IMG/VR virus record: IMGVR_UViG_3300042881_000493
Location: 1-63,860 of that record
DNA from: a virus
Taxonomy: Duplodnaviria > Caudoviricetes
Strand: one strand, 5' to 3'
Length of the DNA: 63,860 nt
Shown here: in pieces, positions 1 to 63,860 of the stretch
How the letters are laid out: the number at the start of each line of letters is the position of its first letter
How positions within the stretch are numbered: position 1 is the stretch's first letter
Notes under the pieces: model-generated
Databases searched by the model: none
The model's input: the letters and a program-made list of their open reading frames with translations, nothing else
What the model was told of the DNA's origin: nothing
Made by a program: the position numbers and the translations under genes

Positions 1-146
1 CATACAGACTGATGCACTTAACTTGTATGTAAGGAATACATCATGGCACGTACTACGTTTCAAGGCCCAGTTCGTTCATTGGGCGGCATTTATCAACAAG
101 GCCCAGCTACTGTTGTGGACATCACAACAAGCACCACACTAAGCCC
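1..146 (+). repeat. Terminal direct repeat, left copy (circular overlap)
   Basis: Matches 63715-63860; identical over 1-107, mismatches at 108, 109, 112, 117 and 139. Confidence 0.95.
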
Positions 147-591
147 CGAAGCTCATGGTGGTCGCATCATCGCTGTTGGTGGTTCTTTGGCAGCGGCAGT
201 CACTTTGACATTACCTGCAATCAATGTTTCAACTAACTCTACAACGTCTGGCCCCGGTCAAGACCCAAGCACAGCCAACAACGAAGGCGTTGTTTACACA
301 ATCTGGGTTCCTACTACTATCTCTACAAGCTCGTTGAAGATTGGTACAACTTCTGGTTCCAGCGATTTGTACGTTGGCGCTGTAATGTCTATTGACTCAG
401 ACACCTCTGGTGCTGTGGTTGCCTTCTCTGCTAACGGTTCTTCCAATGATTTCATCAACTTGAACGGTACAACTACCGGCGGTGTTGCTGGCACATGGAT
501 CCAAATTGTCGCAGTTGCTGCTGACAAGTACATGGTGACTGGAAACGTTATTGGTTCCGGCACTGTTGCTACACCATTCGCAGATTCCTAA
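43..591 (+). CDS. Virion structural protein following the major capsid gene (decoration/fibre-like, S/T/G-rich)
   Basis: AAGGA RBS; beta-rich composition; lies directly after MCP on the circular map. Confidence 0.7.
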   Translation: MARTTFQGPVRSLGGIYQQGPATVVDITTSTTLSPEAHGGRIIAVGGSLAAAVTLTLPAINVSTNSTTSGPGQDPSTANNEGVVYTIWVPTTISTSSLKIGTTSGSSDLYVGAVMSIDSDTSGAVVAFSANGSSNDFINLNGTTTGGVAGTWIQIVAVAADKYMVTGNVIGSGTVATPFADS

Positions 592-600
592 TCAACCCAA

Positions 601-620
601 GGGGCTTCGGCCCCGTTTTT
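601..620 (+). terminator. Rho-independent terminator
   Basis: GGGGC-TTCG-GCCCC hairpin followed by GTTTTT. Confidence 0.75.
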
Positions 621-634
621 AAAGGAGATTGATT

Positions 635-1150
635 ATGACAATGCAATATGACGTAAAACAGGCGCATTTAAATTCTAGCGGGTATCTTGTAAATTACGGT
701 ACACGGGTTAAAGGAATATCTTTTACAGGTGGAGCTTCTGCTGGATATGTAATTTTATTCGATGCTTCAAGCGTTCCCGTATCATCAAGCGTAACGTATG
801 CTCAAAGTGGCAATACCGTAACAGTAACTAAAGTTGCTCATGGACTTACTACCGGCACGAGTATTGGTATTCATTTTGTAGCAAATGGTTCTGGTGTTTC
901 AGCTACTGACGGCACATATATTATCACTAGAACGGGCGCAGATACCTTTACGCTAACCGATATTAACTCACGTACCATTACAAGTACTGCGGCTGTATAT
1001 GCAGTTGGTCGGTGGATTCTTACCTACGAAAGTTTTGCTGGCGATTATTTTAGTAATACGCCGACTATTCCGGGTGAAGGAATACGTGCAAATACATCGG
1101 TATATGCAGAAATTTCCAATATGGATTCAATACAAATTTATTATGGCTAA
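635..1150 (+). CDS. Virion protein with an inserted small beta module
   Basis: AAGGAG RBS before ATG 635; internal VTVTKVAHGLTTG...GTYIITRTGADTFTL module. Confidence 0.65.
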   Translation: MTMQYDVKQAHLNSSGYLVNYGTRVKGISFTGGASAGYVILFDASSVPVSSSVTYAQSGNTVTVTKVAHGLTTGTSIGIHFVANGSGVSATDGTYIITRTGADTFTLTDINSRTITSTAAVYAVGRWILTYESFAGDYFSNTPTIPGEGIRANTSVYAEISNMDSIQIYYG

Positions 1151-1388
1151 GTCTCCAGCATGGCAGAGGAAAGAGGGCAAATCCGAGAAGGGCGGCTTGA
1201 ACGCCAAGGGTCGGGCCTCCGCGAAAGCGCAAGGTATGAACTTGAAACCTCCCCAGCCGGAAGGCGGCTCACGGCGCGACTCCTTTTGTGCAAGGATGAG
1301 TGGCATGAAGAAGAAGCTAACCTCTGCCAAGACAGCCAACGATCCAGATTCACGGATCAATAAAGCATTGAGGGCATGGAATTGTTAG
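1143..1388 (+). CDS. Small basic phage protein (MAKSPAWQRKEGK...RRDSFCARM...ALRAWNC)
   Basis: ATG at 1143 overlaps the upstream gene end; K/R-rich. Confidence 0.75.
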   Translation: MAKSPAWQRKEGKSEKGGLNAKGRASAKAQGMNLKPPQPEGGSRRDSFCARMSGMKKKLTSAKTANDPDSRINKALRAWNC

Positions 1389-1624
1389 ATCTAAACACCG
1401 CTTGGTCTGCTGTCCTGTCTTTAGTGATTGGATTGTTAGGCTATATGATGAATGAAAAGTTCAGGGAACTGGCTCGTGTCACGATCCTGTTGAACAAAAC
1501 ACGCGAGGAGGTTGCCCGTGATAACGTTACTCAAGCAGAAGTGGATCGAATTACGAACCACATTGACCAACGCTTTAACAAACTTGAAGCAAAAATTGAC
1601 CAGCTTATTCAAGCGGGGAAATGA
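1376..1624 (+). CDS. Small membrane-anchored coiled-coil protein
   Basis: N-terminal hydrophobic helix, then heptad-like tail RFNKLEAKIDQL. Confidence 0.7.
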   Translation: MELLDLNTAWSAVLSLVIGLLGYMMNEKFRELARVTILLNKTREEVARDNVTQAEVDRITNHIDQRFNKLEAKIDQLIQAGK

Positions 1625-2112
1625 TGCCGAGCAAAAGTAAAGCGCAACACAATTTCATGGCCGCGATAGCTAATTCGCCATCGTTTGCTAAGAAAGCCGG
1701 AGTGCCTACATCAGTGGGTAAAGACTTTGTAACTGCCGATAAAGGCAAGAAATTTTCTAAAGGTGGCGATATGAAAAAGATGAACATGGGTGGATATGCA
1801 GATGGCGGTATGCCAATGGTTATGAAAGATGGAAAAAAAGTTCCAACTTTTGCTGCTGACGGTGTGGGCAAAATGAAAAAAGGCGGCATGGCTCATGAAG
1901 ATGTCAAGATGGACAAGAAGATGATGCAAAAAGCCGTGAACAAACACGAAGGCCGCCTGCACAAAGGTTCAACTATGACTAAGTTGGCTTCTGGCGGTAT
2001 GGCTCCATCTAAGATGGGCGCTGTTAAAACTGGTAAAACTCCTGATGGTATTGCTACAAAAGGCAAAACTAAAGGAACAATGATTGCCATGAAGCGTGGC
2101 GGAAAGTGCTAA
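1621..2112 (+). CDS. K/G/M-rich basic protein with six xxxGG motifs (putative internal head protein)
   Basis: ATGA overlap; FSKGG, MNMGG, YADGG, MKKGG, LASGG, MKRGG; KGKTKG. Confidence 0.7.
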   Translation: MMPSKSKAQHNFMAAIANSPSFAKKAGVPTSVGKDFVTADKGKKFSKGGDMKKMNMGGYADGGMPMVMKDGKKVPTFAADGVGKMKKGGMAHEDVKMDKKMMQKAVNKHEGRLHKGSTMTKLASGGMAPSKMGAVKTGKTPDGIATKGKTKGTMIAMKRGGKC

Positions 2113-2115
2113 GCC

Positions 2116-2403
2116 ATGAAAAAATACGCTGATGGCGGCATCTATACCGCTGAGATGGGTAAGCCTCCAATGAATCCTGAAAGCGCACCGGCTGCTAAAA
2201 AGCCTATGCCTAAAGCACCTAAGAAACCTGTACCAAAAGATACAGTGTTCCGTGAAGGTATGCCTGTGCCCCAAGACATTGACGGTAGATCTGTCAAAAG
2301 AATGGCCAAAGGCGGCTCAGCTTTTAGTCGTGCTGATGGTTGTATTACCAAAGGTAAAACTAAAGGCACAATGATTACCATGAAAAATGGCGGGATGTGC
2401 TGA
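2116..2403 (+). CDS. Basic protein sharing its C-terminus with the previous gene product
   Basis: DGCITKGKTKGTMITMKNGG versus DGIATKGKTKGTMIAMKRGG. Confidence 0.7.
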   Translation: MKKYADGGIYTAEMGKPPMNPESAPAAKKPMPKAPKKPVPKDTVFREGMPVPQDIDGRSVKRMAKGGSAFSRADGCITKGKTKGTMITMKNGGMC

Positions 2404-2404
2404 T

Positions 2405-2578
2405 ATGACGGCCTCAAAAACTTCAGTAGTTAAGTCTTTAAAAAAAGCTGGATTCTATGAGGCTCCAAAACCTAAACGTCTTAGCATTATTAATAAAGTT
2501 ACAACCAAACCTCAACGGATAGAGATGGTTGATAAATTATTTTTAGCTAAGAAGAAAAGTAAGGGTAACGCAAAATGA
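2405..2578 (+). CDS. Small lysine-rich hypothetical protein
   Basis: Fills the gap in a tightly packed operon; ATGA overlap with the next gene. Confidence 0.55.
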   Translation: MTASKTSVVKSLKKAGFYEAPKPKRLSIINKVTTKPQRIEMVDKLFLAKKKSKGNAK

Positions 2579-2850
2579 TGGCTAGCCGTGGAATGGGAGC
2601 AATATCTCCCAGTAAAATGCCAAAAGGAAAGCGTAAAGCTCGCCGCGATAATACTGACTTTACGCAGTATGCAGAGGGCGGTAAAGTCAATGCTGCTGGT
2701 AACTATACAAAGCCAGATTTGCGTAAGCGAATTGTGTCTCAAGTAAAAGCCGCAGCAACGCACGGTACTGGCGCTGGTCAATGGTCTGCTCGTAAAGCTC
2801 AACTTGTAGCTAAAAAATACAAGGACGCTGGTGGAGGATATAGAGATTGA
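2575..2850 (+). CDS. Small basic phage protein (MMASRGMGAI...GQWSARKAQL)
   Basis: Coupled overlaps at both ends; YAEGG motif. Confidence 0.7.
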   Translation: MMASRGMGAISPSKMPKGKRKARRDNTDFTQYAEGGKVNAAGNYTKPDLRKRIVSQVKAAATHGTGAGQWSARKAQLVAKKYKDAGGGYRD

Positions 2851-3080
2851 AAGCCCCTCAAAAATCGCTCAAGGATTGGGGCGACCAGAAATGGCGCACT
2901 AAGTCTGGTAAGCCGTCAAGTAAGACGGGGGAGCGGTATTTGCCTGAAGCGGCTATTAAGTCTTTGTCTCCGCAAGAATATGCGGCTACAACCAAAGCCA
3001 AACGTGCTGGCAAAGCATCTGGTAAACAGTTTGTAGCTCAACCTAAAGCAATAGCAAAGAAAACGGCAGGATTTAGATGA
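2847..3080 (+). CDS. Small basic phage protein (QKSLKDWGDQKWRTKSGK...TGERYLP)
   Basis: TTG start overlapping the upstream stop; GGAGG upstream. Confidence 0.7.
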   Translation: MKAPQKSLKDWGDQKWRTKSGKPSSKTGERYLPEAAIKSLSPQEYAATTKAKRAGKASGKQFVAQPKAIAKKTAGFR

Positions 3081-4003
3081 CCACTACCGGCTCAACCCTA
3101 TTCAATATGGATTTCACGGAGATCGCTGAAGAGGCGTGGGAGCGGGCTGGTCGTGAAATGCGTTCTGGTTATGATCTTAGAACTGCCCGGCGGTCGATGA
3201 ATCTAATGACCATTGAGTGGCAATCCAAGGGTATCAACATGTGGACGATGGAGCAGGGGATCATTAACTTGACCCCCGGCTTGGCTACTTATGCACTACC
3301 TACAGATACCATTGATTTGTTAGAACATGTTATTCGTACTGGATCTAATACAGCTTCTACTCAAGCTGATTTGACTATTACACGTATTAGTGTTTCTACC
3401 TATGCAACAATACCAAACAAGTTACAACAGGCGCGACCGATTCAAGTATGGATCCAGCGGTTATCTGGCGAGACAAATCCTACAAATGCTGTACTTGATG
3501 GTGCTCTTACCTCTACAGACACTACGATCACACTTAGCACGGTGGTTGGGTTAGCTGGATCTGGGTTTATCCGGCTAGGTACTGAAGATATTTACTATAC
3601 TTATGTATCAGGGAATACCCTTGGTGGTGTATTCCGTGGACAGAATAACACGACAGCCGCTGCTCAAGCAGATGGTACTGCGGTGTTTGTGCCACAACTT
3701 CCTTCGGTAACTGTGTGGCCTACGCCAGATAACAGCACACCTTACCAATTTGTTTACTACCGACTGCGTAGAGTGCAAGATGCTGGCGCTGGTGTAGAAA
3801 CTGCTGACATGAACTTCCGCTTCCTGCCTTGTTTGGTAGCTGGTTTGGCGTACCACATTGCTATTAAAGTGCCTGAATTGATGCCTCGCATTCAGATGCT
3901 TAAACAGATTTACGATGAAACCTTTGAGATTGCCGCAGGTGAAGACCGCGAGAAAGCAGCGATTAGGTTTGTTCCTCGTCAGATGTTTATTGGTAGCACG
4001 TAA
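3077..4003 (+). CDS. Putative head-tail adaptor / tail tubular protein A-like, with beta insertion
   Basis: ARRSMNLMTIEW...GINMWT and FRFLPCLVAGLAY motifs; position in the virion operon. Confidence 0.6.
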   Translation: MTTTGSTLFNMDFTEIAEEAWERAGREMRSGYDLRTARRSMNLMTIEWQSKGINMWTMEQGIINLTPGLATYALPTDTIDLLEHVIRTGSNTASTQADLTITRISVSTYATIPNKLQQARPIQVWIQRLSGETNPTNAVLDGALTSTDTTITLSTVVGLAGSGFIRLGTEDIYYTYVSGNTLGGVFRGQNNTTAAAQADGTAVFVPQLPSVTVWPTPDNSTPYQFVYYRLRRVQDAGAGVETADMNFRFLPCLVAGLAYHIAIKVPELMPRIQMLKQIYDETFEIAAGEDREKAAIRFVPRQMFIGST

Positions 4004-4386
4004 TGGGAAATAGGTTTGCATCCGGCAAGATAGCGATTGCTGAATGTGATCGCTGTGGGCAACAGTATCAATTGAAGGCGCTTAAGACTGAGATCATTAA
4101 GCAGCGTAAATATCAGTTGTTGGTATGTCCAGAATGCTGGGATCCAGATCAGCCACAGTTGATGCTTGGAACGTTTCCTGTGGACGATCCACAAGCTTTG
4201 CGTAACCCACGTAAAGACACAACGTATGTCACTTCAGGCGTTAATGCTGCTGGTAATTTATCAGGTGGTTCGCGGAACATTCAATGGGGCTGGAATCCAG
4301 TAGGTGGAGCCAGTTTAAATGATGCAGGATTGACACCAAACTACTTGGTGGCAACGACATTTGTTGGTACAGTTACAGTATCTTAA
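4003..4386 (+). CDS. Conserved phage protein with a zinc-ribbon-like motif
   Basis: CDRCG...VCPECWDPDQPQL. Confidence 0.7.
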   Translation: MGNRFASGKIAIAECDRCGQQYQLKALKTEIIKQRKYQLLVCPECWDPDQPQLMLGTFPVDDPQALRNPRKDTTYVTSGVNAAGNLSGGSRNIQWGWNPVGGASLNDAGLTPNYLVATTFVGTVTVS

Positions 4387-4396
4387 GGAGATTAAA

Positions 4397-4585
4397 ATGG
4401 CATATACAAAATCAGCCGACGGCATTGCTAAAAAGGGTAAGACTGAGGGTAAAAACCTTGGTGATAGTGGCCCTGTTGCTGCCATGATGCATGGCGGAAA
4501 AGGCAAAGGTAAGGGTAAAACCAATGCCGATATGAAGACTATGGGTCGTAACTTGGCAAAGATTGCCGCACAGAAACGAGGTTAA
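4397..4585 (+). CDS. Small basic protein
   Basis: AAGGAG RBS; ADGIAKKGKTEG, KTNADMKTMGRNLAK. Confidence 0.7.
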   Translation: MAYTKSADGIAKKGKTEGKNLGDSGPVAAMMHGGKGKGKGKTNADMKTMGRNLAKIAAQKRG

Positions 4586-4587
4586 TC

Positions 4588-4851
4588 ATGGCTACATTCA
4601 GCAAAAAAATGATGGGTAAAGAAGTTGGCGATGCCAAGGTCTATGCCACGCCACACACAATGACTGGTAAAGTTGTTAAAGCTACTGACAACCCCGGTTC
4701 TGGCCCTGACCACAGTGATGCTAATACAGTCAATATGTCTGTAGGTAACATTAATCGTCGTCCTCAGCCGGCTACCAAGACATCTGGTATCAAGATGCGT
4801 GGTGCAGGCGCGGCGACTAAAGGTGTTATGTCACGAGGCCCAATGGCCTAA
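4588..4851 (+). CDS. Small basic protein
   Basis: KTSGIKMRGAGAATKGVMSRGPMA C-terminus; operon position. Confidence 0.7.
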   Translation: MATFSKKMMGKEVGDAKVYATPHTMTGKVVKATDNPGSGPDHSDANTVNMSVGNINRRPQPATKTSGIKMRGAGAATKGVMSRGPMA

Positions 4852-4860
4852 AGGTTACTT

Positions 4861-5712
4861 ATGCCAATGACTTACGCTCAACTTGTTGCTGCTGTAGTTG
4901 ACTACACGCAGAACACGTTTGACACGACTGCAATCAATACAATGATTAAGCAGGCGGAGCAGCGCATCTATAACACGGTGCAGATTGCTAACTTGCGTAA
5001 GAACGTAACAGGTGTATTGGCAACTGGTAATAAGTACTTGGCTTGTCCAGAAGACTTTTTGTCAACATACAGTCTAGCCATATACCCATATAACGCTACT
5101 ACGGCCACCGGAACTGCTGGTCAAAAGACCATTGTTGTGGCTAGTGCAACAGGTATTGCGGCGGGACAGCAAGTCACTGGTACAAACATTGGTACTAACG
5201 CCATCGTTCGTAGCATTAGCGGAACGACAGTTACTTTAACTGTTGCTAATAGCGGTACGGTGAACGGCGCAGTGGTGTTTCAAGGTGACTATCTGTACTT
5301 GCTAAACAAAGATGTGAACTTTATTCGTGAAGCTTATCCTTTAAGTGCAGTGTCATCTGAGCCTAAGCACTACGCCATCTTTGGCCCGCAGTCAGCTAAC
5401 GTGAATGAGTTGTCGTTTATTCTTGGCCCTACGCCTAATGCTAACTACTATGCAGAACTGCATTACTACTACTATCCAGAATCTATTGTTACTGCTTTGA
5501 CTACGTGGTTAGGTGATAACTTTGACTCAGCATTGCTGTATGGCACTTTGTCTGAGGCTGGAACTTACATGAAGAGCGCACCGGAAGACGGCATGTATAA
5601 ACTGTACCAAGAACGGTACGTTCAAGCTATTGCACTTCTCAAGAACTTGGGTGATGGTAAACAACGTGCTGATGCTTATCGTGATGGTCAGGTTAGGGTT
5701 GCAGTATCATGA
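4861..5712 (+). CDS. Putative head-tail connector / adaptor protein, with beta insertion
   Basis: MTYAQL...IKQAEQRIYN, LGPTP...ELHYYYYPESI, TWLGDNFDSALLYG. Confidence 0.65.
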   Translation: MPMTYAQLVAAVVDYTQNTFDTTAINTMIKQAEQRIYNTVQIANLRKNVTGVLATGNKYLACPEDFLSTYSLAIYPYNATTATGTAGQKTIVVASATGIAAGQQVTGTNIGTNAIVRSISGTTVTLTVANSGTVNGAVVFQGDYLYLLNKDVNFIREAYPLSAVSSEPKHYAIFGPQSANVNELSFILGPTPNANYYAELHYYYYPESIVTALTTWLGDNFDSALLYGTLSEAGTYMKSAPEDGMYKLYQERYVQAIALLKNLGDGKQRADAYRDGQVRVAVS

Positions 5713-6128
5713 GTAGTATTGTCCAAACTCAAACGACTAGCTTTAAAAAAGAGCTATATACAGGCGTTCATAACCTATCTACCAATACGTTAAAGATTGC
5801 CCTGTATACGGCTAATGCTAATTTAAACGAAGCTACCACTGCATATTCTTCTGTAAATGAAGTTAGTGGGGGTGGTTATACCCTTGGCGGCGTAACGCTG
5901 ACTGGCGTAACCATTAGCTCATCTGGATATACAGCTTTTGTAGACTTTGCTGATGTGGTGTTTAACGCATCGGTTACGGCTCGTTGTGCACTAATTTATA
6001 ACGATACCGTTGTCGGTAAACCATCTATTGCTGTGTTGGACTTTGGGTCTGACAAAACATCTACCAATTTCACCATCACAATGCCTGCTAACACAGCGAC
6101 AGCAGCATTAATTCGTTCTTCCAATTAA
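5709..6128 (+). CDS. Putative tail structural protein
   Basis: TSFKKEL...LKIALYT...VLDFGSDKT; operon position. Confidence 0.6.
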   Translation: MSSIVQTQTTSFKKELYTGVHNLSTNTLKIALYTANANLNEATTAYSSVNEVSGGGYTLGGVTLTGVTISSSGYTAFVDFADVVFNASVTARCALIYNDTVVGKPSIAVLDFGSDKTSTNFTITMPANTATAALIRSSN

Positions 6129-6138
6129 GGAGCTTCCC

Positions 6139-6708
6139 ATGACTATGGACAAAATTACCGCTACAGATAAAGTGGAAGCGGTTACTAAATACAACACAAT
6201 GCCTGCTGATACTATGGGTATTGGTGGCCATTACACGGCTGTTTGCTACAGCGTTGATGGCTTTATTAAGTGGACTGATGAGATTGAAAACATCGTTACA
6301 ACTGTAGGTCGTAACTTTACTTTAGATACTGCCTTTGGTAACACCGCTGGTGGTGCTGTGGTGATGGGTTTAAAGGGTACTGGTACAGCGGTAGCTGCTG
6401 ACACTCAAGCTTCCCACGCAAGCTGGTTAGAGGTAGGTGGCACCAACGCCCCTGCTTATTCTGGTAATCGTCCTACGCCTTCGTTTAGTGCGGCTTCTGC
6501 GGGTAGCAAAGCTACGTCTTCTGCTGTGTCATTTTCCATGACTAGCTCTGGTACTGTAGCTGGTTGTTTTATCAACATTGGCGGTAGCTCAACTAAAGAT
6601 TCAACCACTGGAACATTGTTTTCTGCTGGTGATTTTTCTAGTTCTAAGTCTGTGGTTAACGGCGACACCATTGCGGTTACTTATACTGCTACATTGACAG
6701 CAACCTAA
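6139..6708 (+). CDS. Putative tail structural protein
   Basis: AAGGAG RBS; WTDEIENIVTTVG, GTLFSAGDF...VVNGDTIAVTY. Confidence 0.6.
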   Translation: MTMDKITATDKVEAVTKYNTMPADTMGIGGHYTAVCYSVDGFIKWTDEIENIVTTVGRNFTLDTAFGNTAGGAVVMGLKGTGTAVAADTQASHASWLEVGGTNAPAYSGNRPTPSFSAASAGSKATSSAVSFSMTSSGTVAGCFINIGGSSTKDSTTGTLFSAGDFSSSKSVVNGDTIAVTYTATLTAT

Positions 6709-6709
6709 A

Positions 6710-7486
6710 ATGGCAACCGGCTGGGGTGATCTTGCTTGGGGTGATGGCTACTGGGGTGGCTCGGATGTCTTCGAGGTAGCCGTAACAGAAACTATAGCAA
6801 TCACCACATCCGAGGCGGCAACAGCCAGTTTTGGTGTCTCTATTACGGAGACAGCGGCATATACAGAAGCTCAAGCAGTATTAGCAACCTTTGTTGTATC
6901 TAGGACAGAATCTGCGGAATACACAGAAGTCCAAGAAGTAGCTGCCACTTTTGCTCAGAGCATTACGGAAAGTGCTTCTATTGCAGATACTAATGCGGCG
7001 GCAACGGCTTACACAGCCAGCGTATTAGATACTGCGGCCATTAGTTCTGCTGAGTCAGCTACTGCAAACTTCCCTGTATCTGTTACAGAAAATGCCAATA
7101 TTGCCACAGTAGAACAAGCTGTAGCTTTGTTTGTAGCTGACATTACTGAGTCTATTAGCGTAGCCGAGGTAGCTCTTGCCACCTTGATTATGACGATCAA
7201 TGAGTCAATGTCGGTTTTAGACAGCACTACAGTCGGTACGTTTTATACAGAATTTCTTAATGAATCTGCATCTATTAGTGACAGCCCAACTGCAATAACT
7301 GGGTATGGCGTAAATAGAACTGAGACAATGGCAATAACTTCCACAGAATTTGGTAGAAATTTGTGGGAAGTTATAGATGACACAGAGGCCGCAAACTGGC
7401 AAAATATCAGCAATCCGCAAACACCGGGCTGGGCTGCTGTTGACAATACAGAATCACCCGGTTGGACACAAATTTCTACTCAGTAG
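6710..7486 (+). CDS. Acidic A/T/S/E-rich structural protein
   Basis: GWGDLAWGDGYWGG N-terminus; periodic (I/V)TE(T/S)A segments; Trp-spaced C-terminus. Confidence 0.6.
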   Translation: MATGWGDLAWGDGYWGGSDVFEVAVTETIAITTSEAATASFGVSITETAAYTEAQAVLATFVVSRTESAEYTEVQEVAATFAQSITESASIADTNAAATAYTASVLDTAAISSAESATANFPVSVTENANIATVEQAVALFVADITESISVAEVALATLIMTINESMSVLDSTTVGTFYTEFLNESASISDSPTAITGYGVNRTETMAITSTEFGRNLWEVIDDTEAANWQNISNPQTPGWAAVDNTESPGWTQISTQ

Positions 7487-7495
7487 GAGAATTAA

Positions 7496-8311
7496 ATGGC
7501 AAACACATCGCTAATTGGACTAACCCTCCCAGTACAAGGAACTCTATCCGGTAGTTGGGGTAATACGGTTAACAACGCGATCTCCCAGATTGTGGACGTT
7601 GCCGTTGCTGGCACACAGACAATTACGGTTGATACAGACATTAACTTGGCGGTTACAGTAGGCACTGATTCAAGCACAGGTTTAACAGCCAATAGCTCTC
7701 AGTACGCAGTTCTCTTGTGTACAGGCGCACGTACAGCACTGCGATTTATCAACACCCCCAAGCAGTCTAAGACCTACGTTGTTATTAACGATACGACAGG
7801 CGGTTTTGCGGTAACAGTTCGTGGTGGCCCCTCAACCCCTACAACGGGCGTAACGGTAGCTGCTGGTACACGGGCAATCATTGCTTGGAACGGTTCTGAC
7901 TTTGTGAATGTGGGCGGTGGCTCTGCTGGTGGCTCTAACACACAGGTTCAGTTCAACAGTTCTGGCTCATTTGGTGGTTCTGCTAACCTGACATTTGACG
8001 GCACAACGCTGACGGCCAATGATTTAATTGACTCTTCGCTAACAGCCAGCAAGCCTGTATTTACAAATGGCACTAAAAACTTGGTGTCTACTGGAACGCT
8101 TGGTGTGGATCAAGGCGGTACCGGCCTTACTACTTTGACTGCTAATAACGTCATTCTGGGTAATGGAACATCAACACCAACTTTTGTAGCACCTAGCACA
8201 GCAGGTAATGTTTTGACTTCTAATGGCACAACGTGGGCATCCACTGCTCCGGCGGCTTCTGGCGCTACCAAAGGTCAGGCAATCGCTTTCTCAATCGTAT
8301 TCGGTCTGTAA
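7496..8311 (+). CDS. Tail fibre-like protein
   Basis: GGSNTQVQFNSSGSFGGSANLTFDG and GVDQGGTGLTT...GNVLTSNGTTW fibre motifs. Confidence 0.65.
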   Translation: MANTSLIGLTLPVQGTLSGSWGNTVNNAISQIVDVAVAGTQTITVDTDINLAVTVGTDSSTGLTANSSQYAVLLCTGARTALRFINTPKQSKTYVVINDTTGGFAVTVRGGPSTPTTGVTVAAGTRAIIAWNGSDFVNVGGGSAGGSNTQVQFNSSGSFGGSANLTFDGTTLTANDLIDSSLTASKPVFTNGTKNLVSTGTLGVDQGGTGLTTLTANNVILGNGTSTPTFVAPSTAGNVLTSNGTTWASTAPAASGATKGQAIAFSIVFGL

Positions 8312-8320
8312 AGAATTATC

Positions 8321-8824
8321 ATGGAACTTACCCAAGAAATGGTTAAAAAGATGTTTGACTACCGTGCAGACGGTGAGTTGATTCGTCGCCATTCTATAAT
8401 GGGTAATGGTAACTATGCTGGTGCTGTGGTTGGTACAAAACCAACAGGCGCTCGTAACTTCAGATACAGTACAACTAAAATTCATGGTGAGCATTGGTGT
8501 GTTCACAAGCTAATTTATCTGTATCATCATGGAGTGGTTCCAGATCAATTGGATCACATTAATCGGGACTCGACTGATAACAGAATAGAAAATTTGCGTC
8601 CTGCCAATTCATCTGAGAATACCCGTAACCGCAGATTGTTTTCAAACAACACATCTGGCTGTAAGGGAGTTACATGGAATAAGCGCATAAAAAAATGGCA
8701 GTCTTATGTATCAATGAATTCAAAGACAAAACATCTTGGTTATTTTGAAGATTTAGAATTGGCAGACCTTGTTTCAACTGAAGCCCGTGATCTATATCAT
8801 GGCAAATACGCAACTCATGCGTGA
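8321..8824 (+). CDS. Freestanding HNH homing endonuclease with a C-terminal AP2-like domain
   Basis: LDHINRDSTDNRIENLR HNH motif; NNTSGCKGVTW...HLGYF...YHGKYA AP2-like tail. Confidence 0.9.
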   Translation: MELTQEMVKKMFDYRADGELIRRHSIMGNGNYAGAVVGTKPTGARNFRYSTTKIHGEHWCVHKLIYLYHHGVVPDQLDHINRDSTDNRIENLRPANSSENTRNRRLFSNNTSGCKGVTWNKRIKKWQSYVSMNSKTKHLGYFEDLELADLVSTEARDLYHGKYATHA

Positions 8825-8836
8825 AGGAGATATATC

Positions 8837-9214
8837 ATCGCAAATCCCAACATAGTTAACGTCACGACCCTAACGGGCAATACAACGTATCTAACGCCCG
8901 GCAATACAACAGCTAACACTCTGCTGTCTAACGCTGCATCTTCTGGTCTGGTCTTTAAGATCAACCAGATTGTGTGTGCTAATGTGAACGGCTCAAGTGC
9001 AGTAAATGCAACGGTAGCAATTAACAACCAAGCTGCCGGCGCAGGTACAAACTACCCAATCATCTCTACGATCTCAGTGCCTGCTAGTGCATCTGTGATT
9101 GCAGTGGATAAGACAACGGCTGTGTACCTGATGGAGAACTCATCCATTGTGGTGACATCTGGTACATCTAGCGGTATCACTTACACGATCTCATACGAGA
9201 GCATCGCCAGTTAA
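8837..9214 (+). CDS. Tail-associated structural protein; apparent ATC start (xANPNIVNVTT...)
   Basis: AAGGAGA RBS ends 6 nt before ATC 8837; frame open to TAA 9214, extending the 8972 ORF by 45 codons. Confidence 0.7.
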   Translation: MANPNIVNVTTLTGNTTYLTPGNTTANTLLSNAASSGLVFKINQIVCANVNGSSAVNATVAINNQAAGAGTNYPIISTISVPASASVIAVDKTTAVYLMENSSIVVTSGTSSGITYTISYESIAS

Positions 9215-9226
9215 GCGGGGAACAGT

Positions 9227-10357
9227 ATGTCTATAAGACAAATGTTTCCGGGGAGTATTGTTAAGCCGGGGTTTAATCCTCTAGCGGTTCAGACACCTAT
9301 CTATACTTACAATTTGTACGGTTGGGGCGATAACTCTTATGGTCAATTAGGATTGGGCAATATAACTAATCGCTCTTCTCCTAATCAAGTCGGTGCTTTG
9401 ACTGATTGGTTAAGCATTGTTACTAGATACAGCACATTGGCTTTAAAAACTAACGGGACAATTTGGGCTTGGGGTAGGAATCAAGCAGGCCAATTGGGAC
9501 TTGGTAACACTACCTACTATTCATCTCCAAAACAAGTCGGTTCTTTAACAACTTGGTCTGTTGTGGCAACTATTAACAATGCGTCTATGGCATTAAAGTC
9601 TGATGGAACACTATGGACATGGGGTGGTAATAGTTTTGGCGCATTAGGTCTTGGCGATACTATATCTAGGTCTAGCCCAGTACAAGTTGGAGCTTTGACC
9701 AATTGGGCAAAGATTTCTACAGGTGCAAATTTTGGTGGTTTTGCAATTACAACTAGTGGCGCTTTGTATGGCTGGGGTTACAACACTTCAGGTGCATTAG
9801 GGTTGGGTAATGTCACCAACTATTCGTCACCTAAGCAGGTCGGTTCATTAACTAATTGGTCATCTGTTGTATCTGGAATACAAAACACTTACGCAATTAA
9901 AACAGATGGCACATTTTGGGCTTGGGGTAACGGTAACTATGGGGCATTAGGTCTTGGTAACTCAACATATTATTCCAGCCCAAAACAAGTCGGAGCTTTG
10001 ACCAATTGGTTGCAAGTTTCGGCATCGGAATATTCTGCATTAGCTGTTAAAACTGACGGTACATTATGGTCTTGGGGAGATGGTGGTTCAGGCGTTTTGG
10101 GTTTAGGTAATACAAGCAATTACAACTCTCCCAAGCAGGTTGGTGCTTTAACTGCATGGACTGCTGTAAGGCTTGGTAAAAACTTTGCTATTGCTTCTAA
10201 AACAGACGGAACTATTTGGACTTGGGGAAATAATACTTTAGGTGAATTAGGTTTAGGCAATACAACCAACAGAAGTTCCCCAGTACAAGTAGGAGCACTT
10301 GCCACTTGGGGCTATATTACTGCTGGCGCTCAATCAACTTTTGCCCTAGCTTTCTAA
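9227..10357 (+). CDS. RCC1/BLIP-II-like beta-propeller repeat protein (type A1)
   Basis: About 7 repeats of DGTLWxWGxNxxGQLGLG...SSPKQVG; N-terminal KPGFNPLA. Confidence 0.9.
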   Translation: MSIRQMFPGSIVKPGFNPLAVQTPIYTYNLYGWGDNSYGQLGLGNITNRSSPNQVGALTDWLSIVTRYSTLALKTNGTIWAWGRNQAGQLGLGNTTYYSSPKQVGSLTTWSVVATINNASMALKSDGTLWTWGGNSFGALGLGDTISRSSPVQVGALTNWAKISTGANFGGFAITTSGALYGWGYNTSGALGLGNVTNYSSPKQVGSLTNWSSVVSGIQNTYAIKTDGTFWAWGNGNYGALGLGNSTYYSSPKQVGALTNWLQVSASEYSALAVKTDGTLWSWGDGGSGVLGLGNTSNYNSPKQVGALTAWTAVRLGKNFAIASKTDGTIWTWGNNTLGELGLGNTTNRSSPVQVGALATWGYITAGAQSTFALAF

Positions 10358-10366
10358 GAGACAACT

Positions 10367-11521
10367 ATGCCAGTAACAATCCCCGGCGTTCAATACTCAG
10401 GCATCTGGACAATGCAACAGGTGAATGCCGCTATTGCGGCTGGGACTTGGCCTGTCGGTAGCCCCCAATTTCTTTGGGGCTGGGGAACAAATAATTATGG
10501 TCAACTTGGACTTGGCAATACAACTTATTCGTTTTCATCACCGCAACAAGTTGGTTCATTGGCTACATGGAAAAGTGTAACTAGTAAATACTTTAATACA
10601 ACAGCTTTAAAATCAGACGGCACTCTTTGGGCTTGGGGCTATAATCAATACGGGGTTTTAGGGCTTGGTAACACAACAGATTATTCATCACCTAAACAGG
10701 TTGGTGCTTTGACTGCTTGGTCTAAAATTCGTAATGGGGCATATCACACTCTAGCCATAAAAACAGACGGCTCTCTTTGGGCATGGGGATACAATGCTTT
10801 TGGGCAACTTGGTTTGGGTAATACAACCAATCGATCTTCTCCCGTCCAAGTAGGTTTATTAACTGATTGGCTTGAAATAGGCGCTGGCAATTACAACACC
10901 CTTGCTGTTAAAACAAATGGCACTCTTTGGGCTTGGGGTTACAACGCTAACGGAAATCTTGGTTTAGGTAACCTCACATATTATTCATCCCCAAAACAAG
11001 TTGGCGCTTTAACAAACTGGGCTACTGTTGCAGGCGGATTTTATTTTTCTTTAGCCGTTAAAACAGATGGAACACTTTGGTCTTGGGGAGGTAACAACCA
11101 AGGTCAATTAGGTTTGGGCGATCAAACTTACAGATCATCTCCTGTTCAAGTTGGCGCTTTAACTACTTGGTACAATATTTCGGGTGGCAATACTTTTACT
11201 GTTGCGACTAAAACAAATGGCACATTGTGGTCATGGGGCCGAAACAATTTGGGGCAATTAGGTTTAGGTACTACTAGCTATTATTCTGCTTCTCCTAACC
11301 AAATAGGTTCTTTAACAACTTGGTTAAACATAGCTAATGGTTACAGTTTTGCTATTGCTACACAAACAAGCGGCGCTCTTTATGCTTGGGGGCGTAACAA
11401 TTCTGGACAATTAGGTCAAGGTGACACGGTAAATCGTTCTTCTCCAACTCAAGTTGGTGCATTAACTACTTGGACAACAATTGGTGCTGGGATACATTTT
11501 CCATTGGCAATCAAAGGATAA
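10367..11521 (+). CDS. RCC1-like beta-propeller repeat protein (type B1)
   Basis: RCC1 repeats; N-terminal GVQYSGIW...TWP. Confidence 0.9.
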   Translation: MPVTIPGVQYSGIWTMQQVNAAIAAGTWPVGSPQFLWGWGTNNYGQLGLGNTTYSFSSPQQVGSLATWKSVTSKYFNTTALKSDGTLWAWGYNQYGVLGLGNTTDYSSPKQVGALTAWSKIRNGAYHTLAIKTDGSLWAWGYNAFGQLGLGNTTNRSSPVQVGLLTDWLEIGAGNYNTLAVKTNGTLWAWGYNANGNLGLGNLTYYSSPKQVGALTNWATVAGGFYFSLAVKTDGTLWSWGGNNQGQLGLGDQTYRSSPVQVGALTTWYNISGGNTFTVATKTNGTLWSWGRNNLGQLGLGTTSYYSASPNQIGSLTTWLNIANGYSFAIATQTSGALYAWGRNNSGQLGQGDTVNRSSPTQVGALTTWTTIGAGIHFPLAIKG

Positions 11522-11528
11522 TAACTGC

Positions 11529-13307
11529 ATGAACAAAACACTGCACTTCCTCTCTGGCATTCCTCGTTCTGGCTCGACAGTCCTTGCGGCTATCCTGAAC
11601 CAGAACCCAATGACTCATGTATCCACCACATCTGGGCTTGTCCACGCCCTTGATGGGCTTGCCAACACATGGCATTCGGCTGGCTTGCTGAACGAAAACG
11701 ACCCGGAGAGAACAAAGTTAGCGCAGACCATGCGCGGGGCAATTGATGCGTTCTACGAAGACACTGACAAGCCTGTCATCATCGACAAGTCCCGTGGCTG
11801 GCCTATTGGTCAAATTATGGGTGCTATGTCGCAGGTGCTAGGTCGTCAGCCTAAGATCATTGCTACTGTTCGCTCAGTGCCTGACTGCGCCGCCAGCTTC
11901 ATTCGTGTAGCAAAACCCACAGACCTAGACGAATTCATGGCAACTGGTCAACTGATGGATCACCTCAAAGCCGCTTACATCTCCCTCCAGAATGGCTACG
12001 AGTACGCACCAGAGAACTTCCTATTTGTTGAGTATGAAGACCTGTTAGCTGACCCCAAAGCGCAGTTAGCCCGTATCCATGAGTTCTTGGGTCTGCCTGA
12101 GTTTGCCTACGACTTCAACAACATTGATGGCTCAAGCGTAGCTGAAGATGATGAAAACTTGCACGGTCACGCAGGGATGCACGATGTCAAGCCTGTATTG
12201 GCGGCGCAGCATAAGCAAGACCCCCGCGACCTGCTGAAGCACCACTACTCAGCTTTCTGTCAGCCTGAGTTCTGGCTTGAGCGTCCACGCACAGTTCCTG
12301 AGTTGCATGACCTAGACCTACAGCTTGCCGCATCCACAATGGGTGACTTTGCTGAAGGCTGGAGACTGGCCCAAAAGTTAGAAGCTGAAGAGCCTAGCAA
12401 CCACCGAGCCGCCTATAACCGTGGCTGGTACTTACTGCGTCAAGGTCAAATCCAAAAGGGCTACGGCTTGATGGACAGAGGCCGTATCGTAGGTGTCTTT
12501 GGTAACTCACGACCTGATGTGCCTACACCCCAGTGGGATGGCAAGACAAAGGGTACGGTCATGCTGTATCTGGAAGGCGGTCTGGGCGATCAGATTCACC
12601 AGATTCGTTATGCCAAGCTAATCGCAGAGCGTGGCTGTAAGGTGGTGGTGTCTTGTACTGGCCCACTAGCATCATTGTTCCAAGGCGTAGAAGGCGTATC
12701 AGCCGTTGTTCAGCACGAGGCTACCTTTGGTATCTACCACGACTTCTTTGTGTCTGGAATGTCTGCTGTAGTGCCTCTAGGCTTAGAACTCCGTGACCTG
12801 TCTGGTGCGCCATACCTTGAGAAGCCAATGTCAATCAAAGGTCGCAAAAAACGCATCGGTCTGCGCTGGCAGGGCAACAGTAAGTTTGAGCACGAACACA
12901 ATAAGAAATTCCCTTATGAACTCATGTTTGAGGCGGTAAAGGATATTGATGCTGAGTTTGTTTCCCTTCAAAGAGATGAAGGAATGGAAGCGTGTCCAGC
13001 TTGGGTTAAGCAAGTCCCCTTGAATACTTGGCAAGATACCCAGCAAGCTGTAGCAAGTTGCGATCTGGTCATCTCAGCTTGTACCAGCGTGTCACACCTA
13101 TCGTCTGCCATGGGCGTAGAAACTTGGGTAATAACGCCTGTAATGCCATACTTTTTGTATTCCATGGACGGCGACAAAACACCATATTACGATAGCATGA
13201 GACTGTTTAGGCAAGAAGTTTACGGCGATTGGACGCATCCGTTCTTGTCAGTTAAAGCAACTTTGATTAAAATGTTTGGGCAACCTAAACTAAGGAATGT
13301 GGCGTGA
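11529..13307 (+). CDS. Fusion: PAPS-dependent sulfotransferase + TPR-like segment + GT9 (heptosyltransferase-like) domain
   Basis: GIPRSGST 5'-PSB loop, IIDKSRGW, VEYEDL; RAAYNRGWYLL TPR-like; EGGLGDQI and CDLVISACTSVSHLSSAMG GT9-like motifs. Confidence 0.8.
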   Translation: MNKTLHFLSGIPRSGSTVLAAILNQNPMTHVSTTSGLVHALDGLANTWHSAGLLNENDPERTKLAQTMRGAIDAFYEDTDKPVIIDKSRGWPIGQIMGAMSQVLGRQPKIIATVRSVPDCAASFIRVAKPTDLDEFMATGQLMDHLKAAYISLQNGYEYAPENFLFVEYEDLLADPKAQLARIHEFLGLPEFAYDFNNIDGSSVAEDDENLHGHAGMHDVKPVLAAQHKQDPRDLLKHHYSAFCQPEFWLERPRTVPELHDLDLQLAASTMGDFAEGWRLAQKLEAEEPSNHRAAYNRGWYLLRQGQIQKGYGLMDRGRIVGVFGNSRPDVPTPQWDGKTKGTVMLYLEGGLGDQIHQIRYAKLIAERGCKVVVSCTGPLASLFQGVEGVSAVVQHEATFGIYHDFFVSGMSAVVPLGLELRDLSGAPYLEKPMSIKGRKKRIGLRWQGNSKFEHEHNKKFPYELMFEAVKDIDAEFVSLQRDEGMEACPAWVKQVPLNTWQDTQQAVASCDLVISACTSVSHLSSAMGVETWVITPVMPYFLYSMDGDKTPYYDSMRLFRQEVYGDWTHPFLSVKATLIKMFGQPKLRNVA

Positions 13308-13858
13308 CTGAAGAATCTTGCACCGTGTATGAGATTGCCAACCAGTTGGATGGCATGAAATACTTTGGTGTAACAAAAAATCCACACAAACGGTTTATTT
13401 ACCATTGTGCAAAATCAAAAACTAAATCGTACATTTCTCATGCAATAGCAAGACATGGGAAAGAAAACTTCCAAATAAAAGTGCTTCTGGTAAGCAACCG
13501 CAGGTACTGCTTGGAAATGGAAGCAAAACTTATCAAAGCGTACAACACAGTTGCACCAAATGGGTATAACATTTGTGGTGGTGGTGAAGGCCCAGTTGCT
13601 TCATTATTTGGCGATAAGAATCCAATGTTTGGCAGAAAACAAAAGCCAGAATCAGTTGCCAAAAGCAGGGCTGGTGTTTTGGGTTCAAACAATTATTTAG
13701 CTAAAGAGTTTGTGGCTACCGACCCTACTGGTAAACAATACACTGGCAAGGGCTTGGCGCTTTTTTGTTTGGAATATGGTTTGCATACTTCCAATATGGC
13801 GCAAGTGGCTAGGGGTTTGCGGAATCATAGCAAAGGCTGGAAGGTTCAATATGTTTAA
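13304..13858 (+). CDS. Freestanding GIY-YIG homing endonuclease with a NUMOD3-like segment
   Basis: VYEIAN...KYFGVT, PNGYN, GDKNPMFGRKQ; GTG start overlapping the upstream stop. Confidence 0.85.
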   Translation: MTEESCTVYEIANQLDGMKYFGVTKNPHKRFIYHCAKSKTKSYISHAIARHGKENFQIKVLLVSNRRYCLEMEAKLIKAYNTVAPNGYNICGGGEGPVASLFGDKNPMFGRKQKPESVAKSRAGVLGSNNYLAKEFVATDPTGKQYTGKGLALFCLEYGLHTSNMAQVARGLRNHSKGWKVQYV

Positions 13859-13891
13859 TCTGTCTAACAAGCCAGCATTGAGGAGTGTAGC

Positions 13892-15010
13892 GTGAGCTTT
13901 AGATACGCCGCTGGGATAAACAAGCCGGGGTTCAACCCGCTGGCGGCTCAGACAAGCACTCTTCAAACTACGCTGTTTAGCTGGGGGTATAACACCCAAG
14001 GTCAGTTAGGTTTAGGAAATGTTACCTATTATTCCTCTCCAAAACAAATAGGCTCTTTAACTAATTGGGCTACTGTATCTAACGGAACAAACTTTAGTAC
14101 AGCAATTAAAAGAGATGGCACATTTTGGGCTTGGGGTTTAAACAGCAATGGGCAACTTGGCGTAGGAAATACAACCAGTTACTCTAGTCCAAAACAAATT
14201 GGCGCTTTAACTACTTGGTCTAAAACTGCTGGTGGTTTTACTCATGTCCTTGCAATTAAAACAGACGGAACTCTGTGGGCATGGGGTGATAATGCTCAAG
14301 GTCAATTAGGCGACGGCACTACAACTCAACGAAACTCTCCCGTTCAAATTGGCGCGTTGACTATATGGTCAAACATTGCAGGGGGTAGTGATTTTTCAAT
14401 AGCTACTCAAACCAACGGTACGCTTTGGAGTTGGGGTCGTAGCACCTATGGCCAACTTGGACTTGGGAACACTACTAGTTACTCCTCTCCTAAACAAATT
14501 GGTGCATTAACGGCATGGTCTAAAGTAACCACTGGAAACATTTATGCCCTTGCCGTTAAAACTGATGGTACTTTATGGTCTTGGGGTTATAACAACTATG
14601 GTCAACTTGGTGTTGGCAACACCACCAACTATTCTTCCCCCAAACAAATTGGTGCGTTAACCACTTGGTCTACCATTGATGCTGGCTGGGCTTTTGCTCT
14701 TGCCGTTACAACAGGCGGCGCTCTTTATGCTTGGGGTGAGAACGGAACGGGTCAACTAGGTCAAGGTAACTTTACTGATAGATCATCTCCAAATCAAATA
14801 GGTGCACTTACTACATGGGCAGTCCCCGCTGGTGGCAGGGCACACAGTCTTGCCACTACAACAGGGGGAGAGCTTTGGTCATGGGGTCAAAATACTTACG
14901 GTGAGCTTGGTCTAGGTAGTACAGCAATAAAACTTTCTCCTAATCAAGTAGGGTCAAATACTACTTGGCTTATTGTGGCGTGTGGTCAATATCACACAAC
15001 AGCGGGATAG
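13892..15010 (+). CDS. RCC1-like beta-propeller repeat protein (type A2)
   Basis: GTG start with AGGAG RBS; KPGFNPLA leader; RCC1 repeats. Confidence 0.9.
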   Translation: MSFRYAAGINKPGFNPLAAQTSTLQTTLFSWGYNTQGQLGLGNVTYYSSPKQIGSLTNWATVSNGTNFSTAIKRDGTFWAWGLNSNGQLGVGNTTSYSSPKQIGALTTWSKTAGGFTHVLAIKTDGTLWAWGDNAQGQLGDGTTTQRNSPVQIGALTIWSNIAGGSDFSIATQTNGTLWSWGRSTYGQLGLGNTTSYSSPKQIGALTAWSKVTTGNIYALAVKTDGTLWSWGYNNYGQLGVGNTTNYSSPKQIGALTTWSTIDAGWAFALAVTTGGALYAWGENGTGQLGQGNFTDRSSPNQIGALTTWAVPAGGRAHSLATTTGGELWSWGQNTYGELGLGSTAIKLSPNQVGSNTTWLIVACGQYHTTAG

Positions 15011-15014
15011 AACT

Positions 15015-16172
15015 ATGGCAACTACAACAGTCGTATCAGGCGTTCAATACTCAGGTATCTGGAACATCAGCAGTCAAGCCAATGCTAAGGCGGCAAATAC
15101 TTGGCCTGTCCCTCCTTCTCCAGCTTTGTTTACATGGGGGGCTGGTGCATTTGGTGTTTTAGGTTTAGGAAACACAACTAATTATTCATCCCCTAAACAA
15201 GTTGGCTTATTAAAAGCGTGGTTAAATTTAGCAAGTGGTGCATCCCATGTAATATCAAGCAAAGAGGATGGGACTCTTTGGGCGTGGGGCAGAAATAATT
15301 CAGGCCAACTTGGTGTAGGAGACACTGCTAATAAATCATCACCAACTCAAATTGGCGCGTTAACAACTTGGTTAAAAGTTGCGGCGGGTGGATATTCATC
15401 ATATGCAATAAAAACTGATGGAACTTTATGGTCTTGGGGTAGTAATAGCGCAGGCCAATTAGGTCTTGGCAATATAACCTACTACTCAAGTCCCAAACAG
15501 ATTGGTGCTTTAACTACTTGGTTATCAATTGCTAGTGGTTTTTACACTGCAATTGCAATTAAAACTGACGGAACATTGTGGTCTTGGGGAAATAATACTT
15601 ATGGACAACTTGGTATTGGCAATACATCTGTTAGGTCATCCCCAGTTCAAGTTGGCGTTTTAACTAATTGGCTTAATATTGCAAGTGGTAAATATTACAC
15701 TTTATCTGTAAAAACAGATGGAACACTGTGGTCTTGGGGTCAAAATAACTCAGGACAGTTAGGTCTTGGAAATACAACTGCATACTCGTCACCTAAACAA
15801 GTTGGCGCATTAACTGCTTGGAATATTGTAGCTAGTAAAGAAAATCATGGTTTATCCATTAAAACTGATGGTTCATTGTGGTCATGGGGTGTTAATGGTA
15901 ATGGACAACTTGGTCTTGGAGATAGCGCAAATCGGTCATCCCCAGTTCAAGTTGGCGCTTTAACTAATTGGTTAAAAATAACAGGTGGTCAATATCAATC
16001 TTTATCAATTAAAACGGATGGCACTCTGTGGTCATGGGGAGATGGTGGTGGTGGAAGACTTGGATTGGGAAATACTACCCAGTACAACTCACCAAAACAA
16101 GTTGGAGCATTAACTAATTGGGCCGTTGTTTCAACTGGTACAACTGCAACTGTTGCAACTGCATACCTTTAA
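15015..16172 (+). CDS. RCC1-like beta-propeller repeat protein (type B2)
   Basis: ATG 15015; GVQYSGIW...TWP leader; RCC1 repeats. Confidence 0.9.
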   Translation: MATTTVVSGVQYSGIWNISSQANAKAANTWPVPPSPALFTWGAGAFGVLGLGNTTNYSSPKQVGLLKAWLNLASGASHVISSKEDGTLWAWGRNNSGQLGVGDTANKSSPTQIGALTTWLKVAAGGYSSYAIKTDGTLWSWGSNSAGQLGLGNITYYSSPKQIGALTTWLSIASGFYTAIAIKTDGTLWSWGNNTYGQLGIGNTSVRSSPVQVGVLTNWLNIASGKYYTLSVKTDGTLWSWGQNNSGQLGLGNTTAYSSPKQVGALTAWNIVASKENHGLSIKTDGSLWSWGVNGNGQLGLGDSANRSSPVQVGALTNWLKITGGQYQSLSIKTDGTLWSWGDGGGGRLGLGNTTQYNSPKQVGALTNWAVVSTGTTATVATAYL

Positions 16173-16203
16173 TTTAAAATAACTTTTTAACAAGGAGTCT
16201 TAA

Positions 16204-16614
16204 ATGACACATTATGTACAAGTCCTCAATGGGGAAATCAAACAAGTCTGGGACACACCTCCCGCAGAAGGCGTAGGCAATAACGGCTGGCGCAACGCTG
16301 TGGAAGTTCGTCCTGCAATCACAGCACACCGTCAGGGCTACACTGCCCACCGCTTTGATCTGAGCACTGATCCAGTGCAGATCATTTGGGACACATACGA
16401 TATTTCTGTGGCTGACCGCAAAAACGGTATGAAATCCAACGCAGGTTTTGGATTCCAACAAGTGGTGATGGAGCAGTCCCGCCTACAGCTTTCTCCTAAC
16501 GCTAACGAGCAGTACGATGCCACAGCGGTAGAGACAGCGCGTCAGGCTATGTTGACCAAGCAAGCCGCTATCGAAGCCGCTACAACTCACGATCAATTAG
16601 ACGCTCTGCTATGA
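16204..16614 (+). CDS. Hypothetical protein, possible fibre-assembly chaperone
   Basis: AAGGAG RBS; follows the fibre/RCC1 genes; C-terminus AAIEAATTHDQLDAL. Confidence 0.5.
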   Translation: MTHYVQVLNGEIKQVWDTPPAEGVGNNGWRNAVEVRPAITAHRQGYTAHRFDLSTDPVQIIWDTYDISVADRKNGMKSNAGFGFQQVVMEQSRLQLSPNANEQYDATAVETARQAMLTKQAAIEAATTHDQLDALL

Positions 16615-17399
16615 AGCGTATTTTGATTATGGGTTTGCCCGGCGCGGGTAAGACCACCTTAGCTCAACACATCCTTGATCACTTGCAAGCAGAACGCAAG
16701 ACGGTCATGTGGCTTAACGCCGATGATGTGCGTAAGAAGTACAACGACTGGGACTTTTCCCACGAAGGCCGTATTCGTCAGAGCCTACGGATGCGTGAGC
16801 TTGCTGACAGCTACGATGTAGACTATGTGATCTGCGACTTTGTTGCTCCTCTTGTTGAGATGCGTAACAACTTTAAAGCTGACTGGACTATCTGGGTTGA
16901 CACCATCAATCAAGGTCGTTTTGAAGACACCAACAAGGTGTTCGTTCCTCCTAAAGAATATGACTTCAGGATCACCGAGCAGAAGTCTGAGAAGTGGGGT
17001 GAGTTCATTGCCGCACACATCTTGGATGACCGCCGCCGCCCTGTGTTTGACTGGCAAAAAGAAACAGTCCAGATGCTTGGCAGATGGCAACCGTGGCATG
17101 AAGGCCACCGTAAACTGTTTGAACGGGCGTTAGCTAAGACTGGTCAAGTTGTGATCCAGATCAGGGACTGCCAAGGCTGGAACGGCTCTAACCCGTTTGC
17201 CGCCAATCAGGTCAAAGAGTTTATTAGCCGTGATCTAGACCCCCTGTACCAAGGTCAGTACGAAGTTCAATTGGTTCCTAACATTGTCAACATTACCTAC
17301 GGGCGCGATGTTGGATACAAGATTGAGCAGGAATCTTTTGACGATGCTACCCACGCTATCTCGGCAACCAAGATACGCAAAGAGATGGGAATTGAATAA
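16611..17399 (+). CDS. Adenylylsulfate-kinase-like P-loop domain fused to an HxGH nucleotidyltransferase domain
   Basis: GLPGAGKTT, WLNADDVR, DFVAP; C-terminal LGRWQPWHEGH...ISATKIR. Confidence 0.75.
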   Translation: MKRILIMGLPGAGKTTLAQHILDHLQAERKTVMWLNADDVRKKYNDWDFSHEGRIRQSLRMRELADSYDVDYVICDFVAPLVEMRNNFKADWTIWVDTINQGRFEDTNKVFVPPKEYDFRITEQKSEKWGEFIAAHILDDRRRPVFDWQKETVQMLGRWQPWHEGHRKLFERALAKTGQVVIQIRDCQGWNGSNPFAANQVKEFISRDLDPLYQGQYEVQLVPNIVNITYGRDVGYKIEQESFDDATHAISATKIRKEMGIE

Positions 17400-17616
17400 G
17401 TACCATGTGCGCTTTAACACCAAGCACAATGGCTCTGACTTGGTGTGGCGTATCTTTGAGAACGGTGATGAACATCTTGCCACTGATGTAAGAATCGTTG
17501 GCGAGACTTTCACGGAATGCACTCACGAGCACGGCGAAACCAAATGGAACATTGCCTGCAAGGGTAGGCTAGTCTGGGTGGACAAAGTAGCTGTGATCGT
17601 GACTGACAAAGACTAA
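17392..17616 (+). CDS. Hypothetical protein (MNKYHVRFNTKH...)
   Basis: TTG start overlapping the upstream gene; TAATG coupling to the next gene. Confidence 0.6.
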   Translation: MNKYHVRFNTKHNGSDLVWRIFENGDEHLATDVRIVGETFTECTHEHGETKWNIACKGRLVWVDKVAVIVTDKD

Positions 17617-18056
17617 TGACTATTGTCTTCACCAATGGATGCTTTGATGTGCTCCACCGTGGGCACATCGAGTATCTAAAGCAGTCCCGTCAACTTGGGA
17701 CTAGACTGGTTGTGGGGCTGAACTCAGACGCTTCTGTTAAGAGGCTCAAGGGTGATAACAGACCTATCAACAATCAGGACGACCGCAGGGCACTGTTGCT
17801 GGCGCTCAGGTGTGTAGATCAGGTGGAAATCTTCGAGGAAGATACGCCACTAGAGTTGATCATGCGCATCAACCCTGACATCATTACCAAGGGGGGTGAC
17901 TACCAGCCTGCTCAAGTTGTGGGACACGCTGTTGTTCAGAAAACAGTTATCATTCCATTTTTAGACGGGTATTCATCAACAAGGATTATCCATGCGGTTA
18001 AAAGGAATAGTGGAGAAGGGTTGGGGTTCGGAGCTAATCTGGGCAACCAACGATAA
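17616..18056 (+). CDS. hldC: Heptose-1-phosphate adenylyltransferase (HldC / RfaE domain II)
   Basis: VFTNGCFDVLHRGH, VGLNSDASVKRLKG..RP, FEEDTP, KGGDY, YSSTRII. Confidence 0.9.
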   Translation: MTIVFTNGCFDVLHRGHIEYLKQSRQLGTRLVVGLNSDASVKRLKGDNRPINNQDDRRALLLALRCVDQVEIFEEDTPLELIMRINPDIITKGGDYQPAQVVGHAVVQKTVIIPFLDGYSSTRIIHAVKRNSGEGLGFGANLGNQR

Positions 18057-18354
18057 ATACTGCGGAAAGCTGATGACCTTTCGCAAGGGTGCTAAGTTTT
18101 CCATGCACTTCCACGCTGAGAAAGACGAGACTTGGCTAGTCCAAGGTGGTCTGTTCAAGGTCATCTGGATTGACACCAAAGATGCCAGCCGCCATGAGAA
18201 GGTTCTCAACATTGGGGACACATGGCACAACCCACCATTATTGCCACACCAGCTAGTCTGCCTAACAGCAGGTGTGATCTTGGAAGTCTCAACTGCTGAC
18301 TCCGTGGAGGATAACTACCGAGTCGAAACAGGAGACAGCCAATGCGCATCCTAG
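17992..18354 (+). CDS. Cupin-fold protein, putative sugar-phosphate isomerase
   Basis: VEKGWGSE...YCGK, SMHFHAEKDETW, PHQL, EVST..SVEDNYR. Confidence 0.75.
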   Translation: MRLKGIVEKGWGSELIWATNDKYCGKLMTFRKGAKFSMHFHAEKDETWLVQGGLFKVIWIDTKDASRHEKVLNIGDTWHNPPLLPHQLVCLTAGVILEVSTADSVEDNYRVETGDSQCAS

Positions 18355-19055
18355 TCATTGGTGACGGTTGTATCGACGAATACCGCTATGGCGAGATACG
18401 CAGGGTAAACCCTGAATCTACTGCGCCCCTCTTAAACTTTGAGAAAAGCGAAGAGAAGATGGGCATGGCGTTTAATGTTGCTCAGAACCTTCAGGCATTT
18501 GGCGCTGAAGTCACCTTGTGCGTTAGCGACGAAATATCCCGCAAGATCAGATACATTGACCGCAGGACTGGTGAGCACCTTCTGAGGGTTGATCAGGATG
18601 TGGAGGCTAAGCCCTACGACTTTGGCGTGCCCATGGAGGGGTTTGATGCCATTGTGATCTCTGACTACAACAAGGGGCATGTGCTTGACGAAGTTGTTTT
18701 GCAATTGCGCCAGCAGTTTGAGGGGCCAATCTACATGGACACCAAGAAGCGCAACTTGGCAGACTTTCCTGACATTTACATCAAGATCAACCAGCGCGAA
18801 CTGTACGACTCTACCTCACTGCCTGATTCAGAATATCTGATAGTCACCTATGGCGCTAAGGGCTGTGGATACAAGGACAAGCTATATCCTGCCAAACCTA
18901 TTGAGGTGTTGGATGTCTGCGGGGCAGGGGATGTATTCCTAGCAGCTATGGTCTATAAGCATTTAGAAACTGGCGACATGGGCCAAGCTTTGCCGTTTGC
19001 CAATGAGAAAGCGGCAATATCTTGCCAGAGCATAGGGGCTGTATGCATATCTTAA
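18342..19055 (+). CDS. hldA: Heptose-7-phosphate kinase (HldA / RfaE domain I, PfkB family)
   Basis: LVIGDGCIDEY, GMAFNVAQNL, LRVD, ISDYNKG, KINQRE, DVCGAGDVF. Confidence 0.85.
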   Translation: MRILVIGDGCIDEYRYGEIRRVNPESTAPLLNFEKSEEKMGMAFNVAQNLQAFGAEVTLCVSDEISRKIRYIDRRTGEHLLRVDQDVEAKPYDFGVPMEGFDAIVISDYNKGHVLDEVVLQLRQQFEGPIYMDTKKRNLADFPDIYIKINQRELYDSTSLPDSEYLIVTYGAKGCGYKDKLYPAKPIEVLDVCGAGDVFLAAMVYKHLETGDMGQALPFANEKAAISCQSIGAVCIS

Positions 19056-19798
19056 TTACTGGATACAAAGGGTTTATTGGCCAGAACATGGTCAAAGCCC
19101 TGTCAGATCACGACCTAGATCTGTGTGAATGGGGTGATGAGTATTCCCTCTATGGAATAGATAGAGTCATTCACCTTGGTGCTATCTCAGATACAAGGTG
19201 TCAGGATTGGGTAGCACTACGCAGACAGAACGTAGGGTTTACCATTACTCTTATGGAGAGGTGCCAGCGGGCGGGGATACCTATTCAAATAGCTTCTTCG
19301 GCTTCGGTCTATGGGCCAAACAATACGACGTTTAAAGAGACTGACCCAGTAGCTCCTGCTAATCTATACGCTGAATCCAAAGCTTTAATCGAGCAGTACT
19401 TCCATGAGATGCGTCCTGTCTCGCCCGTGCAGATCTTTAGATACTTTAATGTCTATGGCCCACACGAAGATCACAAGGGGGATCAGGCTTCTCCGTTTCA
19501 CAAGTTCCGCGAGCAGGCAAAGACAGGAACGATTAAAATATTTGAAGGTTCAGAAAACTTTAAACGTGACTTTATCCATGTAGATGAAGTTATCAAAGTT
19601 CACAGAAAACTTTTAATTTTTCTAGGTTCTGGAATTTGGAACGTAGGAACTGGAAAAACAATGTCATTTTTAGACGTTGCTCGCTTGGCAGCAGATGAAT
19701 TTTCAGCGAAAATAGAGACTATTCCAATGCCTATTTTGGGTGGGTATCAAATGTATACATGTGCTGACATGACCAAACTGAACGGGATATTGAAATGA
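19043..19798 (+). CDS. hldD: ADP-L-glycero-D-manno-heptose 6-epimerase (HldD/RfaD)
   Basis: ITGYKGFIG, HLGAISDT, ASSASVYG, YAESK, RYFNVYGPHEDHKGDQAS, KRDFIHV, NVGTG, YQMYTCAD. Confidence 0.88.
   Translation: MHILITGYKGFIGQNMVKALSDHDLDLCEWGDEYSLYGIDRVIHLGAISDTRCQDWVALRRQNVGFTITLMERCQRAGIPIQIASSASVYGPNNTTFKETDPVAPANLYAESKALIEQYFHEMRPVSPVQIFRYFNVYGPHEDHKGDQASPFHKFREQAKTGTIKIFEGSENFKRDFIHVDEVIKVHRKLLIFLGSGIWNVGTGKTMSFLDVARLAADEFSAKIETIPMPILGGYQMYTCADMTKLNGILK
19604..19623 (-). promoter_or_regulatory. 20-bp palindromic motif copy inside hldD
   Basis: Reverse complement is AGAAAAATTAAAAGTTTTCT, identical to 37086-37105. Confidence 0.55.
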
Positions 19799-19899
19799 GA
19801 GACTGGGCCGAGGCAATTATTGCAGCGGCCTGTATAGTCGCCTTTGTAATCTTTGGAACCTACATGATTGCATGGAGTTGGGGTTTATATGGAACTTGA
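19795..19899 (+). CDS. 34-aa single-pass membrane peptide (not in ORF track)
   Basis: ATGA overlap with hldD; MRDWAEAIIAAACIVAFVIFGTYMIAWSWGLYGT. Confidence 0.55.
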   Translation: MRDWAEAIIAAACIVAFVIFGTYMIAWSWGLYGT

Positions 19900-20362
19900 G
19901 TATTACACCAAGATTATTGGTGCGGTAACTGCCTCAACTGCCATGATCGGTGGTGGTTATACACTTGCCGACAAGTTTGGTGTGTTCCACAAGGACATTC
20001 TCAAATGGTCACCAGAGCACTTTCAAATATCCGATGCACCTGCAAATGGCGAATTCAAGGTTGTAGTGGCTCGTCAGAAGCTCAGAGATAACTGCGAAGT
20101 TACGTCATTTAAAATAGAGGTGCGGGATTCTGAGTTGGTTGTACACCCAGCCAAACCTAGCATTGCAACGTTTTCAGGCCCAGCCAGCGACACAGTAGAT
20201 AAGTTTGGATACAAGTTTAAACTTGACACTACTTCACAAGTGACACCCGGCGTTGCTACGTTAATGGCTCACATTAAATACAAGTGCCCCGAAGGTGAAG
20301 TAATTGTCAATTACCCTGCACATAAAAACTTAATGTTTACAATAAAGGAATCCAATGTTTGA
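19889..20362 (+). CDS. Membrane-anchored hypothetical protein next to the lysis genes
   Basis: N-terminal hydrophobic stretch; two Cys; overlaps both neighbours. Confidence 0.6.
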   Translation: MELEYYTKIIGAVTASTAMIGGGYTLADKFGVFHKDILKWSPEHFQISDAPANGEFKVVVARQKLRDNCEVTSFKIEVRDSELVVHPAKPSIATFSGPASDTVDKFGYKFKLDTTSQVTPGVATLMAHIKYKCPEGEVIVNYPAHKNLMFTIKESNV

Positions 20363-20849
20363 TGTATTAAGTGGTGGTATTTTGGGTTCAGTATTTGGTG
20401 GCTTGTTCCGTATGGCCCCCGAGGTGCTGAAGTTCTTTGACAAGAAGAACGAGCGCCAGCATGAACTGTTGATGTTTACACGCCAATGTGAACTAGAGAC
20501 ATTACGTGGTCAGCAGAAGTTGGCTGAGATTGGCGCACAGCGGGAAGCCGCTATTGACGTAGGCGTAATGGATGCGTTTCAGTCTGCCATAGAGCAGCAA
20601 GCCACAATGGTCAAAGCCGCTGGTGGTTGGGCTGCATCTTTATCTGCATCTGTCAGGCCAGTCGTAACTTACTGGGTTTTGTTTGTGTGGAGCTTTATCC
20701 ACGTATGGTTTGCATGGAACGCATGGATTACTGGCGCTCCTCCTGTAGAAGTTTTTAAGATAATGATGTCTCCTGACTTTTCGGCTTTGCTGGCTGGGAC
20801 AATTAACTTCTGGTTCCTTGATCGTACATTAGCAAAAAGGGGTTTATAA
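20355..20849 (+). CDS. Putative holin
   Basis: Hydrophobic N-terminus; SASVRPVVTY, TM helix, FWFLDR (holin-of-3TM-like); precedes the lysozyme. Confidence 0.65.
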   Translation: MFDVLSGGILGSVFGGLFRMAPEVLKFFDKKNERQHELLMFTRQCELETLRGQQKLAEIGAQREAAIDVGVMDAFQSAIEQQATMVKAAGGWAASLSASVRPVVTYWVLFVWSFIHVWFAWNAWITGAPPVEVFKIMMSPDFSALLAGTINFWFLDRTLAKRGL

Positions 20850-20969
20850 ATGGCACACGCTACTACTTGTTTGGTTAACGAAGACGGCCCATGCACTTGT
20901 GGGTTTGAAGAGATTCTTGAGGATGAGGCAAGAGAAGCCGCACAAGAGCATCTTGAAGAAGAGCAATGA
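20850..20969 (+). CDS. 39-aa acidic Cys/His peptide (not in ORF track)
   Basis: MAHATTCLVNEDGPCTCGFEEILEDE...; fills the holin-endolysin gap exactly, ATGA overlap. Confidence 0.5.
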   Translation: MAHATTCLVNEDGPCTCGFEEILEDEAREAAQEHLEEEQ

Positions 20970-21409
20970 ACCTAGCACTAGCCGCAGAGATGTGCAAACG
21001 GTTTGAGGGTTTTCGCTCCAAGCCGTATCTTTGCCCCGCCAATGTAGCCACGATTGGCTACGGTTCTACCTACTACGCAGATAAGCGCAAGGTAACTTTA
21101 GAAGATGCACCAATGAGTCAGGAAGAAGCTCACGCGCTTTTAATGATTGAGCTTGAGCATACGTACCTACCCGGTGTTCTGCGTAACTGTCCCGGCTTAA
21201 TTCTGGACGAACGCAGGTGCAACGCCATCGTGGACTTTGCCTACAATTTGGGCACAGGACGCTTGCAAACATCTACGTTAAAGAGGAAAATCAATGCCAA
21301 TGATTGGGAAGGAGCAAAAGAACAACTTATGCTCTGGACTAAGGGTGGCGGTCGAGTACTGCCGGGACTATTAAAACGCCGCACGGCTGAGTGCGCTTTG
21401 TTGGATTGA
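20966..21409 (+). CDS. Endolysin, GH24 phage lysozyme
   Basis: FEG...PYLCPANVATIGYGST, FAYNLG, LPGLLKRRTAE. Confidence 0.92.
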   Translation: MNLALAAEMCKRFEGFRSKPYLCPANVATIGYGSTYYADKRKVTLEDAPMSQEEAHALLMIELEHTYLPGVLRNCPGLILDERRCNAIVDFAYNLGTGRLQTSTLKRKINANDWEGAKEQLMLWTKGGGRVLPGLLKRRTAECALLD

Positions 21410-21412
21410 CCA

Positions 21413-23500
21413 ATGGCACTAAAAAAACTTGTACTAAAACCGGGAGTGAACCGGGAAAACACCCGTTACGCTAACGAAGGTGGTTGGTATGAGTCCGACA
21501 AAGTGCGGTTCCGCCAAGGTACGCCTGAAAAGATTGGTGGCTGGGCACGTATATCTACATCCACATTCCAAGGCTTGTGCCGTTCACTGTGGAACTGGAT
21601 CACACTAGATAATTTAAACCTTATCGGAGTGGGCACTAACTTAAAGTTCTATCTGGAACTAGGTGGTGAGTACAACGACATTACGCCCATTCGGGCAGGA
21701 GCTATCCTAAATAACCCGTTTGCTACAACTAACCTGCTTACTTTAGTTACAGTTACAGACGCATCCCACGGCGCAATTACAGGTGACTTTGTAACGTTTA
21801 GCAACGTAGCTCCCGTAGGTGGCCTTGATTTAAACGGTGAGTATTCTATTACTTACGTTGATGCTAATACCTACACAATCGTAGCATCTACGGCGGCAAC
21901 CTCAACTGTTGCGGCTGGTGGCGGTTCAACTGTTAATGCCATCTATCAAATTAACACGGGCGATGCTTATGAAATCCCACTAGCCGGTTGGGGTGCTGGT
22001 ACGTGGGGCGCAGGAACTTGGGGATTTGGCGGTACGTCAACATCTGCGATTAGGTTGTGGAGTCAGAACAACTTTGGTGAAGACTTAGTTTATGGTTTCC
22101 GTGGTGGCCCAATCTATTATTGGGATGCCGGTTATGGCGTAGCCCCTGCTTTAGCTACGGTCACCATAGCCTCTCCTGCGGTGGTTACTGCCGCTTATAG
22201 TTTGCCTAATGGCTCTCCAGTCATCTTTACAAACAGTGGTTATCCTGCTGCGCTACCTACAGGGCTGTCTCCCGGAACAATCTACTATGTTATTAACGCT
22301 AGTGGTAATACGTTTAACTTAGCGGCTACTGTTGGCGGCGCGGCTATTACCACTACAGGTACTCAGTCTGGCGATCACTACATCATGCCTAACGGTGTAG
22401 ATATTGCAAGTCTGTCTGGCGCATCAGACTGCCCAATCATTCAAAACTTTGTCTTTGTATCTGACATTAGCAGGTTTGTATTTGCGTTTGGCTGTAATGA
22501 TTACGGCTCAACCACACAGAATCCTATGCTGATTCGCTGGTCGGATCAGGAGTCTGTGGTTAACTGGACACCATCTGCTACTAATCAAGCCGGTAGTGTT
22601 ACGCTGTCTCACGGCTCAAGCATCGTAACCGCTATTCAAACCCGTCAAGAGATCTTGGTATGGACTGACTCAGCCATCTATTCTTTACAGTACATTGGCC
22701 CACCCGTAGTCTGGTCTAGCCAGTTGATGGGAGATAACATCTCTATCCTTGGTCAAAACGCAGCGGCTCAAGCTTCTGGTGTGGTGTACTGGATGGGCGT
22801 TGATAAGTTCTATCTATACGATGGACGCTTACAAACACTGCCATGCGATCTCCGAAGATACGTATACCAAGACATTAACCTCCAGCAAAACCAGCAAGTG
22901 TTTGCTAGTACAAACGAGGGTTTTAATGAGATCTGGTGGTTCTACTGCGCGGCGGGTAGCTTGATTGCCAACCGTTATGTGGTGTACAACTACCTTGAAA
23001 AAATCTGGTACTACGGCACTATGGAGCGGACAGCTTGGCTTGATTCTGGCTTAAGAGACTTCCCTATTGCCGCTACGTACAACTACAACTTGGTCGATCA
23101 AGAGTTTGGTTTAGACAATAACGAGACAGGTACGCCAGCAGGTATTGAGGCTTACATTTCGTCTTCTGAGTTTGACATTGATGATGGCGACAGATTTGGT
23201 TTTGTCTGGAGAATGTTGCCTGACTTGACATTCTCAGGGTCAGATGCTTCACCAACTCCGCAAGTTACGTACACTTTGTATCCCATGCAGAACTCAGGTT
23301 CTGGTACGGGCACGGCAGTAAACAAAGATGTAGACAAGTTAACCGGCGCTGAGTACACAGTGACGGAAGGTTTTACGGGGCAGATCAATACCCGTGTGCG
23401 GGGCAGACAGTTAATTTTGAAGGTTAGCTCGGACAACCTTGGAACAACATGGCAGTTGGGTGCTACCCGTATTGACATCAGACCGGACGGCAGACGATGA
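21413..23500 (+). CDS. Tail tubular B / DNA-stabilisation (nozzle)-like protein with inserted beta modules
   Basis: KVRFRQGTPEKIGGW, LIRWSDQE, NQAGS, EIWWFY, RVRGRQ, RIDIRPDGRR. Confidence 0.7.
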   Translation: MALKKLVLKPGVNRENTRYANEGGWYESDKVRFRQGTPEKIGGWARISTSTFQGLCRSLWNWITLDNLNLIGVGTNLKFYLELGGEYNDITPIRAGAILNNPFATTNLLTLVTVTDASHGAITGDFVTFSNVAPVGGLDLNGEYSITYVDANTYTIVASTAATSTVAAGGGSTVNAIYQINTGDAYEIPLAGWGAGTWGAGTWGFGGTSTSAIRLWSQNNFGEDLVYGFRGGPIYYWDAGYGVAPALATVTIASPAVVTAAYSLPNGSPVIFTNSGYPAALPTGLSPGTIYYVINASGNTFNLAATVGGAAITTTGTQSGDHYIMPNGVDIASLSGASDCPIIQNFVFVSDISRFVFAFGCNDYGSTTQNPMLIRWSDQESVVNWTPSATNQAGSVTLSHGSSIVTAIQTRQEILVWTDSAIYSLQYIGPPVVWSSQLMGDNISILGQNAAAQASGVVYWMGVDKFYLYDGRLQTLPCDLRRYVYQDINLQQNQQVFASTNEGFNEIWWFYCAAGSLIANRYVVYNYLEKIWYYGTMERTAWLDSGLRDFPIAATYNYNLVDQEFGLDNNETGTPAGIEAYISSSEFDIDDGDRFGFVWRMLPDLTFSGSDASPTPQVTYTLYPMQNSGSGTGTAVNKDVDKLTGAEYTVTEGFTGQINTRVRGRQLILKVSSDNLGTTWQLGATRIDIRPDGRR

Positions 23501-24168
23501 CCTATATCATTACGTCTGAGTTTGAGCTTAACAAGGTAGCCGCACCTAACTTGCCTTTACCTCCGTTAGAGTACGACCGTGTGTATTTTGACCAGATGCT
23601 CAACATCCTGCGTCTGTACTTCAACAGGATTGATGCGTTAACTACTCAGTTGATGACATCCGGCTCAATTGATCCTAGTTTAATTAACAACCCTAATGGG
23701 CTGTTCTTCAGCACAGTAGACCAGACGCTGGCTGCGATAGACACGGGCTACCCCATTACGTTTAACCAGACATACCTAAACAACAACGTAGCTTTGCAGA
23801 CTGCCAGCACTTCTAAAATTGAGGTGGCTGTAGGAGGTGTGTACAACTTCCAATTGTCGGCTCAGTTAAAGAGTACCAACGCTTCAGCTAAAGATGTGCA
23901 GATCTGGATTAAACGCAATAACGTTACGATTGGTTATTCTGCTCATAAATACACCGTAGAAGGTTCAGACAACCACATGAATGTGTCTTGGAACTTCAAT
24001 ATTGATTTGGCGGCTAATGAGTACATTGAGATGCAGTGGGCCGCAGACAATACGAATGTAACGCTAGAGTCTATTGCGGCCTCTGCCCCGTATCCAGCCG
24101 CAGCTTCCGTAGTAATGGTGGTTAACTTTATTGCTAAGTTACCTGACCCACGCCCAACGCCCCCGTAA
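23497..24168 (+). CDS. Virion protein with a C1q/jelly-roll-like C-terminal domain
   Basis: APNLPLPP.EYD...LRLYFN; GVYNFQLSAQL...EYIEMQW. Confidence 0.6.
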   Translation: MTYIITSEFELNKVAAPNLPLPPLEYDRVYFDQMLNILRLYFNRIDALTTQLMTSGSIDPSLINNPNGLFFSTVDQTLAAIDTGYPITFNQTYLNNNVALQTASTSKIEVAVGGVYNFQLSAQLKSTNASAKDVQIWIKRNNVTIGYSAHKYTVEGSDNHMNVSWNFNIDLAANEYIEMQWAADNTNVTLESIAASAPYPAAASVVMVVNFIAKLPDPRPTPP

Positions 24169-24176
24169 GGTTTTAA

Positions 24177-27100
24177 ATGGCATTAACACAAGAACAAGTT
24201 GACTGGTGGTTTGCCCAGAATCCAAATGCTACTGCCGATCAAGTAGCTGCCGCCGTTCAATCTGCTGGTGGGTTAGAAGCTAACGCAGGGTTAGCTGGCA
24301 TGATTGCCAATAGATATGCTATTGCTGAACCAGAAGTAACTAATTACTACAACACATATACATCTGGTATTGCAACTCTTCCTACCGTACCGTCTACCCC
24401 AGTCGTACCATCTACCCCAGTCGTACCGTCTACCCCAGTAGTAACGTCTGACCCAGTAGTAACGTCTGACCAAGTAATTACATCAGCCCCAACATCCGTT
24501 GCGCCTGTTGTTGATACAGTAGCTCAAGATTATTGGAATCAACAAGCCGCATTACAGCAAGCAGAGTGGGAAAGACAAGCGGCGTTGCAACAAGCTGAAT
24601 GGGAGCGTTTAGCCGCCATAAGAGATGCTGGTACAACGACCAGTACAACAACTGCTACAACAACACCTGTCACCAACCCTTACGCCGCAATTACAGCCGC
24701 ATGGAATAGTGGTGACTACGGAGCTACCAATAGTCTTATTGCAAGTTCAGGATTAACAATATCAGATATCAAAGCTCACTATGGGTTAGATGATGCCACA
24801 ATGGATTTTGTGTTGAGCAAAGGAATCTATGCTCCAGTTGTTAGACCTGTAGTTACACCTGTAGTTTCAGTAAGCCCTACTGTTTTAGTTTCTGTTACGC
24901 CAACAGTTTTAACTACGCCTACAGTAGTTGGTATCGACACTCTTGCAGTAGCAGGTAGTGATGGAACCTTACTTAATGTTCCCGGTTATGGTGAACTAAG
25001 TACTTCTACCCTTAATACTTGGGAGCCTTGGCGTTTACAGATGTTGGGTATTACCAAGAATGCCGATAATACTTTTGGTTATACCGGTGGCCCAGCTTGG
25101 GAAACTACTGTAGGAACAACCAATAAAAATTTGTACGACCAAATCAATAGCATCTCTAATCTTCAAGGGATGAATGGTCTGTTTACAGGTGGTGCATTAA
25201 AAAAAGAAGATGGTGGTCTAGGTTCTAAAGAAGCTGTTCTGTGGGACTTTGCTAATAAGTTGTCTTCTGAAGGCATTACTAGTCTTGCCGATATTGGCAG
25301 ACGTATGGTTACAAAAACCAGAGAAACTGAACAAGGCACAGAAGAATATCAAGAAGAAGAGATCTATAACAAGTTAACTGGCAAAGCTTTTAACATACAA
25401 GGTACTTCATTAGGTAATAACAAAACTGACTATGGTTTTACTTTTACCAATACTGGTTTAGCTATACCTACAACCAAAGAAACAAAGGTTGGTTGGGCTG
25501 ATTTTAAAGAGAACACTCTTCCTTTAATTCTTACTGCGGTATCTGTAGCTCTTCCGGGCACGGCTCCTTACATTCAAGCATACAACGCTGCCAAGGCTGC
25601 ACAGAATGGTAATTGGGCTGCTGCGGCTTTTAGTGGATTGGCTTCAGCTTCAGGATTTTCTGCACAAATTACTGCGGATATTAATGCTCTTGTTAAAGCA
25701 GGCGACCTTGCTGGAGCGGAACAGCTTTATAACAATAGCTGGTTAGCTCAGAACGCTGGCACTTTAAAGACGGCAACAGATGCAGCTTCATTTGTAAATG
25801 CTATTGACCAGAAAAACGTAGCAGGTGTTATCAATGCAGGTATGAACCTAGCAGGTACAACACTACCACCAGAAGTTCGTACTGCTGTTAACTGGGCAAA
25901 CTTAGGTAAAGCCATAGCTGACAATGACTATGCAGGCATGGCTAATGCGGCTAGTACTTTAACTGGAAGTACCAATTTAAAAATAGCAGCATCGGCAACT
26001 AACTTTGTAAAAGCGTTAGATATATTTAATAAGACTGGTAATCCGTCTGGATTAATTAGTGCTGGTAATGCGTTTGGTAATTTAATTAAAAATCTACCAA
26101 GTTCTTCAGGTACTGGGACAGATGTAATTACTGCACTTGAAAATTCTGGGCTTACTGAAGGTCAAGGTTTATCAACAGCAGAGCAACGTTCTAATGCTTT
26201 GACTACAATATATGACTATAATAATAATGAGAATAATCTAGGTGTTAATTTAATTAGCCCTACGCAACTTGCAGCGGGTGATGGTTATACAGGTGGATTA
26301 CCTAAACCAGATTTTCAACCCAATAAAGTTAATATTGATACGGCTACTGGTAAAGCATTTTTTACTACGATTGATACATCAGGCAAGACTATAAACATTC
26401 CTGTTGTTATTGATGGCGCTACGGGTCAGCTATTAACTTCTTCTGGTAATGCTGAGGCTTTAAATAGAGCACTAGCGGATATTCCTAGACTATCATTTAG
26501 TTCTGATTTGATGAGAGCTTTGCAGGTATTGAATCCTGCTATCGGTGATCGCACAATTATTCCAACCAGTTCTATTGTGACGCAGGCAGAGTTAGATGCT
26601 TTGCTGGGAAAAGAAACAATAGATGTTACTGCTAAAGATGTAACTGGAACGTCAACTGATACTACAGGTAAATCAACAATTCAATCTGTTGCAGACGTAT
26701 TAAGAACATTTGGCAGTCTTGATGTTGCAGAAACTGCAATGGGTATTGATGCTTTATTAAAGATTCCCGGCGTTCAAGAAGCTATGAATGCTGGATATAT
26801 TAGAGATTTAGAGGCAGAACTTAATTTAGATCCATCCAGAACTGAATTACTTGAAGAGTACAAACGTATAACTGGTAGAGATTTTACTCCCAACGTAACT
26901 GATTTCGGTACAGTAGTTATTACTGGAACTCGTCCAACTACTACAGTATCTACATCTCCAGTCCCATTATTCTTAGATGCAGATGGAAACTATGTAACTA
27001 AAGATGATTTAGATTTATTAACAAGTAAATCTGTGTCTGTATCTCCAAGTGTTGGAACAATTGTATTGCCTGCTGTAACTCCCGCCGTAACGCCAGCAGT

Positions 27101-28106
27101 AACCCCAGCGGTTACTCCTGCTGTAACTCCAGTGGTTACTCCTGCTGTAACTCCAGTGGTTACTCCTGCTGTAACTCCAGTGGTTACTCCTGCTGTAACT
27201 CCAGTGGTTACTCCAGCAGTAACTCCTGTAGTTACACCTGTAGTTACTCCAGTTGTCACACCAGTAGTAACACCTGCCGTTACACCTGCGGTAACGCCTG
27301 CCGTCACACCTGTTGTTACTCCTGCTGTGACACCCGCAGTAACCCCAGCAGTTACGCCTGCGGTAACTCCAGCGGTAACTCCCGCCGTTACACCTGCTGT
27401 GACTCCTGCGGTTACACCCGCAGTTACTCCTGTAGTCACTCCTGTAGTTACGCCGGCGGTAACTCCTGCCGTGACCCCAGCAGTTACGCCTGTCGTGACT
27501 CCTACCGTCACTACAGCAGTTACAACTGTCGTCACTCCTGTTGTAACACCTACAGTTGTAGTGACACCAGTCATAACTCCAGTTATATCAGTCACTCCTG
27601 TAATTACTCCTACAGTTTTGATTACACCTGTAGTTACCCCAACTGTTTTAATTACACCTGTAATTACTCCGACAGTTTTAATTACTCCTGTAGTTTCAAT
27701 TACACCTGTAATTACCCCAACGGTCACACCTATAGTCACGCCAACTGTAAAGGTGTCAGTCAAGATTAGTGTTACACCCACTAAGTCTGTTGAGCCGTTC
27801 ACAATGCCGCAAGCTCAGAACATTGCGGCTGCTTTTGGTTTGCCTCAACTGGCAAATGTCTTCTACTACGGCAAAGAGTTTGGGTCTAAGAAACAAAAAC
27901 TTACCAAAAAGGGTGAGTTAGAAGATGAAGACTACCGTCCTCTCAGTGTGACCAAAGCGGGAGCAGAAGGTGAAATGCTAGAAGACATTGCCGAAGAGAA
28001 GAAAAACAAGGAAAATAACACCAATGACGCATTAGATTTGATCCTTGGGGAATCTAGTGATTCAATGTCGTTAGACGACTTAATTAATATTGTGAAGGGT
28101 GGCTAA
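24177..28106 (+). CDS. 1309-aa virion/ejection-region protein with a mucin-like VTP(A/V) tract
   Basis: Long ORF in the late operon; T/P/V-rich repeats; ends VKGG. Confidence 0.8.
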   Translation: MALTQEQVDWWFAQNPNATADQVAAAVQSAGGLEANAGLAGMIANRYAIAEPEVTNYYNTYTSGIATLPTVPSTPVVPSTPVVPSTPVVTSDPVVTSDQVITSAPTSVAPVVDTVAQDYWNQQAALQQAEWERQAALQQAEWERLAAIRDAGTTTSTTTATTTPVTNPYAAITAAWNSGDYGATNSLIASSGLTISDIKAHYGLDDATMDFVLSKGIYAPVVRPVVTPVVSVSPTVLVSVTPTVLTTPTVVGIDTLAVAGSDGTLLNVPGYGELSTSTLNTWEPWRLQMLGITKNADNTFGYTGGPAWETTVGTTNKNLYDQINSISNLQGMNGLFTGGALKKEDGGLGSKEAVLWDFANKLSSEGITSLADIGRRMVTKTRETEQGTEEYQEEEIYNKLTGKAFNIQGTSLGNNKTDYGFTFTNTGLAIPTTKETKVGWADFKENTLPLILTAVSVALPGTAPYIQAYNAAKAAQNGNWAAAAFSGLASASGFSAQITADINALVKAGDLAGAEQLYNNSWLAQNAGTLKTATDAASFVNAIDQKNVAGVINAGMNLAGTTLPPEVRTAVNWANLGKAIADNDYAGMANAASTLTGSTNLKIAASATNFVKALDIFNKTGNPSGLISAGNAFGNLIKNLPSSSGTGTDVITALENSGLTEGQGLSTAEQRSNALTTIYDYNNNENNLGVNLISPTQLAAGDGYTGGLPKPDFQPNKVNIDTATGKAFFTTIDTSGKTINIPVVIDGATGQLLTSSGNAEALNRALADIPRLSFSSDLMRALQVLNPAIGDRTIIPTSSIVTQAELDALLGKETIDVTAKDVTGTSTDTTGKSTIQSVADVLRTFGSLDVAETAMGIDALLKIPGVQEAMNAGYIRDLEAELNLDPSRTELLEEYKRITGRDFTPNVTDFGTVVITGTRPTTTVSTSPVPLFLDADGNYVTKDDLDLLTSKSVSVSPSVGTIVLPAVTPAVTPAVTPAVTPAVTPVVTPAVTPVVTPAVTPVVTPAVTPVVTPAVTPVVTPVVTPVVTPVVTPAVTPAVTPAVTPVVTPAVTPAVTPAVTPAVTPAVTPAVTPAVTPAVTPAVTPVVTPVVTPAVTPAVTPAVTPVVTPTVTTAVTTVVTPVVTPTVVVTPVITPVISVTPVITPTVLITPVVTPTVLITPVITPTVLITPVVSITPVITPTVTPIVTPTVKVSVKISVTPTKSVEPFTMPQAQNIAAAFGLPQLANVFYYGKEFGSKKQKLTKKGELEDEDYRPLSVTKAGAEGEMLEDIAEEKKNKENNTNDALDLILGESSDSMSLDDLINIVKGG
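27075..27783 (+). repeat. 12-nt coding tandem repeat (VTPA/VTPV, about 35 units plus a degenerate tail)
   Basis: GTNACNCCNG(C/T)N units; a near-exact 24-nt repeat around 27120-27213. Confidence 0.95.
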
Positions 28107-29145
28107 GATGGATGATTTTGGACAAGACTATGGATATAGTGACACCACTGAAGAAATCCCTAGCTGGATGGGTGGCAACCGAGACATAGAAACCGGAGAA
28201 TTTTATCCCGGCTTAAATGAAGCTAACTCAGGCACTAACCTTGAGTCAATGGCTGGTTACACATTTAAGGACGGAGTATGGACTTCTCCACAGGGACTTA
28301 CTTACGACACCAAAACTAATACAGGATCATTAGCCGATCTGTTTAAAACAGGTGGAATTGGCAGTGTTTTGGGTATTGCAGGAGCCGCTGGTCTAGCTCA
28401 ACAACTATTGGGCGGTGGCGGAAATAGTGGCTACGCTGGCTATCAAGGTGGTATACCAAAATACACAGTAGATCGTAGGCAGTATGCAGTTCCTTTAACT
28501 TCTGCTCCTTATACAACTAAAATAACAGATCAACAAGTAAAAGACTTTTTCTCTCGTCCTAACATGACAGAGGCTATAGCTGCTCGTGGAATGAATGAAT
28601 ATGGCATTAGTCCTGAGCGAGTAGCTGGAATTTTTAGTCTTCCTGCTGCGACTATTCAGTCTAAATATCAAGAAGCTCTTGGCCCTAACTATGCGTCCCG
28701 CCGACCCGGATCTGGTGGTGTTACTTACTTTAGCCCGATACAGTACAAACCAGTACCTCCAGTTGTTCCTGCTAATACGACTACGGGTACAACTGAGACA
28801 GTAACTGATGCTAATGCAGAAACTGTTGTTAAAGCAGATGGTGGTCGTATTATGAATAGTGGTATAGCCAGCTTAGGAGGATACTCAGATGGTGGACAAC
28901 TACTCCGTGGCCCCGGTGATGGTGTATCTGATGACATCCCTGCAACCATTGGTAACAAGCAACCCGCTCGTCTTGCTGACGGTGAGTTTGTTGTACCTGC
29001 TCGTATTGTTTCTGAACTTGGTAATGGCTCGACAGAGGCGGGAGCACGTAAACTCTATGCCATGATGGATCGTATTAAGAACGCACGATCTAAGGCTAAA
29101 AACATTGCAGCTAATACCAAAGCTGATAAACATCTTCCCGCTTAA
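28099..29145 (+). CDS. Putative ejection / internal virion protein
   Basis: GPGDGVSDDIPA...ARLADGEFVVPA...GARKLYAMMDR C-terminal domain. Confidence 0.7.
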   Translation: MAKMDDFGQDYGYSDTTEEIPSWMGGNRDIETGEFYPGLNEANSGTNLESMAGYTFKDGVWTSPQGLTYDTKTNTGSLADLFKTGGIGSVLGIAGAAGLAQQLLGGGGNSGYAGYQGGIPKYTVDRRQYAVPLTSAPYTTKITDQQVKDFFSRPNMTEAIAARGMNEYGISPERVAGIFSLPAATIQSKYQEALGPNYASRRPGSGGVTYFSPIQYKPVPPVVPANTTTGTTETVTDANAETVVKADGGRIMNSGIASLGGYSDGGQLLRGPGDGVSDDIPATIGNKQPARLADGEFVVPARIVSELGNGSTEAGARKLYAMMDRIKNARSKAKNIAANTKADKHLPA

Positions 29146-29153
29146 GGAATAAC

Positions 29154-30062
29154 ATGGCTACTACCCCAGCACCCGGCACCTCTTCCCAATCTACTCTATC
29201 CGAGTACGCAGGCCCGTATGTAACAAGTATGCTCGGCAAAGCCGAAGCACTTTCCGAGCAACCTTATCAGGTATACCAAGGCCCAATGACGGCTGGTGAG
29301 TCTGGTTTGCAAAGCAAAGTATTCCAAGGATTAGGTAACTTAAACTTCCCTAGTCAATTGGGTCAGACATTTAGTTCTGGAAGTGCATACACACCGCCGG
29401 CTATGACTCCCGGTGCTTATGCCCCCGGCGCTATTGGCACTGGTGCTGGTATGTCTGGTGGCATTGGCTCATTAGGTGGTATGGGTACTGCTGGAGGTAC
29501 CGCTAGTGGTACTACTGCTCCATTAGGTATGGCTTCTCAGTACATGAATCCATATTTACAGTCAGTCCTTCAACCTCAGTTAGAAGAACTGCGCCGCCAG
29601 TCACAGATTAATTTGCAGCCCGGCATGGCTAAGATGACTCAAGCTGGTGGCTACGGTGGTGGCCGTCAAGCTATTATGGAATCTGAAGCTAACCGTAATT
29701 TGTTACAACAACAGAACCAAGCTATTGGTACTGGGTACTCTAATGCTTACGACAAAGCTATGGGTCAGTTTAATGTTGAGCAAGGTCAAGCTAAGACACT
29801 GGCTGACATCATGAGTCAAGCCGGTGGTCAACAGCGCGGCATTGAGCAAGAAGGTATCACTGCTGACTACAACGAGTTCTTGGCTCAGCGTGACTACCCA
29901 CAAAAGATGTTGCAGTTCCAGCAGTCTATGTTGCAAGGTCTGCCAATCTCTACAGTTTCTACCAGTCCAGCTTCTATGACTGGCTTGGGTTCATTGCAGT
30001 CTACAGTGGGTACACTAGGATCTACATACGACTTGCTTAAGAAACTTAAAGTTATCGACTAA
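29154..30062 (+). CDS. Putative ejection (DNA pilot-like) protein, Q/G-rich
   Basis: QYMNPYLQ, AGGYGGGRQAI, QRDYPQ..L. Confidence 0.65.
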   Translation: MATTPAPGTSSQSTLSEYAGPYVTSMLGKAEALSEQPYQVYQGPMTAGESGLQSKVFQGLGNLNFPSQLGQTFSSGSAYTPPAMTPGAYAPGAIGTGAGMSGGIGSLGGMGTAGGTASGTTAPLGMASQYMNPYLQSVLQPQLEELRRQSQINLQPGMAKMTQAGGYGGGRQAIMESEANRNLLQQQNQAIGTGYSNAYDKAMGQFNVEQGQAKTLADIMSQAGGQQRGIEQEGITADYNEFLAQRDYPQKMLQFQQSMLQGLPISTVSTSPASMTGLGSLQSTVGTLGSTYDLLKKLKVID

Positions 30063-30071
30063 GGATAAGAC

Positions 30072-31775
30072 ATGAATCTCGTTCAAATACAAGAGCGTTT
30101 AAAGGATATGCCTACTCAGGCAATCATGTCCTATGCAAACGGGATGAACCCTGAAGTTCCTCCTTACTTGGCTTTAGGTGAACTGAACCGTCGTAAGCAG
30201 ATGGAGCAGAAGTCTGCTCAAGCTCCTACTGGTACTGTTAAAGACAATATTGAACAGCAGATGTCTACCATGCAAATGCAGGCAGCTAAGCAAAGACAGA
30301 TGGCTCAGCAGATGGCACAGCAAGGCGCTCAAGCTCAGATGCCTATTCCGCCCGGTGTTCCTGAGCCACAGATGCAGGCTATGCCAGAAGACTCTGGAGT
30401 GGCAACGTTGCCAACTGGAGAAATGAACTTTGGCTCTGGCGGTATTGTTGCTTTTGCCAACAAAGAAGGTAAGCAATTAGTTGAGGACGATGAAGATAGA
30501 GCAATGAAAGATCTTCAGACTGAAATTGAATATCGTGAGAGAGACGCTCGTCAAAAGAGATTAGAAGCTGATCGTGCAAAAAATATGGCGATAGTAAATC
30601 AAACTCCTGAACGTCCAGTAATGCAGAAAGACCCACGTTTAGTTGGTACAACTCCTCCTGCTGAAACTCTTGGCACACTTGCACCTCCTCCTAGAAATAT
30701 TCCACCCGGCGGAATAGCTAATGTTGTTCCTCCAAAAGTGATGCAACAGAATGTTCAGCCGCCACAACCACCACAACCGCAACAACCTGCGGCACCAGCA
30801 TCTCCTCTACTTGACATGTTAAAGACAAGGATTGCTGCAACCACACCAGCGTTGCCAGACTATGAGACTGAACGTGCTGCTGCTGCGGTCAAAAATCCTT
30901 TGCTAAATATGCAACAGGGTAAGAAGATTGAAGAAGGCATTGCAGGTCTTCGTGCAGGCTACGGTAAACAGCAAGAAGCCTTTGATAAGAATGAAGAAGC
31001 CGCTGCTCGTGCGGCTTTGTGGCAAGGTTTAATTGAGGGTGGTGAGTCTACCCGTGGTATCCGTGGCCGTGGCTTAGCTGCTTTGGGTACTGGTGCTGGT
31101 AAGTCTTTCCTAGCTTCTATGGCAGGTGCACGTTCCCGCGAGATGGCTCAACAAGAGTTAGTAACACAGCGTAACTTTAATCTTACCAAGATGGAGAATG
31201 AGCTTGAGAGTGCCCGTATTGCTGAAGCGAAGGGTGACTTTAATACTGCATACGGTCACAAGATGAAAGCTGCTGAGTTCAAACAGAACGCTGCTAAAGA
31301 TCAGAATCTATTGATTAGCCAAGGTGCTCAGATTGAGAGTGCTGACAACCGAGAAGTTATGCGTTTGCGTAATGAAAGAGAATTGGCCCAGCTTCGGTTT
31401 AAATACGAGAAAGAACTTAAAGGTATACCCCAAGCACAACGTGCTAGCTTTGAAGAACAGTTTGTTGCAGAAGCTGTCAAAGCTGGCATACCTAGACTGG
31501 ATGCTATGCGTGAGGCTAAGACTCTTGGAAAACCTAGAGATCAACTTACTTACGCCCAAGCTGCGGATGATGTAGATAATTTCTTAAAGAGTACTCAAGG
31601 TATGACTTATATTGCAGGATTAAATAAAGCTGCAAAAGAAAAGAAAGAACCTATGCCTGATTCATTTACTATTCGTAAGAATCTTATCGACCAACAAATG
31701 CAACAATCGGGTAGCAAAAACGCACCTAAGAGTGATTTACTTAAAGCGGCAGATGCAATTGTTGGAGCAAAGTAA
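30072..31775 (+). CDS. Putative ejection protein, coiled-coil, Q/A-rich
   Basis: Position; SGVATLP...FGSGGIVAF; helical composition. Confidence 0.6.
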   Translation: MNLVQIQERLKDMPTQAIMSYANGMNPEVPPYLALGELNRRKQMEQKSAQAPTGTVKDNIEQQMSTMQMQAAKQRQMAQQMAQQGAQAQMPIPPGVPEPQMQAMPEDSGVATLPTGEMNFGSGGIVAFANKEGKQLVEDDEDRAMKDLQTEIEYRERDARQKRLEADRAKNMAIVNQTPERPVMQKDPRLVGTTPPAETLGTLAPPPRNIPPGGIANVVPPKVMQQNVQPPQPPQPQQPAAPASPLLDMLKTRIAATTPALPDYETERAAAAVKNPLLNMQQGKKIEEGIAGLRAGYGKQQEAFDKNEEAAARAALWQGLIEGGESTRGIRGRGLAALGTGAGKSFLASMAGARSREMAQQELVTQRNFNLTKMENELESARIAEAKGDFNTAYGHKMKAAEFKQNAAKDQNLLISQGAQIESADNREVMRLRNERELAQLRFKYEKELKGIPQAQRASFEEQFVAEAVKAGIPRLDAMREAKTLGKPRDQLTYAQAADDVDNFLKSTQGMTYIAGLNKAAKEKKEPMPDSFTIRKNLIDQQMQQSGSKNAPKSDLLKAADAIVGAK

Positions 31776-34700
31776 TGGCAACAGCAGAACAGTATGCAGA
31801 ATGGTTAGTACAGAACCAAAGTAAAAAGGGCACACCTGATTTTGAAACGGTTGCCTCTGCATACCGTTCGCTTAGATCTGCTCCGGCTCCTCAACCTACC
31901 GCTCCTTCTAGAGAAAGAACATACGGAGAAGCTGCTAAGGACATAGGTGCTGGTGTCGTTAGTGGTATTGGATCCCTTGTTCAACTGCCCGGCCAGCTTT
32001 ACGGCTTAGCTACTGGAGACTTCTCTAAGACTGGTGCCTTGGGTGCTGGTCAGCAAATCTCTAAGTTTGGCGAGGAGATGAAGTCTGCTGGCCTAAAAGC
32101 TCGTGAGGAAGAGAGAGCTAGGAAAGTTGCTGAGTCTGCTAAAGAAGGTCAGTTCCAAGCGTTTGGTACTGCACTTGGTGAGACTGTTAAAGATCCTGCA
32201 TTGCTGTTGTCTTTTATTGCAGAGCAAGCTCCTCAGTTGTTAGTGCCATTTGGTGCTGCCCGTGGCGTTGGTATGGCGGCTAAAGGTTTAGGTGCTACTG
32301 AGGCTGTAGCAGGTAAAGCCGCTGTTTCCGGCGCGGTAGGTGCTGGTGGTGTACAGCAAGGCTCTGACGTAGGTGCTGGTGCATACGAGAACATCTACAG
32401 AGAACTTAAGAGCAAAGGTGCATCTGACACTGAAGCCGCTCAAGGTGCTTTGACTTTAGCCCGTCAAGCTGGTGCCGCCGCAGGTACTATTTCTTTACTG
32501 GCTCAGCGCCTACCCGGTGCTCGTCAGCTTGAGGAAGTATTGGCTGGTGTACCCGGTAAGGGAGCGGCTGGTCTCGGTGGTCGTCTTAGAACTGCTGGCA
32601 GTACTGCTGTTGGTGAGACAGTTGGTGAGATACCTGAAGAGGTCGGCGGTAAGTTTGTATCTAACTTGGCCATGCAACAGGTTAAACCTGAGCAGAGTTT
32701 GACTGAAGGTTTGGGTGAAGCGGCGGCTATGGCCACTATTGGTGGCGTAGGTTTAGGTGGTGCGGCTGGTTTAGCTCGCCGTCCTGCTGCTCCTGTTACT
32801 GAAACAACACCAGAAACAACTGCGTTTGATGTAACAAAGTTACCACCTGAGATTCTTACTAGGATTGAAGAAATCACTGGTGTTAAACAACCAGAGCAAG
32901 AACAGCAACCTATGCTGTCTGCTGAAGAAGCTGCTCGTCAACGTATCCAGATGCTTCAGCAAAAGGCTGATGCTGAGTCTGCGGCTCTTGCTACCGCTTT
33001 GCCTGAGTCACCACAAGAGAAGGCTGCTCGTGCCGCCGCACCTCCCGCGACACAGCCTAGTCTTAATGAGCAAATGCCTCAAGCTACACCTCTTGCAGAG
33101 TTGGAAGCTAAGCAAGCTGAGATTGACCGCTTGCGTTTAGAGGCAGGTCTTCCCACTGGTGCGTCCTCTAAGACTCCCGGTGTACAGCCTGAGCAGGTGG
33201 TTGCAGAAGAGACACCTGTCCCTAAGATTGTAGATAACCGTCCCCTTGAAGACCGTGCTGCAAAGAATCGTTTATTGGTTATGAAGAACATGCTTCAGAA
33301 CCAAGGCGGTGATCCTGCTAGTTTGACTATTGTTCCTCACCCTACGGCTGAAGGTAGATTTGCCATTCAGTCTTTGGACGTTCCAGTTAAGTTTACTAAG
33401 AACCTTCCTGAGACAGCAATCAAGAGACCTGAGTCTCCAGTTGTTATTGATCCTGTCAACGCATACATGGAGATTGCTCGACGTACTAATACGCCTGCAT
33501 CTATGCGTTTGGTTAAGGACTTTGAAGCAGGTATCGTTACCCGTGAAGATGTAGAGGCTGCTATTGCCGCCGAGCAGAAAGCCGGCCAGCCTTTGCCTCT
33601 GAACTACAAAGGTAATGGTGAGCCTTGGTTCATTGCTCCAGAAACTTACAAGCCACGGGGGGAGCGTGAGATTCCGCCATTGTCTGAATCTCTTAAACCA
33701 CCAGTGAAAGAAGAGCCTACGGTTGAAGAGCCGCCAGTGGTGACTACCAACGAGATGCCTAAAACTCTTCAAGAGTTTCAAGTGCGTATGCCTATTGCAT
33801 CTAACAATCCGGCATATAGAGAAGCTCACGATAAACAGAATTTTGGTATTTTGGCTGATGCTATGGCCAGAAGCACTAACCCAACTATCAAGCGTGTGGG
33901 TGAATTAAGTCAAAAAATTTCAAGAAAAGTTAAAATTCATAAGCCCGGTGCTTTAGCTAAAAAGGAATGGGCTGGACAGTATGACAGTTCAGATCATTCA
34001 ATTAAGATGCGTAAAGAATACGCTGGGCATGAGTTAGTAAATGCTCACGAAGCAGTCCATGCTTTGACAGTAATGTCTCAGGCAAATCCTACTCGCTCTC
34101 AAAAACCTATCGTTGAACAAATTGACAAACTATACGACCATGTAAAGTTTGAACTTGGCCGTAAAGGTTATGGATATGGCAAAGGATACACTGGCTCTAA
34201 GTCAGTCTATGGATTGCTTAATTCTATGGAATTTACTGCTGAAGCAATGAGCAATCCAGAATTCCAATATTTGCTGATGCAGATTCCATATCCCGGCAAA
34301 AAGTCTGCGTGGACTAGGTTTACAGAGTTAGTTGCCGATTTGCTTGGCATCAAAGACACAAATGCTTTGACTGAGATTATTAACTTAGTAGATAAGTTAG
34401 CTATGAAAAAGCCTCCAAAGACTACTGTCGCTGGTGGCCAAACAATATTTGGCAAAGAAGAAGAAGCGCCATCTAAGGTAGAACAGGTTAAACAGAAAGC
34501 TTCTGAATTCTTGCAGAAGAACAAGCCTCTCACTAAAGAGAACTTACCCGGCCTGCCTTCAGAGTTTGTTACCGCTTCTAACAACATCTTTAAGCCACAG
34601 AACAGAACGATTGTTGAGAAGATCTCTGACATGCAGGATCGTTTCTGGCAGCGTCTGGCTCAGGGTATTGCTGACCAGTACCGCACGATCAAGGACTACT

Positions 34701-37087
34701 CTCCTGTCGGCTATATGCAAGCCCGCCTGTCTAAGAGTGTAGACGGTGCTCTAGAGGGTATCCTGTTCAACGGTCATGTCTTCAATGACGGTGGTGCATT
34801 GAACATTAAACCAAACACCAAAGGTTTGATTGAATCTTTGAAGCCTTTGGGTAATGAGGTTGACCGTTATCAGATGTGGGTTGCACTGAACCGCGAGTCA
34901 CGTTTACCAGAAGAGAAGCGTTCACGTAACGATGACATGGATTACTTGGTAGCAAATCGTGCCAAATTAGCCGAAGGTACGATCAACGGTAAGTCAAGAC
35001 TTGAGTTGTACAACTCTGTTCTTAATGATATGAACGGACTTAACAAGTCAGTACTTGATGTAGCTTTGGAGCAGGGGTTGATTGACAAGTTCAGTTACGA
35101 CAACTTTGCCGGCGACATGTACTACATTCCTTTCTATCGCCAGATGGAAGAGGATGTTAAAGGTGGTAAGACTCCTTCGGGATTGACTCAACAAAACTTT
35201 TCTAAAGCTTTGAAGGGCGGTAGTGATCGTCCGTTTGGTGACTTGATGGAGAACACTCTGCGTAACTGGAGTCACATCCTGTCTGCGTCGATGAAGAACC
35301 AAGCCGCCGTTACAACGATTAAAGATGCAGCCGAGCTAGGTGCTGTGGAGCCTGCGTCTGAGCCGGGTAAAGATACAGTTGAAGTTAAGGTTAATGGTAA
35401 GAACAAATACTTTACGATCTTAGATCCTCTCCTGCTTGAGTCCATTTCATCTATTGGTTACTTAGGGCCACAGAATAAGTTCCTTGATGTATCTCGTGAC
35501 TTCAAGAACCTCTTGCAGTACGGCGTTACGATGTCTCCAGCGTTCAAGGTAAACAACTTGTTCCGTGATTCCGTACAAGCTATGGCTGTGTCTGACTTAA
35601 AAAAGAATCCTTTTGCCAACGTGGTAGATGGCTGGATAGCTACAGACAAGAACAATCCTGCACATATCTCCGCTTTGGCCGGTGGTGCTATCTTTAACTT
35701 TGGTACGGCTTATGAGGGTAATCAATCTAAACTAATTAAAAGATTGATTGAAAAAGGTGTTAAAGAGTCTGATATTTTAGATACCCCAGATAAAATCAAA
35801 GCCGGTTTGTCTAAGCTCTTTGACAAGTATGAAGAACTAGGTAACAAGTCTGAAGCCGCTAACCGCATGGCTTTGTACAACCAGTTGCGTGAGCGGGGAC
35901 TGTCTCATTTACAAGCATCGTTTGAAGCTCGTGACTTGATGGACTTCTCCATGCAAGGATCGTTTAGTGCATTCCGTTACCTGACTCAGGTCGTACCGTT
36001 TATGAACGCACGTATCCAAGGCTTATACAAGCTGGGTCGTGACGGTATTATTCCAACTGGCCGAGTGTTCTACAACTCATTGACTGGTAAAGAGATTGAC
36101 CTTAACGATAAGAAGAAGGCTCAGGCTTTCTCTATCATTACAAGCGCGGTTTGTCTTGCTTCTCTTGCTTTGTATGCTGGCTTTAAAGATGACGAAGAGT
36201 TCCAGAAACGCAGTGACTGGGATAGAGATAACTTCTGGTGGATTCGTCTGCCCGGTATGGAAGCGGCTCTTCGTATTCCTAAGCCGTTCGAGATCGGTGC
36301 TTTGGGTACAGTAGCCGAGCGCACAGCCGAGCAAATCTTTGATGCTGACTCTGAAGGTAAACAGTTTACCAGTGCTCTTAGCCGTATGCTGTGGGACACC
36401 TTTGCAATGAACTTTACACCACAAATATTTAAACCTATTGTGGATCTGTACTCTAACAAAGATAGCTTCACTGGTGCGCCTATTGAGACTGCCGGTATGG
36501 AAGCCCTGTCTAAAGCTGAGCGTAAAGCTGATACCACAAGTCCTTTGGCTATGGCTTTGTCTCCTATACTTAACATTGCATTACCAGAAAAAGCAGAGTT
36601 AAGCCCAGTTCAGGTGGAATATGCTATTAAAGGTTACTTTGGCTGGTTAGGTGGGACGATTGCCTCTACTTCTATGTACGCTGTCATGCCGTTTAAAGAC
36701 GGTGAGTATCCAGATACCAAATGGATGGACAAGGCCAGCCTTGGATTTGTCAAGAGTCTTCCTTCTAACATGTCTCAGTACACCACTGCGTTCTACGAGA
36801 GCAACAAGCAGATCCAACAAGCCTTTGCCGACATGCGTCACTATGCTGAGATTGGTGAGATGGATAAAGTCCAAGAGATCATGGAAGAGAAGGGCGACAA
36901 GATTGCTCTTCAGAAGATGTACACCCAGACTTCTAAACAGATGGCCAACATCCGTAAGCAGATTAGTATTGTTACAAACGACACTAATATGGATGGAGCT
37001 ACGAAACGGGAGCAGATTGACCAGATGAAAGAGTTAATCTCTATGCTTGCCAAACAAGCTGAAGATGTTCGTAAATCAATGAAGTAG
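31775..37087 (+). CDS. Large polyvalent ejection protein with a zincin-like HExxH domain and a C-terminal LPD38 domain
   Basis: NAHEAVHALT...EFTAEAMSNPEFQ; ARDLMDFS, VPFMNARIQG, RIPKPFEIG, NKDSFTGAPI. Confidence 0.8.
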   Translation: MATAEQYAEWLVQNQSKKGTPDFETVASAYRSLRSAPAPQPTAPSRERTYGEAAKDIGAGVVSGIGSLVQLPGQLYGLATGDFSKTGALGAGQQISKFGEEMKSAGLKAREEERARKVAESAKEGQFQAFGTALGETVKDPALLLSFIAEQAPQLLVPFGAARGVGMAAKGLGATEAVAGKAAVSGAVGAGGVQQGSDVGAGAYENIYRELKSKGASDTEAAQGALTLARQAGAAAGTISLLAQRLPGARQLEEVLAGVPGKGAAGLGGRLRTAGSTAVGETVGEIPEEVGGKFVSNLAMQQVKPEQSLTEGLGEAAAMATIGGVGLGGAAGLARRPAAPVTETTPETTAFDVTKLPPEILTRIEEITGVKQPEQEQQPMLSAEEAARQRIQMLQQKADAESAALATALPESPQEKAARAAAPPATQPSLNEQMPQATPLAELEAKQAEIDRLRLEAGLPTGASSKTPGVQPEQVVAEETPVPKIVDNRPLEDRAAKNRLLVMKNMLQNQGGDPASLTIVPHPTAEGRFAIQSLDVPVKFTKNLPETAIKRPESPVVIDPVNAYMEIARRTNTPASMRLVKDFEAGIVTREDVEAAIAAEQKAGQPLPLNYKGNGEPWFIAPETYKPRGEREIPPLSESLKPPVKEEPTVEEPPVVTTNEMPKTLQEFQVRMPIASNNPAYREAHDKQNFGILADAMARSTNPTIKRVGELSQKISRKVKIHKPGALAKKEWAGQYDSSDHSIKMRKEYAGHELVNAHEAVHALTVMSQANPTRSQKPIVEQIDKLYDHVKFELGRKGYGYGKGYTGSKSVYGLLNSMEFTAEAMSNPEFQYLLMQIPYPGKKSAWTRFTELVADLLGIKDTNALTEIINLVDKLAMKKPPKTTVAGGQTIFGKEEEAPSKVEQVKQKASEFLQKNKPLTKENLPGLPSEFVTASNNIFKPQNRTIVEKISDMQDRFWQRLAQGIADQYRTIKDYSPVGYMQARLSKSVDGALEGILFNGHVFNDGGALNIKPNTKGLIESLKPLGNEVDRYQMWVALNRESRLPEEKRSRNDDMDYLVANRAKLAEGTINGKSRLELYNSVLNDMNGLNKSVLDVALEQGLIDKFSYDNFAGDMYYIPFYRQMEEDVKGGKTPSGLTQQNFSKALKGGSDRPFGDLMENTLRNWSHILSASMKNQAAVTTIKDAAELGAVEPASEPGKDTVEVKVNGKNKYFTILDPLLLESISSIGYLGPQNKFLDVSRDFKNLLQYGVTMSPAFKVNNLFRDSVQAMAVSDLKKNPFANVVDGWIATDKNNPAHISALAGGAIFNFGTAYEGNQSKLIKRLIEKGVKESDILDTPDKIKAGLSKLFDKYEELGNKSEAANRMALYNQLRERGLSHLQASFEARDLMDFSMQGSFSAFRYLTQVVPFMNARIQGLYKLGRDGIIPTGRVFYNSLTGKEIDLNDKKKAQAFSIITSAVCLASLALYAGFKDDEEFQKRSDWDRDNFWWIRLPGMEAALRIPKPFEIGALGTVAERTAEQIFDADSEGKQFTSALSRMLWDTFAMNFTPQIFKPIVDLYSNKDSFTGAPIETAGMEALSKAERKADTTSPLAMALSPILNIALPEKAELSPVQVEYAIKGYFGWLGGTIASTSMYAVMPFKDGEYPDTKWMDKASLGFVKSLPSNMSQYTTAFYESNKQIQQAFADMRHYAEIGEMDKVQEIMEEKGDKIALQKMYTQTSKQMANIRKQISIVTNDTNMDGATKREQIDQMKELISMLAKQAEDVRKSMK

Positions 37088-37105
37088 AAAAATTAAAAGT
37101 TTTCT
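37086..37105 (+). promoter_or_regulatory. 20-bp palindromic motif copy at the convergent late/early junction
   Basis: AGAAAAATTAAAAGTTTTCT spanning the gap between two stop codons. Confidence 0.6.
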
Positions 37106-37757
37106 ACGCCTTGTTAGTTCCTTCTATGTGGGCTGTTGAGTTATCCCAGCCTATGTGTTTAACGTAGCCATCTTCTTTATTGGAGATGGCTGCTCTAAAT
37201 CCTTTACGCATATAGTGCCTGCCTGCTGCGGCCTCGCCATCGACCATCTCATAGTCCTTTAACCTGCGTAGTCCGGGGTTCCAAGTAAACCCATGCCACC
37301 AATCAGCATACCCAAGTGACATCAATGGGTACTCCAGATCCCTTAGCTTCTCTATTGGATGGCCATTCGTATCGTTGTGCGCTCTTAACCAAACTGTGAT
37401 GATCCAAGGATTACTCTGCATTATTAGTGCAGATTCTTCTATGAAACCGGGTGCATAGAACTCCCAATCATCCTCAATGTGAAAGATGTAATCTGTTTCT
37501 ACGTGGAAGTAAGCCCAATCTATTGACTTGGTTTGGCCAATATTGTGCTCGTTTGCTATGACTGTGAACTGCGGCGGCTCATGAATCTTGATCTTGTCAA
37601 TCATTTCTTTGATAGTTATTGCCGCATTTATATACCCTGAGTCATCAATAATGATGAAGCTCTTGATGGGGAATGTATTGAACTCAAAGAAAGAACGCAG
37701 AGTTCTATCCAGAAGTTCAAACCTACCGCATGAAGTAAGTACACAAGTTACCTGCAT
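37104..37757 (-). CDS. Glycosyltransferase, GT-A fold (GT2-like)
   Basis: LTSCGRFELLDRTL, IIIDDS, YIFHIEDDW, FTWNPGLRR, VKHIG. Confidence 0.8.
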   Translation of the reverse strand: MQVTCVLTSCGRFELLDRTLRSFFEFNTFPIKSFIIIDDSGYINAAITIKEMIDKIKIHEPPQFTVIANEHNIGQTKSIDWAYFHVETDYIFHIEDDWEFYAPGFIEESALIMQSNPWIITVWLRAHNDTNGHPIEKLRDLEYPLMSLGYADWWHGFTWNPGLRRLKDYEMVDGEAAAGRHYMRKGFRAAISNKEDGYVKHIGWDNSTAHIEGTNKA

Positions 37758-38011
37758 TCCAATAGTCTTTCAATGGTGACTGCTAGAGCGTCTAACTCAT
37801 CCATCTTCTTGATAGCCCACATTCTTTTCTGGCCGTGCCAGCCCATGATTGGGCCTTGGTGACAGTCAGTACACAGGGCTACCACTGTGTATTGCTGATG
37901 CTGTTTAACATGGTGGGCGGCGCTAGGCGGAGGAGCATCACAGACAGAGCAAGGTAGTTCCTTGACTCTGCCTATGTGAAGCCTATGCTTGGCGGTTAGT
38001 TTATTGTTCAC
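37748..38011 (-). CDS. Ref/DUF968-like HNH-type zinc-binding nuclease
   Basis: LPCSVC...AHH...ALCTDCHQG...GWHG. Confidence 0.7.
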   Translation of the reverse strand: MNNKLTAKHRLHIGRVKELPCSVCDAPPPSAAHHVKQHQQYTVVALCTDCHQGPIMGWHGQKRMWAIKKMDELDALAVTIERLLECR

Positions 38012-38258
38012 CAGACACCCTGTGCTCTAGCATGGCATCTGCCATGATGTAAGAATCTTTCGCAATTAACTTTGACATGCTTTCTTCATCTTGAAACCCA
38101 TCGTCCTCAAAAGTAGTTACAGGATCATAGTTCTGAAGTATTGCTTGCATAGCATGGATAGCTATGTAGTCTCTAAGAGACATACCCATATCAAAGGGTG
38201 CGCCGTGGCCAGTGTTCGGTATAGGGAAGGCCATCTTCCCGCCATAAATTACAGTCAT
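38001..38258 (-). CDS. Conserved small phage protein
   Basis: AFP...GMSLRDYIAIHAMQ...SYIMADAML. Confidence 0.75.
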   Translation of the reverse strand: MTVIYGGKMAFPIPNTGHGAPFDMGMSLRDYIAIHAMQAILQNYDPVTTFEDDGFQDEESMSKLIAKDSYIMADAMLEHRVSGEQ

Positions 38259-38476
38259 TCTTTACTCCTTAATTTTGTTAATTCTGCTTTGGCATCAAGC
38301 CACGGCTGGATGTAGACCATCCTGCGGTCGTGATTCTTATTCCATTCGTTGATAGCAATAAATGGATTGCGAGCAGCCTCCCACTCCTCCATCCAAGTAA
38401 TTTCTTGCACGTTCATTGCACGTTGAGCATCGCTAACTAATTTCTCTAATTGTTCTATCTGGGTTTTGCGGTTCAT
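38255..38476 (-). CDS. Hypothetical protein
   Basis: Coupled overlaps in the leftward operon. Confidence 0.6.
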   Translation of the reverse strand: MNRKTQIEQLEKLVSDAQRAMNVQEITWMEEWEAARNPFIAINEWNKNHDRRMVYIQPWLDAKAELTKLRSKE

Positions 38477-38667
38477 CTTTCCATCCTTTGAAACATCATC
38501 TCTTCGGCTTGGTCGTAAGCCATGCGAGCGTTCTCTTGCATGTCCTCTCCGCCGGCTAAGCCCATAAGGACAAAGGCTGCAAAGAAGTCAAGCATCGTAA
38601 TCTGGTCAAGAGAGACAGGCTCCAACTTGACCAGACTCTTTACACCTTCAGGCTTTTTTCTTGCCAT
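38473..38667 (-). CDS. Small protein related to 38001-38258
   Basis: MLDFFAAFVLMGL...AYDQAEEMM; start taken at MARKKPEG. Confidence 0.6.
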   Translation of the reverse strand: MARKKPEGVKSLVKLEPVSLDQITMLDFFAAFVLMGLAGGEDMQENARMAYDQAEEMMFQRMER

Positions 38668-38968
38668 TTGATTTACCTTTTGTGTTCTGAGAAACAATCA
38701 TCTCTGAAAGTTTCTCGGCCAACAGATCGGCAACAGTGTCACCGTTGTACGCAAGGCTCGTAGCAAGTTCGTCCTCACCAATCACAGAGATCGCATCGCG
38801 GATACCTTTGTTGTATCCACCATTGAACTCGTCATCGCCTTCGACGATCATCGTAATAGCATCACGCACAAGGGCAGAAGCTTTGCGCTGACCAGCGGCT
38901 AGCTTTAGTTTGTCGTACACCTCCCGTTTAAGATGTACCGAGTAAGGTACTAAGCGGTTATCTTCCAT
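38648..38968 (-). CDS. Putative ribbon-helix-helix DNA-binding protein
   Basis: PYSVHLKREVYDKLK...ASALVRDAI. Confidence 0.55.
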   Translation of the reverse strand: MEDNRLVPYSVHLKREVYDKLKLAAGQRKASALVRDAITMIVEGDDEFNGGYNKGIRDAISVIGEDELATSLAYNGDTVADLLAEKLSEMIVSQNTKGKSNGKKKA

Positions 38969-39369
38969 GCTGAAAACTCCTGTGTTATGCCACGTAGCTT
39001 TTCTTGAGCACGGGCACTGTCTTTTATTTCTGTTCTTGAATTAATTTCCAAGTACTCTTTTAACCAACTGGTTGCTTCCTCTTCGTTAGCAATGAAGATG
39101 TGGCCACCGTCGTAGAGAAACTTGTGGAACTGAGAGTCTCTGCTGAGAATCCCAGCCGTTCGAACGCCATCGTTAGAGTGCTCTTGCTCTCTGTTCATTG
39201 GACGCTCTTCGTTATTAAGACGTACCATAACTACTTGGTACCTTGCACCTACGAAGTCACGCAGTATCTCCTCCGGCAATTCGTCTGGGTGTATTGAGAG
39301 TGTCAATACGAACCCAGTCTTATCTTGCTTGAGAGCTACCTTGACGCTTTCAAACTGGCTTGTTTTCAT
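38950..39369 (-). CDS. Conserved hypothetical phage protein
   Basis: QFESVKVALKQDKTG...LRDFVGARY...SRTEI. Confidence 0.65.
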   Translation of the reverse strand: MKTSQFESVKVALKQDKTGFVLTLSIHPDELPEEILRDFVGARYQVVMVRLNNEERPMNREQEHSNDGVRTAGILSRDSQFHKFLYDGGHIFIANEEEATSWLKEYLEINSRTEIKDSARAQEKLRGITQEFSAWKITA

Positions 39370-39389
39370 ACAAAGTTAATACTTTAGTA

Positions 39390-39674
39390 CTAAAAAGGTA
39401 TATCGCTGTCGTCAGCAGGAACCTCACGCTGTTGTGCAGGTTTCTTATAGTTGTTCACTTTGATACTGAAGAACTTTCCAAACTGTCCTTCTTTAATCCA
39501 AGCACCAAGCTTCATGTTGATAGAGTCAGCGCCCTCTTGACGGGCATCTTCCAACATCTCTTTGATGAGAGAGATGTCAACATCAATACTTCCAGTGTAG
39601 TCTGGTGAGTTGGGGTTGATCTTAGGCTGCTTAGCTTTGCCGAGCATTCCTGAGTTTGGGTATTTAGTAGCCAT
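39390..39674 (-). CDS. Putative single-stranded DNA-binding protein (DUF736-like)
   Basis: PDYTGSI, LGAW, acidic DDSDIPF C-terminal tail. Confidence 0.7.
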   Translation of the reverse strand: MATKYPNSGMLGKAKQPKINPNSPDYTGSIDVDISLIKEMLEDARQEGADSINMKLGAWIKEGQFGKFFSIKVNNYKKPAQQREVPADDSDIPF

Positions 39675-39676
39675 GA

Positions 39677-40363
39677 TTATCCTTTCAGTTCTTCTTTACG
39701 GGTTTTGAATGCGCCCATGAGCGCGGTATATCTCTCAACGTCTTCTAACTTCAGACGATCAAAGATAATTCTGTTGTTGGTAAACAGCTTCATGACTTCA
39801 GCTTCGTTATGAGTCTCTGCTAGACCCATCTTCGTGATGTCTACTACTGCTGTGATCCAAGATTCTGATGAGTCTCCGGGTTCCTTCTCTACGATGAGGT
39901 GCCAAGACTTATCGTCACGGCCTTCCATCTTCAGAGGAACTGGTGTCTTCTTAACTGGCTCAGGTTTAGGTTCTGGCTTCGGTGCTTCTACGGGAGGCGC
40001 TGAATCTACTGCGTCCCCTTCCACAAGCTCTAAAGCGGCCATCCAAAGGTAGCGACGTTGGTAGCTCAAAACTGCGCCCAAATTTTGGATAGGGTGTGCA
40101 CCTTTGAGATTAGCTTCGGCCATTGGACTGGTAATCACAATGACCGTGCCGTCATCTACATCTGTGATGCATAGTTGGGCATACTCAGTGCTAAACGTCA
40201 CGACACCGCACAGGCCAAGGTCGTTGAAGATGGTTTGAACATGAGGGATAAAGTCACTCAACTCAAAGTATGAATAGCCGGCAAACTTATTGAGACCAGA
40301 CTTCTTCATCTCTGTGGATTGAAGCTTGACCCTAGCTTGCATTAGCTTTTTATGGACTGACAT
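39677..40363 (-). CDS. erf: ERF-family single-strand annealing recombinase
   Basis: KSGLNKFAGYSYFELSDF, IQNLGAVLSYQRRYL. Confidence 0.85.
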   Translation of the reverse strand: MSVHKKLMQARVKLQSTEMKKSGLNKFAGYSYFELSDFIPHVQTIFNDLGLCGVVTFSTEYAQLCITDVDDGTVIVITSPMAEANLKGAHPIQNLGAVLSYQRRYLWMAALELVEGDAVDSAPPVEAPKPEPKPEPVKKTPVPLKMEGRDDKSWHLIVEKEPGDSSESWITAVVDITKMGLAETHNEAEVMKLFTNNRIIFDRLKLEDVERYTALMGAFKTRKEELKG

Positions 40364-40840
40364 TTACTTTCCTTTTTTAAAATATGTATTCATCACATCT
40401 TGGTAGTCAAAGAACTCTTTGAAACAGTCTTCGATAAACACTGTCTCCAAGCTTGTAGCTTCGACTTCACCGTTGTATGTGAATACTTTCTTTGGGACTC
40501 GTGTGTGTTTAAGTACAAAGTCCAAACCAGTTTGCGTAACTCTCCAGTAGCCGGAGTGTTTTTTCTTTTCGTCTTCTGTATTAGGTCTACGCTCAACAAG
40601 ATCCCACCAACGAAGTGTTGGCAGTTGATTGGTTCTAACAACCCACTGCGGGCCATTAACAGGAACGTTGACCCAGCCAGCTTCATCGGCCTTCGCAGTA
40701 CATAACCAGATCAAAGACTTGGCCATAGACTTGTTGATGTTACGTGCATAGACTTTGCCCCAACGATCACACACGGGGCAGTGGCCACCGTCACGATCTA
40801 TCGTATGTCTCCATGCTTTTCTGAGTTCTGCTTTTTCCAT
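40364..40840 (-). CDS. Hypothetical protein with CxxC and a winged-helix-like C-terminus
   Basis: CPVCDR; LRWWDLVE...SGYWRVTQTGLDF. Confidence 0.65.
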   Translation of the reverse strand: MEKAELRKAWRHTIDRDGGHCPVCDRWGKVYARNINKSMAKSLIWLCTAKADEAGWVNVPVNGPQWVVRTNQLPTLRWWDLVERRPNTEDEKKKHSGYWRVTQTGLDFVLKHTRVPKKVFTYNGEVEATSLETVFIEDCFKEFFDYQDVMNTYFKKGK

Positions 40841-40848
40841 GATTCACC

Positions 40849-41085
40849 TCATTTAATAGATGGACGACCGGGGCGCTTCTTTGGAGTACCGTCTTTCTTT
40901 ACGCCGTACTTGTATGTCTTAGTCGAAACAGTGACTGTGTTAGTCGGCATCTGCTGCTGAGAGATAGCAATCTCATGGTCGATGTAGTGGATCAATTGAT
41001 TGACTTGCTTGAACGGCATCTCAATCAATGCACGGATAATCATCTCAGCACTTTCTTGTGTGAGCGATAGGCTAACTGGTTTCAT
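40849..41085 (-). CDS. Small protein with an AT-hook-like tail
   Basis: YGVKKDGTPKKRPGRP; start taken at MKPVSL. Confidence 0.6.
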   Translation of the reverse strand: MKPVSLSLTQESAEMIIRALIEMPFKQVNQLIHYIDHEIAISQQQMPTNTVTVSTKTYKYGVKKDGTPKKRPGRPSIK

Positions 41086-41978
41086 AGAATTTCCTTTAGG
41101 TAGTTTTGGTATTGAGTGCAGAACGTTGATACTTGGCAGTAACTGCGGCATCGTGTTCTTTCTCCTTGTCTTACTTCGATTACAAACTTCTCGTTCTTCT
41201 TGGCCGTCTCTTCGGACTTCGCCAGTGCTTTCTCGGCTTCCTCAAGTGTCTCGTGAACACTCTTTGCCCTAACGTTCCCATCCTTCTTTAAAGCATAGGA
41301 AGTTTTCTTCTCCCACATTTCTTCGGGTGTGCAGTCTGGCATCTCGCCATCTGTCTCCATCTCAAACAGAGCAGTGCCGTGGTCGTAGATTCGTTTCGTG
41401 ATAAATGCTTCACGCTCTTCGAATGACCAGAGTGGAATATCAATCGTGGCCACTGGTGATTGTGGATAACCTTCTTTAGATGCGGCATCGCGGGCAGACC
41501 AGTCACGAATGATGGCAATGATCTGAAGCTTACCCACGGGTACCTTCTTAACCTTCTCCACCAACCATCCATAAATATTTAATTGGCGGTGCCAGTCATC
41601 CTTCTCATTCATCACTGCCCATGCGCCAGTAACTTTGTAATCACTGATCGTCATAGTCCCGTTAGGCTCTAGCTCTTGTAAGTCAATCGCACCAGAGATC
41701 TTCCATCCCTCAAACTCAATGTTCAATCTCTCTTCAACGATGTGATGTTTGTCTTTGCCGTGTTCCAAAATATTGTGAACAGCAGAACCAAAGAGTGACC
41801 ACACCATCTCACTTGCATCTTGCTCGATGTCATCCCAGTGTTTCTTTTTTAACTGGACGATGCGAGGTGAGTTGATGATCTCAGTTGCAGAGATGTGTGC
41901 CTTACCTTTGGAGTACGTTGGTCGATGGATTACATTGACAAATGTCTGAGGTAAGTTGAACTTGTTTGTGAACTTCAT
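41082..41978 (-). CDS. PD-(D/E)XK (Cas4/RecB-like) exonuclease
   Basis: GSAVHNILE, ISGAIDL, DYKVT, QLNIY, RCRSYCQVSTFCTQY. Confidence 0.85.
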   Translation of the reverse strand: MKFTNKFNLPQTFVNVIHRPTYSKGKAHISATEIINSPRIVQLKKKHWDDIEQDASEMVWSLFGSAVHNILEHGKDKHHIVEERLNIEFEGWKISGAIDLQELEPNGTMTISDYKVTGAWAVMNEKDDWHRQLNIYGWLVEKVKKVPVGKLQIIAIIRDWSARDAASKEGYPQSPVATIDIPLWSFEEREAFITKRIYDHGTALFEMETDGEMPDCTPEEMWEKKTSYALKKDGNVRAKSVHETLEEAEKALAKSEETAKKNEKFVIEVRQGERTRCRSYCQVSTFCTQYQNYLKEIL

Positions 41979-42074
41979 TATCACTCCTGTCTGTTAGTGT
42001 TTGAGTGATTGTACCTGCTACATTTTATTTTTGCAATAGGTAGGTTAAAATATTTTTATCAGGTAGGAGACACC

Positions 42075-42362
42075 ATGAGATACGCCAACAGAATCGACGC
42101 TAACCAGAACAAAATTGTGGACGCATTACGGGGCGCAGGAGCGGTCGTAAGGATCATCTCGCAGGGTGATGGCATCCCTGATCTTTTGGTGGCTTATAAC
42201 GGCTATACGGTGCTTATGGAGGTCAAAGACGGGGACAAAGTTCCTTCAGCAAGGAAGCTCACCGAGGCCGAGCAGAAATTCTTCGACGAGTGGACAGGTG
42301 GAATGCTAGTAGTAGTTAATTCTGTAGGGGAAGCACTTGAAATTCTTAAACGCTGCGAGTAA
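42075..42362 (+). CDS. VRR-NUC-like PD-(D/E)XK endonuclease (possible resolvase)
   Basis: AGGAG RBS; DANQ..IV.ALR, GIPDLLV, LMEVKDG, LTEAE. Confidence 0.8.
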   Translation: MRYANRIDANQNKIVDALRGAGAVVRIISQGDGIPDLLVAYNGYTVLMEVKDGDKVPSARKLTEAEQKFFDEWTGGMLVVVNSVGEALEILKRCE

Positions 42363-42422
42363 TATGGTGGCAATCCAGAGGGCTGGTTGTTTTGTGAGTT
42401 GCTTTTTTCCTTTGATTGTTTT

Positions 42423-42453
42423 AGTGGCCTCGTAACTGGGGCCACTTTTTTTT
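42423..42453 (+). terminator. Rho-independent terminator
   Basis: AGTGGCC...GGCCACT stem followed by a T run. Confidence 0.65.
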
Positions 42454-42622
42454 GGGGCAAATGGGGCAAAAGCGACACCGTGTCGTATTTGAGTTTGTTT
42501 CACATATATATATGTGTAACAACTTTCTTGCCCCAAATGCCTTGGAACCCGCATGGATACTGGAGTTTTTAGGGCAAATGGGGCAACAAAAAAAGTGTAC
42601 TTTGCCCTGTGGTTTTGCCCCA
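42454..42622. repeat. Iteron-like GGGCAA/TTGCCC repeats around an AT palindrome (candidate origin)
   Basis: GGGCAAATGGGGCAA at 42455 and 42572; inverted TTGCCC at 42528, 42602, 42615; CACATATATATATGTG at 42501-42516. Confidence 0.5.
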
Positions 42623-42626
42623 ACAG

Positions 42627-42653
42627 TTGCAGAAAAATTTTAATTTTTCTACG
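42627..42653 (-). promoter_or_regulatory. Palindromic motif copy; 27-bp exact inverted match to 55082-55108
   Basis: TTGCAGAAAAATTTTAATTTTTCTACG, 4 nt upstream of TTGACA. Confidence 0.7.
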
Positions 42654-42657
42654 GGAG

Positions 42658-42688
42658 TTGACAAGGCCGGAACAGTTGTGCTTATAAT
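42658..42688 (+). promoter_or_regulatory. Sigma70-type promoter
   Basis: TTGACA (42658) and TATAAT (42683); the 19-nt spacer is long. Confidence 0.6.
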
Positions 42689-42719
42689 CCGCCCGTTGCT
42701 GTCGGAGGCAATGAATTTG

Positions 42720-42821
42720 AGGCCGTTTACACATGCGTTCCGCTTTACTTAATGCTTTCTGTGGGGAGAGTCATTAAGCAAGGCTCCGACCGGACGCAGT
42801 TGTAAGCGGCCTTTTGTTTTT
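42720..42821 (+). ncRNA. c4/CI-like antisense RNA candidate
   Basis: Nested stems 42720-31/42801-12 and 42734-42/42791-98; junction CTCCGAC is complementary to GTCGGAG at 42701; U-tract follows. Confidence 0.5.
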
Positions 42822-43291
42822 GAGACTGGGACTGGTGGCGGGTTAGCGCCGTTACAAGCCCTTTCTTGTTTTGAAAACACTGCTTTATGTGGCAGTTCCA
42901 GTCTCTCCTCCTACGACAACTTGCCTCAAGAAACTATCGGGTTTTGGGTTGGCACGAGGGAAGCGTAGGAAGCCGTAAGGTGTAGTCCGCAGTCCACCAA
43001 CCCTACAACGTTCCGTCTTGGGGCGAGAGCACTGGAAGATGCAAGGTGCAATCGGGGGAGTTCCGTTGTTGTCCGTGGTTCAGTCTGCGGGTGGCGGCAA
43101 CGGGCTGAATGGCCGAGCTAGACGTTGCCAAGCGACGGAAAGCATTCAGAGGTGACACAAGCTGGATTGATGTCACCCCACACGATACTAAGCTACGGCT
43201 CCGGGGATGTGGATAAACGCCTAGGTGGAGATACTCTCTCCCCTAGGCAGAGTCTTGCCCAGCCGAGCCTAGCACCCACCAAGGATGTGAA

Positions 43292-43645
43292 ATGAACCTT
43301 TCCAATAAGTTGAAACGCAAGGCGGTGAAACTAGCTTGGGCGGTACGGGCTTCGTCCATGACGGATAACGAGGTAGCAGACGAACTGCGTAAGACGGCAG
43401 ACCCGTTCCTGTACACGGATGAGTGGAGGAAGCTTCGCCGAGAAGCTGCCGAGAGGTACGGGCTGATATGTTTTAAATGTGGGAGAGAGAACAGTCGCAA
43501 GTTCCCTATTAACATGGATCACATCAAACCACGTAAGTACTACCCTGAACTTGCTTTGGACATTGAGAACCTACAGCCGCTCTGCGGCCCTTGCAACAAG
43601 GCTAAAGGTAACAAAGTTACAGGCGTATTTAAAACGCAACATTAG
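43292..43645 (+). CDS. HNH endonuclease
   Basis: CFKCG...NMDHIKPR...NLQPLCGPCNKAKGN. Confidence 0.88.
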   Translation: MNLSNKLKRKAVKLAWAVRASSMTDNEVADELRKTADPFLYTDEWRKLRREAAERYGLICFKCGRENSRKFPINMDHIKPRKYYPELALDIENLQPLCGPCNKAKGNKVTGVFKTQH

Positions 43646-43741
43646 GGAAAGTCCCTAGCACCTTTTTACAACAGACGGCACAAACTGCTAGAACTGTGCA
43701 ATAATAATTGGAAACATAGCAGGTATAACAGGAGATAAGCA

Positions 43742-43942
43742 ATGAGGTATAACGAAGAGAATCTAACGCATGGTGGAGCAAGAAGAGGGGCGGGTCGCCC
43801 TGCTACATCGGTGGATAAGCGCAGGGTTGAGGTGCTTATGAACGAGGGTCTCTCTATGAGAGTTATTGCTGAGAGATTCGGGGTAACTGCTGCGGTTATC
43901 AAGAGAGTAATCAGGGAGATCAAGAATGGACAGACCAAGTAA
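43742..43942 (+). CDS. Small HTH DNA-binding protein
   Basis: GGARRGAGRP; GLSMRVIAERFGVTAAVIKR; AGGAG RBS. Confidence 0.75.
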   Translation: MRYNEENLTHGGARRGAGRPATSVDKRRVEVLMNEGLSMRVIAERFGVTAAVIKRVIREIKNGQTK

Positions 43943-44234
43943 AGAAACATGCCTGACGATGGCCAAGTACCAACATGGTTGCATGAATGAAGAGTTCATG
44001 TGGCGGTGGCTTTTTGAGTGGGCTACGTGGGAGGATGACATGAGGTGTCATGTGGAAGCTAAGAAACTTAAGCAAAGGAGATCAGTAATGACCAAAGAGC
44101 AGATAGAGAGATTCAACCAGACATTCCCAGAGTTCGACAACATCCTTGGCAGAACGATGGTGGCGTGGGTGGAAGCTGAGGTAACGCAGAAGTTAGTGGA
44201 GCAGTTCGATGAGATCTTTGAGGATACGAAATGA
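43926..44234 (+). CDS. Hypothetical protein
   Basis: Overlap-coupled in the rightward operon. Confidence 0.5.
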   Translation: MDRPSKETCLTMAKYQHGCMNEEFMWRWLFEWATWEDDMRCHVEAKKLKQRRSVMTKEQIERFNQTFPEFDNILGRTMVAWVEAEVTQKLVEQFDEIFEDTK

Positions 44235-44416
44235 CTTGGCCGTTCCCCAATTCAAACCCGCCTAATTCTTTGGAAGACCTAATGGAGCAAGGCGAGACCC
44301 GAATGTTAAACGGCAGAGAGATTATTCTTGCCCCCTACAAGGGTGCTAAGTACCGCATTGGGTGGGTATACAAAGATACGGGTCTACCGCCAACAGACGA
44401 GGACGCACCGTTATGA
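44231..44416 (+). CDS. Hypothetical protein (MTWPFP...EDAPL)
   Basis: ATGA overlaps at both ends. Confidence 0.6.
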   Translation: MTWPFPNSNPPNSLEDLMEQGETRMLNGREIILAPYKGAKYRIGWVYKDTGLPPTDEDAPL

Positions 44417-44694
44417 AACTTTTTAAGTATTCAGATTACAAAAATAAATCTCATGTCAAGCGTGAACCTTTATTTGAGATAACTGAGATTGCTGACAAAT
44501 TAAACATTGATGAAACAGATCTTAGAAACAAAATAAAAGGCCGACGGCGTGAAGGGTATCCATCCCCACCCAAACCAGCAATTGAACGAAGACTTTCCTA
44601 TGTTGGCACTAGGCCACAGTTGTACAAACTTTCAGAATTTAAGCAATGGCTTAAAGATTTAGAAAAGTTTAATCAAGAGGACGCACCAAGATGA
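44413..44694 (+). CDS. Putative HTH (excisionase-like) DNA-binding protein
   Basis: ITEIADKLNIDETDLR...PKP...YKLSEFKQW. Confidence 0.55.
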   Translation: MKLFKYSDYKNKSHVKREPLFEITEIADKLNIDETDLRNKIKGRRREGYPSPPKPAIERRLSYVGTRPQLYKLSEFKQWLKDLEKFNQEDAPR

Positions 44695-44936
44695 CCCGCG
44701 ATGAACTATTTGAAGTTGCTGAGAAGGTAGGGCTTGGCTTTATCAGACACGCCAGTGATAAGGACATTGAGAAGTTTGAAAGCTTTGCCCAACTGGTAGC
44801 AGAAGCTGAGCGCAATAAATACGAAGCCATCATCACCAACATGGCAAATTTGTTGGAAGCGCAACAGAAACGTGAAGGCGTTGCAGTTGAAATGATTGCA
44901 GCGGCTTTAGACATCCGAGCAAGGGGACAAGCATGA
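44691..44936 (+). CDS. Hypothetical protein
   Basis: FAQLVAEAER...IRARGQ phage small-gene pattern. Confidence 0.65.
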   Translation: MTRDELFEVAEKVGLGFIRHASDKDIEKFESFAQLVAEAERNKYEAIITNMANLLEAQQKREGVAVEMIAAALDIRARGQA

Positions 44937-45109
44937 AAGTCCGAAAGGTAAGAGGCCAAAACAAGGTAAGCAAGATTACTTTGACCGCCACCGAAGTTGC
45001 GTTAGCCAAGACGATGGGTATATCGCTTGAAAAATATGCACAGACAGCATTGTTTTTTATTGCAAAGCAACGCAGATGGAAGTGGTTCTTTAACAAGGAG
45101 AAAGCATGA
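44933..45109 (+). CDS. 58-aa protein resembling the scaffold C-terminus (not in ORF track)
   Basis: ATGA overlaps at both ends; SKITLTATEVALAKTMGISLEKYAQ. Confidence 0.7.
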   Translation: MKVRKVRGQNKVSKITLTATEVALAKTMGISLEKYAQTALFFIAKQRRWKWFFNKEKA

Positions 45110-45303
45110 AACCCCTAAGTGAACGCACGGCAAGGTTGACTATTGGAATGATGAGATCAATGGCTAATTGCAAGCCAATCAGTCCGTTCCATTTAGAAGC
45201 GTCTTATGAGATGGAGCAGTTGTTAAATGAGGTAATTGAATACAGGAGGAAAGATGAAAGCAAGAACAAACCGAAAAAGAATACTAGCAAAGCTGAGTCA
45301 TAA
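45106..45303 (+). CDS. Hypothetical protein
   Basis: AAGGAG RBS; overlap. Confidence 0.6.
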   Translation: MKPLSERTARLTIGMMRSMANCKPISPFHLEASYEMEQLLNEVIEYRRKDESKNKPKKNTSKAES

Positions 45304-45439
45304 CAAAAGAATCCCGTGGCTTATCACGCCTATCCTTGAGAGGGCAGCAAAGATCAAAGAACGTAACGACAGAATCAAAGCACAGGTAGATAAGATGTTT
45401 CCAAACCTGAAAGGAATTCCATGTCAGAACCTGAATTAA
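45254..45439 (+). CDS. Basic hypothetical protein
   Basis: AGGAGG RBS before ATG 45254. Confidence 0.5.
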   Translation: MKARTNRKRILAKLSHNKRIPWLITPILERAAKIKERNDRIKAQVDKMFPNLKGIPCQNLN

Positions 45440-45624
45440 ATATATGGGAGAAGGCGATGGGTTGGCGCAAGCGGCAGATGGTCAAGGCTCAGATCAATGA
45501 GGTGTCAGAGAAGATACGCAACGACACCATTGAAGAGGTGGCTAAGGAGATTGAGAAGATGACCATGTTTGGGCAGGACACCACATCAAGTTTTGCAGTT
45601 TACATAAGGGGCATGAAGCGATGA
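45421..45624 (+). CDS. Hypothetical protein
   Basis: IRNDTIEEVAKEIEK...SFAVYIRGMK. Confidence 0.65.
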   Translation: MSEPELNIWEKAMGWRKRQMVKAQINEVSEKIRNDTIEEVAKEIEKMTMFGQDTTSSFAVYIRGMKR

Positions 45625-45863
45625 TTAAGTATGAAGGTTACGACGAAGCCATCCTTGGCCCTGCATTTATCTGGCGCGACAGGCAACAGGTTCAAGTGCT
45701 TGTCTATGACGGAGAAAAGATACGGGAGATTCTTATGAAGCGCGACGGCATGGAGGCCGACGAAGCTCGTGAGTTTATTGAAGTCAACGTTGAAGGCGGT
45801 TACTTGGGGGTTACGACACCCGTACTGGTATGGCCTCAAGATTTTTGGGATGACGAAGAATGA
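45621..45863 (+). CDS. Conserved small phage protein
   Basis: GYDEAILG...EAREFIEVNVEGGYLG..TP. Confidence 0.7.
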   Translation: MIKYEGYDEAILGPAFIWRDRQQVQVLVYDGEKIREILMKRDGMEADEAREFIEVNVEGGYLGVTTPVLVWPQDFWDDEE

Positions 45864-46033
45864 ATGGATTTGTAGCGCAACAGTTGGTGCTTGGAAGCAA
45901 GCAGCCTTACCACCAACTCAAAGTATGTGACAAGTGTAAGGAAGAGAAGCCACCAGAGGGAGGCATTCAGATGTCACCCAACAAGTGGCATTGTGCAAAC
46001 TGCTGGACTAGAAGGGCAATAAGGAGATCGTAA
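45860..46033 (+). CDS. 57-aa zinc-finger-like protein (not in ORF track)
   Basis: CDKC...EGG...WHCANCW; coupled overlaps. Confidence 0.6.
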   Translation: MNGFVAQQLVLGSKQPYHQLKVCDKCKEEKPPEGGIQMSPNKWHCANCWTRRAIRRS

Positions 46034-46143
46034 TGGAAGAACTAAAAGCAAAACTGGAATGGGAAAAGAAATATAGCAAGATGTTGGAGGAGCTTATAGC
46101 CCACTACCAACGCGAGATTAACTATCTGAAAGCAAACACATGA
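46033..46143 (+). CDS. 36-aa hypothetical peptide
   Basis: AAGGAG RBS; TAATG and ATGA coupling. Confidence 0.5.
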   Translation: MEELKAKLEWEKKYSKMLEELIAHYQREINYLKANT

Positions 46144-46295
46144 ACGAAGCACGACAGGCGTTTGAGTCTTACATGGCCACCAAAGGCAGAAGCATTGCTG
46201 ATGCTTGGAATGGTAAGAGGTACACCAACATCAACATCAATACCAAGTGGTGTTACTTTTTAATAGGATGGACAATGAAAGGACAAGGCAAATGA
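46140..46295 (+). CDS. 51-aa hypothetical protein
   Basis: ATGA coupling at both ends. Confidence 0.5.
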   Translation: MNEARQAFESYMATKGRSIADAWNGKRYTNININTKWCYFLIGWTMKGQGK

Positions 46296-47050
46296 AACTT
46301 AATCAACTCACAATAGATGGCGGTACACAGTCACGGGTCAAGATTATTCAAGAGGCGGTGGATGAATACGCAGAGTCGCTTGCAGGTGGTGCGAGGTTTC
46401 CTCCGGTGCTTGCGTACTACGACGGCATAAATTATTACTTGACTGACGGATACCACCGGTACTTTGCCCACCAGAAGGCCGGCTTAAAGGACATCGAGGT
46501 AACAGTTGTTAACGGCACATTGAGGGATGCGATCCTTAGATCCTTTAGTGTGAATGCAGAGAACGGAAGACATCGTAGCAACGAGGACAAGCGCAACGCA
46601 GTTCAGGCCATGCTTGATGACTTTGAGTGGCAGTTTTGGAACAACACCGAGATAGCCAAGGCGTGTCGTGTGTCTGTGACTTTGGTCAATTTAGTTCGCG
46701 GTGGTGTTAAGCCAGAGGTCGTGAAGGTTACTCGCAATGGTAAAGTGTTTGAGCGTAAGGCTAAGTATGAGAAGCCCGAAGAAGAACCCAAGCATGACAC
46801 TTCAGGAGATGTGATTAAGTCATTGGCAGATGAGAACGACAAGCTGAAGGATCGTTTGGCGGTGGCAGTTTATGCGGCTGACGAGTCAGAGAAGAAGTTA
46901 GTTGAGAACACTATCGCGCAGTTGCGTGAGGATATTCGTTTGTTAGAGATCGAATTGAAGTCTACCCGTATCAGTCGGGACACATTGCTTAATGAAAATG
47001 CGGCAATGAAAAAGCAAATTGCAGCGATGCAAAGACAATTAAAGAAGTGA
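46292..47050 (+). CDS. ParB/Srx N-terminal domain protein with a coiled-coil tail
   Basis: GGTQSR, FPPV, YYLTDGYHRY.A, NTEIAKACRVS. Confidence 0.8.
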   Translation: MKLNQLTIDGGTQSRVKIIQEAVDEYAESLAGGARFPPVLAYYDGINYYLTDGYHRYFAHQKAGLKDIEVTVVNGTLRDAILRSFSVNAENGRHRSNEDKRNAVQAMLDDFEWQFWNNTEIAKACRVSVTLVNLVRGGVKPEVVKVTRNGKVFERKAKYEKPEEEPKHDTSGDVIKSLADENDKLKDRLAVAVYAADESEKKLVENTIAQLREDIRLLEIELKSTRISRDTLLNENAAMKKQIAAMQRQLKK

Positions 47051-47098
47051 GTAAAGCCTAAGCCCACAGGCTAATGTGTGGGTAGCTGGAGAAACAAT

Positions 47099-48574
47099 AT
47101 GGGATTAGAGTTACGGCCTTATCAGAAGGCTACGCTAGAGGCATTGCGTAAGGGGTTTGCATCGGGCAAAAAAAGCCTGATGCTCTACGCCCCCACGGGT
47201 GCAGGTAAAACGGAGATGGCTATCGCTTTGCTCGAAGCCACAAGCCAGAAGGGTAATCGGGCGGCAATGATCTTAGACAGGATCATTCTGTGCGATCAGA
47301 CGAGTCAACGGCTAGACAAATACAACATAGATCATGGAGTCTTACAGTCAGGTCACTGGCGTGATCTCCCGTCTGAGAAGATACAGATCTGTTCGGCTCA
47401 GACATTGGAGAGACGCGAGGAGTTTCCCAATCTAAACCTACTCATCATTGACGAAGCCCACCAGACCCGTGCGGCAACAGTCGAGTTCATCAAGAACAAT
47501 CCAGCGATCAGAGTCATAGGTCTGAGTGCTACACCTTTTACCAAGGGGTTAGCCAAGGTCTATGAGGATGTGGTCTCTACTGTCACGACACAAGAGTTGG
47601 TAGATGACAAGGTGCTTGTCCCGCTAAAAGTATTTATTGCCAAAGAAATAAATATGGAAGGGGCTAAGAAGGTGGCGGGCGAATGGTCTCCTATCGAGAC
47701 TACTAAACGGGGTATGCAGATCACAGGCGACATCGTGGTGGAGTGGGAGAAAAAGACCAATGAGATATTTGGTAAGCCGGCAAAGACGATTGTGTTCTGC
47801 TCCGGTGTAGCTCATGGTGCTGACTTGGCGCAGAAGTTTGGTGATCGTGGCTATAACTTTATCAATATCAGTTATCGGGATGACGATCAGTATAAGAAGG
47901 ATGTGATCGAGGAGTTTAGTAAGCCAAACACAGAGATTCAAGGGTTGATTGCTACTGACATCCTGACTAAAGGATTTGATGTGTCCGATGTGATGATTGG
48001 GGTATCGGCTAGGCCGTTCTCTAAGTCCTTGTCCTCCCACATTCAGCAGATGGGACGGGTCATGCGCGGTCATGAAGGGAAAGAGTTTGCCGTGTGGTTG
48101 GATCATTCGGGTAACTATCTTAGATTCCGCGAGGAGTGGGATGAGGTGTTTGGTGGTGGTGTTAGTGAACTAGATGACGGGGCGGAGAAGACTAAGAAAG
48201 AACCAAGCGAGAAGGAAAAAGAATTAGCTAAGTGTCCTGCGTGTGGGGCTTTGTGGCCTTTGAATTCAGATATGTGCAAGTCATGTGGACATATACGGCA
48301 GAGAAAGACCAAGGTCGAGGCGGTAGCGGGTGAGATGGAGGAGTTGACTGGCACTATGGCTCGCGAGAGTAAGCAGTTGTGGTGGTCGATGATGAACTGG
48401 TACATGAAATACAACGGATGGTCGAAGGGACGGGCGGCTAATGTGTACCGAGAGAAGTTCGGAGTCTGGCCTCGCGGGTTGGAGGACAATCCGGTCATGC
48501 CGGATGCAAATGTTTCTAAGTTTGTGCAGGATGGGATCAATAGATACGTTAAGTCAATCAGGAGGATGCGTTAA
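47099..48574 (+). CDS. Superfamily 2 DNA helicase with a C-terminal zinc ribbon
   Basis: APTGAGKT, IIDEAH, GLSATP, LTKGFD, QQMGRVMR, CPAC...CKSC. Confidence 0.92.
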   Translation: MGLELRPYQKATLEALRKGFASGKKSLMLYAPTGAGKTEMAIALLEATSQKGNRAAMILDRIILCDQTSQRLDKYNIDHGVLQSGHWRDLPSEKIQICSAQTLERREEFPNLNLLIIDEAHQTRAATVEFIKNNPAIRVIGLSATPFTKGLAKVYEDVVSTVTTQELVDDKVLVPLKVFIAKEINMEGAKKVAGEWSPIETTKRGMQITGDIVVEWEKKTNEIFGKPAKTIVFCSGVAHGADLAQKFGDRGYNFINISYRDDDQYKKDVIEEFSKPNTEIQGLIATDILTKGFDVSDVMIGVSARPFSKSLSSHIQQMGRVMRGHEGKEFAVWLDHSGNYLRFREEWDEVFGGGVSELDDGAEKTKKEPSEKEKELAKCPACGALWPLNSDMCKSCGHIRQRKTKVEAVAGEMEELTGTMARESKQLWWSMMNWYMKYNGWSKGRAANVYREKFGVWPRGLEDNPVMPDANVSKFVQDGINRYVKSIRRMR

Positions 48575-49398
48575 TGGAATTCATTTCATTTTGCAGGGCG
48601 CACGGGGTATTGATCGACATCCCTCCACCGATAGGAGTCTGGAGAAGATACCCAACGGATGACCACCCAAAGAAAAGAAACGGGGCGGTCAAGTTCATGG
48701 GAGATCACGGGTTTGTGCAGAACCATGCGGTCGATACCGAGGTATCTGTGTGGCAACCAGAGACACCGATCAAGATTGACAGAAAGAAAATAGCCAAGGA
48801 TCTTGCGGTGGTCGAGGCTAAACGCAGGGCAGATCAGGAAGATGCAGTCAAGCGGGCTGCTTTTATCTTGAGTCAGGCGGGTATTGGTAAGCATCCGTAT
48901 CTAGACAAGAAGGGTTTTGTAGGCGCAGAAGATATGGTGTGGGGGCATGAGGGTAAGAAAACAATGGTCATTCCCATGCGGGTGGATGGACACTTAGTCG
49001 GATGTCAGCTAATCGAGGAGGATGGATCTAAGAAGTTTCTGTATGGTCAGCGCACCAGTAATGCGGAGTTGGTCATGGATAACAAGGGGATTCATATACT
49101 TTGTGAAGGTTACGCAACGGGTCTGTCTATCCAAGAGGCTTTTAGAAAGATGAGCCGGAGGTACACGATCCATGTTTGCTTCAGCGCGGGGAACATGAAG
49201 AAGGTGGCGCAGGGCTTACCGGATGGACTCATAGTTGCGGACAACGATAAAAGCAAGACGGGGGAGCGGGTTGCTAAGGAGATCGGATGGCCTTACTGGA
49301 TGAGCGATGTCGAGGGAGAGGACGCTAACGACACTCACCAAAGGATAGGCGTTCTCCGGTTTGGATTAAGCCTAGTACGCTCATTGAACTTGGTCTGA
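48574..49398 (+). CDS. TOPRIM-domain primase (TraC-like)
   Basis: HPYLDKKG, GCQLI..DGSKKFL.G, CEGYATGLS, VCFSAGN, ADND, DAND. Confidence 0.85.
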   Translation: MEFISFCRAHGVLIDIPPPIGVWRRYPTDDHPKKRNGAVKFMGDHGFVQNHAVDTEVSVWQPETPIKIDRKKIAKDLAVVEAKRRADQEDAVKRAAFILSQAGIGKHPYLDKKGFVGAEDMVWGHEGKKTMVIPMRVDGHLVGCQLIEEDGSKKFLYGQRTSNAELVMDNKGIHILCEGYATGLSIQEAFRKMSRRYTIHVCFSAGNMKKVAQGLPDGLIVADNDKSKTGERVAKEIGWPYWMSDVEGEDANDTHQRIGVLRFGLSLVRSLNLV

Positions 49399-49578
49399 GT
49401 AATACATGTAGTCAACGCTCAAGATTTCGGGGTGCATAGCCTCCGCGATCTTGAGGTTTGACAGTATCTCTAAGCCGATTTCGTAGCTCATCATGCCGTG
49501 TCCTATGTGGTCAGACTTGACAGTTACGAAACCTTTTTCATCTTCTACGAGATAGATTGCGAACAGAGTTTTCTTCAT
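49381..49578 (-). CDS. Hypothetical protein
   Basis: Last gene of the leftward array; start taken at MKKTLF. Confidence 0.55.
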   Translation of the reverse strand: MKKTLFAIYLVEDEKGFVTVKSDHIGHGMMSYEIGLEILSNLKIAEAMHPEILSVDYMYYSDQVQ

Positions 49579-49760
49579 TAAAAGATTTTGCCAAGCAAAT
49601 AGCCTATTGCAATACAAACTACGGCAAATTGCAAGGTCTCAAGCCAGTAAGTCGGAGGTTCTTCTGTGATTTCTATGGCACACCCGTAGCGGGCGCGGTG
49701 CTCTGAGTCCTTGGGAAAGGCTTCGGCTAGGGTGCGTGGGTATTTGCGTAATGTATCCAT
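49578..49760 (-). CDS. Small membrane protein
   Basis: RKYPRTLAEAFP; C-terminal TM helix. Confidence 0.6.
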   Translation of the reverse strand: MDTLRKYPRTLAEAFPKDSEHRARYGCAIEITEEPPTYWLETLQFAVVCIAIGYLLGKIF

Positions 49761-49763
49761 GAT

Positions 49764-49928
49764 TTACTCCATTGATTCTTTTACTTGAATAAGTTCTTCG
49801 AGGGTGTCGATGATAAAGCCGTAGAGGTCTGTCACTTCCTGCGGTTTACCCTCGGCAAAAGCCCTGCGTTCCATGTCTCGGAATATGTCTAGCTTCTCAT
49901 CGTCCCAGTAGCTTGATTGGTAGTTCAT
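49764..49928 (-). CDS. 54-aa hypothetical protein (not in ORF track)
   Basis: MNYQSSYWDDEKL...; GAGGTG RBS. Confidence 0.55.
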   Translation of the reverse strand: MNYQSSYWDDEKLDIFRDMERRAFAEGKPQEVTDLYGFIIDTLEELIQVKESME

Positions 49929-50104
49929 GGTGTCACCTCATAAACGTTGTCAATAGACCAGTCGCCTCCGATACCCTGATCGACAGGGATAAACGCTCCT
50001 CCGTCCATGTCCTTGGCTATGGCATAGGCTTCGTCCTCATTTGCAGCCTCTACGTGTTCATAAAAGTATGTTGTTAGCTTGGCAATTACTTTGTAAGTTT
50101 TCAT
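49925..50104 (-). CDS. 59-aa hypothetical protein (not in ORF track)
   Basis: MKTYKVIAKLTTY...VEAANEDEAY; AAGGAG RBS. Confidence 0.6.
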   Translation of the reverse strand: MKTYKVIAKLTTYFYEHVEAANEDEAYAIAKDMDGGAFIPVDQGIGGDWSIDNVYEVTP

Positions 50105-50421
50105 TTGTTACTCCTTGCGTAGCTCATAGCTTGTTGCCAAACGCACCATGCGTCCATGATGGATGAGTATGTGCCTAAGCTCCACTTGTCTGTGAATGCG
50201 TCTCCATCTTGCGGTGCTTCTTCTTCAAAAAAGGCTATGCACTCCTCCTCTGTTGCGCTTGCAACGCAAGTTAGGTAAGCGTCAATAAATGCCGTTTGTT
50301 CGTGTGTCGGTTCAAACTCAGCATCAAAGTTGACATGAATGTATTTAGTCTTGTCAATATCGTTGACCCAAAAGTCAATCTTTGCGTCATTAAGTATCTT
50401 GCAAACTTGTTCGTATTTCAT
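50101..50421 (-). CDS. Hypothetical protein
   Basis: GGAGG RBS; array member. Confidence 0.6.
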   Translation of the reverse strand: MKYEQVCKILNDAKIDFWVNDIDKTKYIHVNFDAEFEPTHEQTAFIDAYLTCVASATEEECIAFFEEEAPQDGDAFTDKWSLGTYSSIMDAWCVWQQAMSYARSNK

Positions 50422-50422
50422 T

Positions 50423-50623
50423 TCATTCCTCCATTAAAAAGATGCCCTTGTGTACACAAGTGGCGAACAATTCTTCGTCTGGGATTTTGTTAAACCCATC
50501 AAACCCATGCAGTTGGATGTGTCGGAACACTTCCCTCTGTTCGTCAAGTTCTCTATCAAAGAACCAATCCGTTTCGTATTCAACACAGGCGTTTACCATC
50601 TGTGTTTTAGTTATTGCAGTCAT
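50423..50623 (-). CDS. Hypothetical protein
   Basis: AAGGAG RBS. Confidence 0.6.
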   Translation of the reverse strand: MTAITKTQMVNACVEYETDWFFDRELDEQREVFRHIQLHGFDGFNKIPDEELFATCVHKGIFLMEE

Positions 50624-50639
50624 TTGCTTTCTCCTTTAA

Positions 50640-50804
50640 TTAGTCGTCTGTGTCTGTGTTTAGTTCAACAAAAGGGTACTGCTCATCATGGATAAATGCG
50701 TCATCTACCATTGAAATACCCATGCGGTTTCCTGCGTCCCAGATCAGTACATCTAGGTGCGGGGGCAGTTCTTGTAAGTGGGCGATTAGTTCCGATACTT
50801 TCAT
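50640..50804 (-). CDS. 54-aa hypothetical protein (MKVSELIAHLQELPPHLDV; not in ORF track)
   Basis: ATGA overlap; typical phage small-gene N-terminus. Confidence 0.6.
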   Translation of the reverse strand: MKVSELIAHLQELPPHLDVLIWDAGNRMGISMVDDAFIHDEQYPFVELNTDTDD

Positions 50805-50983
50805 GGCTCCATCCCTTCGTCTATTTGTTCTTGATAATGTTGGTTTATGTTTTCATCTGTGTAGGTGGTAAAGCCACCTTTGGCAAAGAAAAGCACGTTG
50901 TCTTCTAGCCATTCGGGGTTATCTAATAAGTATTGCAATTCATAACGAGTCATGGCATCAATTTTTTCTTTACGTGTCTTCAT
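50801..50983 (-). CDS. Hypothetical protein
   Basis: Starts within an AGGAGACCATCCGATG repeat. Confidence 0.65.
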   Translation of the reverse strand: MKTRKEKIDAMTRYELQYLLDNPEWLEDNVLFFAKGGFTTYTDENINQHYQEQIDEGMEP

Positions 50984-51267
50984 CGGATGGTCTCCTCAAT
51001 ATATTGTTTGGCTTCTTCCTTGGTATCAAAGCATCGGTAATCTCCGTTCTCATCAATCCACTCATCGCAAGTCTTGCCGAATATGACCCATACGTCACCT
51101 ACTCTTTCAGTCTCCCAACAGTTGGGGTCATTGAATCTCTCCATGTAAAGCTCATGCACAATCTTTTTGCAGATCGTATCTTCTACGCCAGTCAGTCGCT
51201 CAAGTTCTGCCGGATGGTTCTCTACTAAAAGATCGCTGATCTGTGCTTTTAGTTCTGCGTGTGTCAT
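50980..51267 (-). CDS. Hypothetical protein
   Basis: Ends EETIR through the repeat; GGAGG RBS. Confidence 0.65.
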   Translation of the reverse strand: MTHAELKAQISDLLVENHPAELERLTGVEDTICKKIVHELYMERFNDPNCWETERVGDVWVIFGKTCDEWIDENGDYRCFDTKEEAKQYIEETIR

Positions 51268-51662
51268 TATTCGTCCTCCTCAAGTTCATAACAACCGATT
51301 GCATCGGCTTGGCTTTTCAATACTTTCAATGGCGTGTAGTGCAGATAAACGCTGACTAATTCGTTAACGTCAACTTCCTGTAAAAGATGGTCAAGGAAAA
51401 ATTCAAGGCGGTGATTTTTGTGCATCGGCTGATCTGCGGGAATAGAAAACATCTTGCGAAGTTTCTTGTTGCTTTTCTCTCCCCAATCCCAATCGGGAAT
51501 GTTGAAAACAATGGGTTTATCAAGCCCATAAAACACCCTTTCGGCTTCCTCGTATGTTTCAAACAAATCATTTCCTGCCAAGTCCCAAAGATATTTGCCC
51601 TTTAGTTCTCCGTCCATGTGTTGCACCCGATAGCCCTCATCGGTCTTAATAATTTCAATCAT
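51267..51662 (-). CDS. Hypothetical protein
   Basis: Starts within the repeat. Confidence 0.65.
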   Translation of the reverse strand: MIEIIKTDEGYRVQHMDGELKGKYLWDLAGNDLFETYEEAERVFYGLDKPIVFNIPDWDWGEKSNKKLRKMFSIPADQPMHKNHRLEFFLDHLLQEVDVNELVSVYLHYTPLKVLKSQADAIGCYELEEDE

Positions 51663-51862
51663 CGGATGGTCTCCTCTAAAACTTCTGTGATTACAAAATC
51701 GGAATGCTCACCAAGCGCGGGCAGTCCGTCCAAATAAAAGAAAATGCGCTCATCCTCTGCATCTTCTATGCCGTCCCATTCACCAAGGGCAACAGTCATG
51801 CCGTTGAATGGTTCTTTACTGTCTACCCAGTAGCCGTTAACTGTGATCGTTTCGTACTTCAT
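51659..51862 (-). CDS. Hypothetical protein
   Basis: Bounded by two repeat copies. Confidence 0.65.
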   Translation of the reverse strand: MKYETITVNGYWVDSKEPFNGMTVALGEWDGIEDAEDERIFFYLDGLPALGEHSDFVITEVLEETIR

Positions 51863-51875
51863 CGGATGGTCTCCT

Positions 51876-52190
51876 TTAGTGAGTCAATGAATAATGGTGA
51901 TCGATGGTGTCGCGGATTAGGTCAAGGTTTCGCGTAGCCTGTGCGTGTTGTTCCTCGACTGTGCGCTGAGTTACTCGTGCGGGGCGTGTGCTCAAGATTG
52001 TTTTGTCGTAGTCTTTAAACGGCTCGTAGGAAAAATAATTTCCGTCTTTGTGCTCGACTGTGGCGGTGGTGCAGAGAGACCCGCCCCATCGTTTCATGGT
52101 GAGGATTCTCAGGCGCATGGTGTCGTTAATCTCAACGTGAGATTCTGTAATCCATCCTCGGTGTATTGATTTGTGAGTTTTGGTGTTCAT
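51876..52190 (-). CDS. Hypothetical protein
   Basis: Array member. Confidence 0.6.
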   Translation of the reverse strand: MNTKTHKSIHRGWITESHVEINDTMRLRILTMKRWGGSLCTTATVEHKDGNYFSYEPFKDYDKTILSTRPARVTQRTVEEQHAQATRNLDLIRDTIDHHYSLTH

Positions 52191-52495
52191 CTTGTTGCCT
52201 CTTGAATGTATGTTCTAACTGTGTTCATATCCTCATCGCTGACTGTGTAGATGTCGCGCTGACCCCCGTCAAGGCATAGTCCGCCCGTAGGGTCGCCCCC
52301 ATAAAAGCCCTCGTGCCCGAGTAGCGTCCCGACGTAATAACGGCTCACAAACCCGCCCCGCCCGTCATTGGTCGGGTGGTTCGAGTCGTAGAATTCAACC
52401 ATTGGCTTGTCCTCGTCATGGGTCAAACAATCGTCGCGCCCGAAGCGGTCGCCCTTTCGCACAATCCGGACGTTGTATTTATCAACTTTCATCAT
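52187..52495 (-). CDS. Hypothetical protein
   Basis: AGGAG RBS; VRIVRKGDRFG...VEFYD...FVSRYY...GLCLDGG. Confidence 0.65.
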   Translation of the reverse strand: MMKVDKYNVRIVRKGDRFGRDDCLTHDEDKPMVEFYDSNHPTNDGRGGFVSRYYVGTLLGHEGFYGGDPTGGLCLDGGQRDIYTVSDEDMNTVRTYIQEATR

Positions 52496-52555
52496 TTAGT
52501 TTCTCCTGTTCGGGCAAAAGTACCCTCCAAAGCCCTCAAAAAGGGCTTCAGGCGG

Positions 52556-52729
52556 TTATCTAGCCTCTGCCCTACCTATCTCAAACAATCGGACGATCTC
52601 CAAGCGGTTGTCGGGGTCTTTGGCGGTGGCTTGGGCTAGCCAAGTTCGGTAAAAATTCGCTCGTGTGCTGCTTTTTGTTTTCTCGAATTTATAGCCCATG
52701 TCGATGATGTAAGCGGGTGGGTAGTTCAT
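52556..52729 (-). CDS. 57-aa hypothetical protein (not in ORF track)
   Basis: MNYPPAYIIDMGYKFEK...; GAGGAGG RBS. Confidence 0.55.
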   Translation of the reverse strand: MNYPPAYIIDMGYKFEKTKSSTRANFYRTWLAQATAKDPDNRLEIVRLFEIGRAEAR

Positions 52730-53001
52730 GAGGTGGCCTCCTCTTTATGGGTCAATCGGTTAATGTGTTCGCAAAGGTCGCGCAAGTTGAAGCATTGAAA
52801 AACAATGCCCCCTCCGTAGCCTTTGGTGTGATACTTTTTTCCGCCTAATGCCTTGCCCAGTTGGACGGCTATGTCATAGCGGGCGGAAACGCTTAAATTG
52901 CTTTGCCATCCATGCACATCAAGGTGCAGAAAGTGGCAGACGTAGCGCGGGTTTCCGTTAATGTCATGGCGAATTTTTGTGAAGTCGTTTGGGGTAATCA
53001 T
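52726..53001 (-). CDS. Hypothetical protein
   Basis: Starts within the repeat; DINGNPRYVCHF...YGGGIVFQ. Confidence 0.7.
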   Translation of the reverse strand: MITPNDFTKIRHDINGNPRYVCHFLHLDVHGWQSNLSVSARYDIAVQLGKALGGKKYHTKGYGGGIVFQCFNLRDLCEHINRLTHKEEATS

Positions 53002-53049
53002 CGGATGGTCTCCTTAAAGAATTGCGGGGTCGTGGGTGGTAAACATGGT

Positions 53050-53196
53050 TCAAGCCTCCCAAATGCCGTAGCCCTTGGGCATGCGGACAAGCCCATGCTG
53101 ATGGCGGAATCGGGCGATAGCGTCCTTTTTGTTCGTGCCGTAGCAAGTCATGGCGACATGTATCCATGTTGGGATGTGGACAAAATAGCGTTTCAT
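53050..53196 (-). CDS. 48-aa hypothetical protein (MKRYFVHIPTW...; not in ORF track)
   Basis: ATG supplied by the repeat at 53194-53209. Confidence 0.6.
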   Translation of the reverse strand: MKRYFVHIPTWIHVAMTCYGTNKKDAIARFRHQHGLVRMPKGYGIWEA

Positions 53197-53609
53197 CGGA
53201 TGGTCTCCTTTGTGGTTTCTAGGTGGTTGTGAAGTTGCTCAAGTACTTGGGCGCGTGTGCCGGTATAGCCCTCGTTTTTGAGGGTCTGATAAGCGGATTG
53301 ACCCCGCTTTTTCATGCCCGCGATCTCAAGGCGCAAAGCCCCCCGAAGGGCTAGAAGGCGGAAGCGGGCGATCTTTTCGGGTGTGTCTAGGACAATGGCA
53401 TTCATTGGGTGGTCTCCTTTATGCGGTGGCGGTATAACGTGTGCGTTAACAACTTCAAAAATTGGTTTTGTGCGTGTCAGTTGTCTGCGGGCAATGGCGC
53501 GAACGTCATCGTTTTTACAGGTGGCGATTTCAAGTTCTAGATGCTCAATGCGAAGTGCCAAGATCATCCAAAGTTCTGCGGTTTGTATTGAAGTCAGGTC
53601 TAGTTGCAT
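53193..53609 (-). CDS. Hypothetical protein; probably two cassettes in frame, with an internal start at 53405
   Basis: The variant repeat gives an RBS+ATG at 53405 (MNAIVLDTPEKI...). Confidence 0.55.
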   Translation of the reverse strand: MQLDLTSIQTAELWMILALRIEHLELEIATCKNDDVRAIARRQLTRTKPIFEVVNAHVIPPPHKGDHPMNAIVLDTPEKIARFRLLALRGALRLEIAGMKKRGQSAYQTLKNEGYTGTRAQVLEQLHNHLETTKETIR

Positions 53610-53612
53610 GGT

Positions 53613-53783
53613 TTAGCTCCAGTCGGTTTGAATAAGGGCGAACAGGGCGCAAGATCCGGCAGACAGGGCAGTGACAAGCCCTAGGGTCTCGGATGGCTCT
53701 CCGATAAAAATTGATGCGACGTAACCTGCGAAGCAGATCAGCGTCTTAACGGCTAAATAAATTGTCTCAAGGTACTGGATCAT
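53613..53783 (-). CDS. 56-aa two-TM membrane protein (not in ORF track)
   Basis: MIQYLETIYLAVKTLICFAGYVASIFIG...LGLVTALSAGSCALFALI; AAGGA RBS. Confidence 0.5.
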   Translation of the reverse strand: MIQYLETIYLAVKTLICFAGYVASIFIGEPSETLGLVTALSAGSCALFALIQTDWS

Positions 53784-53800
53784 GGTTCTTCCTTTGAAGT

Positions 53801-53818
53801 AAAAGCCCCCGAAGGGGC
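53801..53818 (-). terminator. Terminator-like hairpin
   Basis: Minus strand GCCCC-TTCG-GGGGC-TTTT. Confidence 0.5.
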
Positions 53819-53822
53819 GGGA

Positions 53823-54041
53823 TTAGTTAAGAATCAAACGGCCAGTAAGACCGAAGGATTGAAGGGTCGCAATAGCGTTTTCAATGGCTTCCCTGCGTGT
53901 GTGCCCATAGAACACAGGCGGAACGTTTGTGTTGGGCAAGGCGCACTCAAATTCGATAACCCAAGCGGGTGGCACAGTTGCACGAATACGAGGGTTGTAG
54001 GTCTCGGGTTGGAAGTAACATTCAGCATTGATCTTGGTCAT
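53823..54041 (-). CDS. First gene of the leftward small-gene array
   Basis: AAGGA RBS. Confidence 0.6.
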   Translation of the reverse strand: MTKINAECYFQPETYNPRIRATVPPAWVIEFECALPNTNVPPVFYGHTRREAIENAIATLQSFGLTGRLILN

Positions 54042-54258
54042 GATTTTAAGTTCCTTTGTAAGTGGTTGTAAAGCAGTGTAACGATTTATCGTGCCTTACA
54101 CATATATAGCATAATAGAATCGTGCCATGTATCAAAAAACCCTTTAAAATCAACGCTAGGGGTTTTCCCTATGAAACACAAAGTATTAAAAAAACATGGT
54201 GAAAGTGCTTTTTAAATTGTGAACGAAATGCTTACAAAAACAAGCTGCACAAAGGGCT

Positions 54259-54278
54259 AGAAAAATTAAAATTTTTCT
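54259..54278 (+). promoter_or_regulatory. 20-bp palindromic motif upstream of terS
   Basis: AGAAAAATTAAAATTTTTCT. Confidence 0.7.
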
Positions 54279-54360
54279 GTTCCAATCGCGCCCGTAAGGA
54301 CATAGCGAAGCGGGTCGGCTTTGCTTACTATTCCCCCACTGTAGAAGGAGAGAACACACC

Positions 54361-55086
54361 ATGAAAACACTCACACGCAAGCAGATCAAGGAAGGTCTAG
54401 AACAAGTCCCAATGGCAGACATACTAGGCGTTTCCCACAAGGAGATCACCCCGAAAATGCAAACGTTCGCAAGGGAGATAGCGAAGGGGTCAAAGAAGGT
54501 TGACGCTTACCGCAAGGCTTACAAGGCGGATGCCAAACCCTCTAGCCTCGCCAAAGACCCTTACACGCTAGCCAATGATCCAAGAGTCATCCAAGAGGTC
54601 GAGGCTTACAGGCTGGCTTTAGAGTCGGCTAAACATCGCACCCCTGTTGCTTTGAGGGAGTTGGTAATTCAATCCCTTGTCCAAGTATTGATTGACCCAA
54701 AGGCTAAACAGTCAACCAAAGTGGCGAGCGCGAAGGTACTTGGCACAGTGACAGAGGTTTCCGCATTCACTGAGAGGCGCGAGGTTCGAACCATCTCATC
54801 GAGCGCAGACACCAAGGCGCAGATCATGGCGCAGTTGCGGGAGATGCTCAACGGGCGCGCGGAAGATGCGACGATCATAGAGGCCGACACCCTTTTGCGC
54901 GAGCTATCGGGCGAGACCCACCCACTCCCGACCCCCCCGAACGGCGTTGCGGAGTCCCAAGATCCTATACATACTATTCCACACGAACCAACCCAACAAG
55001 ATTCGGTTTTGGAAGACCCCCCACCCCCAGAAAAAGTTTCTGGAGCAGCACCCACCCATCCTTTTAGGGGAGACACCCCGGCGTAG
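54361..55086 (+). CDS. terS: Terminase small subunit (putative)
   Basis: ITPKMQTFAREIA...DAYRKAY HTH-like; upstream of terL; AAGGAG RBS. Confidence 0.65.
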   Translation: MKTLTRKQIKEGLEQVPMADILGVSHKEITPKMQTFAREIAKGSKKVDAYRKAYKADAKPSSLAKDPYTLANDPRVIQEVEAYRLALESAKHRTPVALRELVIQSLVQVLIDPKAKQSTKVASAKVLGTVTEVSAFTERREVRTISSSADTKAQIMAQLREMLNGRAEDATIIEADTLLRELSGETHPLPTPPNGVAESQDPIHTIPHEPTQQDSVLEDPPPPEKVSGAAPTHPFRGDTPA

Positions 55087-55139
55087 AAAAATTAAAATTT
55101 TTCTGCAAAATAATTTTCTAGAAAAATTAAAATTTTTAT
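55082..55139 (+). promoter_or_regulatory. Tandem pair of the palindromic motif upstream of the LexA-like gene
   Basis: AGAAAAATTAAAATTTTTCT at 55085 and AGAAAAATTAAAATTTTTAT at 55120. Confidence 0.75.
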
Positions 55140-55446
55140 GCGGTTTTTAAAAGTACAGATAAATAAGAAAATGGTGTCACGTAAAAGTGACATGACGTTT
55201 AACGAATGTATGGAGGTAGAGATGACCCCGGTGCAGAAGGAAGTGTTTTTGATTATTGATGAATGGTGGAAGAGGTACGGGTTTAGTCCCTCTCTTAAGG
55301 ACATAGCTCACCAGCGTGGAAAGATGAGTATGTCTAATACTTCTAAAATAATTAAGCGGCTTGTGAATATAGGTGTTATAAAGAAGGTTGATAGACAGGG
55401 TAGGACGATCAGACCTGTTTATATTAACTTCAGGAATTTAGAGTGA
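55138..55446 (+). CDS. LexA N-terminal-type winged-HTH protein without a peptidase domain (start may be 55171 or 55222)
   Basis: MTPVQKEVFLII...YGFSPSLKDIA...IIKRLVNIGVI...RTIRP. Confidence 0.8.
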   Translation: MRFLKVQINKKMVSRKSDMTFNECMEVEMTPVQKEVFLIIDEWWKRYGFSPSLKDIAHQRGKMSMSNTSKIIKRLVNIGVIKKVDRQGRTIRPVYINFRNLE

Positions 55447-56933
55447 AGCTAGAAGATTTGATTGAAAAGTTGCCTGCAAACGAGCAGGAGGAATTCTTGG
55501 CGAGTGTTGAGACGTATAAGAGTGCGTTGACTCGTGAGAGGTCTCATGCTTCTTTCATGGAATATATTAAGCAGATGTGGCCGGGATTTGTGGGGGGAAG
55601 ACATCATTCGTTGATGGCTAAGAAGTTTGAGGATATAGCTAATGGGAAGATTAAACGGTTAATCATTAATATGGCTCCTAGGCATACTAAGTCTGAGTTT
55701 GCCTCCTATCTATTACCGTCATGGTTCCTTGGCCGTTTCCCGAATAAGAAGGTTATCCAGTGTTCTAACACCGCTGATCTCGCTGTAGGATTTGGTAGGA
55801 AGGTTAGGAACTTAGTAGATTCAGAACAGTACTCTAGGATCTTTCCTAACGTTGCTTTGAGACAAGATAGTAAAGCTGCTGGCCGCTGGGCGACCAGTGG
55901 GGGAGGGGAGTACTTTGCTATCGGTGTACAAGGTACTGTTACCGGAAAAGGTGCTGATCTTTTAATTATTGACGATCCTCACTCTGAACAGGAAGCGGCT
56001 TTAGCTCAGGGGGATCCTACTGTTTTTGATAAAGTTTACGAGTGGTACACCTCTGGGCCTAGACAACGTTTACAGCCGGGTGGGGCTATTGTTGTTGTGA
56101 TGACCCGTTGGTCGGAGAAAGACCTGACTGGTAGGATTATTAAAGATGCAGCCAGTAGGGATAAAGGGGAGGAGTGGGAGGTTATAGAGTTACCTGCAAT
56201 CATGCCTAGCGGGAAACCTTTATGGCCAGAGTTCTGGAGTCTAGAGGAATTAGAAGCTCTGAGAGAAGAACTTCCTCCTTCTAAGTGGAACGCTCAGTAT
56301 CAGCAAAACCCTACGGGAGAAGAGGGTGCTTTAGTTAAACGGGAGTGGTGGAAGATTTGGGAGCATGAGGATCCTCCTAAGTGTGAATTTATTATTCAAA
56401 GTTGGGATACCGCTTTTACTAAGAATGAGCGATCAGACTATTCCGCCTGCGTGACCCTTGGGGTATTTCACTTAAATGAGAACCCAGAAGATATTAATAT
56501 TATTCTGTTAGATGCTTTCCAGAAAAGGATGGAGTTCCCTGAATTGAAGGAGAAAGCTTACGAGCACTACAAGGATTGGGAGCCGGATGCTTTTGTTGTG
56601 GAGGCTAAGGCTGCCGGCGCTCCGCTGATATTTGAATTAAGACGGATGGGGATAGTTGTTAGTGAATACACCCCGTCTAGAGGTAATGATAAATTTGTGC
56701 GACTAAATTCGGTGACTGATTTGTTCAAGTCGGGTAAAGTATGGGCACCTGATACGAGGTGGGCGCACGAGTTAGTTGAGCAGATGGCGGCGTTTCCGAA
56801 TGCTGACCATGATGACTTGGTTGATGCTTGTGTTCAAGCACTGATTCGTTTCAGACAAGGTGGGTTTTTGCGGCTCGATACAGACGAGCGTGAAGATCTA
56901 ATCGGCTTCAGAAAGAAGCACGTTTACTATTGA
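55443..56933 (+). CDS. terL: Terminase large subunit
   Basis: INMAPRHTKS, LLIIDDPH, MTRW, QYQQNP, QSWDTA, VEAKAAG, HDDLVD. Confidence 0.95.
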   Translation: MKLEDLIEKLPANEQEEFLASVETYKSALTRERSHASFMEYIKQMWPGFVGGRHHSLMAKKFEDIANGKIKRLIINMAPRHTKSEFASYLLPSWFLGRFPNKKVIQCSNTADLAVGFGRKVRNLVDSEQYSRIFPNVALRQDSKAAGRWATSGGGEYFAIGVQGTVTGKGADLLIIDDPHSEQEAALAQGDPTVFDKVYEWYTSGPRQRLQPGGAIVVVMTRWSEKDLTGRIIKDAASRDKGEEWEVIELPAIMPSGKPLWPEFWSLEELEALREELPPSKWNAQYQQNPTGEEGALVKREWWKIWEHEDPPKCEFIIQSWDTAFTKNERSDYSACVTLGVFHLNENPEDINIILLDAFQKRMEFPELKEKAYEHYKDWEPDAFVVEAKAAGAPLIFELRRMGIVVSEYTPSRGNDKFVRLNSVTDLFKSGKVWAPDTRWAHELVEQMAAFPNADHDDLVDACVQALIRFRQGGFLRLDTDEREDLIGFRKKHVYY

Positions 56934-56940
56934 GGCTCTC

Positions 56941-59307
56941 ATGGAAAAATCTTTATACGAAATGCCCAAAGGCATTGAATCTCTGGAAGGCCCAGAAATT
57001 GAAATCGAAGTTGAGAATCCTGAATCTATGTCTATTGAGATAGATGGGATTGAGATTGATCTGACTCCGCCGACCGGAGGAGAAGATCAATTTGACGACA
57101 ACTTGGCTGAGTTCATGGACGAAAGCGTATTAGCTACGATTGGATCTGATCTGGTGGAAGAGGTGTCTAGTGATGTGACATCTCGCAAAGACTGGGTGGA
57201 GATGTATGTCAAGGGTCTAGATGTTTTGGGGATGAAGTATGAAGAACGTACTGAGCCGTGGAATGGTGCTTGTGGAGTTTTCTCTACGATCCTTACAGAA
57301 GCTGCGGTTAGGTTCCAGAGCGAGACGATTATTGAAACGTTCCCTGCGGCGGGGCCAGTCAAAACTGAAATTATTGGTGCAATTGACCGACTTAAAACTG
57401 AAGCGGCTGCGCGAGTTCAGGAGGACATGAACTATAAGCTCACAGAGGAGATGCCTGAGTATCGCCCTGAGCACGAGAGGATGTTGTTTAACTTAGGTCT
57501 AGCTGGTTCGGCCTTTAAGAAGGTTTACTATGATCCCAGTTTGGGACGACAGACTTCTGTCTACGTACCCGCCGAGGATGTGATTATTCCTTACGGCTCT
57601 AGTAGTTCTAGGACAGCAGAGAGAGTTACGCACATCATGCGTAAGTCTAAGAATGAACTAAAGAAACTACAGGTAGCAGGCTTCTATGTTGATGTAGATC
57701 TGGGAGAGCCTAGTAACTTACACACTGACGTAGAGAAGAAAAAAGCGGACGAGCAGGGTTACTCAGTAACTGACGACGACCGCTACCAGATTTATGAAAT
57801 CCAAGTTGACTACGATCTGCCGGGCTATGAAGATGAAGACGGTATTGCTTTACCTTACATCATCACGATTGACGTTGGGACTAATAAAGTTTTATCTATT
57901 TACAGGAACTGGAATGAATCAGATAAGAAGCGCCTTAAGAGACAACACTTTGTTCAGTACGATTATGTACCCGGCTTTGGTGCTTATGGCTTTGGTTTCA
58001 TACATCTTATTGGTGGTTATGCCAGAGCCGGTACGTCTCTTATTAGACAACTCATTGATGCTGGCACATTAAGCAATCTGCCCGGCGGCTTGAAGTCTAG
58101 AGGACTCCGAGTTAAAGGTGACGATACACCTATCGCTCCCGGCGAATTCCGAGATGTAGACGTACCTAGTGGTTCTATCAAAGACAACATCATGATGCTT
58201 CCTTATAAGGAGCCATCACAAGTTTTGTCTATGTTGTTGGATAAGGTCACTGAAGAGGGTAGACGTTTAGGATCTATTGCTGATATGAACATCAGCGATA
58301 TGTCTGCTAATTCTCCAGTAGGAACTACGTTAGCTTTGTTAGAGCGTCAATTGAAAACGATGTCTGCTGTGCAGGCGCGGGTTCACTACGCTATGAAACA
58401 AGAGTTCAAGATCCTAAAGGCGATCATTCGTGACTACGCTCCTACAGAGTATGAGTACGAACCCACCTCTGGTACGAGGATGGCTAAGCAGGAAGACTAT
58501 GACATGGTGGATGTCATACCTGTATCAGATCCTAATAGCTCGACGATGGCTCAAAGGATCATGCAGTACCAAGCTGTGATGCAGATGGCGCAGCAAGCTC
58601 CGCAGATCTACAACTTACCTAACCTACATCGTCAGATGATTGAGGTTTTGGGTATTAAGAATGGCGAGAAGTTAGTACCGACTCCTGACGATGAACAACC
58701 AAGAGATCCTATCTCTGAGAACATGGCGTTCTTGAAGGGCGAACCTACTAAAGCGTTCATCTATCAGGATCAAGATGCTCACATTGCGGCTCATACGACG
58801 TTTATGCAAGATCCAATGATTGCTGCAACGATGGGACAGAACCCTATGGCTCAGCAAATGATGGCGGCTATCCAAGCTCACATCGCGGAGCACTTAGGAT
58901 TCTTGTACAGACGCAAGATTGAAGAGCAAATGGGTGTACCGCTTCCTCCTCCAAACGAAAAACTGCCAGAAGATGTGGAAGTTCAGTTGTCAAAGCTTAT
59001 TGCCGAGGCAAGTGCCCAGCTTTTACAGAGCAATACCGCTATGGCTCAGCAGAAACAAGCTCAACAACAGGCGCAAGACCCGCTTATTCAGATGCAACAA
59101 GCTGAATTGCAGATCAAAGCGGAAGAACTCAAGCGTAAAACTGCAAAAGATCAGGCGGATATGGCTTTAGCGCAGGCTAGATTGGCCATTGATGCTGAAA
59201 GAATCAAAGCAGAGGGCCAAAGAGAGGCTATGAGACTGCAATCCCAGCAGAAACAGACCGAACAGAAGCTTAAAGCTGATGTTATTACCAAAATGACGCG
59301 AGGCTAA
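56941..59307 (+). CDS. Portal protein
   Basis: Follows terL; GSAFKKVYYD, LIDAGTLSNLPGG, PVSDPN; Q-rich coiled-coil C-terminus. Confidence 0.9.
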   Translation: MEKSLYEMPKGIESLEGPEIEIEVENPESMSIEIDGIEIDLTPPTGGEDQFDDNLAEFMDESVLATIGSDLVEEVSSDVTSRKDWVEMYVKGLDVLGMKYEERTEPWNGACGVFSTILTEAAVRFQSETIIETFPAAGPVKTEIIGAIDRLKTEAAARVQEDMNYKLTEEMPEYRPEHERMLFNLGLAGSAFKKVYYDPSLGRQTSVYVPAEDVIIPYGSSSSRTAERVTHIMRKSKNELKKLQVAGFYVDVDLGEPSNLHTDVEKKKADEQGYSVTDDDRYQIYEIQVDYDLPGYEDEDGIALPYIITIDVGTNKVLSIYRNWNESDKKRLKRQHFVQYDYVPGFGAYGFGFIHLIGGYARAGTSLIRQLIDAGTLSNLPGGLKSRGLRVKGDDTPIAPGEFRDVDVPSGSIKDNIMMLPYKEPSQVLSMLLDKVTEEGRRLGSIADMNISDMSANSPVGTTLALLERQLKTMSAVQARVHYAMKQEFKILKAIIRDYAPTEYEYEPTSGTRMAKQEDYDMVDVIPVSDPNSSTMAQRIMQYQAVMQMAQQAPQIYNLPNLHRQMIEVLGIKNGEKLVPTPDDEQPRDPISENMAFLKGEPTKAFIYQDQDAHIAAHTTFMQDPMIAATMGQNPMAQQMMAAIQAHIAEHLGFLYRRKIEEQMGVPLPPPNEKLPEDVEVQLSKLIAEASAQLLQSNTAMAQQKQAQQQAQDPLIQMQQAELQIKAEELKRKTAKDQADMALAQARLAIDAERIKAEGQREAMRLQSQQKQTEQKLKADVITKMTRG

Positions 59308-60093
59308 ATGACAAAACCGCTAGTTTCCCTACTAATGGCTGCGTATAACAACGTGGCTTACATTAAAAACGCTATTGATAGCGCAAAAAAGCAGACTTAT
59401 AAGAATTGGGAACTAATAATTCTCGATGATGGGTCTGATGATGGTACGTGGGAGCTAGCGGAAGTCTTATCTAAGGGCGATAAACGCATAAAAGTCCACA
59501 AAAATGGGGTAAATATTGGCTATAACAGCACAATGTTGAAGCTTTCTGGGCTTGCAAAAGGGGACTTTTATGCTCATTTTGACAGCGATGACATGCTTGA
59601 AAGGTATGCCATTGAGGAGATGTTGCTGGCTTTTGACCAGCTACCAAACGTAAAGTTCATTTACTCTGACTTTGCCCAGATAGGTAAGAAGGGTGAGGTC
59701 GAACATTATTCCCCAAGTCCCACATTTGATCCTAATAAATTACATCAACACGGGTGGAGACATTTTGGAATGTACCGCTCAGATGTAATGAAGCACATTC
59801 AAGGTTACAACGAGAAGCTGGCTAGTACTAATGGCTGTGCAGATGGCGATTTGTTTATGCAAATTGTCGAGAAGTTTCCTGCGGCACGATTACCTAAAGT
59901 GTTGTATTTATACAGAAACCACGGAAATAACATTAGTACAAAGAATGCTAAGTGCGAAGCGTGTCCATTAAGAATGGATTGCAACTTTGCACGAGTATGG
60001 TGTAAGTCGGCTAACTACGACATTACTACTTTTAAACCAATAGAGGTGCATCATGGAACTGAAGATATTCGAAGTCTTGAACCAAAAAATTAA
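59308..60093 (+). CDS. GT2 family glycosyltransferase
   Basis: PLVSLLMAAYN, QTYKNWELIILDDGSDDGT, FDSDD, LYLYR. Confidence 0.9.
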   Translation: MTKPLVSLLMAAYNNVAYIKNAIDSAKKQTYKNWELIILDDGSDDGTWELAEVLSKGDKRIKVHKNGVNIGYNSTMLKLSGLAKGDFYAHFDSDDMLERYAIEEMLLAFDQLPNVKFIYSDFAQIGKKGEVEHYSPSPTFDPNKLHQHGWRHFGMYRSDVMKHIQGYNEKLASTNGCADGDLFMQIVEKFPAARLPKVLYLYRNHGNNISTKNAKCEACPLRMDCNFARVWCKSANYDITTFKPIEVHHGTEDIRSLEPKN

Positions 60094-60250
60094 TGAGCGG
60101 GTTCAGGATATTAGTGGATCTTTATGTGACGGCGTGGCTAAAGACTACGCTGATTACAGGGGAATGTGCGGAGTAATCAAGGGTCTACGAACCGCGCAGT
60201 ATGAGTTGAATGACCTTTTAAGAAAAATTAAGGATGATGACGATGAGTGA
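60053..60250 (+). CDS. Conserved small head-region protein
   Basis: AKDYADYRGMCGVIKGL; GAGG RBS. Confidence 0.7.
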   Translation: MELKIFEVLNQKINERVQDISGSLCDGVAKDYADYRGMCGVIKGLRTAQYELNDLLRKIKDDDDE

Positions 60251-60650
60251 ATTTGATGTGTCTGCTGTTGATCTTTCTGGCCTTCTAAACAAAGAACCAG
60301 AGGAGAAAGCACGACAAGTGCCCGATCCCGCTACTTACCATATTCTTTGTATGCTCCCCAAAGCTGAAGAGGAATTTAGCGAAACTGGCATTTTAAAATC
60401 AGCCACTGCAATGCTTCACGAAGAATTGCTTTCTCCCGTCTTGTTTGTGGCCAAGATTGGCCCAGACGCTTTTAAAGACGAAAAACGATTTCCTTCAGGG
60501 GCTTCATGCAAAGTTGGAGACTTCATCATTACGCGACCTAATACTGGGACGCGAATGAAGATACACGGTACCGAGTGGCGACTGATTAACGACGATAGCG
60601 TCGAAGCGGTTGTTCAGGATCCCCGTGGAATTCAGCGACCTAACTATTAA
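60243..60650 (+). CDS. groES: GroES-like co-chaperonin
   Basis: VAKIGPDAF...CKVGDF...GTRMKIHG.EWRLINDDSVEAVV. Confidence 0.8.
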   Translation: MSEFDVSAVDLSGLLNKEPEEKARQVPDPATYHILCMLPKAEEEFSETGILKSATAMLHEELLSPVLFVAKIGPDAFKDEKRFPSGASCKVGDFIITRPNTGTRMKIHGTEWRLINDDSVEAVVQDPRGIQRPNY

Positions 60651-60660
60651 GGAGTAGTTT

Positions 60661-61587
60661 ATGGATAATTTTAATAAAGAAGAATTTGCATTTCCTGATG
60701 AAGTTGACAAAAAAACAACAGTTCAGGAAGATGACGGCGGTGTAGATGTAGAGATTGAAACCTCTTCAAAAGAAACAAAATCTACTCGGTCTAATGACGA
60801 TGACGAGATTGAAAAGTATGATGAAAAGGTAAAGAAGCGTATTGCTGATTTACAGTCTGGCTTTCACAGTGAACGCCGCCGTGCTGAGGAAGCTGCCCGC
60901 GAGCGGGAAGAGGCTATTGCTTTTGCTCAATCTGTGGCCGAAGAGAATAAAAAGCTCAAAGGTTCATTATCTGAGGGGCAGTCAGCATTACTAGAACAAG
61001 CTAAAAAAGTAGTATCTAATGAGGTTGATGAAGCAAAACGACGCTACAAAAGTGCGTATGAATCGGGTGATTCTGACGCTTTAGTTGAGGCTCAGGAGTT
61101 ATTAACTTCTGCCAAAATTAAAATGGAGCGAGTAAATAATTTTAAACCCGCTTTACAAAAAGAAGAAAATGAAGTAAAAATCGCACCTAGGGAAGTCCCT
61201 CGCCAGCCACAAGTAGATCCTAAAGCTGCTAGATGGCAAAGCGAGAATTCTTGGTTTGGCAGTGATGATGAGATGACCAGCTTTGCTCTGGGCTTACATA
61301 CTAAGCTCATTAAGAATGGTATCGACCCTAACTCCGACGAATATTACACGCGACTTAATTCGCGTATTCGCCAAGTGTTTCCAGAGAACTTCGATCTGGA
61401 TAACAACGAATCGGAAACTCAAACGAGTTCCGCTCCTCGTCAAAAATCGAATGTCGTCGCACCTGCGACACGGAGCACCTCATCTTCCAAGATCCGGCTC
61501 ACTCCATTTCAGGTAACGATGGCTAAAAAGTTCGGCGTATCCCACGAACTGATGGCTCAAAAAATTGCAGAATTAAGAAAAGGTTAA
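60661..61587 (+). CDS. Capsid scaffolding protein (putative)
   Basis: Acidic N-terminus, coiled coil, WQSENSWFG, C-terminal KIRLTPFQVTMAKKFGVS. Confidence 0.7.
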   Translation: MDNFNKEEFAFPDEVDKKTTVQEDDGGVDVEIETSSKETKSTRSNDDDEIEKYDEKVKKRIADLQSGFHSERRRAEEAAREREEAIAFAQSVAEENKKLKGSLSEGQSALLEQAKKVVSNEVDEAKRRYKSAYESGDSDALVEAQELLTSAKIKMERVNNFKPALQKEENEVKIAPREVPRQPQVDPKAARWQSENSWFGSDDEMTSFALGLHTKLIKNGIDPNSDEYYTRLNSRIRQVFPENFDLDNNESETQTSSAPRQKSNVVAPATRSTSSSKIRLTPFQVTMAKKFGVSHELMAQKIAELRKG

Positions 61588-61591
61588 TGAT

Positions 61592-62050
61592 ATGTCTGAA
61601 ACTCAAACTCGCGCTAAACGTGAAACTGAAAGCCGTGAAGCTGTTGCTCGTCCAAAACGTTGGATGCCGCCACAGCTTTTGCCTGATCCTCATCCAGAGC
61701 CGGGCTATGCTTTCCGTTGGATCCGTGTTAGTACCTTGAATAAGGAAGACGCTACCAATATTTCTTCAAAACTGCGTGAAGGCTGGGAACCCGTAAAGGC
61801 TTCTGACCATCCTGAAATTCGTTTGTTTGGATCTAGCAGCCATGCACAATTTCCAGATAGCGTTCAAGTCAGTGGTCTGTTACTTTGCAAAACACCCGTG
61901 GAATTTACTGAGCAGCGTAATGCGTACTATCGCAATCAAGCGGAAGCGCAGATGCAATCAGTAGACAACACCTATATGCGCGAAAATGATCCACGGATGC
62001 CTATGTTCAAAGAACGTAAGTCCACGGTCACTTTCGGAAAAGGTACTTAA
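61592..62050 (+). CDS. Conserved head-region protein
   Basis: GYAFRWIR...KLREGWEPV...GLLLCK. Confidence 0.7.
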   Translation: MSETQTRAKRETESREAVARPKRWMPPQLLPDPHPEPGYAFRWIRVSTLNKEDATNISSKLREGWEPVKASDHPEIRLFGSSSHAQFPDSVQVSGLLLCKTPVEFTEQRNAYYRNQAEAQMQSVDNTYMRENDPRMPMFKERKSTVTFGKGT

Positions 62051-62069
62051 ATTTTTTTGGAGACTTAAA

Positions 62070-62675
62070 ATGTCAATGACCAATACCCCCTATGGCCTTC
62101 GAGCCATTAATCGTAACGACGGCATGCCCTATGCTGGCGCTACGAGTCAGTTCCTGATTGACCCAACCAGCGGCGCTGGTACTAACTTGTTCTTTGGACA
62201 AGCTGTTCTCATCAATGCAGACGGTTATATCGCTTTGTGTACCGCTACCGGCGCAGACTTAACTACCAATAACCTTGGTGGTTCTAGTTTGGGTGCTTGG
62301 GGCGTTTTTGTTGGTGCATCCTACATCAACGCACAAGGCCAGCAGATTTACGGTCAGTACTATCCCTCCGGCACAACCGGCGTGGTAACTGCATACGTTA
62401 TCACTGACCCTAACGTGACTTTCCAAGCTCAATTGGATGGCCAAGTTACTCAGGCCGCTCTTGGCGCAAACACCTTCTTTGCTGCTGCACAGTCTACTTC
62501 TACAGGTTCTACCCGTACAGGTAACTCTACCAGCGCCTTGGAGAGCACAGTAGTTACTACTGCCGCTGCGTTTAAGATCATCGGTTTCGCCTCCCCATTG
62601 ACTGATACTTACACTGAAGTGTTTGTTAAGTTCAATCCCGGCGCTTCCGCTTTCACTAACGCCGTTGGCATCTAA
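62070..62675 (+). CDS. Capsid decoration/cement-like protein
   Basis: PYGLRAI, GVFVG, AYVITDPNVTFQAQ; directly upstream of MCP. Confidence 0.65.
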   Translation: MSMTNTPYGLRAINRNDGMPYAGATSQFLIDPTSGAGTNLFFGQAVLINADGYIALCTATGADLTTNNLGGSSLGAWGVFVGASYINAQGQQIYGQYYPSGTTGVVTAYVITDPNVTFQAQLDGQVTQAALGANTFFAAAQSTSTGSTRTGNSTSALESTVVTTAAAFKIIGFASPLTDTYTEVFVKFNPGASAFTNAVGI

Positions 62676-62686
62676 GGAGCTAAATC

Positions 62687-63598
62687 ATGGCTATTTCACG
62701 CGCACAACTGCTCAAAGAATTACTCCCCGGCTTGAACGCTTTGTTCGGTCTTGAGTACGCTAAATACGGCGAAGAGCACAAAGAAATCTACGAAACAGAA
62801 TCATCTGAGCGTAGCTTTGAAGAAGAGACAAAGCTGTCTGGCTTCGGTCAAGCACCTGTCAAAAACGAGGGTTCTGCCATCGCTTATGACAATGCACAGG
62901 AAGCATTTACTGCACGTTATACACACGAAACCATTGCGATGGGCTTTGCCATCACAGAGGAAGCTGTGGAAGATAACTTGTACGACAGCCTGTCTTCACG
63001 TTATACCAAGGCTTTGGCCCGTGGTATGGCTTACACCAAGCAAGTTAAAGCCGCTTTTGTGTTGAACAACGCATTTTCTGGCTCTGGCGTGACCTACGGT
63101 GACGGCGTTACTTTGTGTAACACTGCCCACCCATTGGTCTCTGGTGGTACTAACAGTAACACTCCATCTACCGCTTCTGACTTGAATGAAACATCGTTGG
63201 AAAACGCTGTTATTCAAATCGCTGCTTGGACAGATGAGCGTAGCTTGTTGATCGCCGCTAAGCCTAAGAAGTTGGTGATTCCACCTGCTCTGCAATTCGT
63301 TGCTACTCGTTTGCTTGAAACCGAACTCCGTGTTTCTACAGCCGACAATGACATCAACGCTTTGAAGAACAATGGTTCTATCCCTGAAGGCTATTGCATT
63401 AACCACTACTTGACAGACACCAATGCTTGGTTCCTGTTGACTGATGTGCCTAATGGTTTAAAGCACTTCATCCGCACTCCCATGTCTACTGGCATGGACG
63501 GTGACTTTGACACAGGTAACGTTCGTTACAAAGCCCGTGAGCGTTACAGCTTCGGCGTGTCAGATCCATTGGGTATCTTCGGTTCACCCGGAGCCTAA
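62687..63598 (+). CDS. Major capsid protein (Mu gpT-like family)
   Basis: MAISRAQLLKELLPGLNALFG, KPKKLVIPPAL, NHYLTDTNAWF, DFDTGNVRYKARERYSFG. Confidence 0.92.
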   Translation: MAISRAQLLKELLPGLNALFGLEYAKYGEEHKEIYETESSERSFEEETKLSGFGQAPVKNEGSAIAYDNAQEAFTARYTHETIAMGFAITEEAVEDNLYDSLSSRYTKALARGMAYTKQVKAAFVLNNAFSGSGVTYGDGVTLCNTAHPLVSGGTNSNTPSTASDLNETSLENAVIQIAAWTDERSLLIAAKPKKLVIPPALQFVATRLLETELRVSTADNDINALKNNGSIPEGYCINHYLTDTNAWFLLTDVPNGLKHFIRTPMSTGMDGDFDTGNVRYKARERYSFGVSDPLGIFGSPGA

Positions 63599-63614
63599 TA
63601 GGTCTAAAAAAAGA

Positions 63615-63636
63615 GGGAGCTTCGGCTCCCTTTTTT
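63615..63636 (+). terminator. Rho-independent terminator after MCP
   Basis: GGGAGC-TTCG-GCTCCC-TTTTTT, preceded by an A run. Confidence 0.9.
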
Positions 63637-63637
63637 C

Positions 63638-63666
63638 TTGCATTAGATTTATTGTAGTGGTATAAA
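63638..63666 (+). promoter_or_regulatory. Sigma70-type promoter
   Basis: TTGCAT-17 nt-TATAAA with TGn extended -10. Confidence 0.6.
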
Positions 63667-63673
63667 CATGTTA

Positions 63674-63749
63674 ATCCGGGCTTATCCGGTGCATTAGACA
63701 GTCCCGGCTGACGACATACAGACTGATGCACTTAACTTGTATGTAAGGA
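63674..63749 (+). ncRNA. Structured leader RNA downstream of MCP (Mu-gpT-DE-like candidate)
   Basis: Pairings GTGCATTAG/CTGATGCAC, CAG/CTG, CCGGG/CCCGG and ACATACA/TGTATGT. Confidence 0.55.
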
Positions 63750-63860
63750 ATACATCATGGCACGTACTACGTTTCAAGGCCCAGTTCGTTCATTGGGCGG
63801 CATTTATCAACAAGGCCCAGCGTCTATTGTTGACATCACAACAAGCACCACATTAAGCCC
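63715..63860 (+). repeat. Terminal direct repeat, right copy; contains the 5' part (from 63757) of the gene at 43
   Basis: Matches 1-146 with 5 substitutions. Confidence 0.95.

Follow-up and report, generated by a model that had tools for sequence, protein, structure and literature searches.

An RCC1-linked sulfotransferase-TPR-GT9-like fusion protein with accessory candidate donor-synthesis genes in the structural module of a tailed virus

The window analyzed here is a 63,860-nucleotide stretch of DNA from an aquatic phage (Caudoviricetes virus record IMGVR_UViG_3300042881_000493). Between positions 9227 and 19798 it carries a block of genes that are all encoded on the plus strand and that overlap or are separated by intergenic gaps of 33 nt or less. 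The block is set in a structural module: it is preceded by genes for virion structural proteins and for an HNH endonuclease, and it is followed by two small ORFs, a lysozyme gene (20966-21409; E = 1.2e-33), and a gene for a virion structural protein. A preliminary description of this DNA, made from the letters alone, had proposed a co-oriented, tightly packed block with a lysis gene beyond it, and both points are borne out, as are the position and strand of each gene that it named. Its inventory overlooked a GIY-YIG homing endonuclease, the second domain of a kinase, and three ORFs. The endonuclease (13304-13858; PF01541 E = 2.3e-9) occurs in some relatives only and at varying positions, and is a mobile insert outside the system. 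An S/T-rich ORF of 80 amino acids (8972-9214, plus strand) has homologs that precede the first RCC1 gene in relatives, with tblastn/HMM matches immediately 5' of RCC1 genes in most related loci. A conserved ORF of 136 amino acids (16204-16614), without a family match in Pfam, NCBIfam, or PHROG, keeps its position 3' of the last RCC1 gene in relatives. The third, a small conserved ORF (17284-17616) whose start is uncertain because it overlaps the kinase gene, had no match in family-profile searches and has copies that are 73-77% identical in loci L011, L012, and L046.

Four genes of the block encode RCC1 propellers: RCC1a (9227-10357; Pfam RCC1 E = 8.5e-70), RCC1b (10367-11521; E = 6e-76), RCC1c (13892-15010; E = 3.5e-76), and RCC1d (15015-16172; E = 1e-76; ATG 15015 is favored over TTG 14973 as its start). 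Pfam and blade motifs place seven repeats in each, consistent with seven-bladed propellers, and the N-termini are of type 1 (MSIRQMFPG...KPGFNPL) in RCC1a and RCC1c and of type 2 (GVQYSGIWT...AAGTWP) in RCC1b and RCC1d. Serine accounts for 8-12% of residues, threonine for 11-14.5%, and asparagine for 7-8%, in agreement with the earlier recognition of four S/T/N-rich propellers. In related viral loci, positional orthologs of the RCC1 proteins are 57-61% identical versus 93-98% for flanking proteins, and their N-termini are conserved despite the hypervariable remainder. One lineage moreover has Laminin_G_3 lectin domains joined to RCC1 in a single protein. Hypervariability combined with conserved N-termini, the lectin fusion, and the structural-module setting make a receptor-binding role likely, and the propellers most likely form distal, rapidly evolving appendages with which a podovirus-like phage recognizes its host. 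An N-x-S/T sequon is present in 69% of 813 blades, with tyrosine at +5 in 63%. These features are restricted to the window lineage; elsewhere they do not follow the presence of the sulfotransferase, and the blade-motif survey identified no acceptor site on the RCC1 proteins.

Between RCC1b and the endonuclease lies a gene (11529-13307) for a 592-residue fusion protein, its ATG at 11529 being consistent with homolog lengths of 589-592 amino acids. A sulfotransferase domain (~11547-12098; Sulfotransfer_3 E = 1.3e-16, 61.9 bits versus a cut-off of 27) is followed by a TPR linker (~12327-12452; TPR_16 E = 0.0081) and a GT9-like domain (~12555-13304), and a profile of the C-terminal part matches designed TPR proteins (E = 7.7e-18). 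The closest solved relatives of the sulfotransferase, from profile matches to the PDB, are CurM ST (2e-11) and the protein-tyrosine sulfotransferases TPST1/2 (5e-10 to 3e-9); unlike the substrates of the latter, the RCC1 partner proteins have no tyrosine as a conserved feature. Across loci, the sulfotransferase joins the TPR-GT in both fusion orders and also as a separate neighboring gene. For the third domain, the window protein matched no GT family in Pfam at E <= 10, PF01075 had no match in six frames, and Pfam GT9 gave weak matches in only 8 of 17 homologs (best E = 0.0088). Comparison with E. coli GT9 by hhalign gave 85.5% at first and 95.8% with 409 domain copies, and the GT part alone gave 96.0%, aligned over the N-lobe GD motif. 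Against the E. coli WaaC, WaaF, WaaQ, and WaaU profiles each lobe gave ~96%, the C-lobe xHxAAAxG donor motif being covered. An HMM check of this gene, suggested together with its earlier assignment as a sulfotransferase-TPR-GT9 fusion, thus returned Sulfotransfer_3 and failed for Pfam GT9, such that the sulfotransferase and TPR parts stand while GT9 is recovered only in the profile-profile comparison. The domain comparisons support a predicted PAPS-type sulfotransferase linked via TPRs to a GT9-like domain. Enzymes of family GT41 (OGT and HMW1C-type N-glycosyltransferases) likewise have a TPR/helical N-terminal domain followed by a two-lobed GT and act on proteins, and the sequon in the blades recalls that of HMW1C. 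However, GT41 or GT4 identity of the GT part was rejected (hhalign 0.1% each, with four GT41 sequences, versus 96.0% for GT9), and RCC1 partners in other lineages lack the sequon.

The window enzyme differs from the Waa enzymes in falling below the Pfam GT9 threshold, in its TPR extension, in having a protein gene rather than LPS genes as genetic partner, and in its donor site. In 80 of 80 fusions, as in all 7 complete TPR-GTs that neighbor hld genes, the D(S/T)G donor motif of GT9 has cysteine in place of its Asp; the sugar may therefore be something other than heptose, or this domain may lack activity. A catalytically dead TPR-GT9-like domain would serve the propellers as chaperone or assembly factor, leaving the sulfotransferase as the sole enzyme; the conserved substitution and the sub-threshold Pfam match would fit such a role. 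Nevertheless, the N-lobe EGGxGD motif, invariant in 35 sequences, lines up with the catalytic Asp of GT9, and an SCT[SA]xAH motif shows strict conservation across phages and as far as Planctomycetota, suggesting that a pocket is retained. A dead domain is judged very unlikely.

The firmest result, and a new one, is the tie of the TPR-GT to RCC1 genes. The fusion of sulfotransferase and TPR-GT was found in 80 of 80 related viral loci. An RCC1 gene immediately precedes it in 64 of 67 loci and follows it within 1.5 kb in 40 of 58. Of 36 bacterial genome loci flanked by 3 kb or more on each side, 24 have RCC1 within 3 kb of the TPR-GT. In two Planctomycetota genomes (7.2 and 7.5 Mb), the sole RCC1 (RLD) gene adjoins the sole TPR-GT gene, and in Bdellovibrio bacteriovorus Bd16 the single TPR-GT is flanked by two of eight RCC1 ORFs; in Bdellovibrio sp. 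HCB337, which has a TPR-GT, none of eight RCC1 genes is adjacent. A quick tree placed RCC1 in the locus for 72 of 89 main-clade rows versus 0 of 10 sister-clade rows. The association of the fusion with RCC1 proteins is consequently tighter and wider, in viral and bacterial loci alike, than could be known from the window. This recurrent pairing, bacteria included, suggests that the enzyme decorates propeller proteins.

Downstream of the last RCC1 gene are candidate donor-synthesis genes. The first (16611-17399; APS_kinase E = 1.5e-10, 41.8 bits versus a cut-off of 21.1) encodes an APS-kinase-like domain (residues 1 to ~140; 96.8% to E. coli CysC by hhalign), as described earlier, to which can now be added a C-terminal nucleotidyltransferase domain (~150-262) with HxGH and ISxTKIR motifs that is absent from many relatives. 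Animal PAPS synthase has the same domain order, kinase then nucleotidyltransferase, but the 115-residue nucleotidyltransferase half here reaches only 1.8% to ATP sulfurylase, no specific likeness. Further downstream are HldC-type heptose-1-phosphate adenylyltransferase (17616-18056; TIGR02199 E = 1.9e-52, 176.9 bits versus 181.5; phrog_7878), a small cupin (17992-18354; Cupin_2 E = 4e-5; phrog_7851 E = 7.8e-39), a short HldA-type heptose-7-phosphate kinase of 237 amino acids (18342-19055; TIGR02198 E = 4.6e-31, 108 versus 345; phrog_8133 E = 7.9e-76) with a conserved GAGD motif, and a short HldD-type ADP-heptose 6-epimerase (19022-19798, with ATG 19043 the likely start; TIGR02197 E = 2.5e-56, 191 bits versus 274.6; Epimerase E = 3.1e-29). 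The initial calls for these four genes hold, the hld genes being of ADP-heptose type, with TIGR and Cupin_2 scores below the cut-offs. The cupin, which 54 of 62 distant hld loci also encode, is an integral part of the hld cassette of phages and possibly stands in for the GmhA isomerase. A small HAD phosphatase is present in 22 of the 62 cassettes and absent from the window.

The donor genes are accessory and no fixed part of the system. Where the sequence of a related locus extends 3.5 kb or more past the module, the kinase gene follows it in 19 of 26 loci and hld in only 5 of 26, a low count for the co-occurrence check of hld and fusion proposed at the outset. Of 77 further kinase-fusion loci, 24 have this type of sulfotransferase within 10 kb, often directly upstream, and 51 have none within that distance and have unrelated genes alongside (PhoH, GTP cyclohydrolase I, or lysis genes); the kinase fusion is 67-98% identical in those 51, contigs of 176-383 kb included. 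Similarly, a TPR-GT is absent from the 10 kb around hld in 54 of the 62 distant loci, while 8 carry one (7 of these also RCC1) and a further 14 have a classical GT9-like gene. The low hld count and the 51 kinase loci without this sulfotransferase weaken the notion of matched donors put forward in the preliminary description, whereas the loci that do have a sulfotransferase beside the kinase, or a TPR-GT or GT9-like gene beside hld, speak for a donor role. Together with the 54 hld loci lacking a TPR-GT, the former counts also fit an explanation in which the fusion acts with RCC1 and the kinase fusion and hld genes are independent auxiliaries that share a variable island near fiber genes, marked as a hot spot by homing endonucleases, without feeding the enzyme. 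This explanation is considered unlikely. Against it, a sulfotransferase is placed immediately 5' of the kinase in more than one architecture, repeatedly so across several of them, and TPR-GT and RCC1 recur beside hld in differing gene orders (L103/106, L117/119, L135/137, L146, and the marine virus AG-345-E08, where RCC1, TPR-GT, RCC1, sulfotransferase, and hld are all separate genes).

If the enzymes instead remodeled the host envelope during infection, acting on the LPS core or some other glycan, for instance as a barrier to superinfection, the RCC1 genes would be unrelated neighbors. GT9 enzymes are classically LPS heptosyltransferases, and hld cassettes are often accompanied by GT25, GT9-like, and carbamoyltransferase genes. 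The cyanomyoviruses P-SSM2 and S-CAM3 carry short HldA, HldC, cupin, and HldD, 35-43% identical to those of the window, among tail-fiber genes, together with a small HAD phosphatase and a carbamoyltransferase; in contrast to the window, no TPR-GT, sulfotransferase, or RCC1 was detectable within the 18-21 kb examined. One report interprets cyanophage clusters of hld type as LPS genes altering the cell surface (PMC1079782). Against envelope remodeling, RCC1 and TPR-GT genes are found side by side time and again, in Bdellovibrionota, Planctomycetota, and Bacteroidota as well as in several phage lineages, such that chance neighborhood is no explanation, and the fusion occurs without hld in most relatives. 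Additionally, TPR linkers are suited to protein recognition. LPS remodeling, the alternative raised from the outset, is less likely given the RCC1 pairing in bacteria, and is regarded as quite improbable.

The proposed decoration of propellers has parallels in known systems. In TibC/TibA and AAH/AIDA-I, a cytoplasmic GT9-type enzyme uses ADP-heptose to heptosylate an adjacent repeat-rich surface protein many times, and here too the enzyme gene lies beside a gene for a repeat-rich protein. The partner here is an RCC1 beta-propeller rather than a beta-helix autotransporter, and the window enzyme has TPRs, a fused sulfotransferase (in this lineage), and Cys at the donor-site Asp. Mycobacteriophages encode GTs near structural genes that glycosylate their own virion proteins (capsid, tail tube), with GT families and targets other than those of the window system. 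Mycobacteriophage glycosylation is not known to involve a sulfotransferase, donor-synthesis genes, or propeller substrates. Putative capsid glycosylation is mentioned in one abstract (PMC11256854).

Building on the domain identities, gene linkage, and RCC1 hypervariability observed here, we give about even odds to a two-part module of RCC1 propellers and a dedicated modifying enzyme with optional donor boosters, for which we infer the acceptor, donors, reaction order, and virion location. The TPR region would probably recognize the propeller proteins, which the GT9-like domain would probably glycosylate in the cytoplasm, heptose being the most plausible sugar and ADP-heptose its donor. The PAPS-type sulfotransferase of the fusion would then probably sulfate that sugar or a nearby residue. 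As optional boosters, the APS-kinase-like protein would supply PAPS, and HldA, HldC, and HldD with the cupin would make ADP-L-glycero-D-manno-heptose. If true, this would be a phage with a dedicated enzyme that decorates its own likely host-recognition propellers.

The window is an entire viral contig (63,860 bp, with an IMG/VR completeness rating of 100%), and its large terminase shares approximately 53% identity with the terminases of phage 023Pt_psg01 and of Pelagibacter phages HTVC027P and HTVC023P, and 48% with those of cyanophages MinM2 and Pag-Yong1. A megablast search of phage records returned no DNA-level match of the block (9227-19798) to a cultured phage, and the main text of a paper on HTVC023P-type phages (PMC9599517) does not mention heptose, sulfotransferase, or RCC1. 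The terminase, portal, and head genes are located at 55.4-63.6 kb and virion structural proteins are encoded at 3.1-8.3 kb and 21.4-23.5 kb; because structural genes lie on both sides, the block is within the structural region, ahead of the lysozyme gene. Downstream of the structural genes, two ORFs are very long: 1,309 aa (24177-28106) and 1,770 aa (31775-37087; phrog_18222, E = 7.8e-180), the second of which also weakly matches a DarB-like antirestriction family. Together, an ERF-type recombinase (39677-40363), a PD-(D/E)XK nuclease (41082-41984), a ParB-like protein (46247-47050), a helicase (47078-48574), and a Toprim-domain protein (48574-49398) mark a replication and recombination module. 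Two family-2 glycosyltransferases were identified, one between the portal and head genes (59308-60093, + strand; PF00535, E = 3.2e-24) and one after the 1,770-aa protein (37104-37757, - strand; E = 1e-6, 29.2 bits versus 23.3). With the sulfotransferase-TPR-glycosyltransferase fusion discussed below, the phage therefore carries three glycosyltransferase genes.

Every gene that the preliminary description had named in the block was found there. Absent from that inventory were a GIY-YIG homing endonuclease in mid-block (13304-13858), an HxGH/ISxTKIR nucleotidyltransferase domain appended to the "APS kinase", and three small conserved ORFs. Together with an HNH homing endonuclease (8321-8824), the GIY-YIG gene flanks or splits the RCC1 genes; among related viral loci, GIY-YIG genes occur elsewhere in L005, L006, L020, L026, L027, L032, L059, L067, and L072. 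Promoter and terminator scans gave numbers close to chance (19 found versus 27 expected, and 18 versus 17, respectively). The top promoter-like site of the region (10/12) is at 13245-13273, immediately ahead of the GIY-YIG gene.

The four propeller genes (RCC1a-d; 9227-10357, 10367-11521, 13892-15010, and 15015-16172, all + strand) each encode seven RCC1 repeats and score 235.7-284.3 bits against PF25390, and are thus members of the RCC1/RLD propeller family as delimited here by seven repeats and more than 150 bits. When 9227-16172 was compared with the related viral locus L003, positional orthologues of the RCC1 proteins were 57-61% identical versus 93-98% for the flanking proteins, and RCC1 paralogues (51-56% identical) were barely more divergent than the orthologues. 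These genes form a hypervariable cassette. The N-terminal ~25 residues of their products are conserved and fall into two or three types. In other phage lineages, RCC1 domains are found within polypeptides of 600-1,470 aa, and one of these has Laminin_G_3 lectin domains as well. Conserved anchors and hypervariable distal domains, encoded within the structural module, are features expected of receptor-binding appendages, which is the likely role of these proteins.

The best supported reading of the data is that the propellers have a modifying enzyme of their own. The fusion (592 aa; 11529-13307, + strand) joins a sulfotransferase to a short TPR stretch and a glycosyltransferase part (together, hereafter TPR-GT), and this architecture is kept in all 80 of its best viral relatives. 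Of 67 viral loci, 64 have an RCC1 gene immediately upstream of the fusion, and of 58, 40 have one within 1.5 kb on the downstream side, with no RCC1 ORF in 4 loci, one in 24, two in 21, three in 19, and four in 12. The association extends to cells: TPR-GT genes adjoin genes for large RCC1 proteins (often of ~1,100 aa and built of three propellers) in Bdellovibrionota, Planctomycetota, Bacteroidota, and one Chlamydiota bin, and RCC1 is within 3 kb of TPR-GT in 24 of the 36 cellular loci whose flanks extend 3 kb or more in both directions. In two Planctomycetota genomes, the sole RLD gene adjoins the sole TPR-GT gene. The single TPR-GT of Bdellovibrio bacteriovorus Bd16 is flanked by two of eight RCC1 ORFs, and none of the eight in Bdellovibrio sp. 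HCB337 flanks a TPR-GT. In a quick tree, RCC1-linked TPR-GTs formed one clade, where an RCC1 gene is present at the locus for 72 of 89 rows; the remaining 17 include many contigs only a few kb long. A sister clade that includes Azospirillum and Kordiimonas had RCC1 in 0 of 10 rows. In TibC/TibA and AAH/AIDA-I, the modifying enzyme is encoded beside its repeat-protein partner, and the genetic logic of a TPR-GT beside RCC1 genes appears similar. Literature searches returned no paper on a module of RCC1, glycosyltransferase, and sulfotransferase, and none on a phage sulfotransferase with an APS kinase; the term "RCC1" in PMC12906663, PMC8066274, PMC10218006, and PMC4611503 refers to strain numbers or locus tags.

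The assignment of the C-terminal domain of the fusion to family GT9 held in part. Membership of Pfam GT9 (PF01075, Glyco_transf_9) is defined by a score above the gathering threshold of 22 bits, and neither the C-terminal 305 or 262 aa (E <= 10) nor a six-frame scan of the window gave a match to this model; weak matches were obtained for 8 of 17 fusion homologues (best E = 0.0088). Sequence and profile searches of the PDB with the glycosyltransferase part returned TPR designs only. Since these searches gave no assignment, profiles were compared by hhalign with a GT9 reference made up of WaaF, WaaC, WaaU, and WaaQ of E. coli. The family alignment matched this reference at 85.5%, the C-lobe donor motif at 95.8% (E = 7e-9; 409 domain copies, 150 cluster representatives), and, once TPR columns had been removed, the N-lobe at 96.0% (E = 4e-9). 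Controls were clean (GT4, 0.1%; four GT41 sequences, 0.1%; GT41 against GT9, 0.3%), so that homology to bona fide GT9 extends over both lobes and is specific with respect to GT4 and GT41. Kinship with GT41 (OGT/HMW1C-type) enzymes was rejected on the 0.1% obtained with those four PF13844-positive sequences. The N-lobe motif EGGLGD shows no variation among 35 sequences (E349, G351, G353, and D354) and aligns with the Gly-Asp motif (G12-D13) of the E. coli set, the Asp of which is the catalytic residue in WaaC. In the C-lobe, the GT9 donor motif D(S/T)GxxHxAAA is not preserved with its Asp: the window reads ACTSVSHLSSAMG, and Asp is replaced by Cys in 80 of the 80 best viral relatives and in all seven complete TPR-GTs adjacent to hld genes. 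The consensus of the 410-row family alignment retains Asp (vDTaVAH), versus SCT[SA]xAH in the clade of the fusion. Judged by these profile and motif comparisons, the domain is GT9-like. Among matches P0122-P0271, relatives of the TPR-GT domain are often giant (1,300-3,100 aa, with 3-6 tandem domain copies), and one from an Oscillatoriales bin is annotated merely as "tetratricopeptide repeat protein".

The N-terminal part proved to be a sulfotransferase, as had been described, with a score of 61.9 bits against PF13469 (Sulfotransfer_3; gathering threshold 27) and conserved PRSGST and RSxxDxxAS segments, which we take to be the 5'-PSB and 3'-PB loops that bind PAPS. The closest solved relatives of its profile are the CurM sulfotransferase (2e-11) and protein-tyrosine sulfotransferases (5e-10 to 3e-9). 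The sulfotransferase is joined to the N-terminus of TPR-GT in one clade and to its C-terminus in another (5 rows, 90% support in the quick tree), and it is a separate neighbor in several places; TPR-GTs without it include most of those in Bdellovibrio and the hld-adjacent TPR-GTs of phages. Repeated joining of the two argues that both activities share one target.

Candidate acceptor residues were sought in the propeller blades. The sequon N-x-S/T directly follows G.LG.G in 20 of 28 blades of the window and in 69% of 813 blades of the lineage of the fusion; among the RCC1 partners found in distant phages and in bacteria, the share is only 2% and 9%, respectively. An N-glycosylation sequon as the general acceptor was rejected on account of this confinement. 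Likewise, Tyr at blade position +5 occurs in 63% of blades in the lineage of the fusion, and outside it in 4% of blades both with (8 loci) and without (31 loci) a sulfotransferase. Action as a protein-tyrosine sulfotransferase was therefore rejected, as Tyr at +5 does not track the presence of the sulfotransferase. One blade feature alone, S-S-P at positions +6 to +8, recurs in every partner set; it may be a general trait of bacterial RCC1 proteins.

A source of PAPS is suggested by the APS-kinase-like/nucleotidyltransferase fusion (16611-17399, + strand). Its kinase half exceeds the Pfam cut-off (PF01583; 41.8 bits versus 21.1), is below the NCBIfam equivalog cut-offs (43.3 versus 127 and 30 versus 138.7), and matches E. 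coli CysC at 96.8% (hhalign) in an alignment that pairs LNADDVR with LDGDNVR (the DGD motif) and FVAP with FISP. For the nucleotidyltransferase half, comparisons with ATP sulfurylase (1.8%), NadR (7.8%), CoaD (1.6%), and HldC (0.2%) were made from an alignment of low diversity (Neff 1.4), and a homologue search with this half returned close relatives only; many relatives have the kinase domain alone. This kinase-nucleotidyltransferase fusion is very abundant (6,974 proteins at E <= 0.001). Large, unrelated viral contigs (up to 383 kb) carry it with 67-98% identity, suggesting an auxiliary gene that is exchanged widely. A kinase-centered scan yielded 77 further loci (L245-L321), in 24 of which a fusion-type sulfotransferase lies within 10 kb, often immediately upstream. 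In 51 of the 77, neither a fusion-type sulfotransferase nor a TPR-GT was found and the neighboring genes are unrelated, some of these contigs being 176-383 kb long. Supply of PAPS to the sulfotransferase by this kinase is therefore plausible, but not exclusive, on the evidence of gene neighborhoods.

The hld cassette comprises HldC (17616-18056), a cupin (17992-18354), a short HldA (18342-19055; 237 aa), and a short HldD (19022/19043-19798; ~251 aa), all on the + strand. Their assignment to ADP-heptose synthesis agrees with their best-scoring families, although all three enzymes are below the NCBIfam cut-offs (HldC, 176.9 bits versus 181.5; HldA, 108.1 versus 345; HldD, 191.2 versus 274.6). 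PHROG matches and an alignment show that these shortened enzymes belong to conserved phage families. Among 26 related loci that extend 3.5 kb or more past the module, the kinase is present in 19 and hld genes in 5. The donor genes are accessory and optional. The earlier interpretation, that the phage modifies its virion proteins with one enzyme and matched donors, is supported in part: a dedicated enzyme for the propellers is its best supported element, and the donor genes come out as optional rather than matched.

An HldA-centered scan showed the cassette to be widespread. Among 62 distant loci, all with HldA, a cupin was found in 54, HldC in 49, HldD in 49, a small DxDxT HAD phosphatase in 22, a carbamoyltransferase in 12, GT25 in 6, and a classical GT9-like gene in 14 (92% versus E. 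coli GT9). TPR-GT is present in eight of the 62, seven of which also have RCC1. In marine virus AG-345-E08, RCC1, TPR-GT, RCC1, and sulfotransferase are separate genes, with HldC, HldA, and cupin ~6 kb beyond them. The cupin has weak matches only, to PMI, lyxose isomerase, and WbuC; a cupin, kinase, HAD phosphatase, adenylyltransferase, and epimerase would between them cover the five steps from sedoheptulose-7-phosphate with a protein apiece, and the cupin is accordingly proposed to be the isomerase. No HAD phosphatase was found in the window. The small DxDxT protein (~111 aa; loci L103-L164, and 10719-11063 of L083) has a weak match to HAD_PNKP (E = 2.6e-4). By its length and position, it may correspond to the P-SSM2 gene labeled "phosphoheptose isomerase", an ORF without a Pfam hit; a role in the phosphatase step that is otherwise missing seems the better fit. 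Sullivan et al. (2005; PMC1079782) interpreted cyanophage clusters of this hld type as LPS genes.

Heptose as the sugar, sulfate as the second group, and the virion as the location are plausible proposals. In the scheme proposed here, the enzyme would belong to a TPR-GT9-like clade whose hallmarks are EGGxGD and SCT[SA]xAH and which is common to phages, Bdellovibrionota, and Planctomycetota. It would coat the hypervariable, receptor-binding propellers with sulfated heptose, with ADP-heptose drawn from the phage cassette, in which a small cupin would take the place of the GmhA isomerase, and PAPS made by an APS kinase whose fusion partner is a minimal ATP-sulfurylase-like nucleotidyltransferase. 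That these phages possess such an undescribed, propeller-specific modification system and supply both donors themselves is a speculative proposal that we regard as unlikely. If the enzyme does modify the propellers, an idea that is cheap to test because E. coli itself makes both proposed donors, phage host-recognition proteins would be linked for the first time to sulfation and to heptose-type glycosylation. In that case, a function could also be assigned to a very large family of otherwise unnamed "TPR proteins" (28,474 representatives at E <= 0.001), and the long-known "LPS genes" of aquatic phages would become possible tools to dress the virion rather than the host. That predatory Bdellovibrio also pairs TPR-GT with RCC1 may point to a common way of building prey-recognition surfaces.

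Follow-up and report, generated by a model that had tools for sequence, protein, structure and literature searches.

We have found that the lake-water phage genome analyzed here (the window, a whole 63.9-kb phage record) carries six copies of one short palindrome, which sit at the borders of gene blocks. The explanation we favor, to which we give a probability of roughly 45%, is that they serve as operators or transcription roadblocks where operons meet, most like the stoperators of mycobacteriophages, and would be bound by one sequence-specific factor. Both the binding of a protein to the sites and its effect on transcription are what we infer from the observations described below. The original prediction had described the palindrome as the operator of a LexA-like winged-helix protein. 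Protein-binding sites at promoter and operon junctions are still the best explanation, but the LexA-like protein does not covary with the sites and so fails the covariation test for a reader.

The palindrome and its six positions

The element, AGAAAAATT-NN-AATTTTTCT, has two 9-bp arms and a 2-bp center with dyad symmetry, for a total length of 20-22 bp, as in the operators of dimeric regulators, which supports the operator reading. It occurs six times in the window with at most one mismatch (none at 42631, 54259 and 55085; one at 19604, 37086 and 55120), and a search of the whole window with up to three mismatches returned no seventh copy. A genome-wide motif scan against shuffled sequences, suggested by the original prediction, gave a chance expectation of 0.01 copies with up to two mismatches and 0.09 with up to three, and none of the 100 shuffles reached six copies; the excess of 6 over 0.01 is far beyond chance and argues for operators. 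The pattern read in reverse had 0 matches in the window, and a palindrome scan of the window found this family as the only repeated one. All six copies lie at the positions and in the strategic contexts first proposed for them. The proposed 27-bp inverted pair (42627-42653 and 55082-55108) is exact, with the same 27 nt matching in the relative G001, and the copies at 19604 and 37086, said to share one variant, have one mismatch each and are exact reverse complements. When the copies are read with AA at the center, all have T on the 5' side and five of the six have G on the 3' side, which gives the element an orientation: it points along the + strand at 37086, 54259, 55085 and 55120 and along the - strand at 19604 and 42631. 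Five of the six copies are intergenic or placed at stop or start codons.

Site A (19604-19623, - strand) is a one-mismatch copy that lies inside an epimerase-like ORF (19022-19798, PHROG nucleotide-sugar epimerase), where it encodes HRKLLIFL. G001 retains it; G006 has a T>G change in it at the expense of an I>S substitution. Unlike the other sites, it is unchanged in G005, a genome whose remaining sites are of another sequence type (type 4); its membership in the set is doubtful for this reason, and its failure to follow the type counts against the operator reading. Site B (37086-37105, + strand) is found between the convergent late operon, which includes a 1770-aa gene, and a leftward operon. 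It fills the 16-bp gap of the convergent genes, with the flanking TAG and CTA being both stop codons, and its surroundings (36800-37400) contain neither promoter-like nor terminator-like matches. The 1770-aa product is an LPD38 polyvalent protein with no type-linked segment.

Site C (42631-42650, - strand) stands immediately 5' of a rightward early promoter-like element (42658-42688, + strand; TTGACA, 19 nt, TATAAT) and ends 7 bp before TTGACA. This element, which is absent from the promoter-scan listing because its spacer is 19 nt long, is conserved in five genomes and is followed by about 600 nt with no convincing ORF. A strict promoter pattern was matched in 5 of 55 loci, and in all five the distance from site C to the -35 hexamer is 7-8 bp, a constancy that favors an operator. 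Site D (54259-54278, + strand) occupies a divergent region upstream of terL, and 82 bp separate its end from the ATG of a putative terS. Site E is a tandem array in which the first copy (E1, 55085-55104, + strand) starts inside the stop codon of the putative terS, and the second (E2, 55120-55139, + strand) has a C>A variant that provides the LexA-like gene with its ATG. Only site C has a recognizable promoter, and array E leaves no space for one ahead of the LexA-like ORF; both facts weigh against operators. We also considered whether the sites themselves could be promoters. The motif TAAAAT within the site scores 9-10 of 12 as a sigma-70 element at C (- strand) and E1, but we rejected this reading because most G006 sites have TAAAAG and other types lack TAAAAT. 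Promoters for a phage RNA polymerase were set aside as well, no such polymerase being encoded.

Under the operator reading, one sequence-specific factor would bind sites B, C, D and E at the borders of transcription units: beside the early promoter at C, in the divergent region ahead of the packaging genes at D, between two convergent operons at B, and at E on a platform of several copies that precedes the late genes (LexA-like and terL). Such a factor would set the early-to-late timing and stop read-through.

The copies could instead act in RNA, as transcript hairpins serving as terminators, processing sites or protein-binding stems. All six could be within + strand transcripts, site B is a position that calls for a bidirectional terminator, none other being predicted there, and some copies fold better than shuffles (E1, -8.8 kcal/mol, z -5.2). 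Across the sites, however, fold energies run from -0.1 to -8.8 kcal/mol, compared with -16.1 kcal/mol for a terminator-like hairpin at 42423; E2 and A give no fold, the sites are followed by no U tract, and site C is upstream of its promoter. The A/G and C/T variants commonly seen disrupt base pairing instead of preserving it, and the inner part of the site is not palindromic in types 5 and 6. The terminator scan gave no intrinsic-terminator match at the sites, and Rfam and tRNA searches had no matches. The RNA run X23 consists of small contigs, which do not mark transcript starts or ends; they give depth in 8 of the 30 bins into which the stretch was divided. Two loci (L040 and L044) have sites that are non-palindromic yet uniform, and this together with the weak folds speaks for a sequence read on DNA and not for a hairpin. 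We regard an RNA role as highly improbable.

Conserved places and changing sequences in relatives

The phage belongs to a family of more than 601 terL-bearing viral contigs, and DNA of the family is present in lake-water metagenome runs. Our search for cultured relatives carrying the LexA-like gene found none; HTVC027P has only about 66% terL DNA identity with the window, and the paper on its transcriptome makes no mention of a promoter, palindrome, motif or terminator (PMC12753301).

A lack of comparable motifs in related genomes had been named as an argument against the original prediction. We found instead that four homologous places carry sites in relatives: B (37086), C (42631), D (54259) and E (55085 and 55120). 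The sequence of the site is lineage-specific and shifts in concert at all four. G001 has the same type as the window at 4 of 4 covered places, G006 has nine sites of a 1-bp variant, and G005 and G007 have AGAAATGATTAATGATTTCT-type sites at C, D and E, and also at B in G007, while the flanks around the sites in these comparisons are 73-97% identical. The lineage's own site is present at place B in G001, G006 and G007 and at place C in G001, G005, G006 and G007, place D is kept with lineage-specific sequence, and the orientation of the sites is preserved in G001 and G006. This homologous placement combined with concerted sequence change supports the operator reading.

Array E has 2-5 copies in at least 28 of the 59 relatives examined (37 of the 59 loci have two or more copies of a 16-mer, and at least 28 were judged to be arrays). 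Its recurrence before the LexA-like gene with at least 11 different sequences also points to operators, as do two further observations. More distant complete genomes retain three sites with a type of their own, located at the E place and beside replication or partition genes; in G010 and G011 one of the sites follows the ParB-like gene by 26 bp. In an array-less lineage (L056, L058 and G008) the flanking genes overlap and the repeated palindrome is absent. With regard to host REP-type repeats, which would place the palindrome many times in one host genome, 80 of at least 120 matching stretches were compared (L206-L285); these 80 came from scattered A+T-rich genomes, none of them homologous to the window.

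Candidate readers and possible reader-free mechanisms

The LexA-like protein (55138-55446, + strand, 102 aa) is encoded between the putative terS and terL and consists of a LexA DNA-binding domain only (Pfam LexA_DNA_bind, residues 28-90, E 6.4e-7, 29.5 bits, above the cutoff of 23.7). It was proposed to bind the sites and to regulate both itself and the early-to-late switch, which would now require it to read only the TAGAA/TTCTA arms of types 1-6. Its gene is present in 59 of 65 TerL loci and co-occurs with the array across the family; in the window and in relatives the array adjoins the gene start or overlaps it, and types 1-6 combine common arms with an identical protein. The same identity is also a difficulty. 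The HTH is letter-identical across the site types AGAAAAATTAAAATTTTTCT, AGAAAACTTAAAAGTTTTCT, AGAAATATTTAAATATTTCT, AGAAATGATTAATGATTTCT, AGAAATGAGAACAATTTTCT and AGAATCTGGAACAATTTTCT and is the same between loci with ACACTCTAGAACTAGAGTGT and loci with ATTACTAAACGTTTAGTAAT; it is identical in types 1-6, and types 7 and 8 share one HTH. The protein is thus invariant over at least six site types, even though types 1 and 4 differ at 7 of 20 site positions, and the shared outer arms are the most that it could read. It is also the same in L060 and L061-L063, whose sites have no common arms; near-identical recognition helices accompany different repeats in L091, L092, L100 and L111; and the array-less lineage (L056 and L058) retains the gene. 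Arm centers about 17 bp apart would, in our estimation, be unusual for a dimer on one face of the DNA. We therefore consider this protein quite unlikely to be the reader.

The sites had alternatively been thought to load a ParB or to serve packaging. The ParB-like protein (46247-47050, + strand; PHROG 1033, 2.7e-18) scores 18.7 bits for Pfam ParB_N, under the cutoff of 26.3, and 0 of its 282 columns separate type 4 from types 1 and 2, which makes ParB loading less likely. The protein encoded at 54361-55086 (+ strand, 241 aa) is flanked by D and E1 and matched no PHROG or Pfam family; it is named a putative small terminase from its place before terL and from its resemblance to such proteins. 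With D and E flanking this putative terS, the array and D could be pac-type TerS repeats or origin iterons, the single copies being auxiliary. Tandem 20-bp dyads spaced 20-35 bp apart are comparable to phage origin iterons and cosB-type repeats, and the LexA-like protein weakly matches replication-initiator PHROGs (phrog_270, 2.6e-5; phrog_391, 4.4e-4). The N-terminal alleles of the putative TerS are, however, reshuffled relative to site type: the window and L044 are equal there despite different sites, and three type-1 loci have three N-termini. Type-1 and type-4 genomes share 96-97% identity in their primase and helicase, a separate iteron-like cluster is present at 42447-42630, and sites B and C, at operon borders 11-17 kb away, would have no role. 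We judge a packaging or replication function very unlikely.

Other proteins were examined for the ability to follow the site type. The small HTH protein (43742-43942, + strand, 66 aa) has a GAGRP arm and is encoded by the first gene downstream of the early promoter; its Pfam matches (HTH_38, 5.5e-5; Trp_repressor, 1.2e-4) are under their cutoffs, and L134 combines type-4 sites with the HTH of the window. The screen for type-exclusive proteins or type-partitioning columns gave none around terL (24 loci, -10 to +11.5 kb) and, within 10 kb on each side of the exonuclease gene (9 loci), none except the 102-aa protein of 43926-44234. This one has three adjacent type-linked columns and only two main alleles in 24 homologues, and was rejected because two alleles are too few for at least 11 types. 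The protein of 44691-44936 ranked second in a screen of within-type versus between-type identity; it does not have the look of a DNA-binding protein and was set aside because it is missing from several type-4 genomes. The allele of gene 61986-62675 looked linked to type in five genomes but is reshuffled in L050, L061 and L063. Altogether, no covarying reader was seen over about two thirds of the genome, from about 31 kb to the capsid gene. In known dispersed-operator systems the repressor and its site covary, and the reshuffling of every candidate DNA-binding protein relative to type, with no covarying reader, is evidence against operators. If the sites are operators, the reader could be encoded in the region from about 0 to 31 kb, come from the host, or be a conserved phage protein that recognizes only the shared TAGAA/TTCTA arms.

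Concerted change of the sites with no covarying protein also suits a mechanism that needs no reader, in which short boundary repeats recombine, switch templates or convert among themselves, become uniform in each genome and mark where modules are swapped, inserted or inverted. Several breakpoints are found near sites. The homology with G001 stops at 37106 and resumes at 37769, a mosaic breakpoint exactly at B, which a glycosyltransferase cassette adjoins; in G006 the extra site is adjacent to a segment that has been replaced (2407-3077 in the window); contigs from related strains part at 55160 and 55186, beside the array; and G010 and G011 carry, in the opposite orientation to the window, the block that extends from the recombination genes to the ParB-like gene, bounded by two sites. 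The copy number of the array is variable (2-5), and the phage encodes Erf, an exonuclease and, beside site C, a small Hjc-like nuclease (a weak match, E 0.087). On the other hand, intergenic breakpoints at operon borders are expected anyway, 20 bp is short for homologous exchange, and the genes of the window match no recombinase family in PHROG or Pfam. With six sites in both orientations, recombination between them would scramble the genome or remove the gene that lies between D and E. In the contigs of three lake DNA runs neither inversion nor deletion joints were seen at the sites; the contigs run straight through C, D and E with no strand-changing joints, contrary to the inversion of 42.6-55.1 kb that had been envisaged. 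We consider such a mechanism unlikely. It is also rather improbable that there is no matching protein reader and that selection acts on the identity of the copies within a genome while their sequence is free between lineages. This self-referential barcode at module borders could be uniform through site-to-site copying or be needed for the pairing of sites and, if real, would decide which phage modules work or recombine together.

The unusual part of these observations is the uniformity of the sites with no covarying protein. Either there is an unrecognized DNA-binding protein, from the structural half of the genome or from the host, or the uniformity comes from a reader-free mechanism. A shared regulatory layout with swappable site sequences offers a handle on gene timing in such phages, and the sites might show how co-occurring lineages stay functionally separate despite free gene exchange.

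Comparison with known systems

As in the LexA/SOS system, a tandem dyad-symmetric array is directly followed by the gene for a LexA-type winged-helix domain. The SOS-box consensus is CTGT-N8-ACAG or GAAC-N4-GTTC, and AGAAAAATT-NN-AATTTTTCT fits neither. Unlike LexA, the phage protein, with its 102 aa and one Pfam domain, has no S24 self-cleaving and dimerization domain, and unlike in the LexA regulon, protein and sites do not covary. The dispersed operators of plasmids and plasmid prophages (RK2 KorB, N15 SopB centromeres) are a few identical palindromes spread over the replicon, some of them at promoters. The window shares such palindromes and a ParB-like gene with the ParB-parS and KorB systems; it differs from them in having no ParA, a ParB_N match under the cutoff and a ParB-like protein that is not partitioned by type.

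The crossover sites of serine invertases (hix and gix) have two arms and a 2-bp asymmetric center. The arms in the window likewise flank a 2-bp asymmetric center, where an A/T tract adjoins a conserved outer block, and the small protein encoded nearby, with its GRP arm and HTH, is like the DNA-binding end of a serine invertase. In contrast to these enzymes, PHROG and Pfam found no catalytic domain, no inversion was seen in the contigs, and the small HTH protein does not track the site type.

In temperate phages, stoperators occur in some 20-30 copies as asymmetric 13-14-mers that covary with their repressor (the L5 gp71-type immunity repressors). The sites described here number 3-9 and are 20-22-mers, most of them palindromic; neither an integrase nor a repressor was recognized, and the search for a covarying repressor over about two thirds of the genome (about 31 kb to the capsid gene) returned none. 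In the literature on Cluster A mycobacteriophages, stoperators are described as a short oriented sequence at many intergenic junctions, differing between related phages, which acts at promoters and blocks elongation (PMC9283540, PMC6550527). Like stoperators, the sites of the window are one short sequence placed at intergenic junctions in fixed orientation.

Genome layout and the six copies

The virus record is linear, 63,860 bases long, represents one whole virus and is rated 100% complete. Its layout was drawn from our own ORF picks combined with PHROG and Pfam scans. The late block, on the plus strand, starts with a 241-aa ORF (54361-55086) and a 102-aa LexA-domain protein (55138-55446), continues with terL, the portal and the major head protein, and runs across the record ends through tail, sugar-nucleotide and lysis genes to a 1770-aa LPD38 polyvalent protein that ends at 37087. 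The PHROG and Pfam scans gave no family match for the 241-aa ORF, which from its genomic place and its resemblance to small terminases we call the putative terS. An Erf/exonuclease block (37104-41984, minus strand) is followed by the early block (43742-49398, plus strand), containing a small HTH protein, a ParB-like protein (46247-47050), helicase and primase, and by a block of small ORFs (49381-54041, minus strand). Scanned against PHROG and Pfam, the ORF map of the window showed no recognizable RNA polymerase, integrase or recombinase. The terL DNA is only ~64-67% identical to that of the nearest named phages, and the LexA-like protein had no match among 50,697 phage records. Window DNA is found in lake-water metagenome runs, with at least half of the sampled words present in 11 of the 24 listed rows and a possible-source flag on 5 of the 24.

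Several other features were recorded. Four paralogous RCC1-repeat proteins (9227-16172; PHROG 'regulator of chromosome condensation' or tail protein) form a run interrupted by a GIY-YIG/HNH homing endonuclease (13304-13858). Five leftward small genes are each preceded by a fixed 17-nt start cassette, AGGAGACCATCCGATGA, made up of a ribosome-binding site, a 7-nt spacer and the ATG (50984-51000, 51663, 51863, 53002 and 53197, minus strand); the same word occurs 5-6 times in each of the related virus records G001, G005, G006 and G007. A 100-aa protein (40849-41151, minus strand) with the AT-hook-like C-terminal tail PKKRPGRPSIK is kept in close relatives and absent in the related record G008.

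The six palindrome copies of the original prediction were confirmed, each with 0 or 1 mismatch, at 19604 (A), 37086 (B), 42631 (C), 54259 (D) and, in tandem, 55085 and 55120 (E1 and E2, together E). Shuffled controls predict 0.01-0.09 copies against the 6 observed; the window holds no further copies at up to 3 mismatches and 0 matches to the reversed pattern. When the copies are read with AA central, the 5'-side base is T in all six and the 3'-side base G in five, so the element is properly T-AGAAAAATTAAAAKTTTTCT-R and is oriented: plus at 37086, 54259, 55085 and 55120, minus at 19604 and 42631. The variant said to be shared by A and B is indeed common to both, the two copies being exact reverse complements. 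Site B occupies the 16-bp gap between convergent genes, with the flanking TAG and CTA being both stop codons. Site C lies beside a TTGACA as described, ending 7 bp before it, and a TATAAT element follows after 19 nt. The start of E1 overlaps the putative terS stop codon, and in E2 the variant base creates the ATG of the LexA-like ORF. Relatives conserve this protein with synonymous changes, a comparison which shows that the long form of the ORF is real. A family-2 glycosyltransferase gene (37104-37757, minus strand), whose insertion falls precisely between site B and the following gene, occurs only in the window among six genomes compared.

Sites at the same places in related phages

An exact-pattern scan of viral contigs returned 25 stretches. 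Eight contigs account for 15 of these, all homologous to the window; the other 10 share the motif only. A possible host repeat family gains no support from the 80 stretches compared (L206-L285), out of at least 120 that match: they come from assorted, unrelated A+T-rich genomes, and not one of the 80 is a homolog of the window.

The homologous records and loci, which are non-independent samples, hold comparable motifs at homologous places, as the original prediction would have it, though with lineage-specific sequence. In G001, a 47.7-kb contig that stops before place E and whose blocks are 74-97% identical to the window, places A, B, C and D all carry the window's site, down to its G variant. 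G006 carries nine sites of a 1-bp variant, located at A, B, C, D, E (four copies) and one extra junction. In G005 and G007 the sites are of the AGAAATGAT type, at C, D and E and, in G007, also at B; we refer to such lineage-specific versions as site types, the window being type 1 and these two records type 4. Whole-record maps show that the flanks of changed sites are still 73-97% identical. A search with terL gave more than 601 related stretches. Among the best 80 of these (72-100% TerL identity), 20-mer arrays of lineage-dependent sequence occupy the space that separates the putative terS from the LexA-like gene, as well as a place ~830 bp upstream. The 20-mers include AGAAAACTTAAAAGTTTTCT, AGAAATATTTAAATATTTCT, AGAATTATTTAAATAATTCT, AGAAATGATTAATGATTTCT and AGAAATGAGAACAATTTTCT, and further AGAATCTGGAACAATTTTCT, ACACTCTAGAACTAGAGTGT, ATTACTAAACGTTTAGTAAT, TGGTAACGTTACCA and others. 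A 16-mer occurring twice or more was present at the array place in 37 of the 59 loci with enough sequence; judged by eye, at least 28 of the 37 are true arrays and ~9 are coding repeats or doubtful. In loci centered on the exonuclease gene, C-like and B-like sites are paired likewise in eight further types. Farther from the window, each of three complete genomes carries three sites of a type peculiar to it. One lineage (L056, L058 and G008) is without the array; its putative terS and LexA-like genes overlap, and no repeated palindrome was found in its genome. With types assigned from scans and by eye, these comparisons show a concerted change of site sequence across places within a genome. The finding is real and richer than first described: a family-wide set of junction sites that is lineage-specific and changes concertedly.

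Site A departs from this pattern. The original prediction had asked whether epimerase homologs differ at HRKLLIFL, and they do so in part: site A (AGAAAACTTTTAATTTTTCT, coding HRKLLIFL) is unchanged in type-4 G005, whereas a T>G in G006 matches the other sites of that genome at the cost of an I>S replacement. Because of both observations, site A is either a leftover that travelled along with the epimerase gene or a member under weak constraint, and it was left out of the count of functional places.

An unlikely alternative is that the sites act as RNA hairpins, which are weak. Their folding energies are -0.1 to -8.8 kcal/mol, against -16.1 for a terminator-like hairpin at 42423, and E2 and A fold no better than shuffles. 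Types 5 and 6 are internally non-palindromic, yet in them D and E repeat one sequence exactly, in direct orientation.

Other elements lie near these places. A dyad within the LexA-like ORF (55175-55192, TGTCAC-GTAAAA-GTGACA, coding VSRKSD) is kept in relatives by synonymous changes that occur in pairs (TGTCGC...GCGACA), a pattern suggesting that a hairpin or binding site is under selection inside the coding sequence. In the putative terS leader, downstream of site D, a stem (54304-54325, AGCGAAGC / GCTTTGCT) whose 6-nt loop varies is conserved in five genomes. In the distant clade L090-L113, the lineage-specific repeats between the putative terS and the LexA-like gene are preceded by what looks like a strong terminator, a C6...G6 hairpin with TATATATTTTTT behind it; the late genes of that clade would therefore require a promoter of their own at the repeats themselves. 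An iteron-like cluster (42447-42630) adjoins site C on its left, with two direct copies of GGGCAAATGGGGCAA, inverted TTGCCCCAAATGCC and TTGCCCCAA, and a 28-bp palindrome, TTGTTTCACATATA/TATATGTGTAACAA. It is present in G000 and G001, is replaced in G005, G006 and G007, and may be a replication origin. The ~600 nt after the near-consensus promoter (42690-43290) lack a convincing ORF, match nothing in Rfam, occur in relatives as two sequence alleles independent of site type, and may represent a non-coding RNA or long leader. An HNH endonuclease gene (43292-43645), part of a variable region that follows the early promoter, is found in the window and G007 and is absent from G001, G005 and G006.

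Candidate proteins for site recognition

The LexA-like protein, originally proposed to recognize the sites, is present in 59 of 65 terL loci, and its helix-turn-helix is letter-identical in all type 1-6 loci and the same in type 7 and 8 loci; in a distant clade, different repeats accompany near-identical recognition helices. A protein invariant while site types differ contradicts the proposal, save in a weak, arms-only form. TerS fares no better: each of the three main N-terminal alleles of the putative protein occurs with several site types, one allele is common to the window and L044 despite different sites, and three type-1 loci have three different alleles. For the ParB-like protein, compared in 9 loci, 0 of 282 columns distinguish type 4 from types 1 and 2.

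Two further proteins were rejected. The 66-aa HTH protein at 43742-43942, which carries a GAGRP arm, varies in its alleles, but L134, with type-4 sites, has the HTH of the window, and the HTH of G005, again a type-4 genome, differs greatly. Around the exonuclease gene (9 loci) the only column cluster consists of K14, H17 and G18 of protein 43926-44234; this protein has two main forms at these columns among 24 homologs and is missing from several site-bearing genomes.

When all ORFs of at least 40 aa in the 10 kb leading up to terL were clustered for 24 loci, no cluster proved exclusive to a site type, and in 9 loci the 10 kb on each side of the exonuclease gene likewise yielded no type-exclusive protein. 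Column-by-column testing, which contrasted type 4 with all other types only, gave one stray column across the upstream and downstream proteins through terL and portal to the head genes. No part of the 1770-aa protein is linked to site type. Across the two thirds of the genome compared, from ~31 kb to the head genes, no covarying reader was found.

Mechanism and nearest known system

An inversion between C and E1 had been envisaged; it was not seen in contigs of three lake DNA runs, which are colinear across C, D and E, with no strand-changing joint among those listed. A broader model, in which the sites serve recombination or identity, is kept alive by mosaic breakpoints that coincide with sites: a glycosyltransferase cassette abuts B, a replaced segment adjoins the extra site of G006, strains diverge at 55160 and 55186, and two sites bound an inverted block in the related records G010 and G011. 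Breakpoints would, however, be expected at operon borders anyway. The best-supported mechanism is predicted protein binding on DNA at operon borders, to which we give a probability of about 0.45, slightly short of even odds. Site C would then be an operator at the early promoter, and sites elsewhere would act as roadblock or platform sites.

The nearest known system is the stoperators of Cluster A mycobacteriophages. Covariation of repressor and site is the defining trait of stoperators; here it was tested and found for no candidate. The sites of this phage also differ from stoperators in being mostly palindromic and few, and no repressor was recognized for them. For these reasons they are not members of the stoperator system.

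Follow-up and report, generated by a model that had tools for sequence, protein, structure and literature searches.

The window, that is, the whole stretch of 63,860 nucleotides that we analysed, is a complete phage genome (CheckV 100%), which has terminase, portal, capsid and scaffold-like genes of its own. We focused on a small ORF in the replication block, where the following features are found:

43292..49398, plus strand: replication/early gene block holding the small ORF (annotated genes), with an HNH endonuclease at 43292, an HTH protein at 43742, a ParB-like protein at 46292, a DNA helicase at 47078 and a primase at 48574
44691..44936, plus strand: upstream ORF of 81 aa, ending in an ATGA junction with the small ORF; without a family in PHROGs or Pfam
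44933..45109, plus strand: conserved basic protein of 58 aa, the subject of this study (ORF and translation)
45106..45303, plus strand: downstream ORF of 65 aa, beginning in an ATGA junction with the small ORF; without a family in PHROGs or Pfam

The initial annotation had described here an unannotated gene coupled to its neighbours at both ends. The coupling holds: the 58-aa translation at 44933..45109 is as quoted there, and the ORF shares an ATGA with each neighbour, its start codon overlapping the upstream TGA and its stop codon the downstream ATG. PHROGs has no family for the small ORF nor for its two neighbours, blastn of positions 44000-47000 against phage records gave no match, and the public sets that contain relatives of the small protein label them as 'hypothetical protein'. 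The exact 58-aa sequence is present in the ESM Atlas. The relatives form 49 clusters of 55-77 aa with 63-95% identity, and the median dN/dS across the small-gene family is 0.23 (1193 pairs). The ORF is a real gene and it encodes a compact, very basic mini-protein, with a net charge of +11 (+8 to +13 in the relatives). Its fold is predicted confidently by AF2 (pLDDT 91), with strands at residues 2-5 and 12-16 and helices at residues 19-28, 32-46 and 50-54, the C-terminal helix being rich in Trp. In the monomer model strand 12-16 pairs with strand 2-5 of the same chain, which gives an intramolecular beta-hairpin.

Judging from its operon, the small gene is probably an early gene. It belongs to the replication block, where it is surrounded by variable small genes, and lies outside the head module at a distance of 15.7 kb from the scaffold gene. 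Of the 75 small-ORF loci, 11 have a relative of the 81-aa upstream ORF no more than 1.2 kb away (upstream in 6, downstream in 5) and only 6 keep a relative of the 65-aa downstream ORF; an ATGA stop/start overlap with whichever gene comes next was found in 57. We also looked for a conserved neighbour as a clue to a partner and discarded this approach: the largest cluster accounted for 8 of 47 immediate downstream ORFs and for 14 of 49 immediate upstream ORFs.

The small protein was compared with a protein encoded in the head module, and the features that enter into this comparison are:

44966..45052, plus strand: shared helix-loop-helix module in the small protein, residues 12-40 (hhalign, tail profile)
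60661..61587, plus strand: scaffold-like protein of 308 aa (phrog_28737, 'unknown function', E 1.8e-40)
61483..61569, plus strand: C-terminal tail module of the scaffold-like protein, residues 275-303 (hhalign)
62687..63598, plus strand: major capsid protein, proposed binding partner (Phage_capsid_4, E 2.1e-12; Mu-like_gpT, E 1.2e-5; phrog_371, major head protein)

The 308-aa protein is probably the scaffold, phrog_28737 itself being a family with no annotated function. Its gene is located between the portal and capsid genes, directly downstream of a GroES-like gene, it has homologues in HTVC027P/023P, CRP-901/902, Pag-Yong1, MinM2 and others, and its divergence tracks that of the capsid protein (rho 0.92, p 2e-4). 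In the 20 contigs carrying the small gene we found the scaffold in 12, the remaining 8 being fragments; the scaffold of one genome (G010) ends before the tail and was left out. The tail motif is kept in 11 of 12 genomes and is diverged or lost in G006, and the net charge of the tails is +4 to +6. In the AF2 model of the last 119 aa a disordered linker leads to two helices (93-101 and 106-118 in fragment numbering); the mean pLDDT is 81 for fragment residues 91-110 and 71 for the last nine (111-119). Pfam searches with the 12 scaffold C-termini gave no Mu-like_Pro match and nothing meaningful, and a PDB sequence search with the scaffold C-terminus gave nothing beyond a designed PPR protein and a single weak row. 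The parallel that had been drawn with P22-like phages stands in one part: like P22-type scaffolds, this protein is predicted to carry a helix-loop-helix at the end of a disordered tether. The phage itself is not P22-like: its capsid protein is of the Mu gpT-like/Phage_capsid_4 type and its relatives are HTVC023P-type podophages.

The initial annotation had aligned the small protein without gaps to the C-terminus of this scaffold, and BLASTP reproduced the match exactly (residues 13-37 against 276-300, nt 61486-61560; 13 of 25 residues identical; E 7e-5 as a single comparison). Furthermore, the likeness proved to be real and specific at the profile level in three comparisons. When a profile of the small-protein family (36 members) was run against the 1060 six-frame ORFs of at least 30 aa in the window, the scaffold was the sole non-self match (E 0.0084, 12.3 bits) and the next one had an E of 3.5. 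The reverse search, which had been suggested as a check, used a profile of the last ~38 residues of 10 scaffolds from other genomes, with the row of the window and a near-identical row left out. It recovered residues 14-38 of the small ORF at 28.3 bits (E 8.3e-8), next to the window's own scaffold at 28.7 bits (E 5.9e-8), and the following match among the same ORFs had an E of 0.47. Finally, hhalign of the small family against the 10 scaffolds gave a probability of 96% (E 4.4e-9) over 29 columns, residues 12-40 against 275-303, taking in K-[IV]-x-L-[TS] on the upstream side and E-x-Y-A on the downstream side. A two-helix hairpin is predicted on both sides of this alignment, at helices 19-28/32-46 in the small protein and 93-101/106-118 (fragment numbering) in the scaffold tail.

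Database searches pointed to the same place. With tblastn the 58 aa matched three of 50,697 phage records at E<=10, all three on the last 23 codons of the scaffold homologue of the respective phage; the E value was only 0.8, therefore the value of these matches rests in their position and not in their score. The small-family profile run against 1.84 billion representatives reached a scaffold C-terminal fragment (P0089) at E 5.2e-4 and 36 bits. Two repeat proteins from the same library search (P0074, P0077) were judged to be spurious multi-repeat matches. By these comparisons the resemblance exceeds what chance would give, and a module of about 29 residues in the small protein appears homologous to the C-terminal tail of the scaffold-like protein. 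Nevertheless, a PDB sequence search with the family profile returned only designed repeats and weak uS13 rows; the designed helical repeats match the core A-x-K-L-G-I-S-x-E at about 4 bits per repeat, therefore the likeness is partly generic helix-loop-helix chemistry. The residues that are invariant in the small-protein family (V3-R7, L40, I43-K45, R47, W49 and W51) lie mostly outside the shared module.

Regarding inheritance, the divergence of the small protein is weakly correlated with that of the capsid protein (rho 0.39, p 0.037), as against the tight correlation of scaffold and capsid protein given above. Two genomes, G006 and G012, illustrate this: their small proteins are 82% identical, their capsid proteins 37% and their scaffolds 25%. 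Sequence comparison thus indicates that the head genes and the small gene assort independently. Scaffolding proteins are long and largely helical, are encoded beside the capsid gene and diverge together with the capsid protein; the small protein lacks these traits, being only 58 aa long, encoded outside the head module and only weakly co-diverging with the capsid protein. A 12x12 matrix of scores between small proteins and tails showed no genome-specific match (diagonal mean 37.25, off-diagonal 34.67), a test of co-variation that is weak because the N-terminus of the capsid protein is nearly identical in 8 of 10 genomes.

The module is also found in a third context. One or two copies of it occur within early proteins of the same phage group that combine a wHTH with DUF6378 or DUF3310, and at least eight such proteins of 224-250 aa are among the matches listed; the module-profile search, with 42-residue segments, covered the best 120 of 7208 matches, so that further contexts may exist. 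Among 18,271 ORFs of the same phages only three families matched the module at E<1. The initial annotation had warned that the match could reflect a generic HTH pattern, and we found that the module is not matched by ordinary HTH domains of the same loci (-1.2 bits for the wHTH of L021). The module was not seen outside the phage group, either in the 1.84-billion library or in three DUF3310 proteins of cultured phages, the latter (0 of 3) being a very small sample out of 1273 records with a DUF3310 match. Because ordinary HTH domains of the same loci do not score, only three families among the 18,271 ORFs match the module and none of the three DUF3310 proteins of cultured phages has it, its partner would seem to be specific to the phage group. 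However, its presence inside wHTH-DUF6378/DUF3310 proteins means that the module is not by itself a mark of capsid assembly. Thus, in the idea that the small protein bears a scaffold-tail signature, the likeness stands at the profile level, whereas the exclusive tie to scaffolds does not.

The proposed partner is the capsid protein, which is highly conserved (its best 120 homologues listed are 94-100% identical) and whose first 60 residues carry a net charge of -4 (-3 to -5 across 10 genomes). The charges of the two sides are complementary, tails and small proteins being basic and the N-terminal region of the capsid protein acidic. The prediction of a complex between the small protein and the capsid protein, which the initial annotation had proposed as a check, gave a weak pass only, with ipSAE values of 0.37, 0.31 and 0.34 (median 0.34) and 0.01 for the best of three controls. 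The runs agreed in at least 97% of contacts and the partner pLDDT was at least 76. Of 80 solved complexes 58 attained the mark used, as did 2 of 110 mismatched pairs, counts that hold only roughly with the custom alignments used here; scores over the mark but not above 0.60 were given by only 7 of the 80 solved complexes and by both passing mismatches, and a pass at such a score is false in most cases, except where the pairing was already likely on other grounds. Moreover, the controls were not matched for charge, and a very basic peptide set against an acidic protein could inflate the score.

Our preferred explanation, to which we assign a probability of about 0.4, is that the small protein attaches to the capsid protein where the scaffold tail would. 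By analogy with P22, 80alpha and others, the scaffold tail presumably binds the capsid protein; the module would give the small protein affinity for the same surface of the major capsid protein, which we guess to be its acidic N-terminal region. If it also binds there, the small protein might occupy or pre-occupy the scaffold sites on capsid subunits or, as an alternative outcome, ride into the procapsid. The purposes that the initial annotation had put forward for such a mimic are hypothetical: it might hold back head assembly of the phage itself, poison the capsids of relatives in a co-infection or act as a decoy for a host defence sensor.

Two known systems are close to this proposal. The HTH of the P22 scaffold is essential for coat binding (10.1101/2022.12.13.520362). 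As in P22 gp8, the C-terminus of the scaffold-like protein is a basic hairpin of two helices, carried on a flexible tether, and the protein is encoded beside the capsid gene; the small protein contains a hairpin that appears homologous to this tail of its own phage. Unlike the gp8 C-terminus, the small protein stands on its own, carries a beta-hairpin and a Trp-rich C-terminal helix in addition, and comes from a gene of the replication block; the capsid protein of this phage is of the Mu gpT-like type, and the likeness to gp8 is architectural, not one from sequence comparison. The second system is CpmB of SaPI1, a competitor of the 80alpha scaffold for a capsid-protein site (PMC5644958). CpmB is encoded by a satellite and redirects capsid size, whereas the small gene belongs to the genome of a complete phage; furthermore, the shared module is central in the small protein and not C-terminal, and binding is here a weak pass in silico. 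Binding at the scaffold site would make the small protein a counterpart, encoded by a phage, of the competing scaffolds that have so far been known from satellites, and would offer a handle on the timing of head assembly or on cargo loading in HTVC023P-type podophages, which are abundant in aquatic metagenomes. For this group the main texts of PMC9599517 and PMC12753301 mention no scaffold (0 occurrences of 'scaffold').

A different explanation, somewhat unlikely in our view, is that the small protein is an early nucleic-acid-binding protein, either a regulator of transcription or translation or a DNA-coating factor. The core of a strand followed by helix-G-I-S-helix would then be an RHH-like or HTH-like phosphate-binding fold, and the likeness to the tail an old shared module or a convergence with no shared partner. 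Such a role would suit the high charge (+11 over 58 aa) and the location of the invariant basic residues, namely R4, K5, R7, K45 and R47, all of which are outside the shared module. It would also suit an operon with HNH endonuclease, HTH protein, ParB, helicase and primase, in which the gene is shuffled like other early genes. Elsewhere the module adjoins a wHTH and, in one protein (P0092), a stretch seen by eye that we take to be AT-hook-like. G-x-S/T/N is a hallmark of RHH proteins, and RHH repressors (CopG, Arc, Omega, antitoxin N-domains) share with the small protein the predicted order of strand, helix, G-x-S turn and helix, the small size, the basic character and the phage early-gene setting. 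Many RHH DNA binders are among the best, though weak, structural rows: CopG had a Foldseek E of 4.2 and a TMt of 0.53, and SegB, PutA-RHH, TraM, Omega and SvtR had Z 2.7-3.3, the RHH chains as a whole being at Z 2.5-3.3. In Pfam, below the family cut-offs, RHH_3 was met in 3 of the 36 members, RelB in 1 and Sigma70_r3 in 2 (E 0.0069 and 0.014).

These scores are however in the chance range, and the top structural row is a trigger-factor N-domain, which is not a DNA binder. Foldseek against the PDB gave 26 rows at E<=10 and none at E<=0.001, and the VIA structural search of 48,161 chains gave 207 at Z>=2 and none at Z>=5; scores this weak do not allow a fold to be assigned. No DNA- or RNA-binding family passed its threshold, all Pfam matches having E>=0.0069, and classical HTH families (HTH_3, HTH_17, MarR and others) gave none at E<=1 in the 36 members except the Sigma70_r3 matches just mentioned. 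Compared with RHH proteins, of which it reaches no family threshold and no Z above 3.3, the small protein has a shorter helix A and an extra N-terminal strand, which in the model is paired within the chain and not awaiting a dimer partner. Furthermore, the closest profile relatives in the 1.84-billion library are scaffold tails and not the millions of HTH proteins that it holds. If the protein were a DNA or RNA binder after all, it would be an ordinary small early regulator, plus a hairpin common to scaffold tails and such regulators.

It is less probable that the module serves as a protein-protein adaptor towards a different partner, one specific to the phage group or to the host, which the small protein titrates or recruits. 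The partner could be the scaffold tail itself, through a hetero-association in which the small protein would act as a dominant-negative 'poison subunit', or the GroES-like protein of the phage, or a host factor. A shared group-specific partner would explain why at least three kinds of protein carry the module in a single phage group, beyond which it was not seen, the GroES-like gene is the direct upstream neighbour of the scaffold gene, and early small phage proteins commonly target host proteins. Nevertheless, the weak complex pass was obtained with the capsid protein, and no conserved neighbour gene points to another partner. Whatever the partner, the same module in at least three protein contexts of one phage gene pool is a clean case of module shuffling and points to a single shared one.

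We likewise consider improbable a convergence on a generic helix, G-[IV]-S turn and helix with capping residues, without common ancestry or a functional link to the scaffold. The shared L17, V22, G29, I30 and Y35 and the capping pairs T18/E21 and S31/E33 could all be structural, the own scaffold reaches only 12.3 bits against the family profile, and designed helical repeats such as 'KLALKLGISVEELLK' match this profile as well. The repeats however give about 4 bits each, compared with 28.3 for the small ORF against the tail profile and 36 for P0089 against the family profile. Furthermore, the 29-column match extends beyond the core in both directions, the other HTH domains among the 18,271 ORFs do not score, and the only matches in the phage database are scaffold tails.

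Capsid-targeting signals, such as the C-terminal tail of the HK97 protease, the T4 internal-protein sequence and encapsulin cargo peptides, are short portable peptides that load unrelated proteins into a shell of the HK97 fold. Here too a single module is found on a scaffold, a small basic protein and wHTH-DUF6378/DUF3310 proteins, but the last two kinds are encoded in the replication block, and we regard as very unlikely that the module is a portable procapsid-targeting tag of the phage group, copied from the scaffold anchor onto non-structural proteins, through which the 58-aa polycationic protein and the wHTH-DUF6378/DUF3310 proteins of the relatives would enter the procapsid as cargo and reach the next host along with the DNA, as a natural analogue of T4 internal-protein targeting or of encapsulin cargo peptides.

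Two other scaffold families were considered. Residues 8-37 of 5 of the 36 small-family members align with the last 30 positions (301-330 of 330) of Mu-like_Pro (PF10123), the Mu gpI/gpZ protease-scaffold, and, as in the Mu system, the capsid protein matches Mu-like_gpT. We rejected membership of PF10123, the five matches being at 12.4-13.5 bits (E 0.054-0.11) against a cut-off of 25.2; in the window this family had no match at E<=10 and no protease domain was found. Phage_T7_Capsid (PF05396, the T7 gp9 scaffold) likewise had no match in the window at E<=10. The sole pointer to it was a feature lead in the Atlas, with a score of 0.85 and 60 of 256 features shared, to a 39-aa cluster in which the family is present in 44%.

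The small ORF, which belongs to the replication and early gene block, is a genuine protein-coding gene on which purifying selection is acting:

44933..45109, plus strand: small ORF of 58 aa, with ATGA junctions to an 81-aa ORF (upstream) and a 65-aa ORF (downstream)

The coupling at both ends described in the initial annotation was confirmed, the stop codon of the 81-aa ORF lying over the start of the small ORF and the stop codon of the latter over the start of the 65-aa ORF. The flanking genes vary between loci, and the ATGA overlap with the next start was found in 57 of 75 loci. Among 5.8 billion clustered proteins there were 49 relatives (55-77 aa, 63-95% identity), none of them carrying a Pfam domain. 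With the family profile, HMMER run over all of 1.84 billion representatives gave 44 proteins at E<=0.001, 40 of which were 98 aa or shorter. Within IMG/VR a relative was encoded in 86 stretches, from which 80 loci were retained. Across 75 copies of the gene the median pS was 0.72, with synonymous sites near saturation, and pN was 0.26; the median dN/dS was 0.23 over the 1193 pairs with unsaturated pS.

Regarding the protein itself, V3 R4 K5 V6 R7, L17, E21, E33, L40, I43 A44 K45, R47, W49 and W51 were invariant in an alignment of 36 members, and the AlphaFold2 model built with this alignment was compact and confident (mean pLDDT 91, pTM 0.69), with predicted strands at 2-5 and 12-16 and predicted helices at 19-28, 32-46 and 50-54. 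The net charge is +11. The C-terminus (residues 39-58, window 45047-45106) is rich in Trp and Arg ('...IAKQRRWKWFF...'), includes the last six of these invariant residues (I43, A44, K45, R47, W49 and W51) and gave weak Imm17 matches in 10 of the 36 members (best E 0.012); it may contribute to the fold core or contact a membrane or nucleic acid.

The initial annotation had aligned residues 13-37 of the small protein, without gaps, to residues 276-300 of the 308-aa scaffold-like protein (60661..61587, plus strand), and BLASTP reproduced this alignment with 13 of 25 residues identical and an E of 7e-5 in a single comparison. Since such a value could arise by chance in an all-against-all look at a phage proteome, profile tests were made. 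When the family profile was set against the window's 1060 six-frame ORFs, its sole non-self match was the 308-aa protein (E 0.0084; next E 3.5). Cognate homologues of the 308-aa protein were then taken from contigs also carrying the small gene (12 of 20 contigs, one of the 12 without the tail), and hhalign, comparing the small family with 10 cognate scaffolds, placed residues 12-40 on 275-303 with a probability of 96% and an E of 4.4e-9. The search with the scaffold tail that had been proposed at the outset also held: a profile of 10 tails, from which the window's row and a near-identical row were left out, scored the window scaffold at 28.7 bits and the small ORF at 28.3 bits, the third-best of the 1060 ORFs having an E of 0.47. 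When the 58 aa were compared with 50,697 phage genomes by tblastn (E<=10), three matches came out with an E of 0.8, so that here the evidence lies in the position of the matches, each falling on the last 23 codons of a scaffold homologue (MinM2, Pag-Yong1 and Pra-JY27). Finally, the library-wide search with the family profile reached a 134-aa scaffold C-terminal fragment (P0089) at E 5.2e-4. This fragment, a variant one, matches in two stretches: residues 108-131, at its end, form one module copy, and the other stretch, judged by reading the sequence, lies where other scaffolds have a helical domain. Judged from these comparisons, the resemblance is beyond chance, four independent tests agreeing, and the module of about 29 residues is homologous to the scaffold tail.

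The 308-aa protein falls in phrog_28737 ('unknown function') and its GenBank relatives are labelled 'hypothetical' or 'kinesin-like'; we infer that it is probably a scaffold. What makes the assignment reasonable is the position of the gene, between the portal and capsid genes; the predicted architecture of the last 119 residues, in which a helical domain is followed by a disordered linker and, at the end, by a hairpin of two helices; a divergence that parallels capsid-protein divergence across 10 genomes (Spearman 0.92, p 2e-4); and, as a lead only, the nearest named ESM Atlas cluster, in which 14% of members carry PF09306 Phage-scaffold (score 0.87).

By analogy with P22 and 80alpha (10.1101/2022.12.13.520362 and PMC5644958, respectively), the scaffold tail would bind the capsid protein (62687-63598), and the small protein would then occupy the capsid-protein site used by the tail. 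We consider this the best single mechanism, with a probability of roughly 0.4. In its favour are the profile fit, the charge complementarity, a weak pass in complex prediction and the confinement of the module to a single phage group whose capsid protein is very conserved. Delay of head assembly, poisoning of the capsids of relatives and decoying of a defence sensor, the purposes put forward in the initial annotation, are hypothetical. The phage itself is not P22-like, and its capsid protein is Mu gpT-like. The complex prediction suggested in the initial annotation, run with a 16-sequence alignment for the capsid protein and a 36-sequence one for the small protein, returned 'weak support', with a median ipSAE of 0.34 (0.37, 0.31 and 0.34 in three runs) against 0.01 for the best of 3 controls, a pass that, as the tool itself cautions, is wrong more often than correct for any pairing that was not already a likely one. 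Contacts agreed by at least 97% between runs and the partner pLDDT was at least 76. Of 80 solved complexes 58 attained the pass mark, as did 2 of 110 mismatched pairs; these counts hold only roughly with user-made alignments, and passes at ipSAE <=0.60 comprise just 7 of the 80 solved complexes together with both passing mismatches. The prediction gave scores without an interface, and the controls were not matched for charge, the small protein carrying +11 and the acidic capsid N-terminus -4 in 60 residues.

We also compared the variation of the small gene with that of the head genes. Scores of each small-protein module against the tail of each genome (12x12) averaged 37.25 on the diagonal and 34.67 off it, and the window's small protein matched the tail of another genome (G003) at 16 of 29 positions versus 13 of 29 for its own. 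The divergence of the small protein showed a weak correlation with capsid-protein divergence (rho 0.39, p 0.037) and with scaffold divergence (rho 0.35, p 0.058). Two genomes, G006 and G012, have small proteins 82% identical, whereas their capsid proteins share 37% and their scaffolds 25%. Genome G009 (loci L028/L086/L098) and the window show mosaicism: their scaffolds are 93% and their capsid proteins 94% identical, but their small proteins only 60%. The small protein is thus inherited as a module, independently of the head genes. The first 60 capsid residues are almost identical in 8 of 10 genomes, therefore little co-variation between small protein and tail can be expected; G006, whose tail has lost the motif, is the single informative exception.

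Instead of binding the capsid protein, the small protein may be an early regulator that binds nucleic acid and has an RHH- or HTH-like core; we regard this main alternative as possible, if somewhat less likely. Foldseek gave no row at E<=0.001 for the model, its weak top rows including CopG, Arc, NikA and an RHH antitoxin. An independent search of 48,161 chains gave no Z>=5; the trigger-factor N-domain came on top (54 residues superposed with an rmsd of 2.2 A, Z 3.7) and several RHH proteins came next, with Z of 2.5-3.3, values within chance range. Pfam gave sub-threshold matches only over the 36 members (Imm17 10, Mu-like_Pro 5, RHH_3 3, Sigma70_r3 2, RelB 1), the Mu-like_Pro ones always covering the last 30 profile positions at 12.4-13.5 bits against a cut-off of 25.2; PF10123 and PF05396 had no window match at E<=10. 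As a lead only, 44% of members of the named Atlas cluster nearest to the small protein carry the T7 capsid-assembly family (score 0.85, 60 shared features).

The module is not confined to scaffolds. Over 18,271 six-frame ORFs of 102 fetched loci, the tail profile gave 104 matches at E<1, namely 75 small ORFs (69 by pattern recognition, 6 added by eye), 21 scaffolds or scaffold fragments and 8 proteins of a third family. The latter are early proteins of 224-250 aa, with an N-terminal winged HTH (MarR/IclR-like, below threshold), one or two modules and then DUF6378 or DUF3310, and one of them also matches phrog_28737 at its tail end (E 8e-4), covering positions 304-334 of 341. No gene of this architecture was found in the window. 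Examples in related viral contigs are:

L021:3051-3800: third-family gene
L045:6035-6778: third-family gene
L075:1258-1929: third-family gene

Among longer proteins the module profile gave 7208 matches at E<=1 out of 8000 candidates, the best 120 of them being third-family members, scaffold-like proteins of 300-347 aa and fragments. A 130-aa protein without a PHROG family (P0092) carries the module (residues 25-64) between a basic N-terminus, apparently AT-hook-like when read by eye, and a coiled coil. In three DUF3310 proteins of cultured, unrelated phages, checked from 1273 records with a match, the module was absent. It thus looks like a unit shuffled inside this group's gene pool. A partner other than the capsid protein, specific to the phage group or the host, is a less likely reading of the small protein.

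About as likely as such a partner is convergence without any link, which overlaps with the nucleic-acid-binding reading. Designed helical-repeat proteins also fit the core 'A-x-K-L-G-I-S-x-E', each repeat scoring about 4 bits, therefore part of the similarity is generic helix-turn-helix chemistry, a point raised in the initial annotation; the match nevertheless spans 29 columns, and the ordinary HTH domains of these phages gave no score with the tail profile.

In the literature searched on scaffolding proteins and capsid, CpmB, P22 coat binding, HTVC023P/027P and DUF3310, we met no account of a free-standing paralogue of the scaffold tail that is encoded by a phage. The nearest known case is CpmB, which is encoded by a satellite, whereas the small protein is encoded by the phage.

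Regarding the head region, the gene immediately 5' of the scaffold-like gene encodes a GroES-like co-chaperonin (phrog_3188, E 2.6e-6), and a gene for a GtrB-like glycosyltransferase is placed between the portal gene and the head genes (jointly, window 60234-60650 and 59308-60093); GroES has been reported among the core genes of HTVC023P-type phages (PMC9599517). Two genes of unknown function (61592-62050, 61986-62675) separate the scaffold-like and capsid genes; one product has 152 aa (phrog_36003), the other 202-229 aa and no family. No head-maturation protease was recognised by PHROGs and/or Pfam among 52 window proteins from genes beyond position 37,000. Public data contain the capsid protein in abundance and with extreme conservation, all 8000 of the 8000 candidates scored having E<=1e-10 and the best 120 of them being 94-100% identical. 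The small protein is far more variable (38-82% identity between compared genomes).

The phage genome is complete (63.9 kb, CheckV 100%), and its kin are HTVC023P-type podophages, Roseobacter CRP-901/902 and Planktothrix/Synechococcus phages. The plus-strand structural block, in which some ORFs are very large (1309 and 1770 aa), runs from 54361-63860 out of the record end and resumes at 1-37087, therefore the record is apparently a permuted complete genome. In a minus-strand block (37104-42734), an Erf-like annealing protein is encoded at 39680-40363 and an exonuclease at 41085-41984, and SSB was matched weakly; an HNH endonuclease gene (43292-43645) is the first of the plus-strand replication block.
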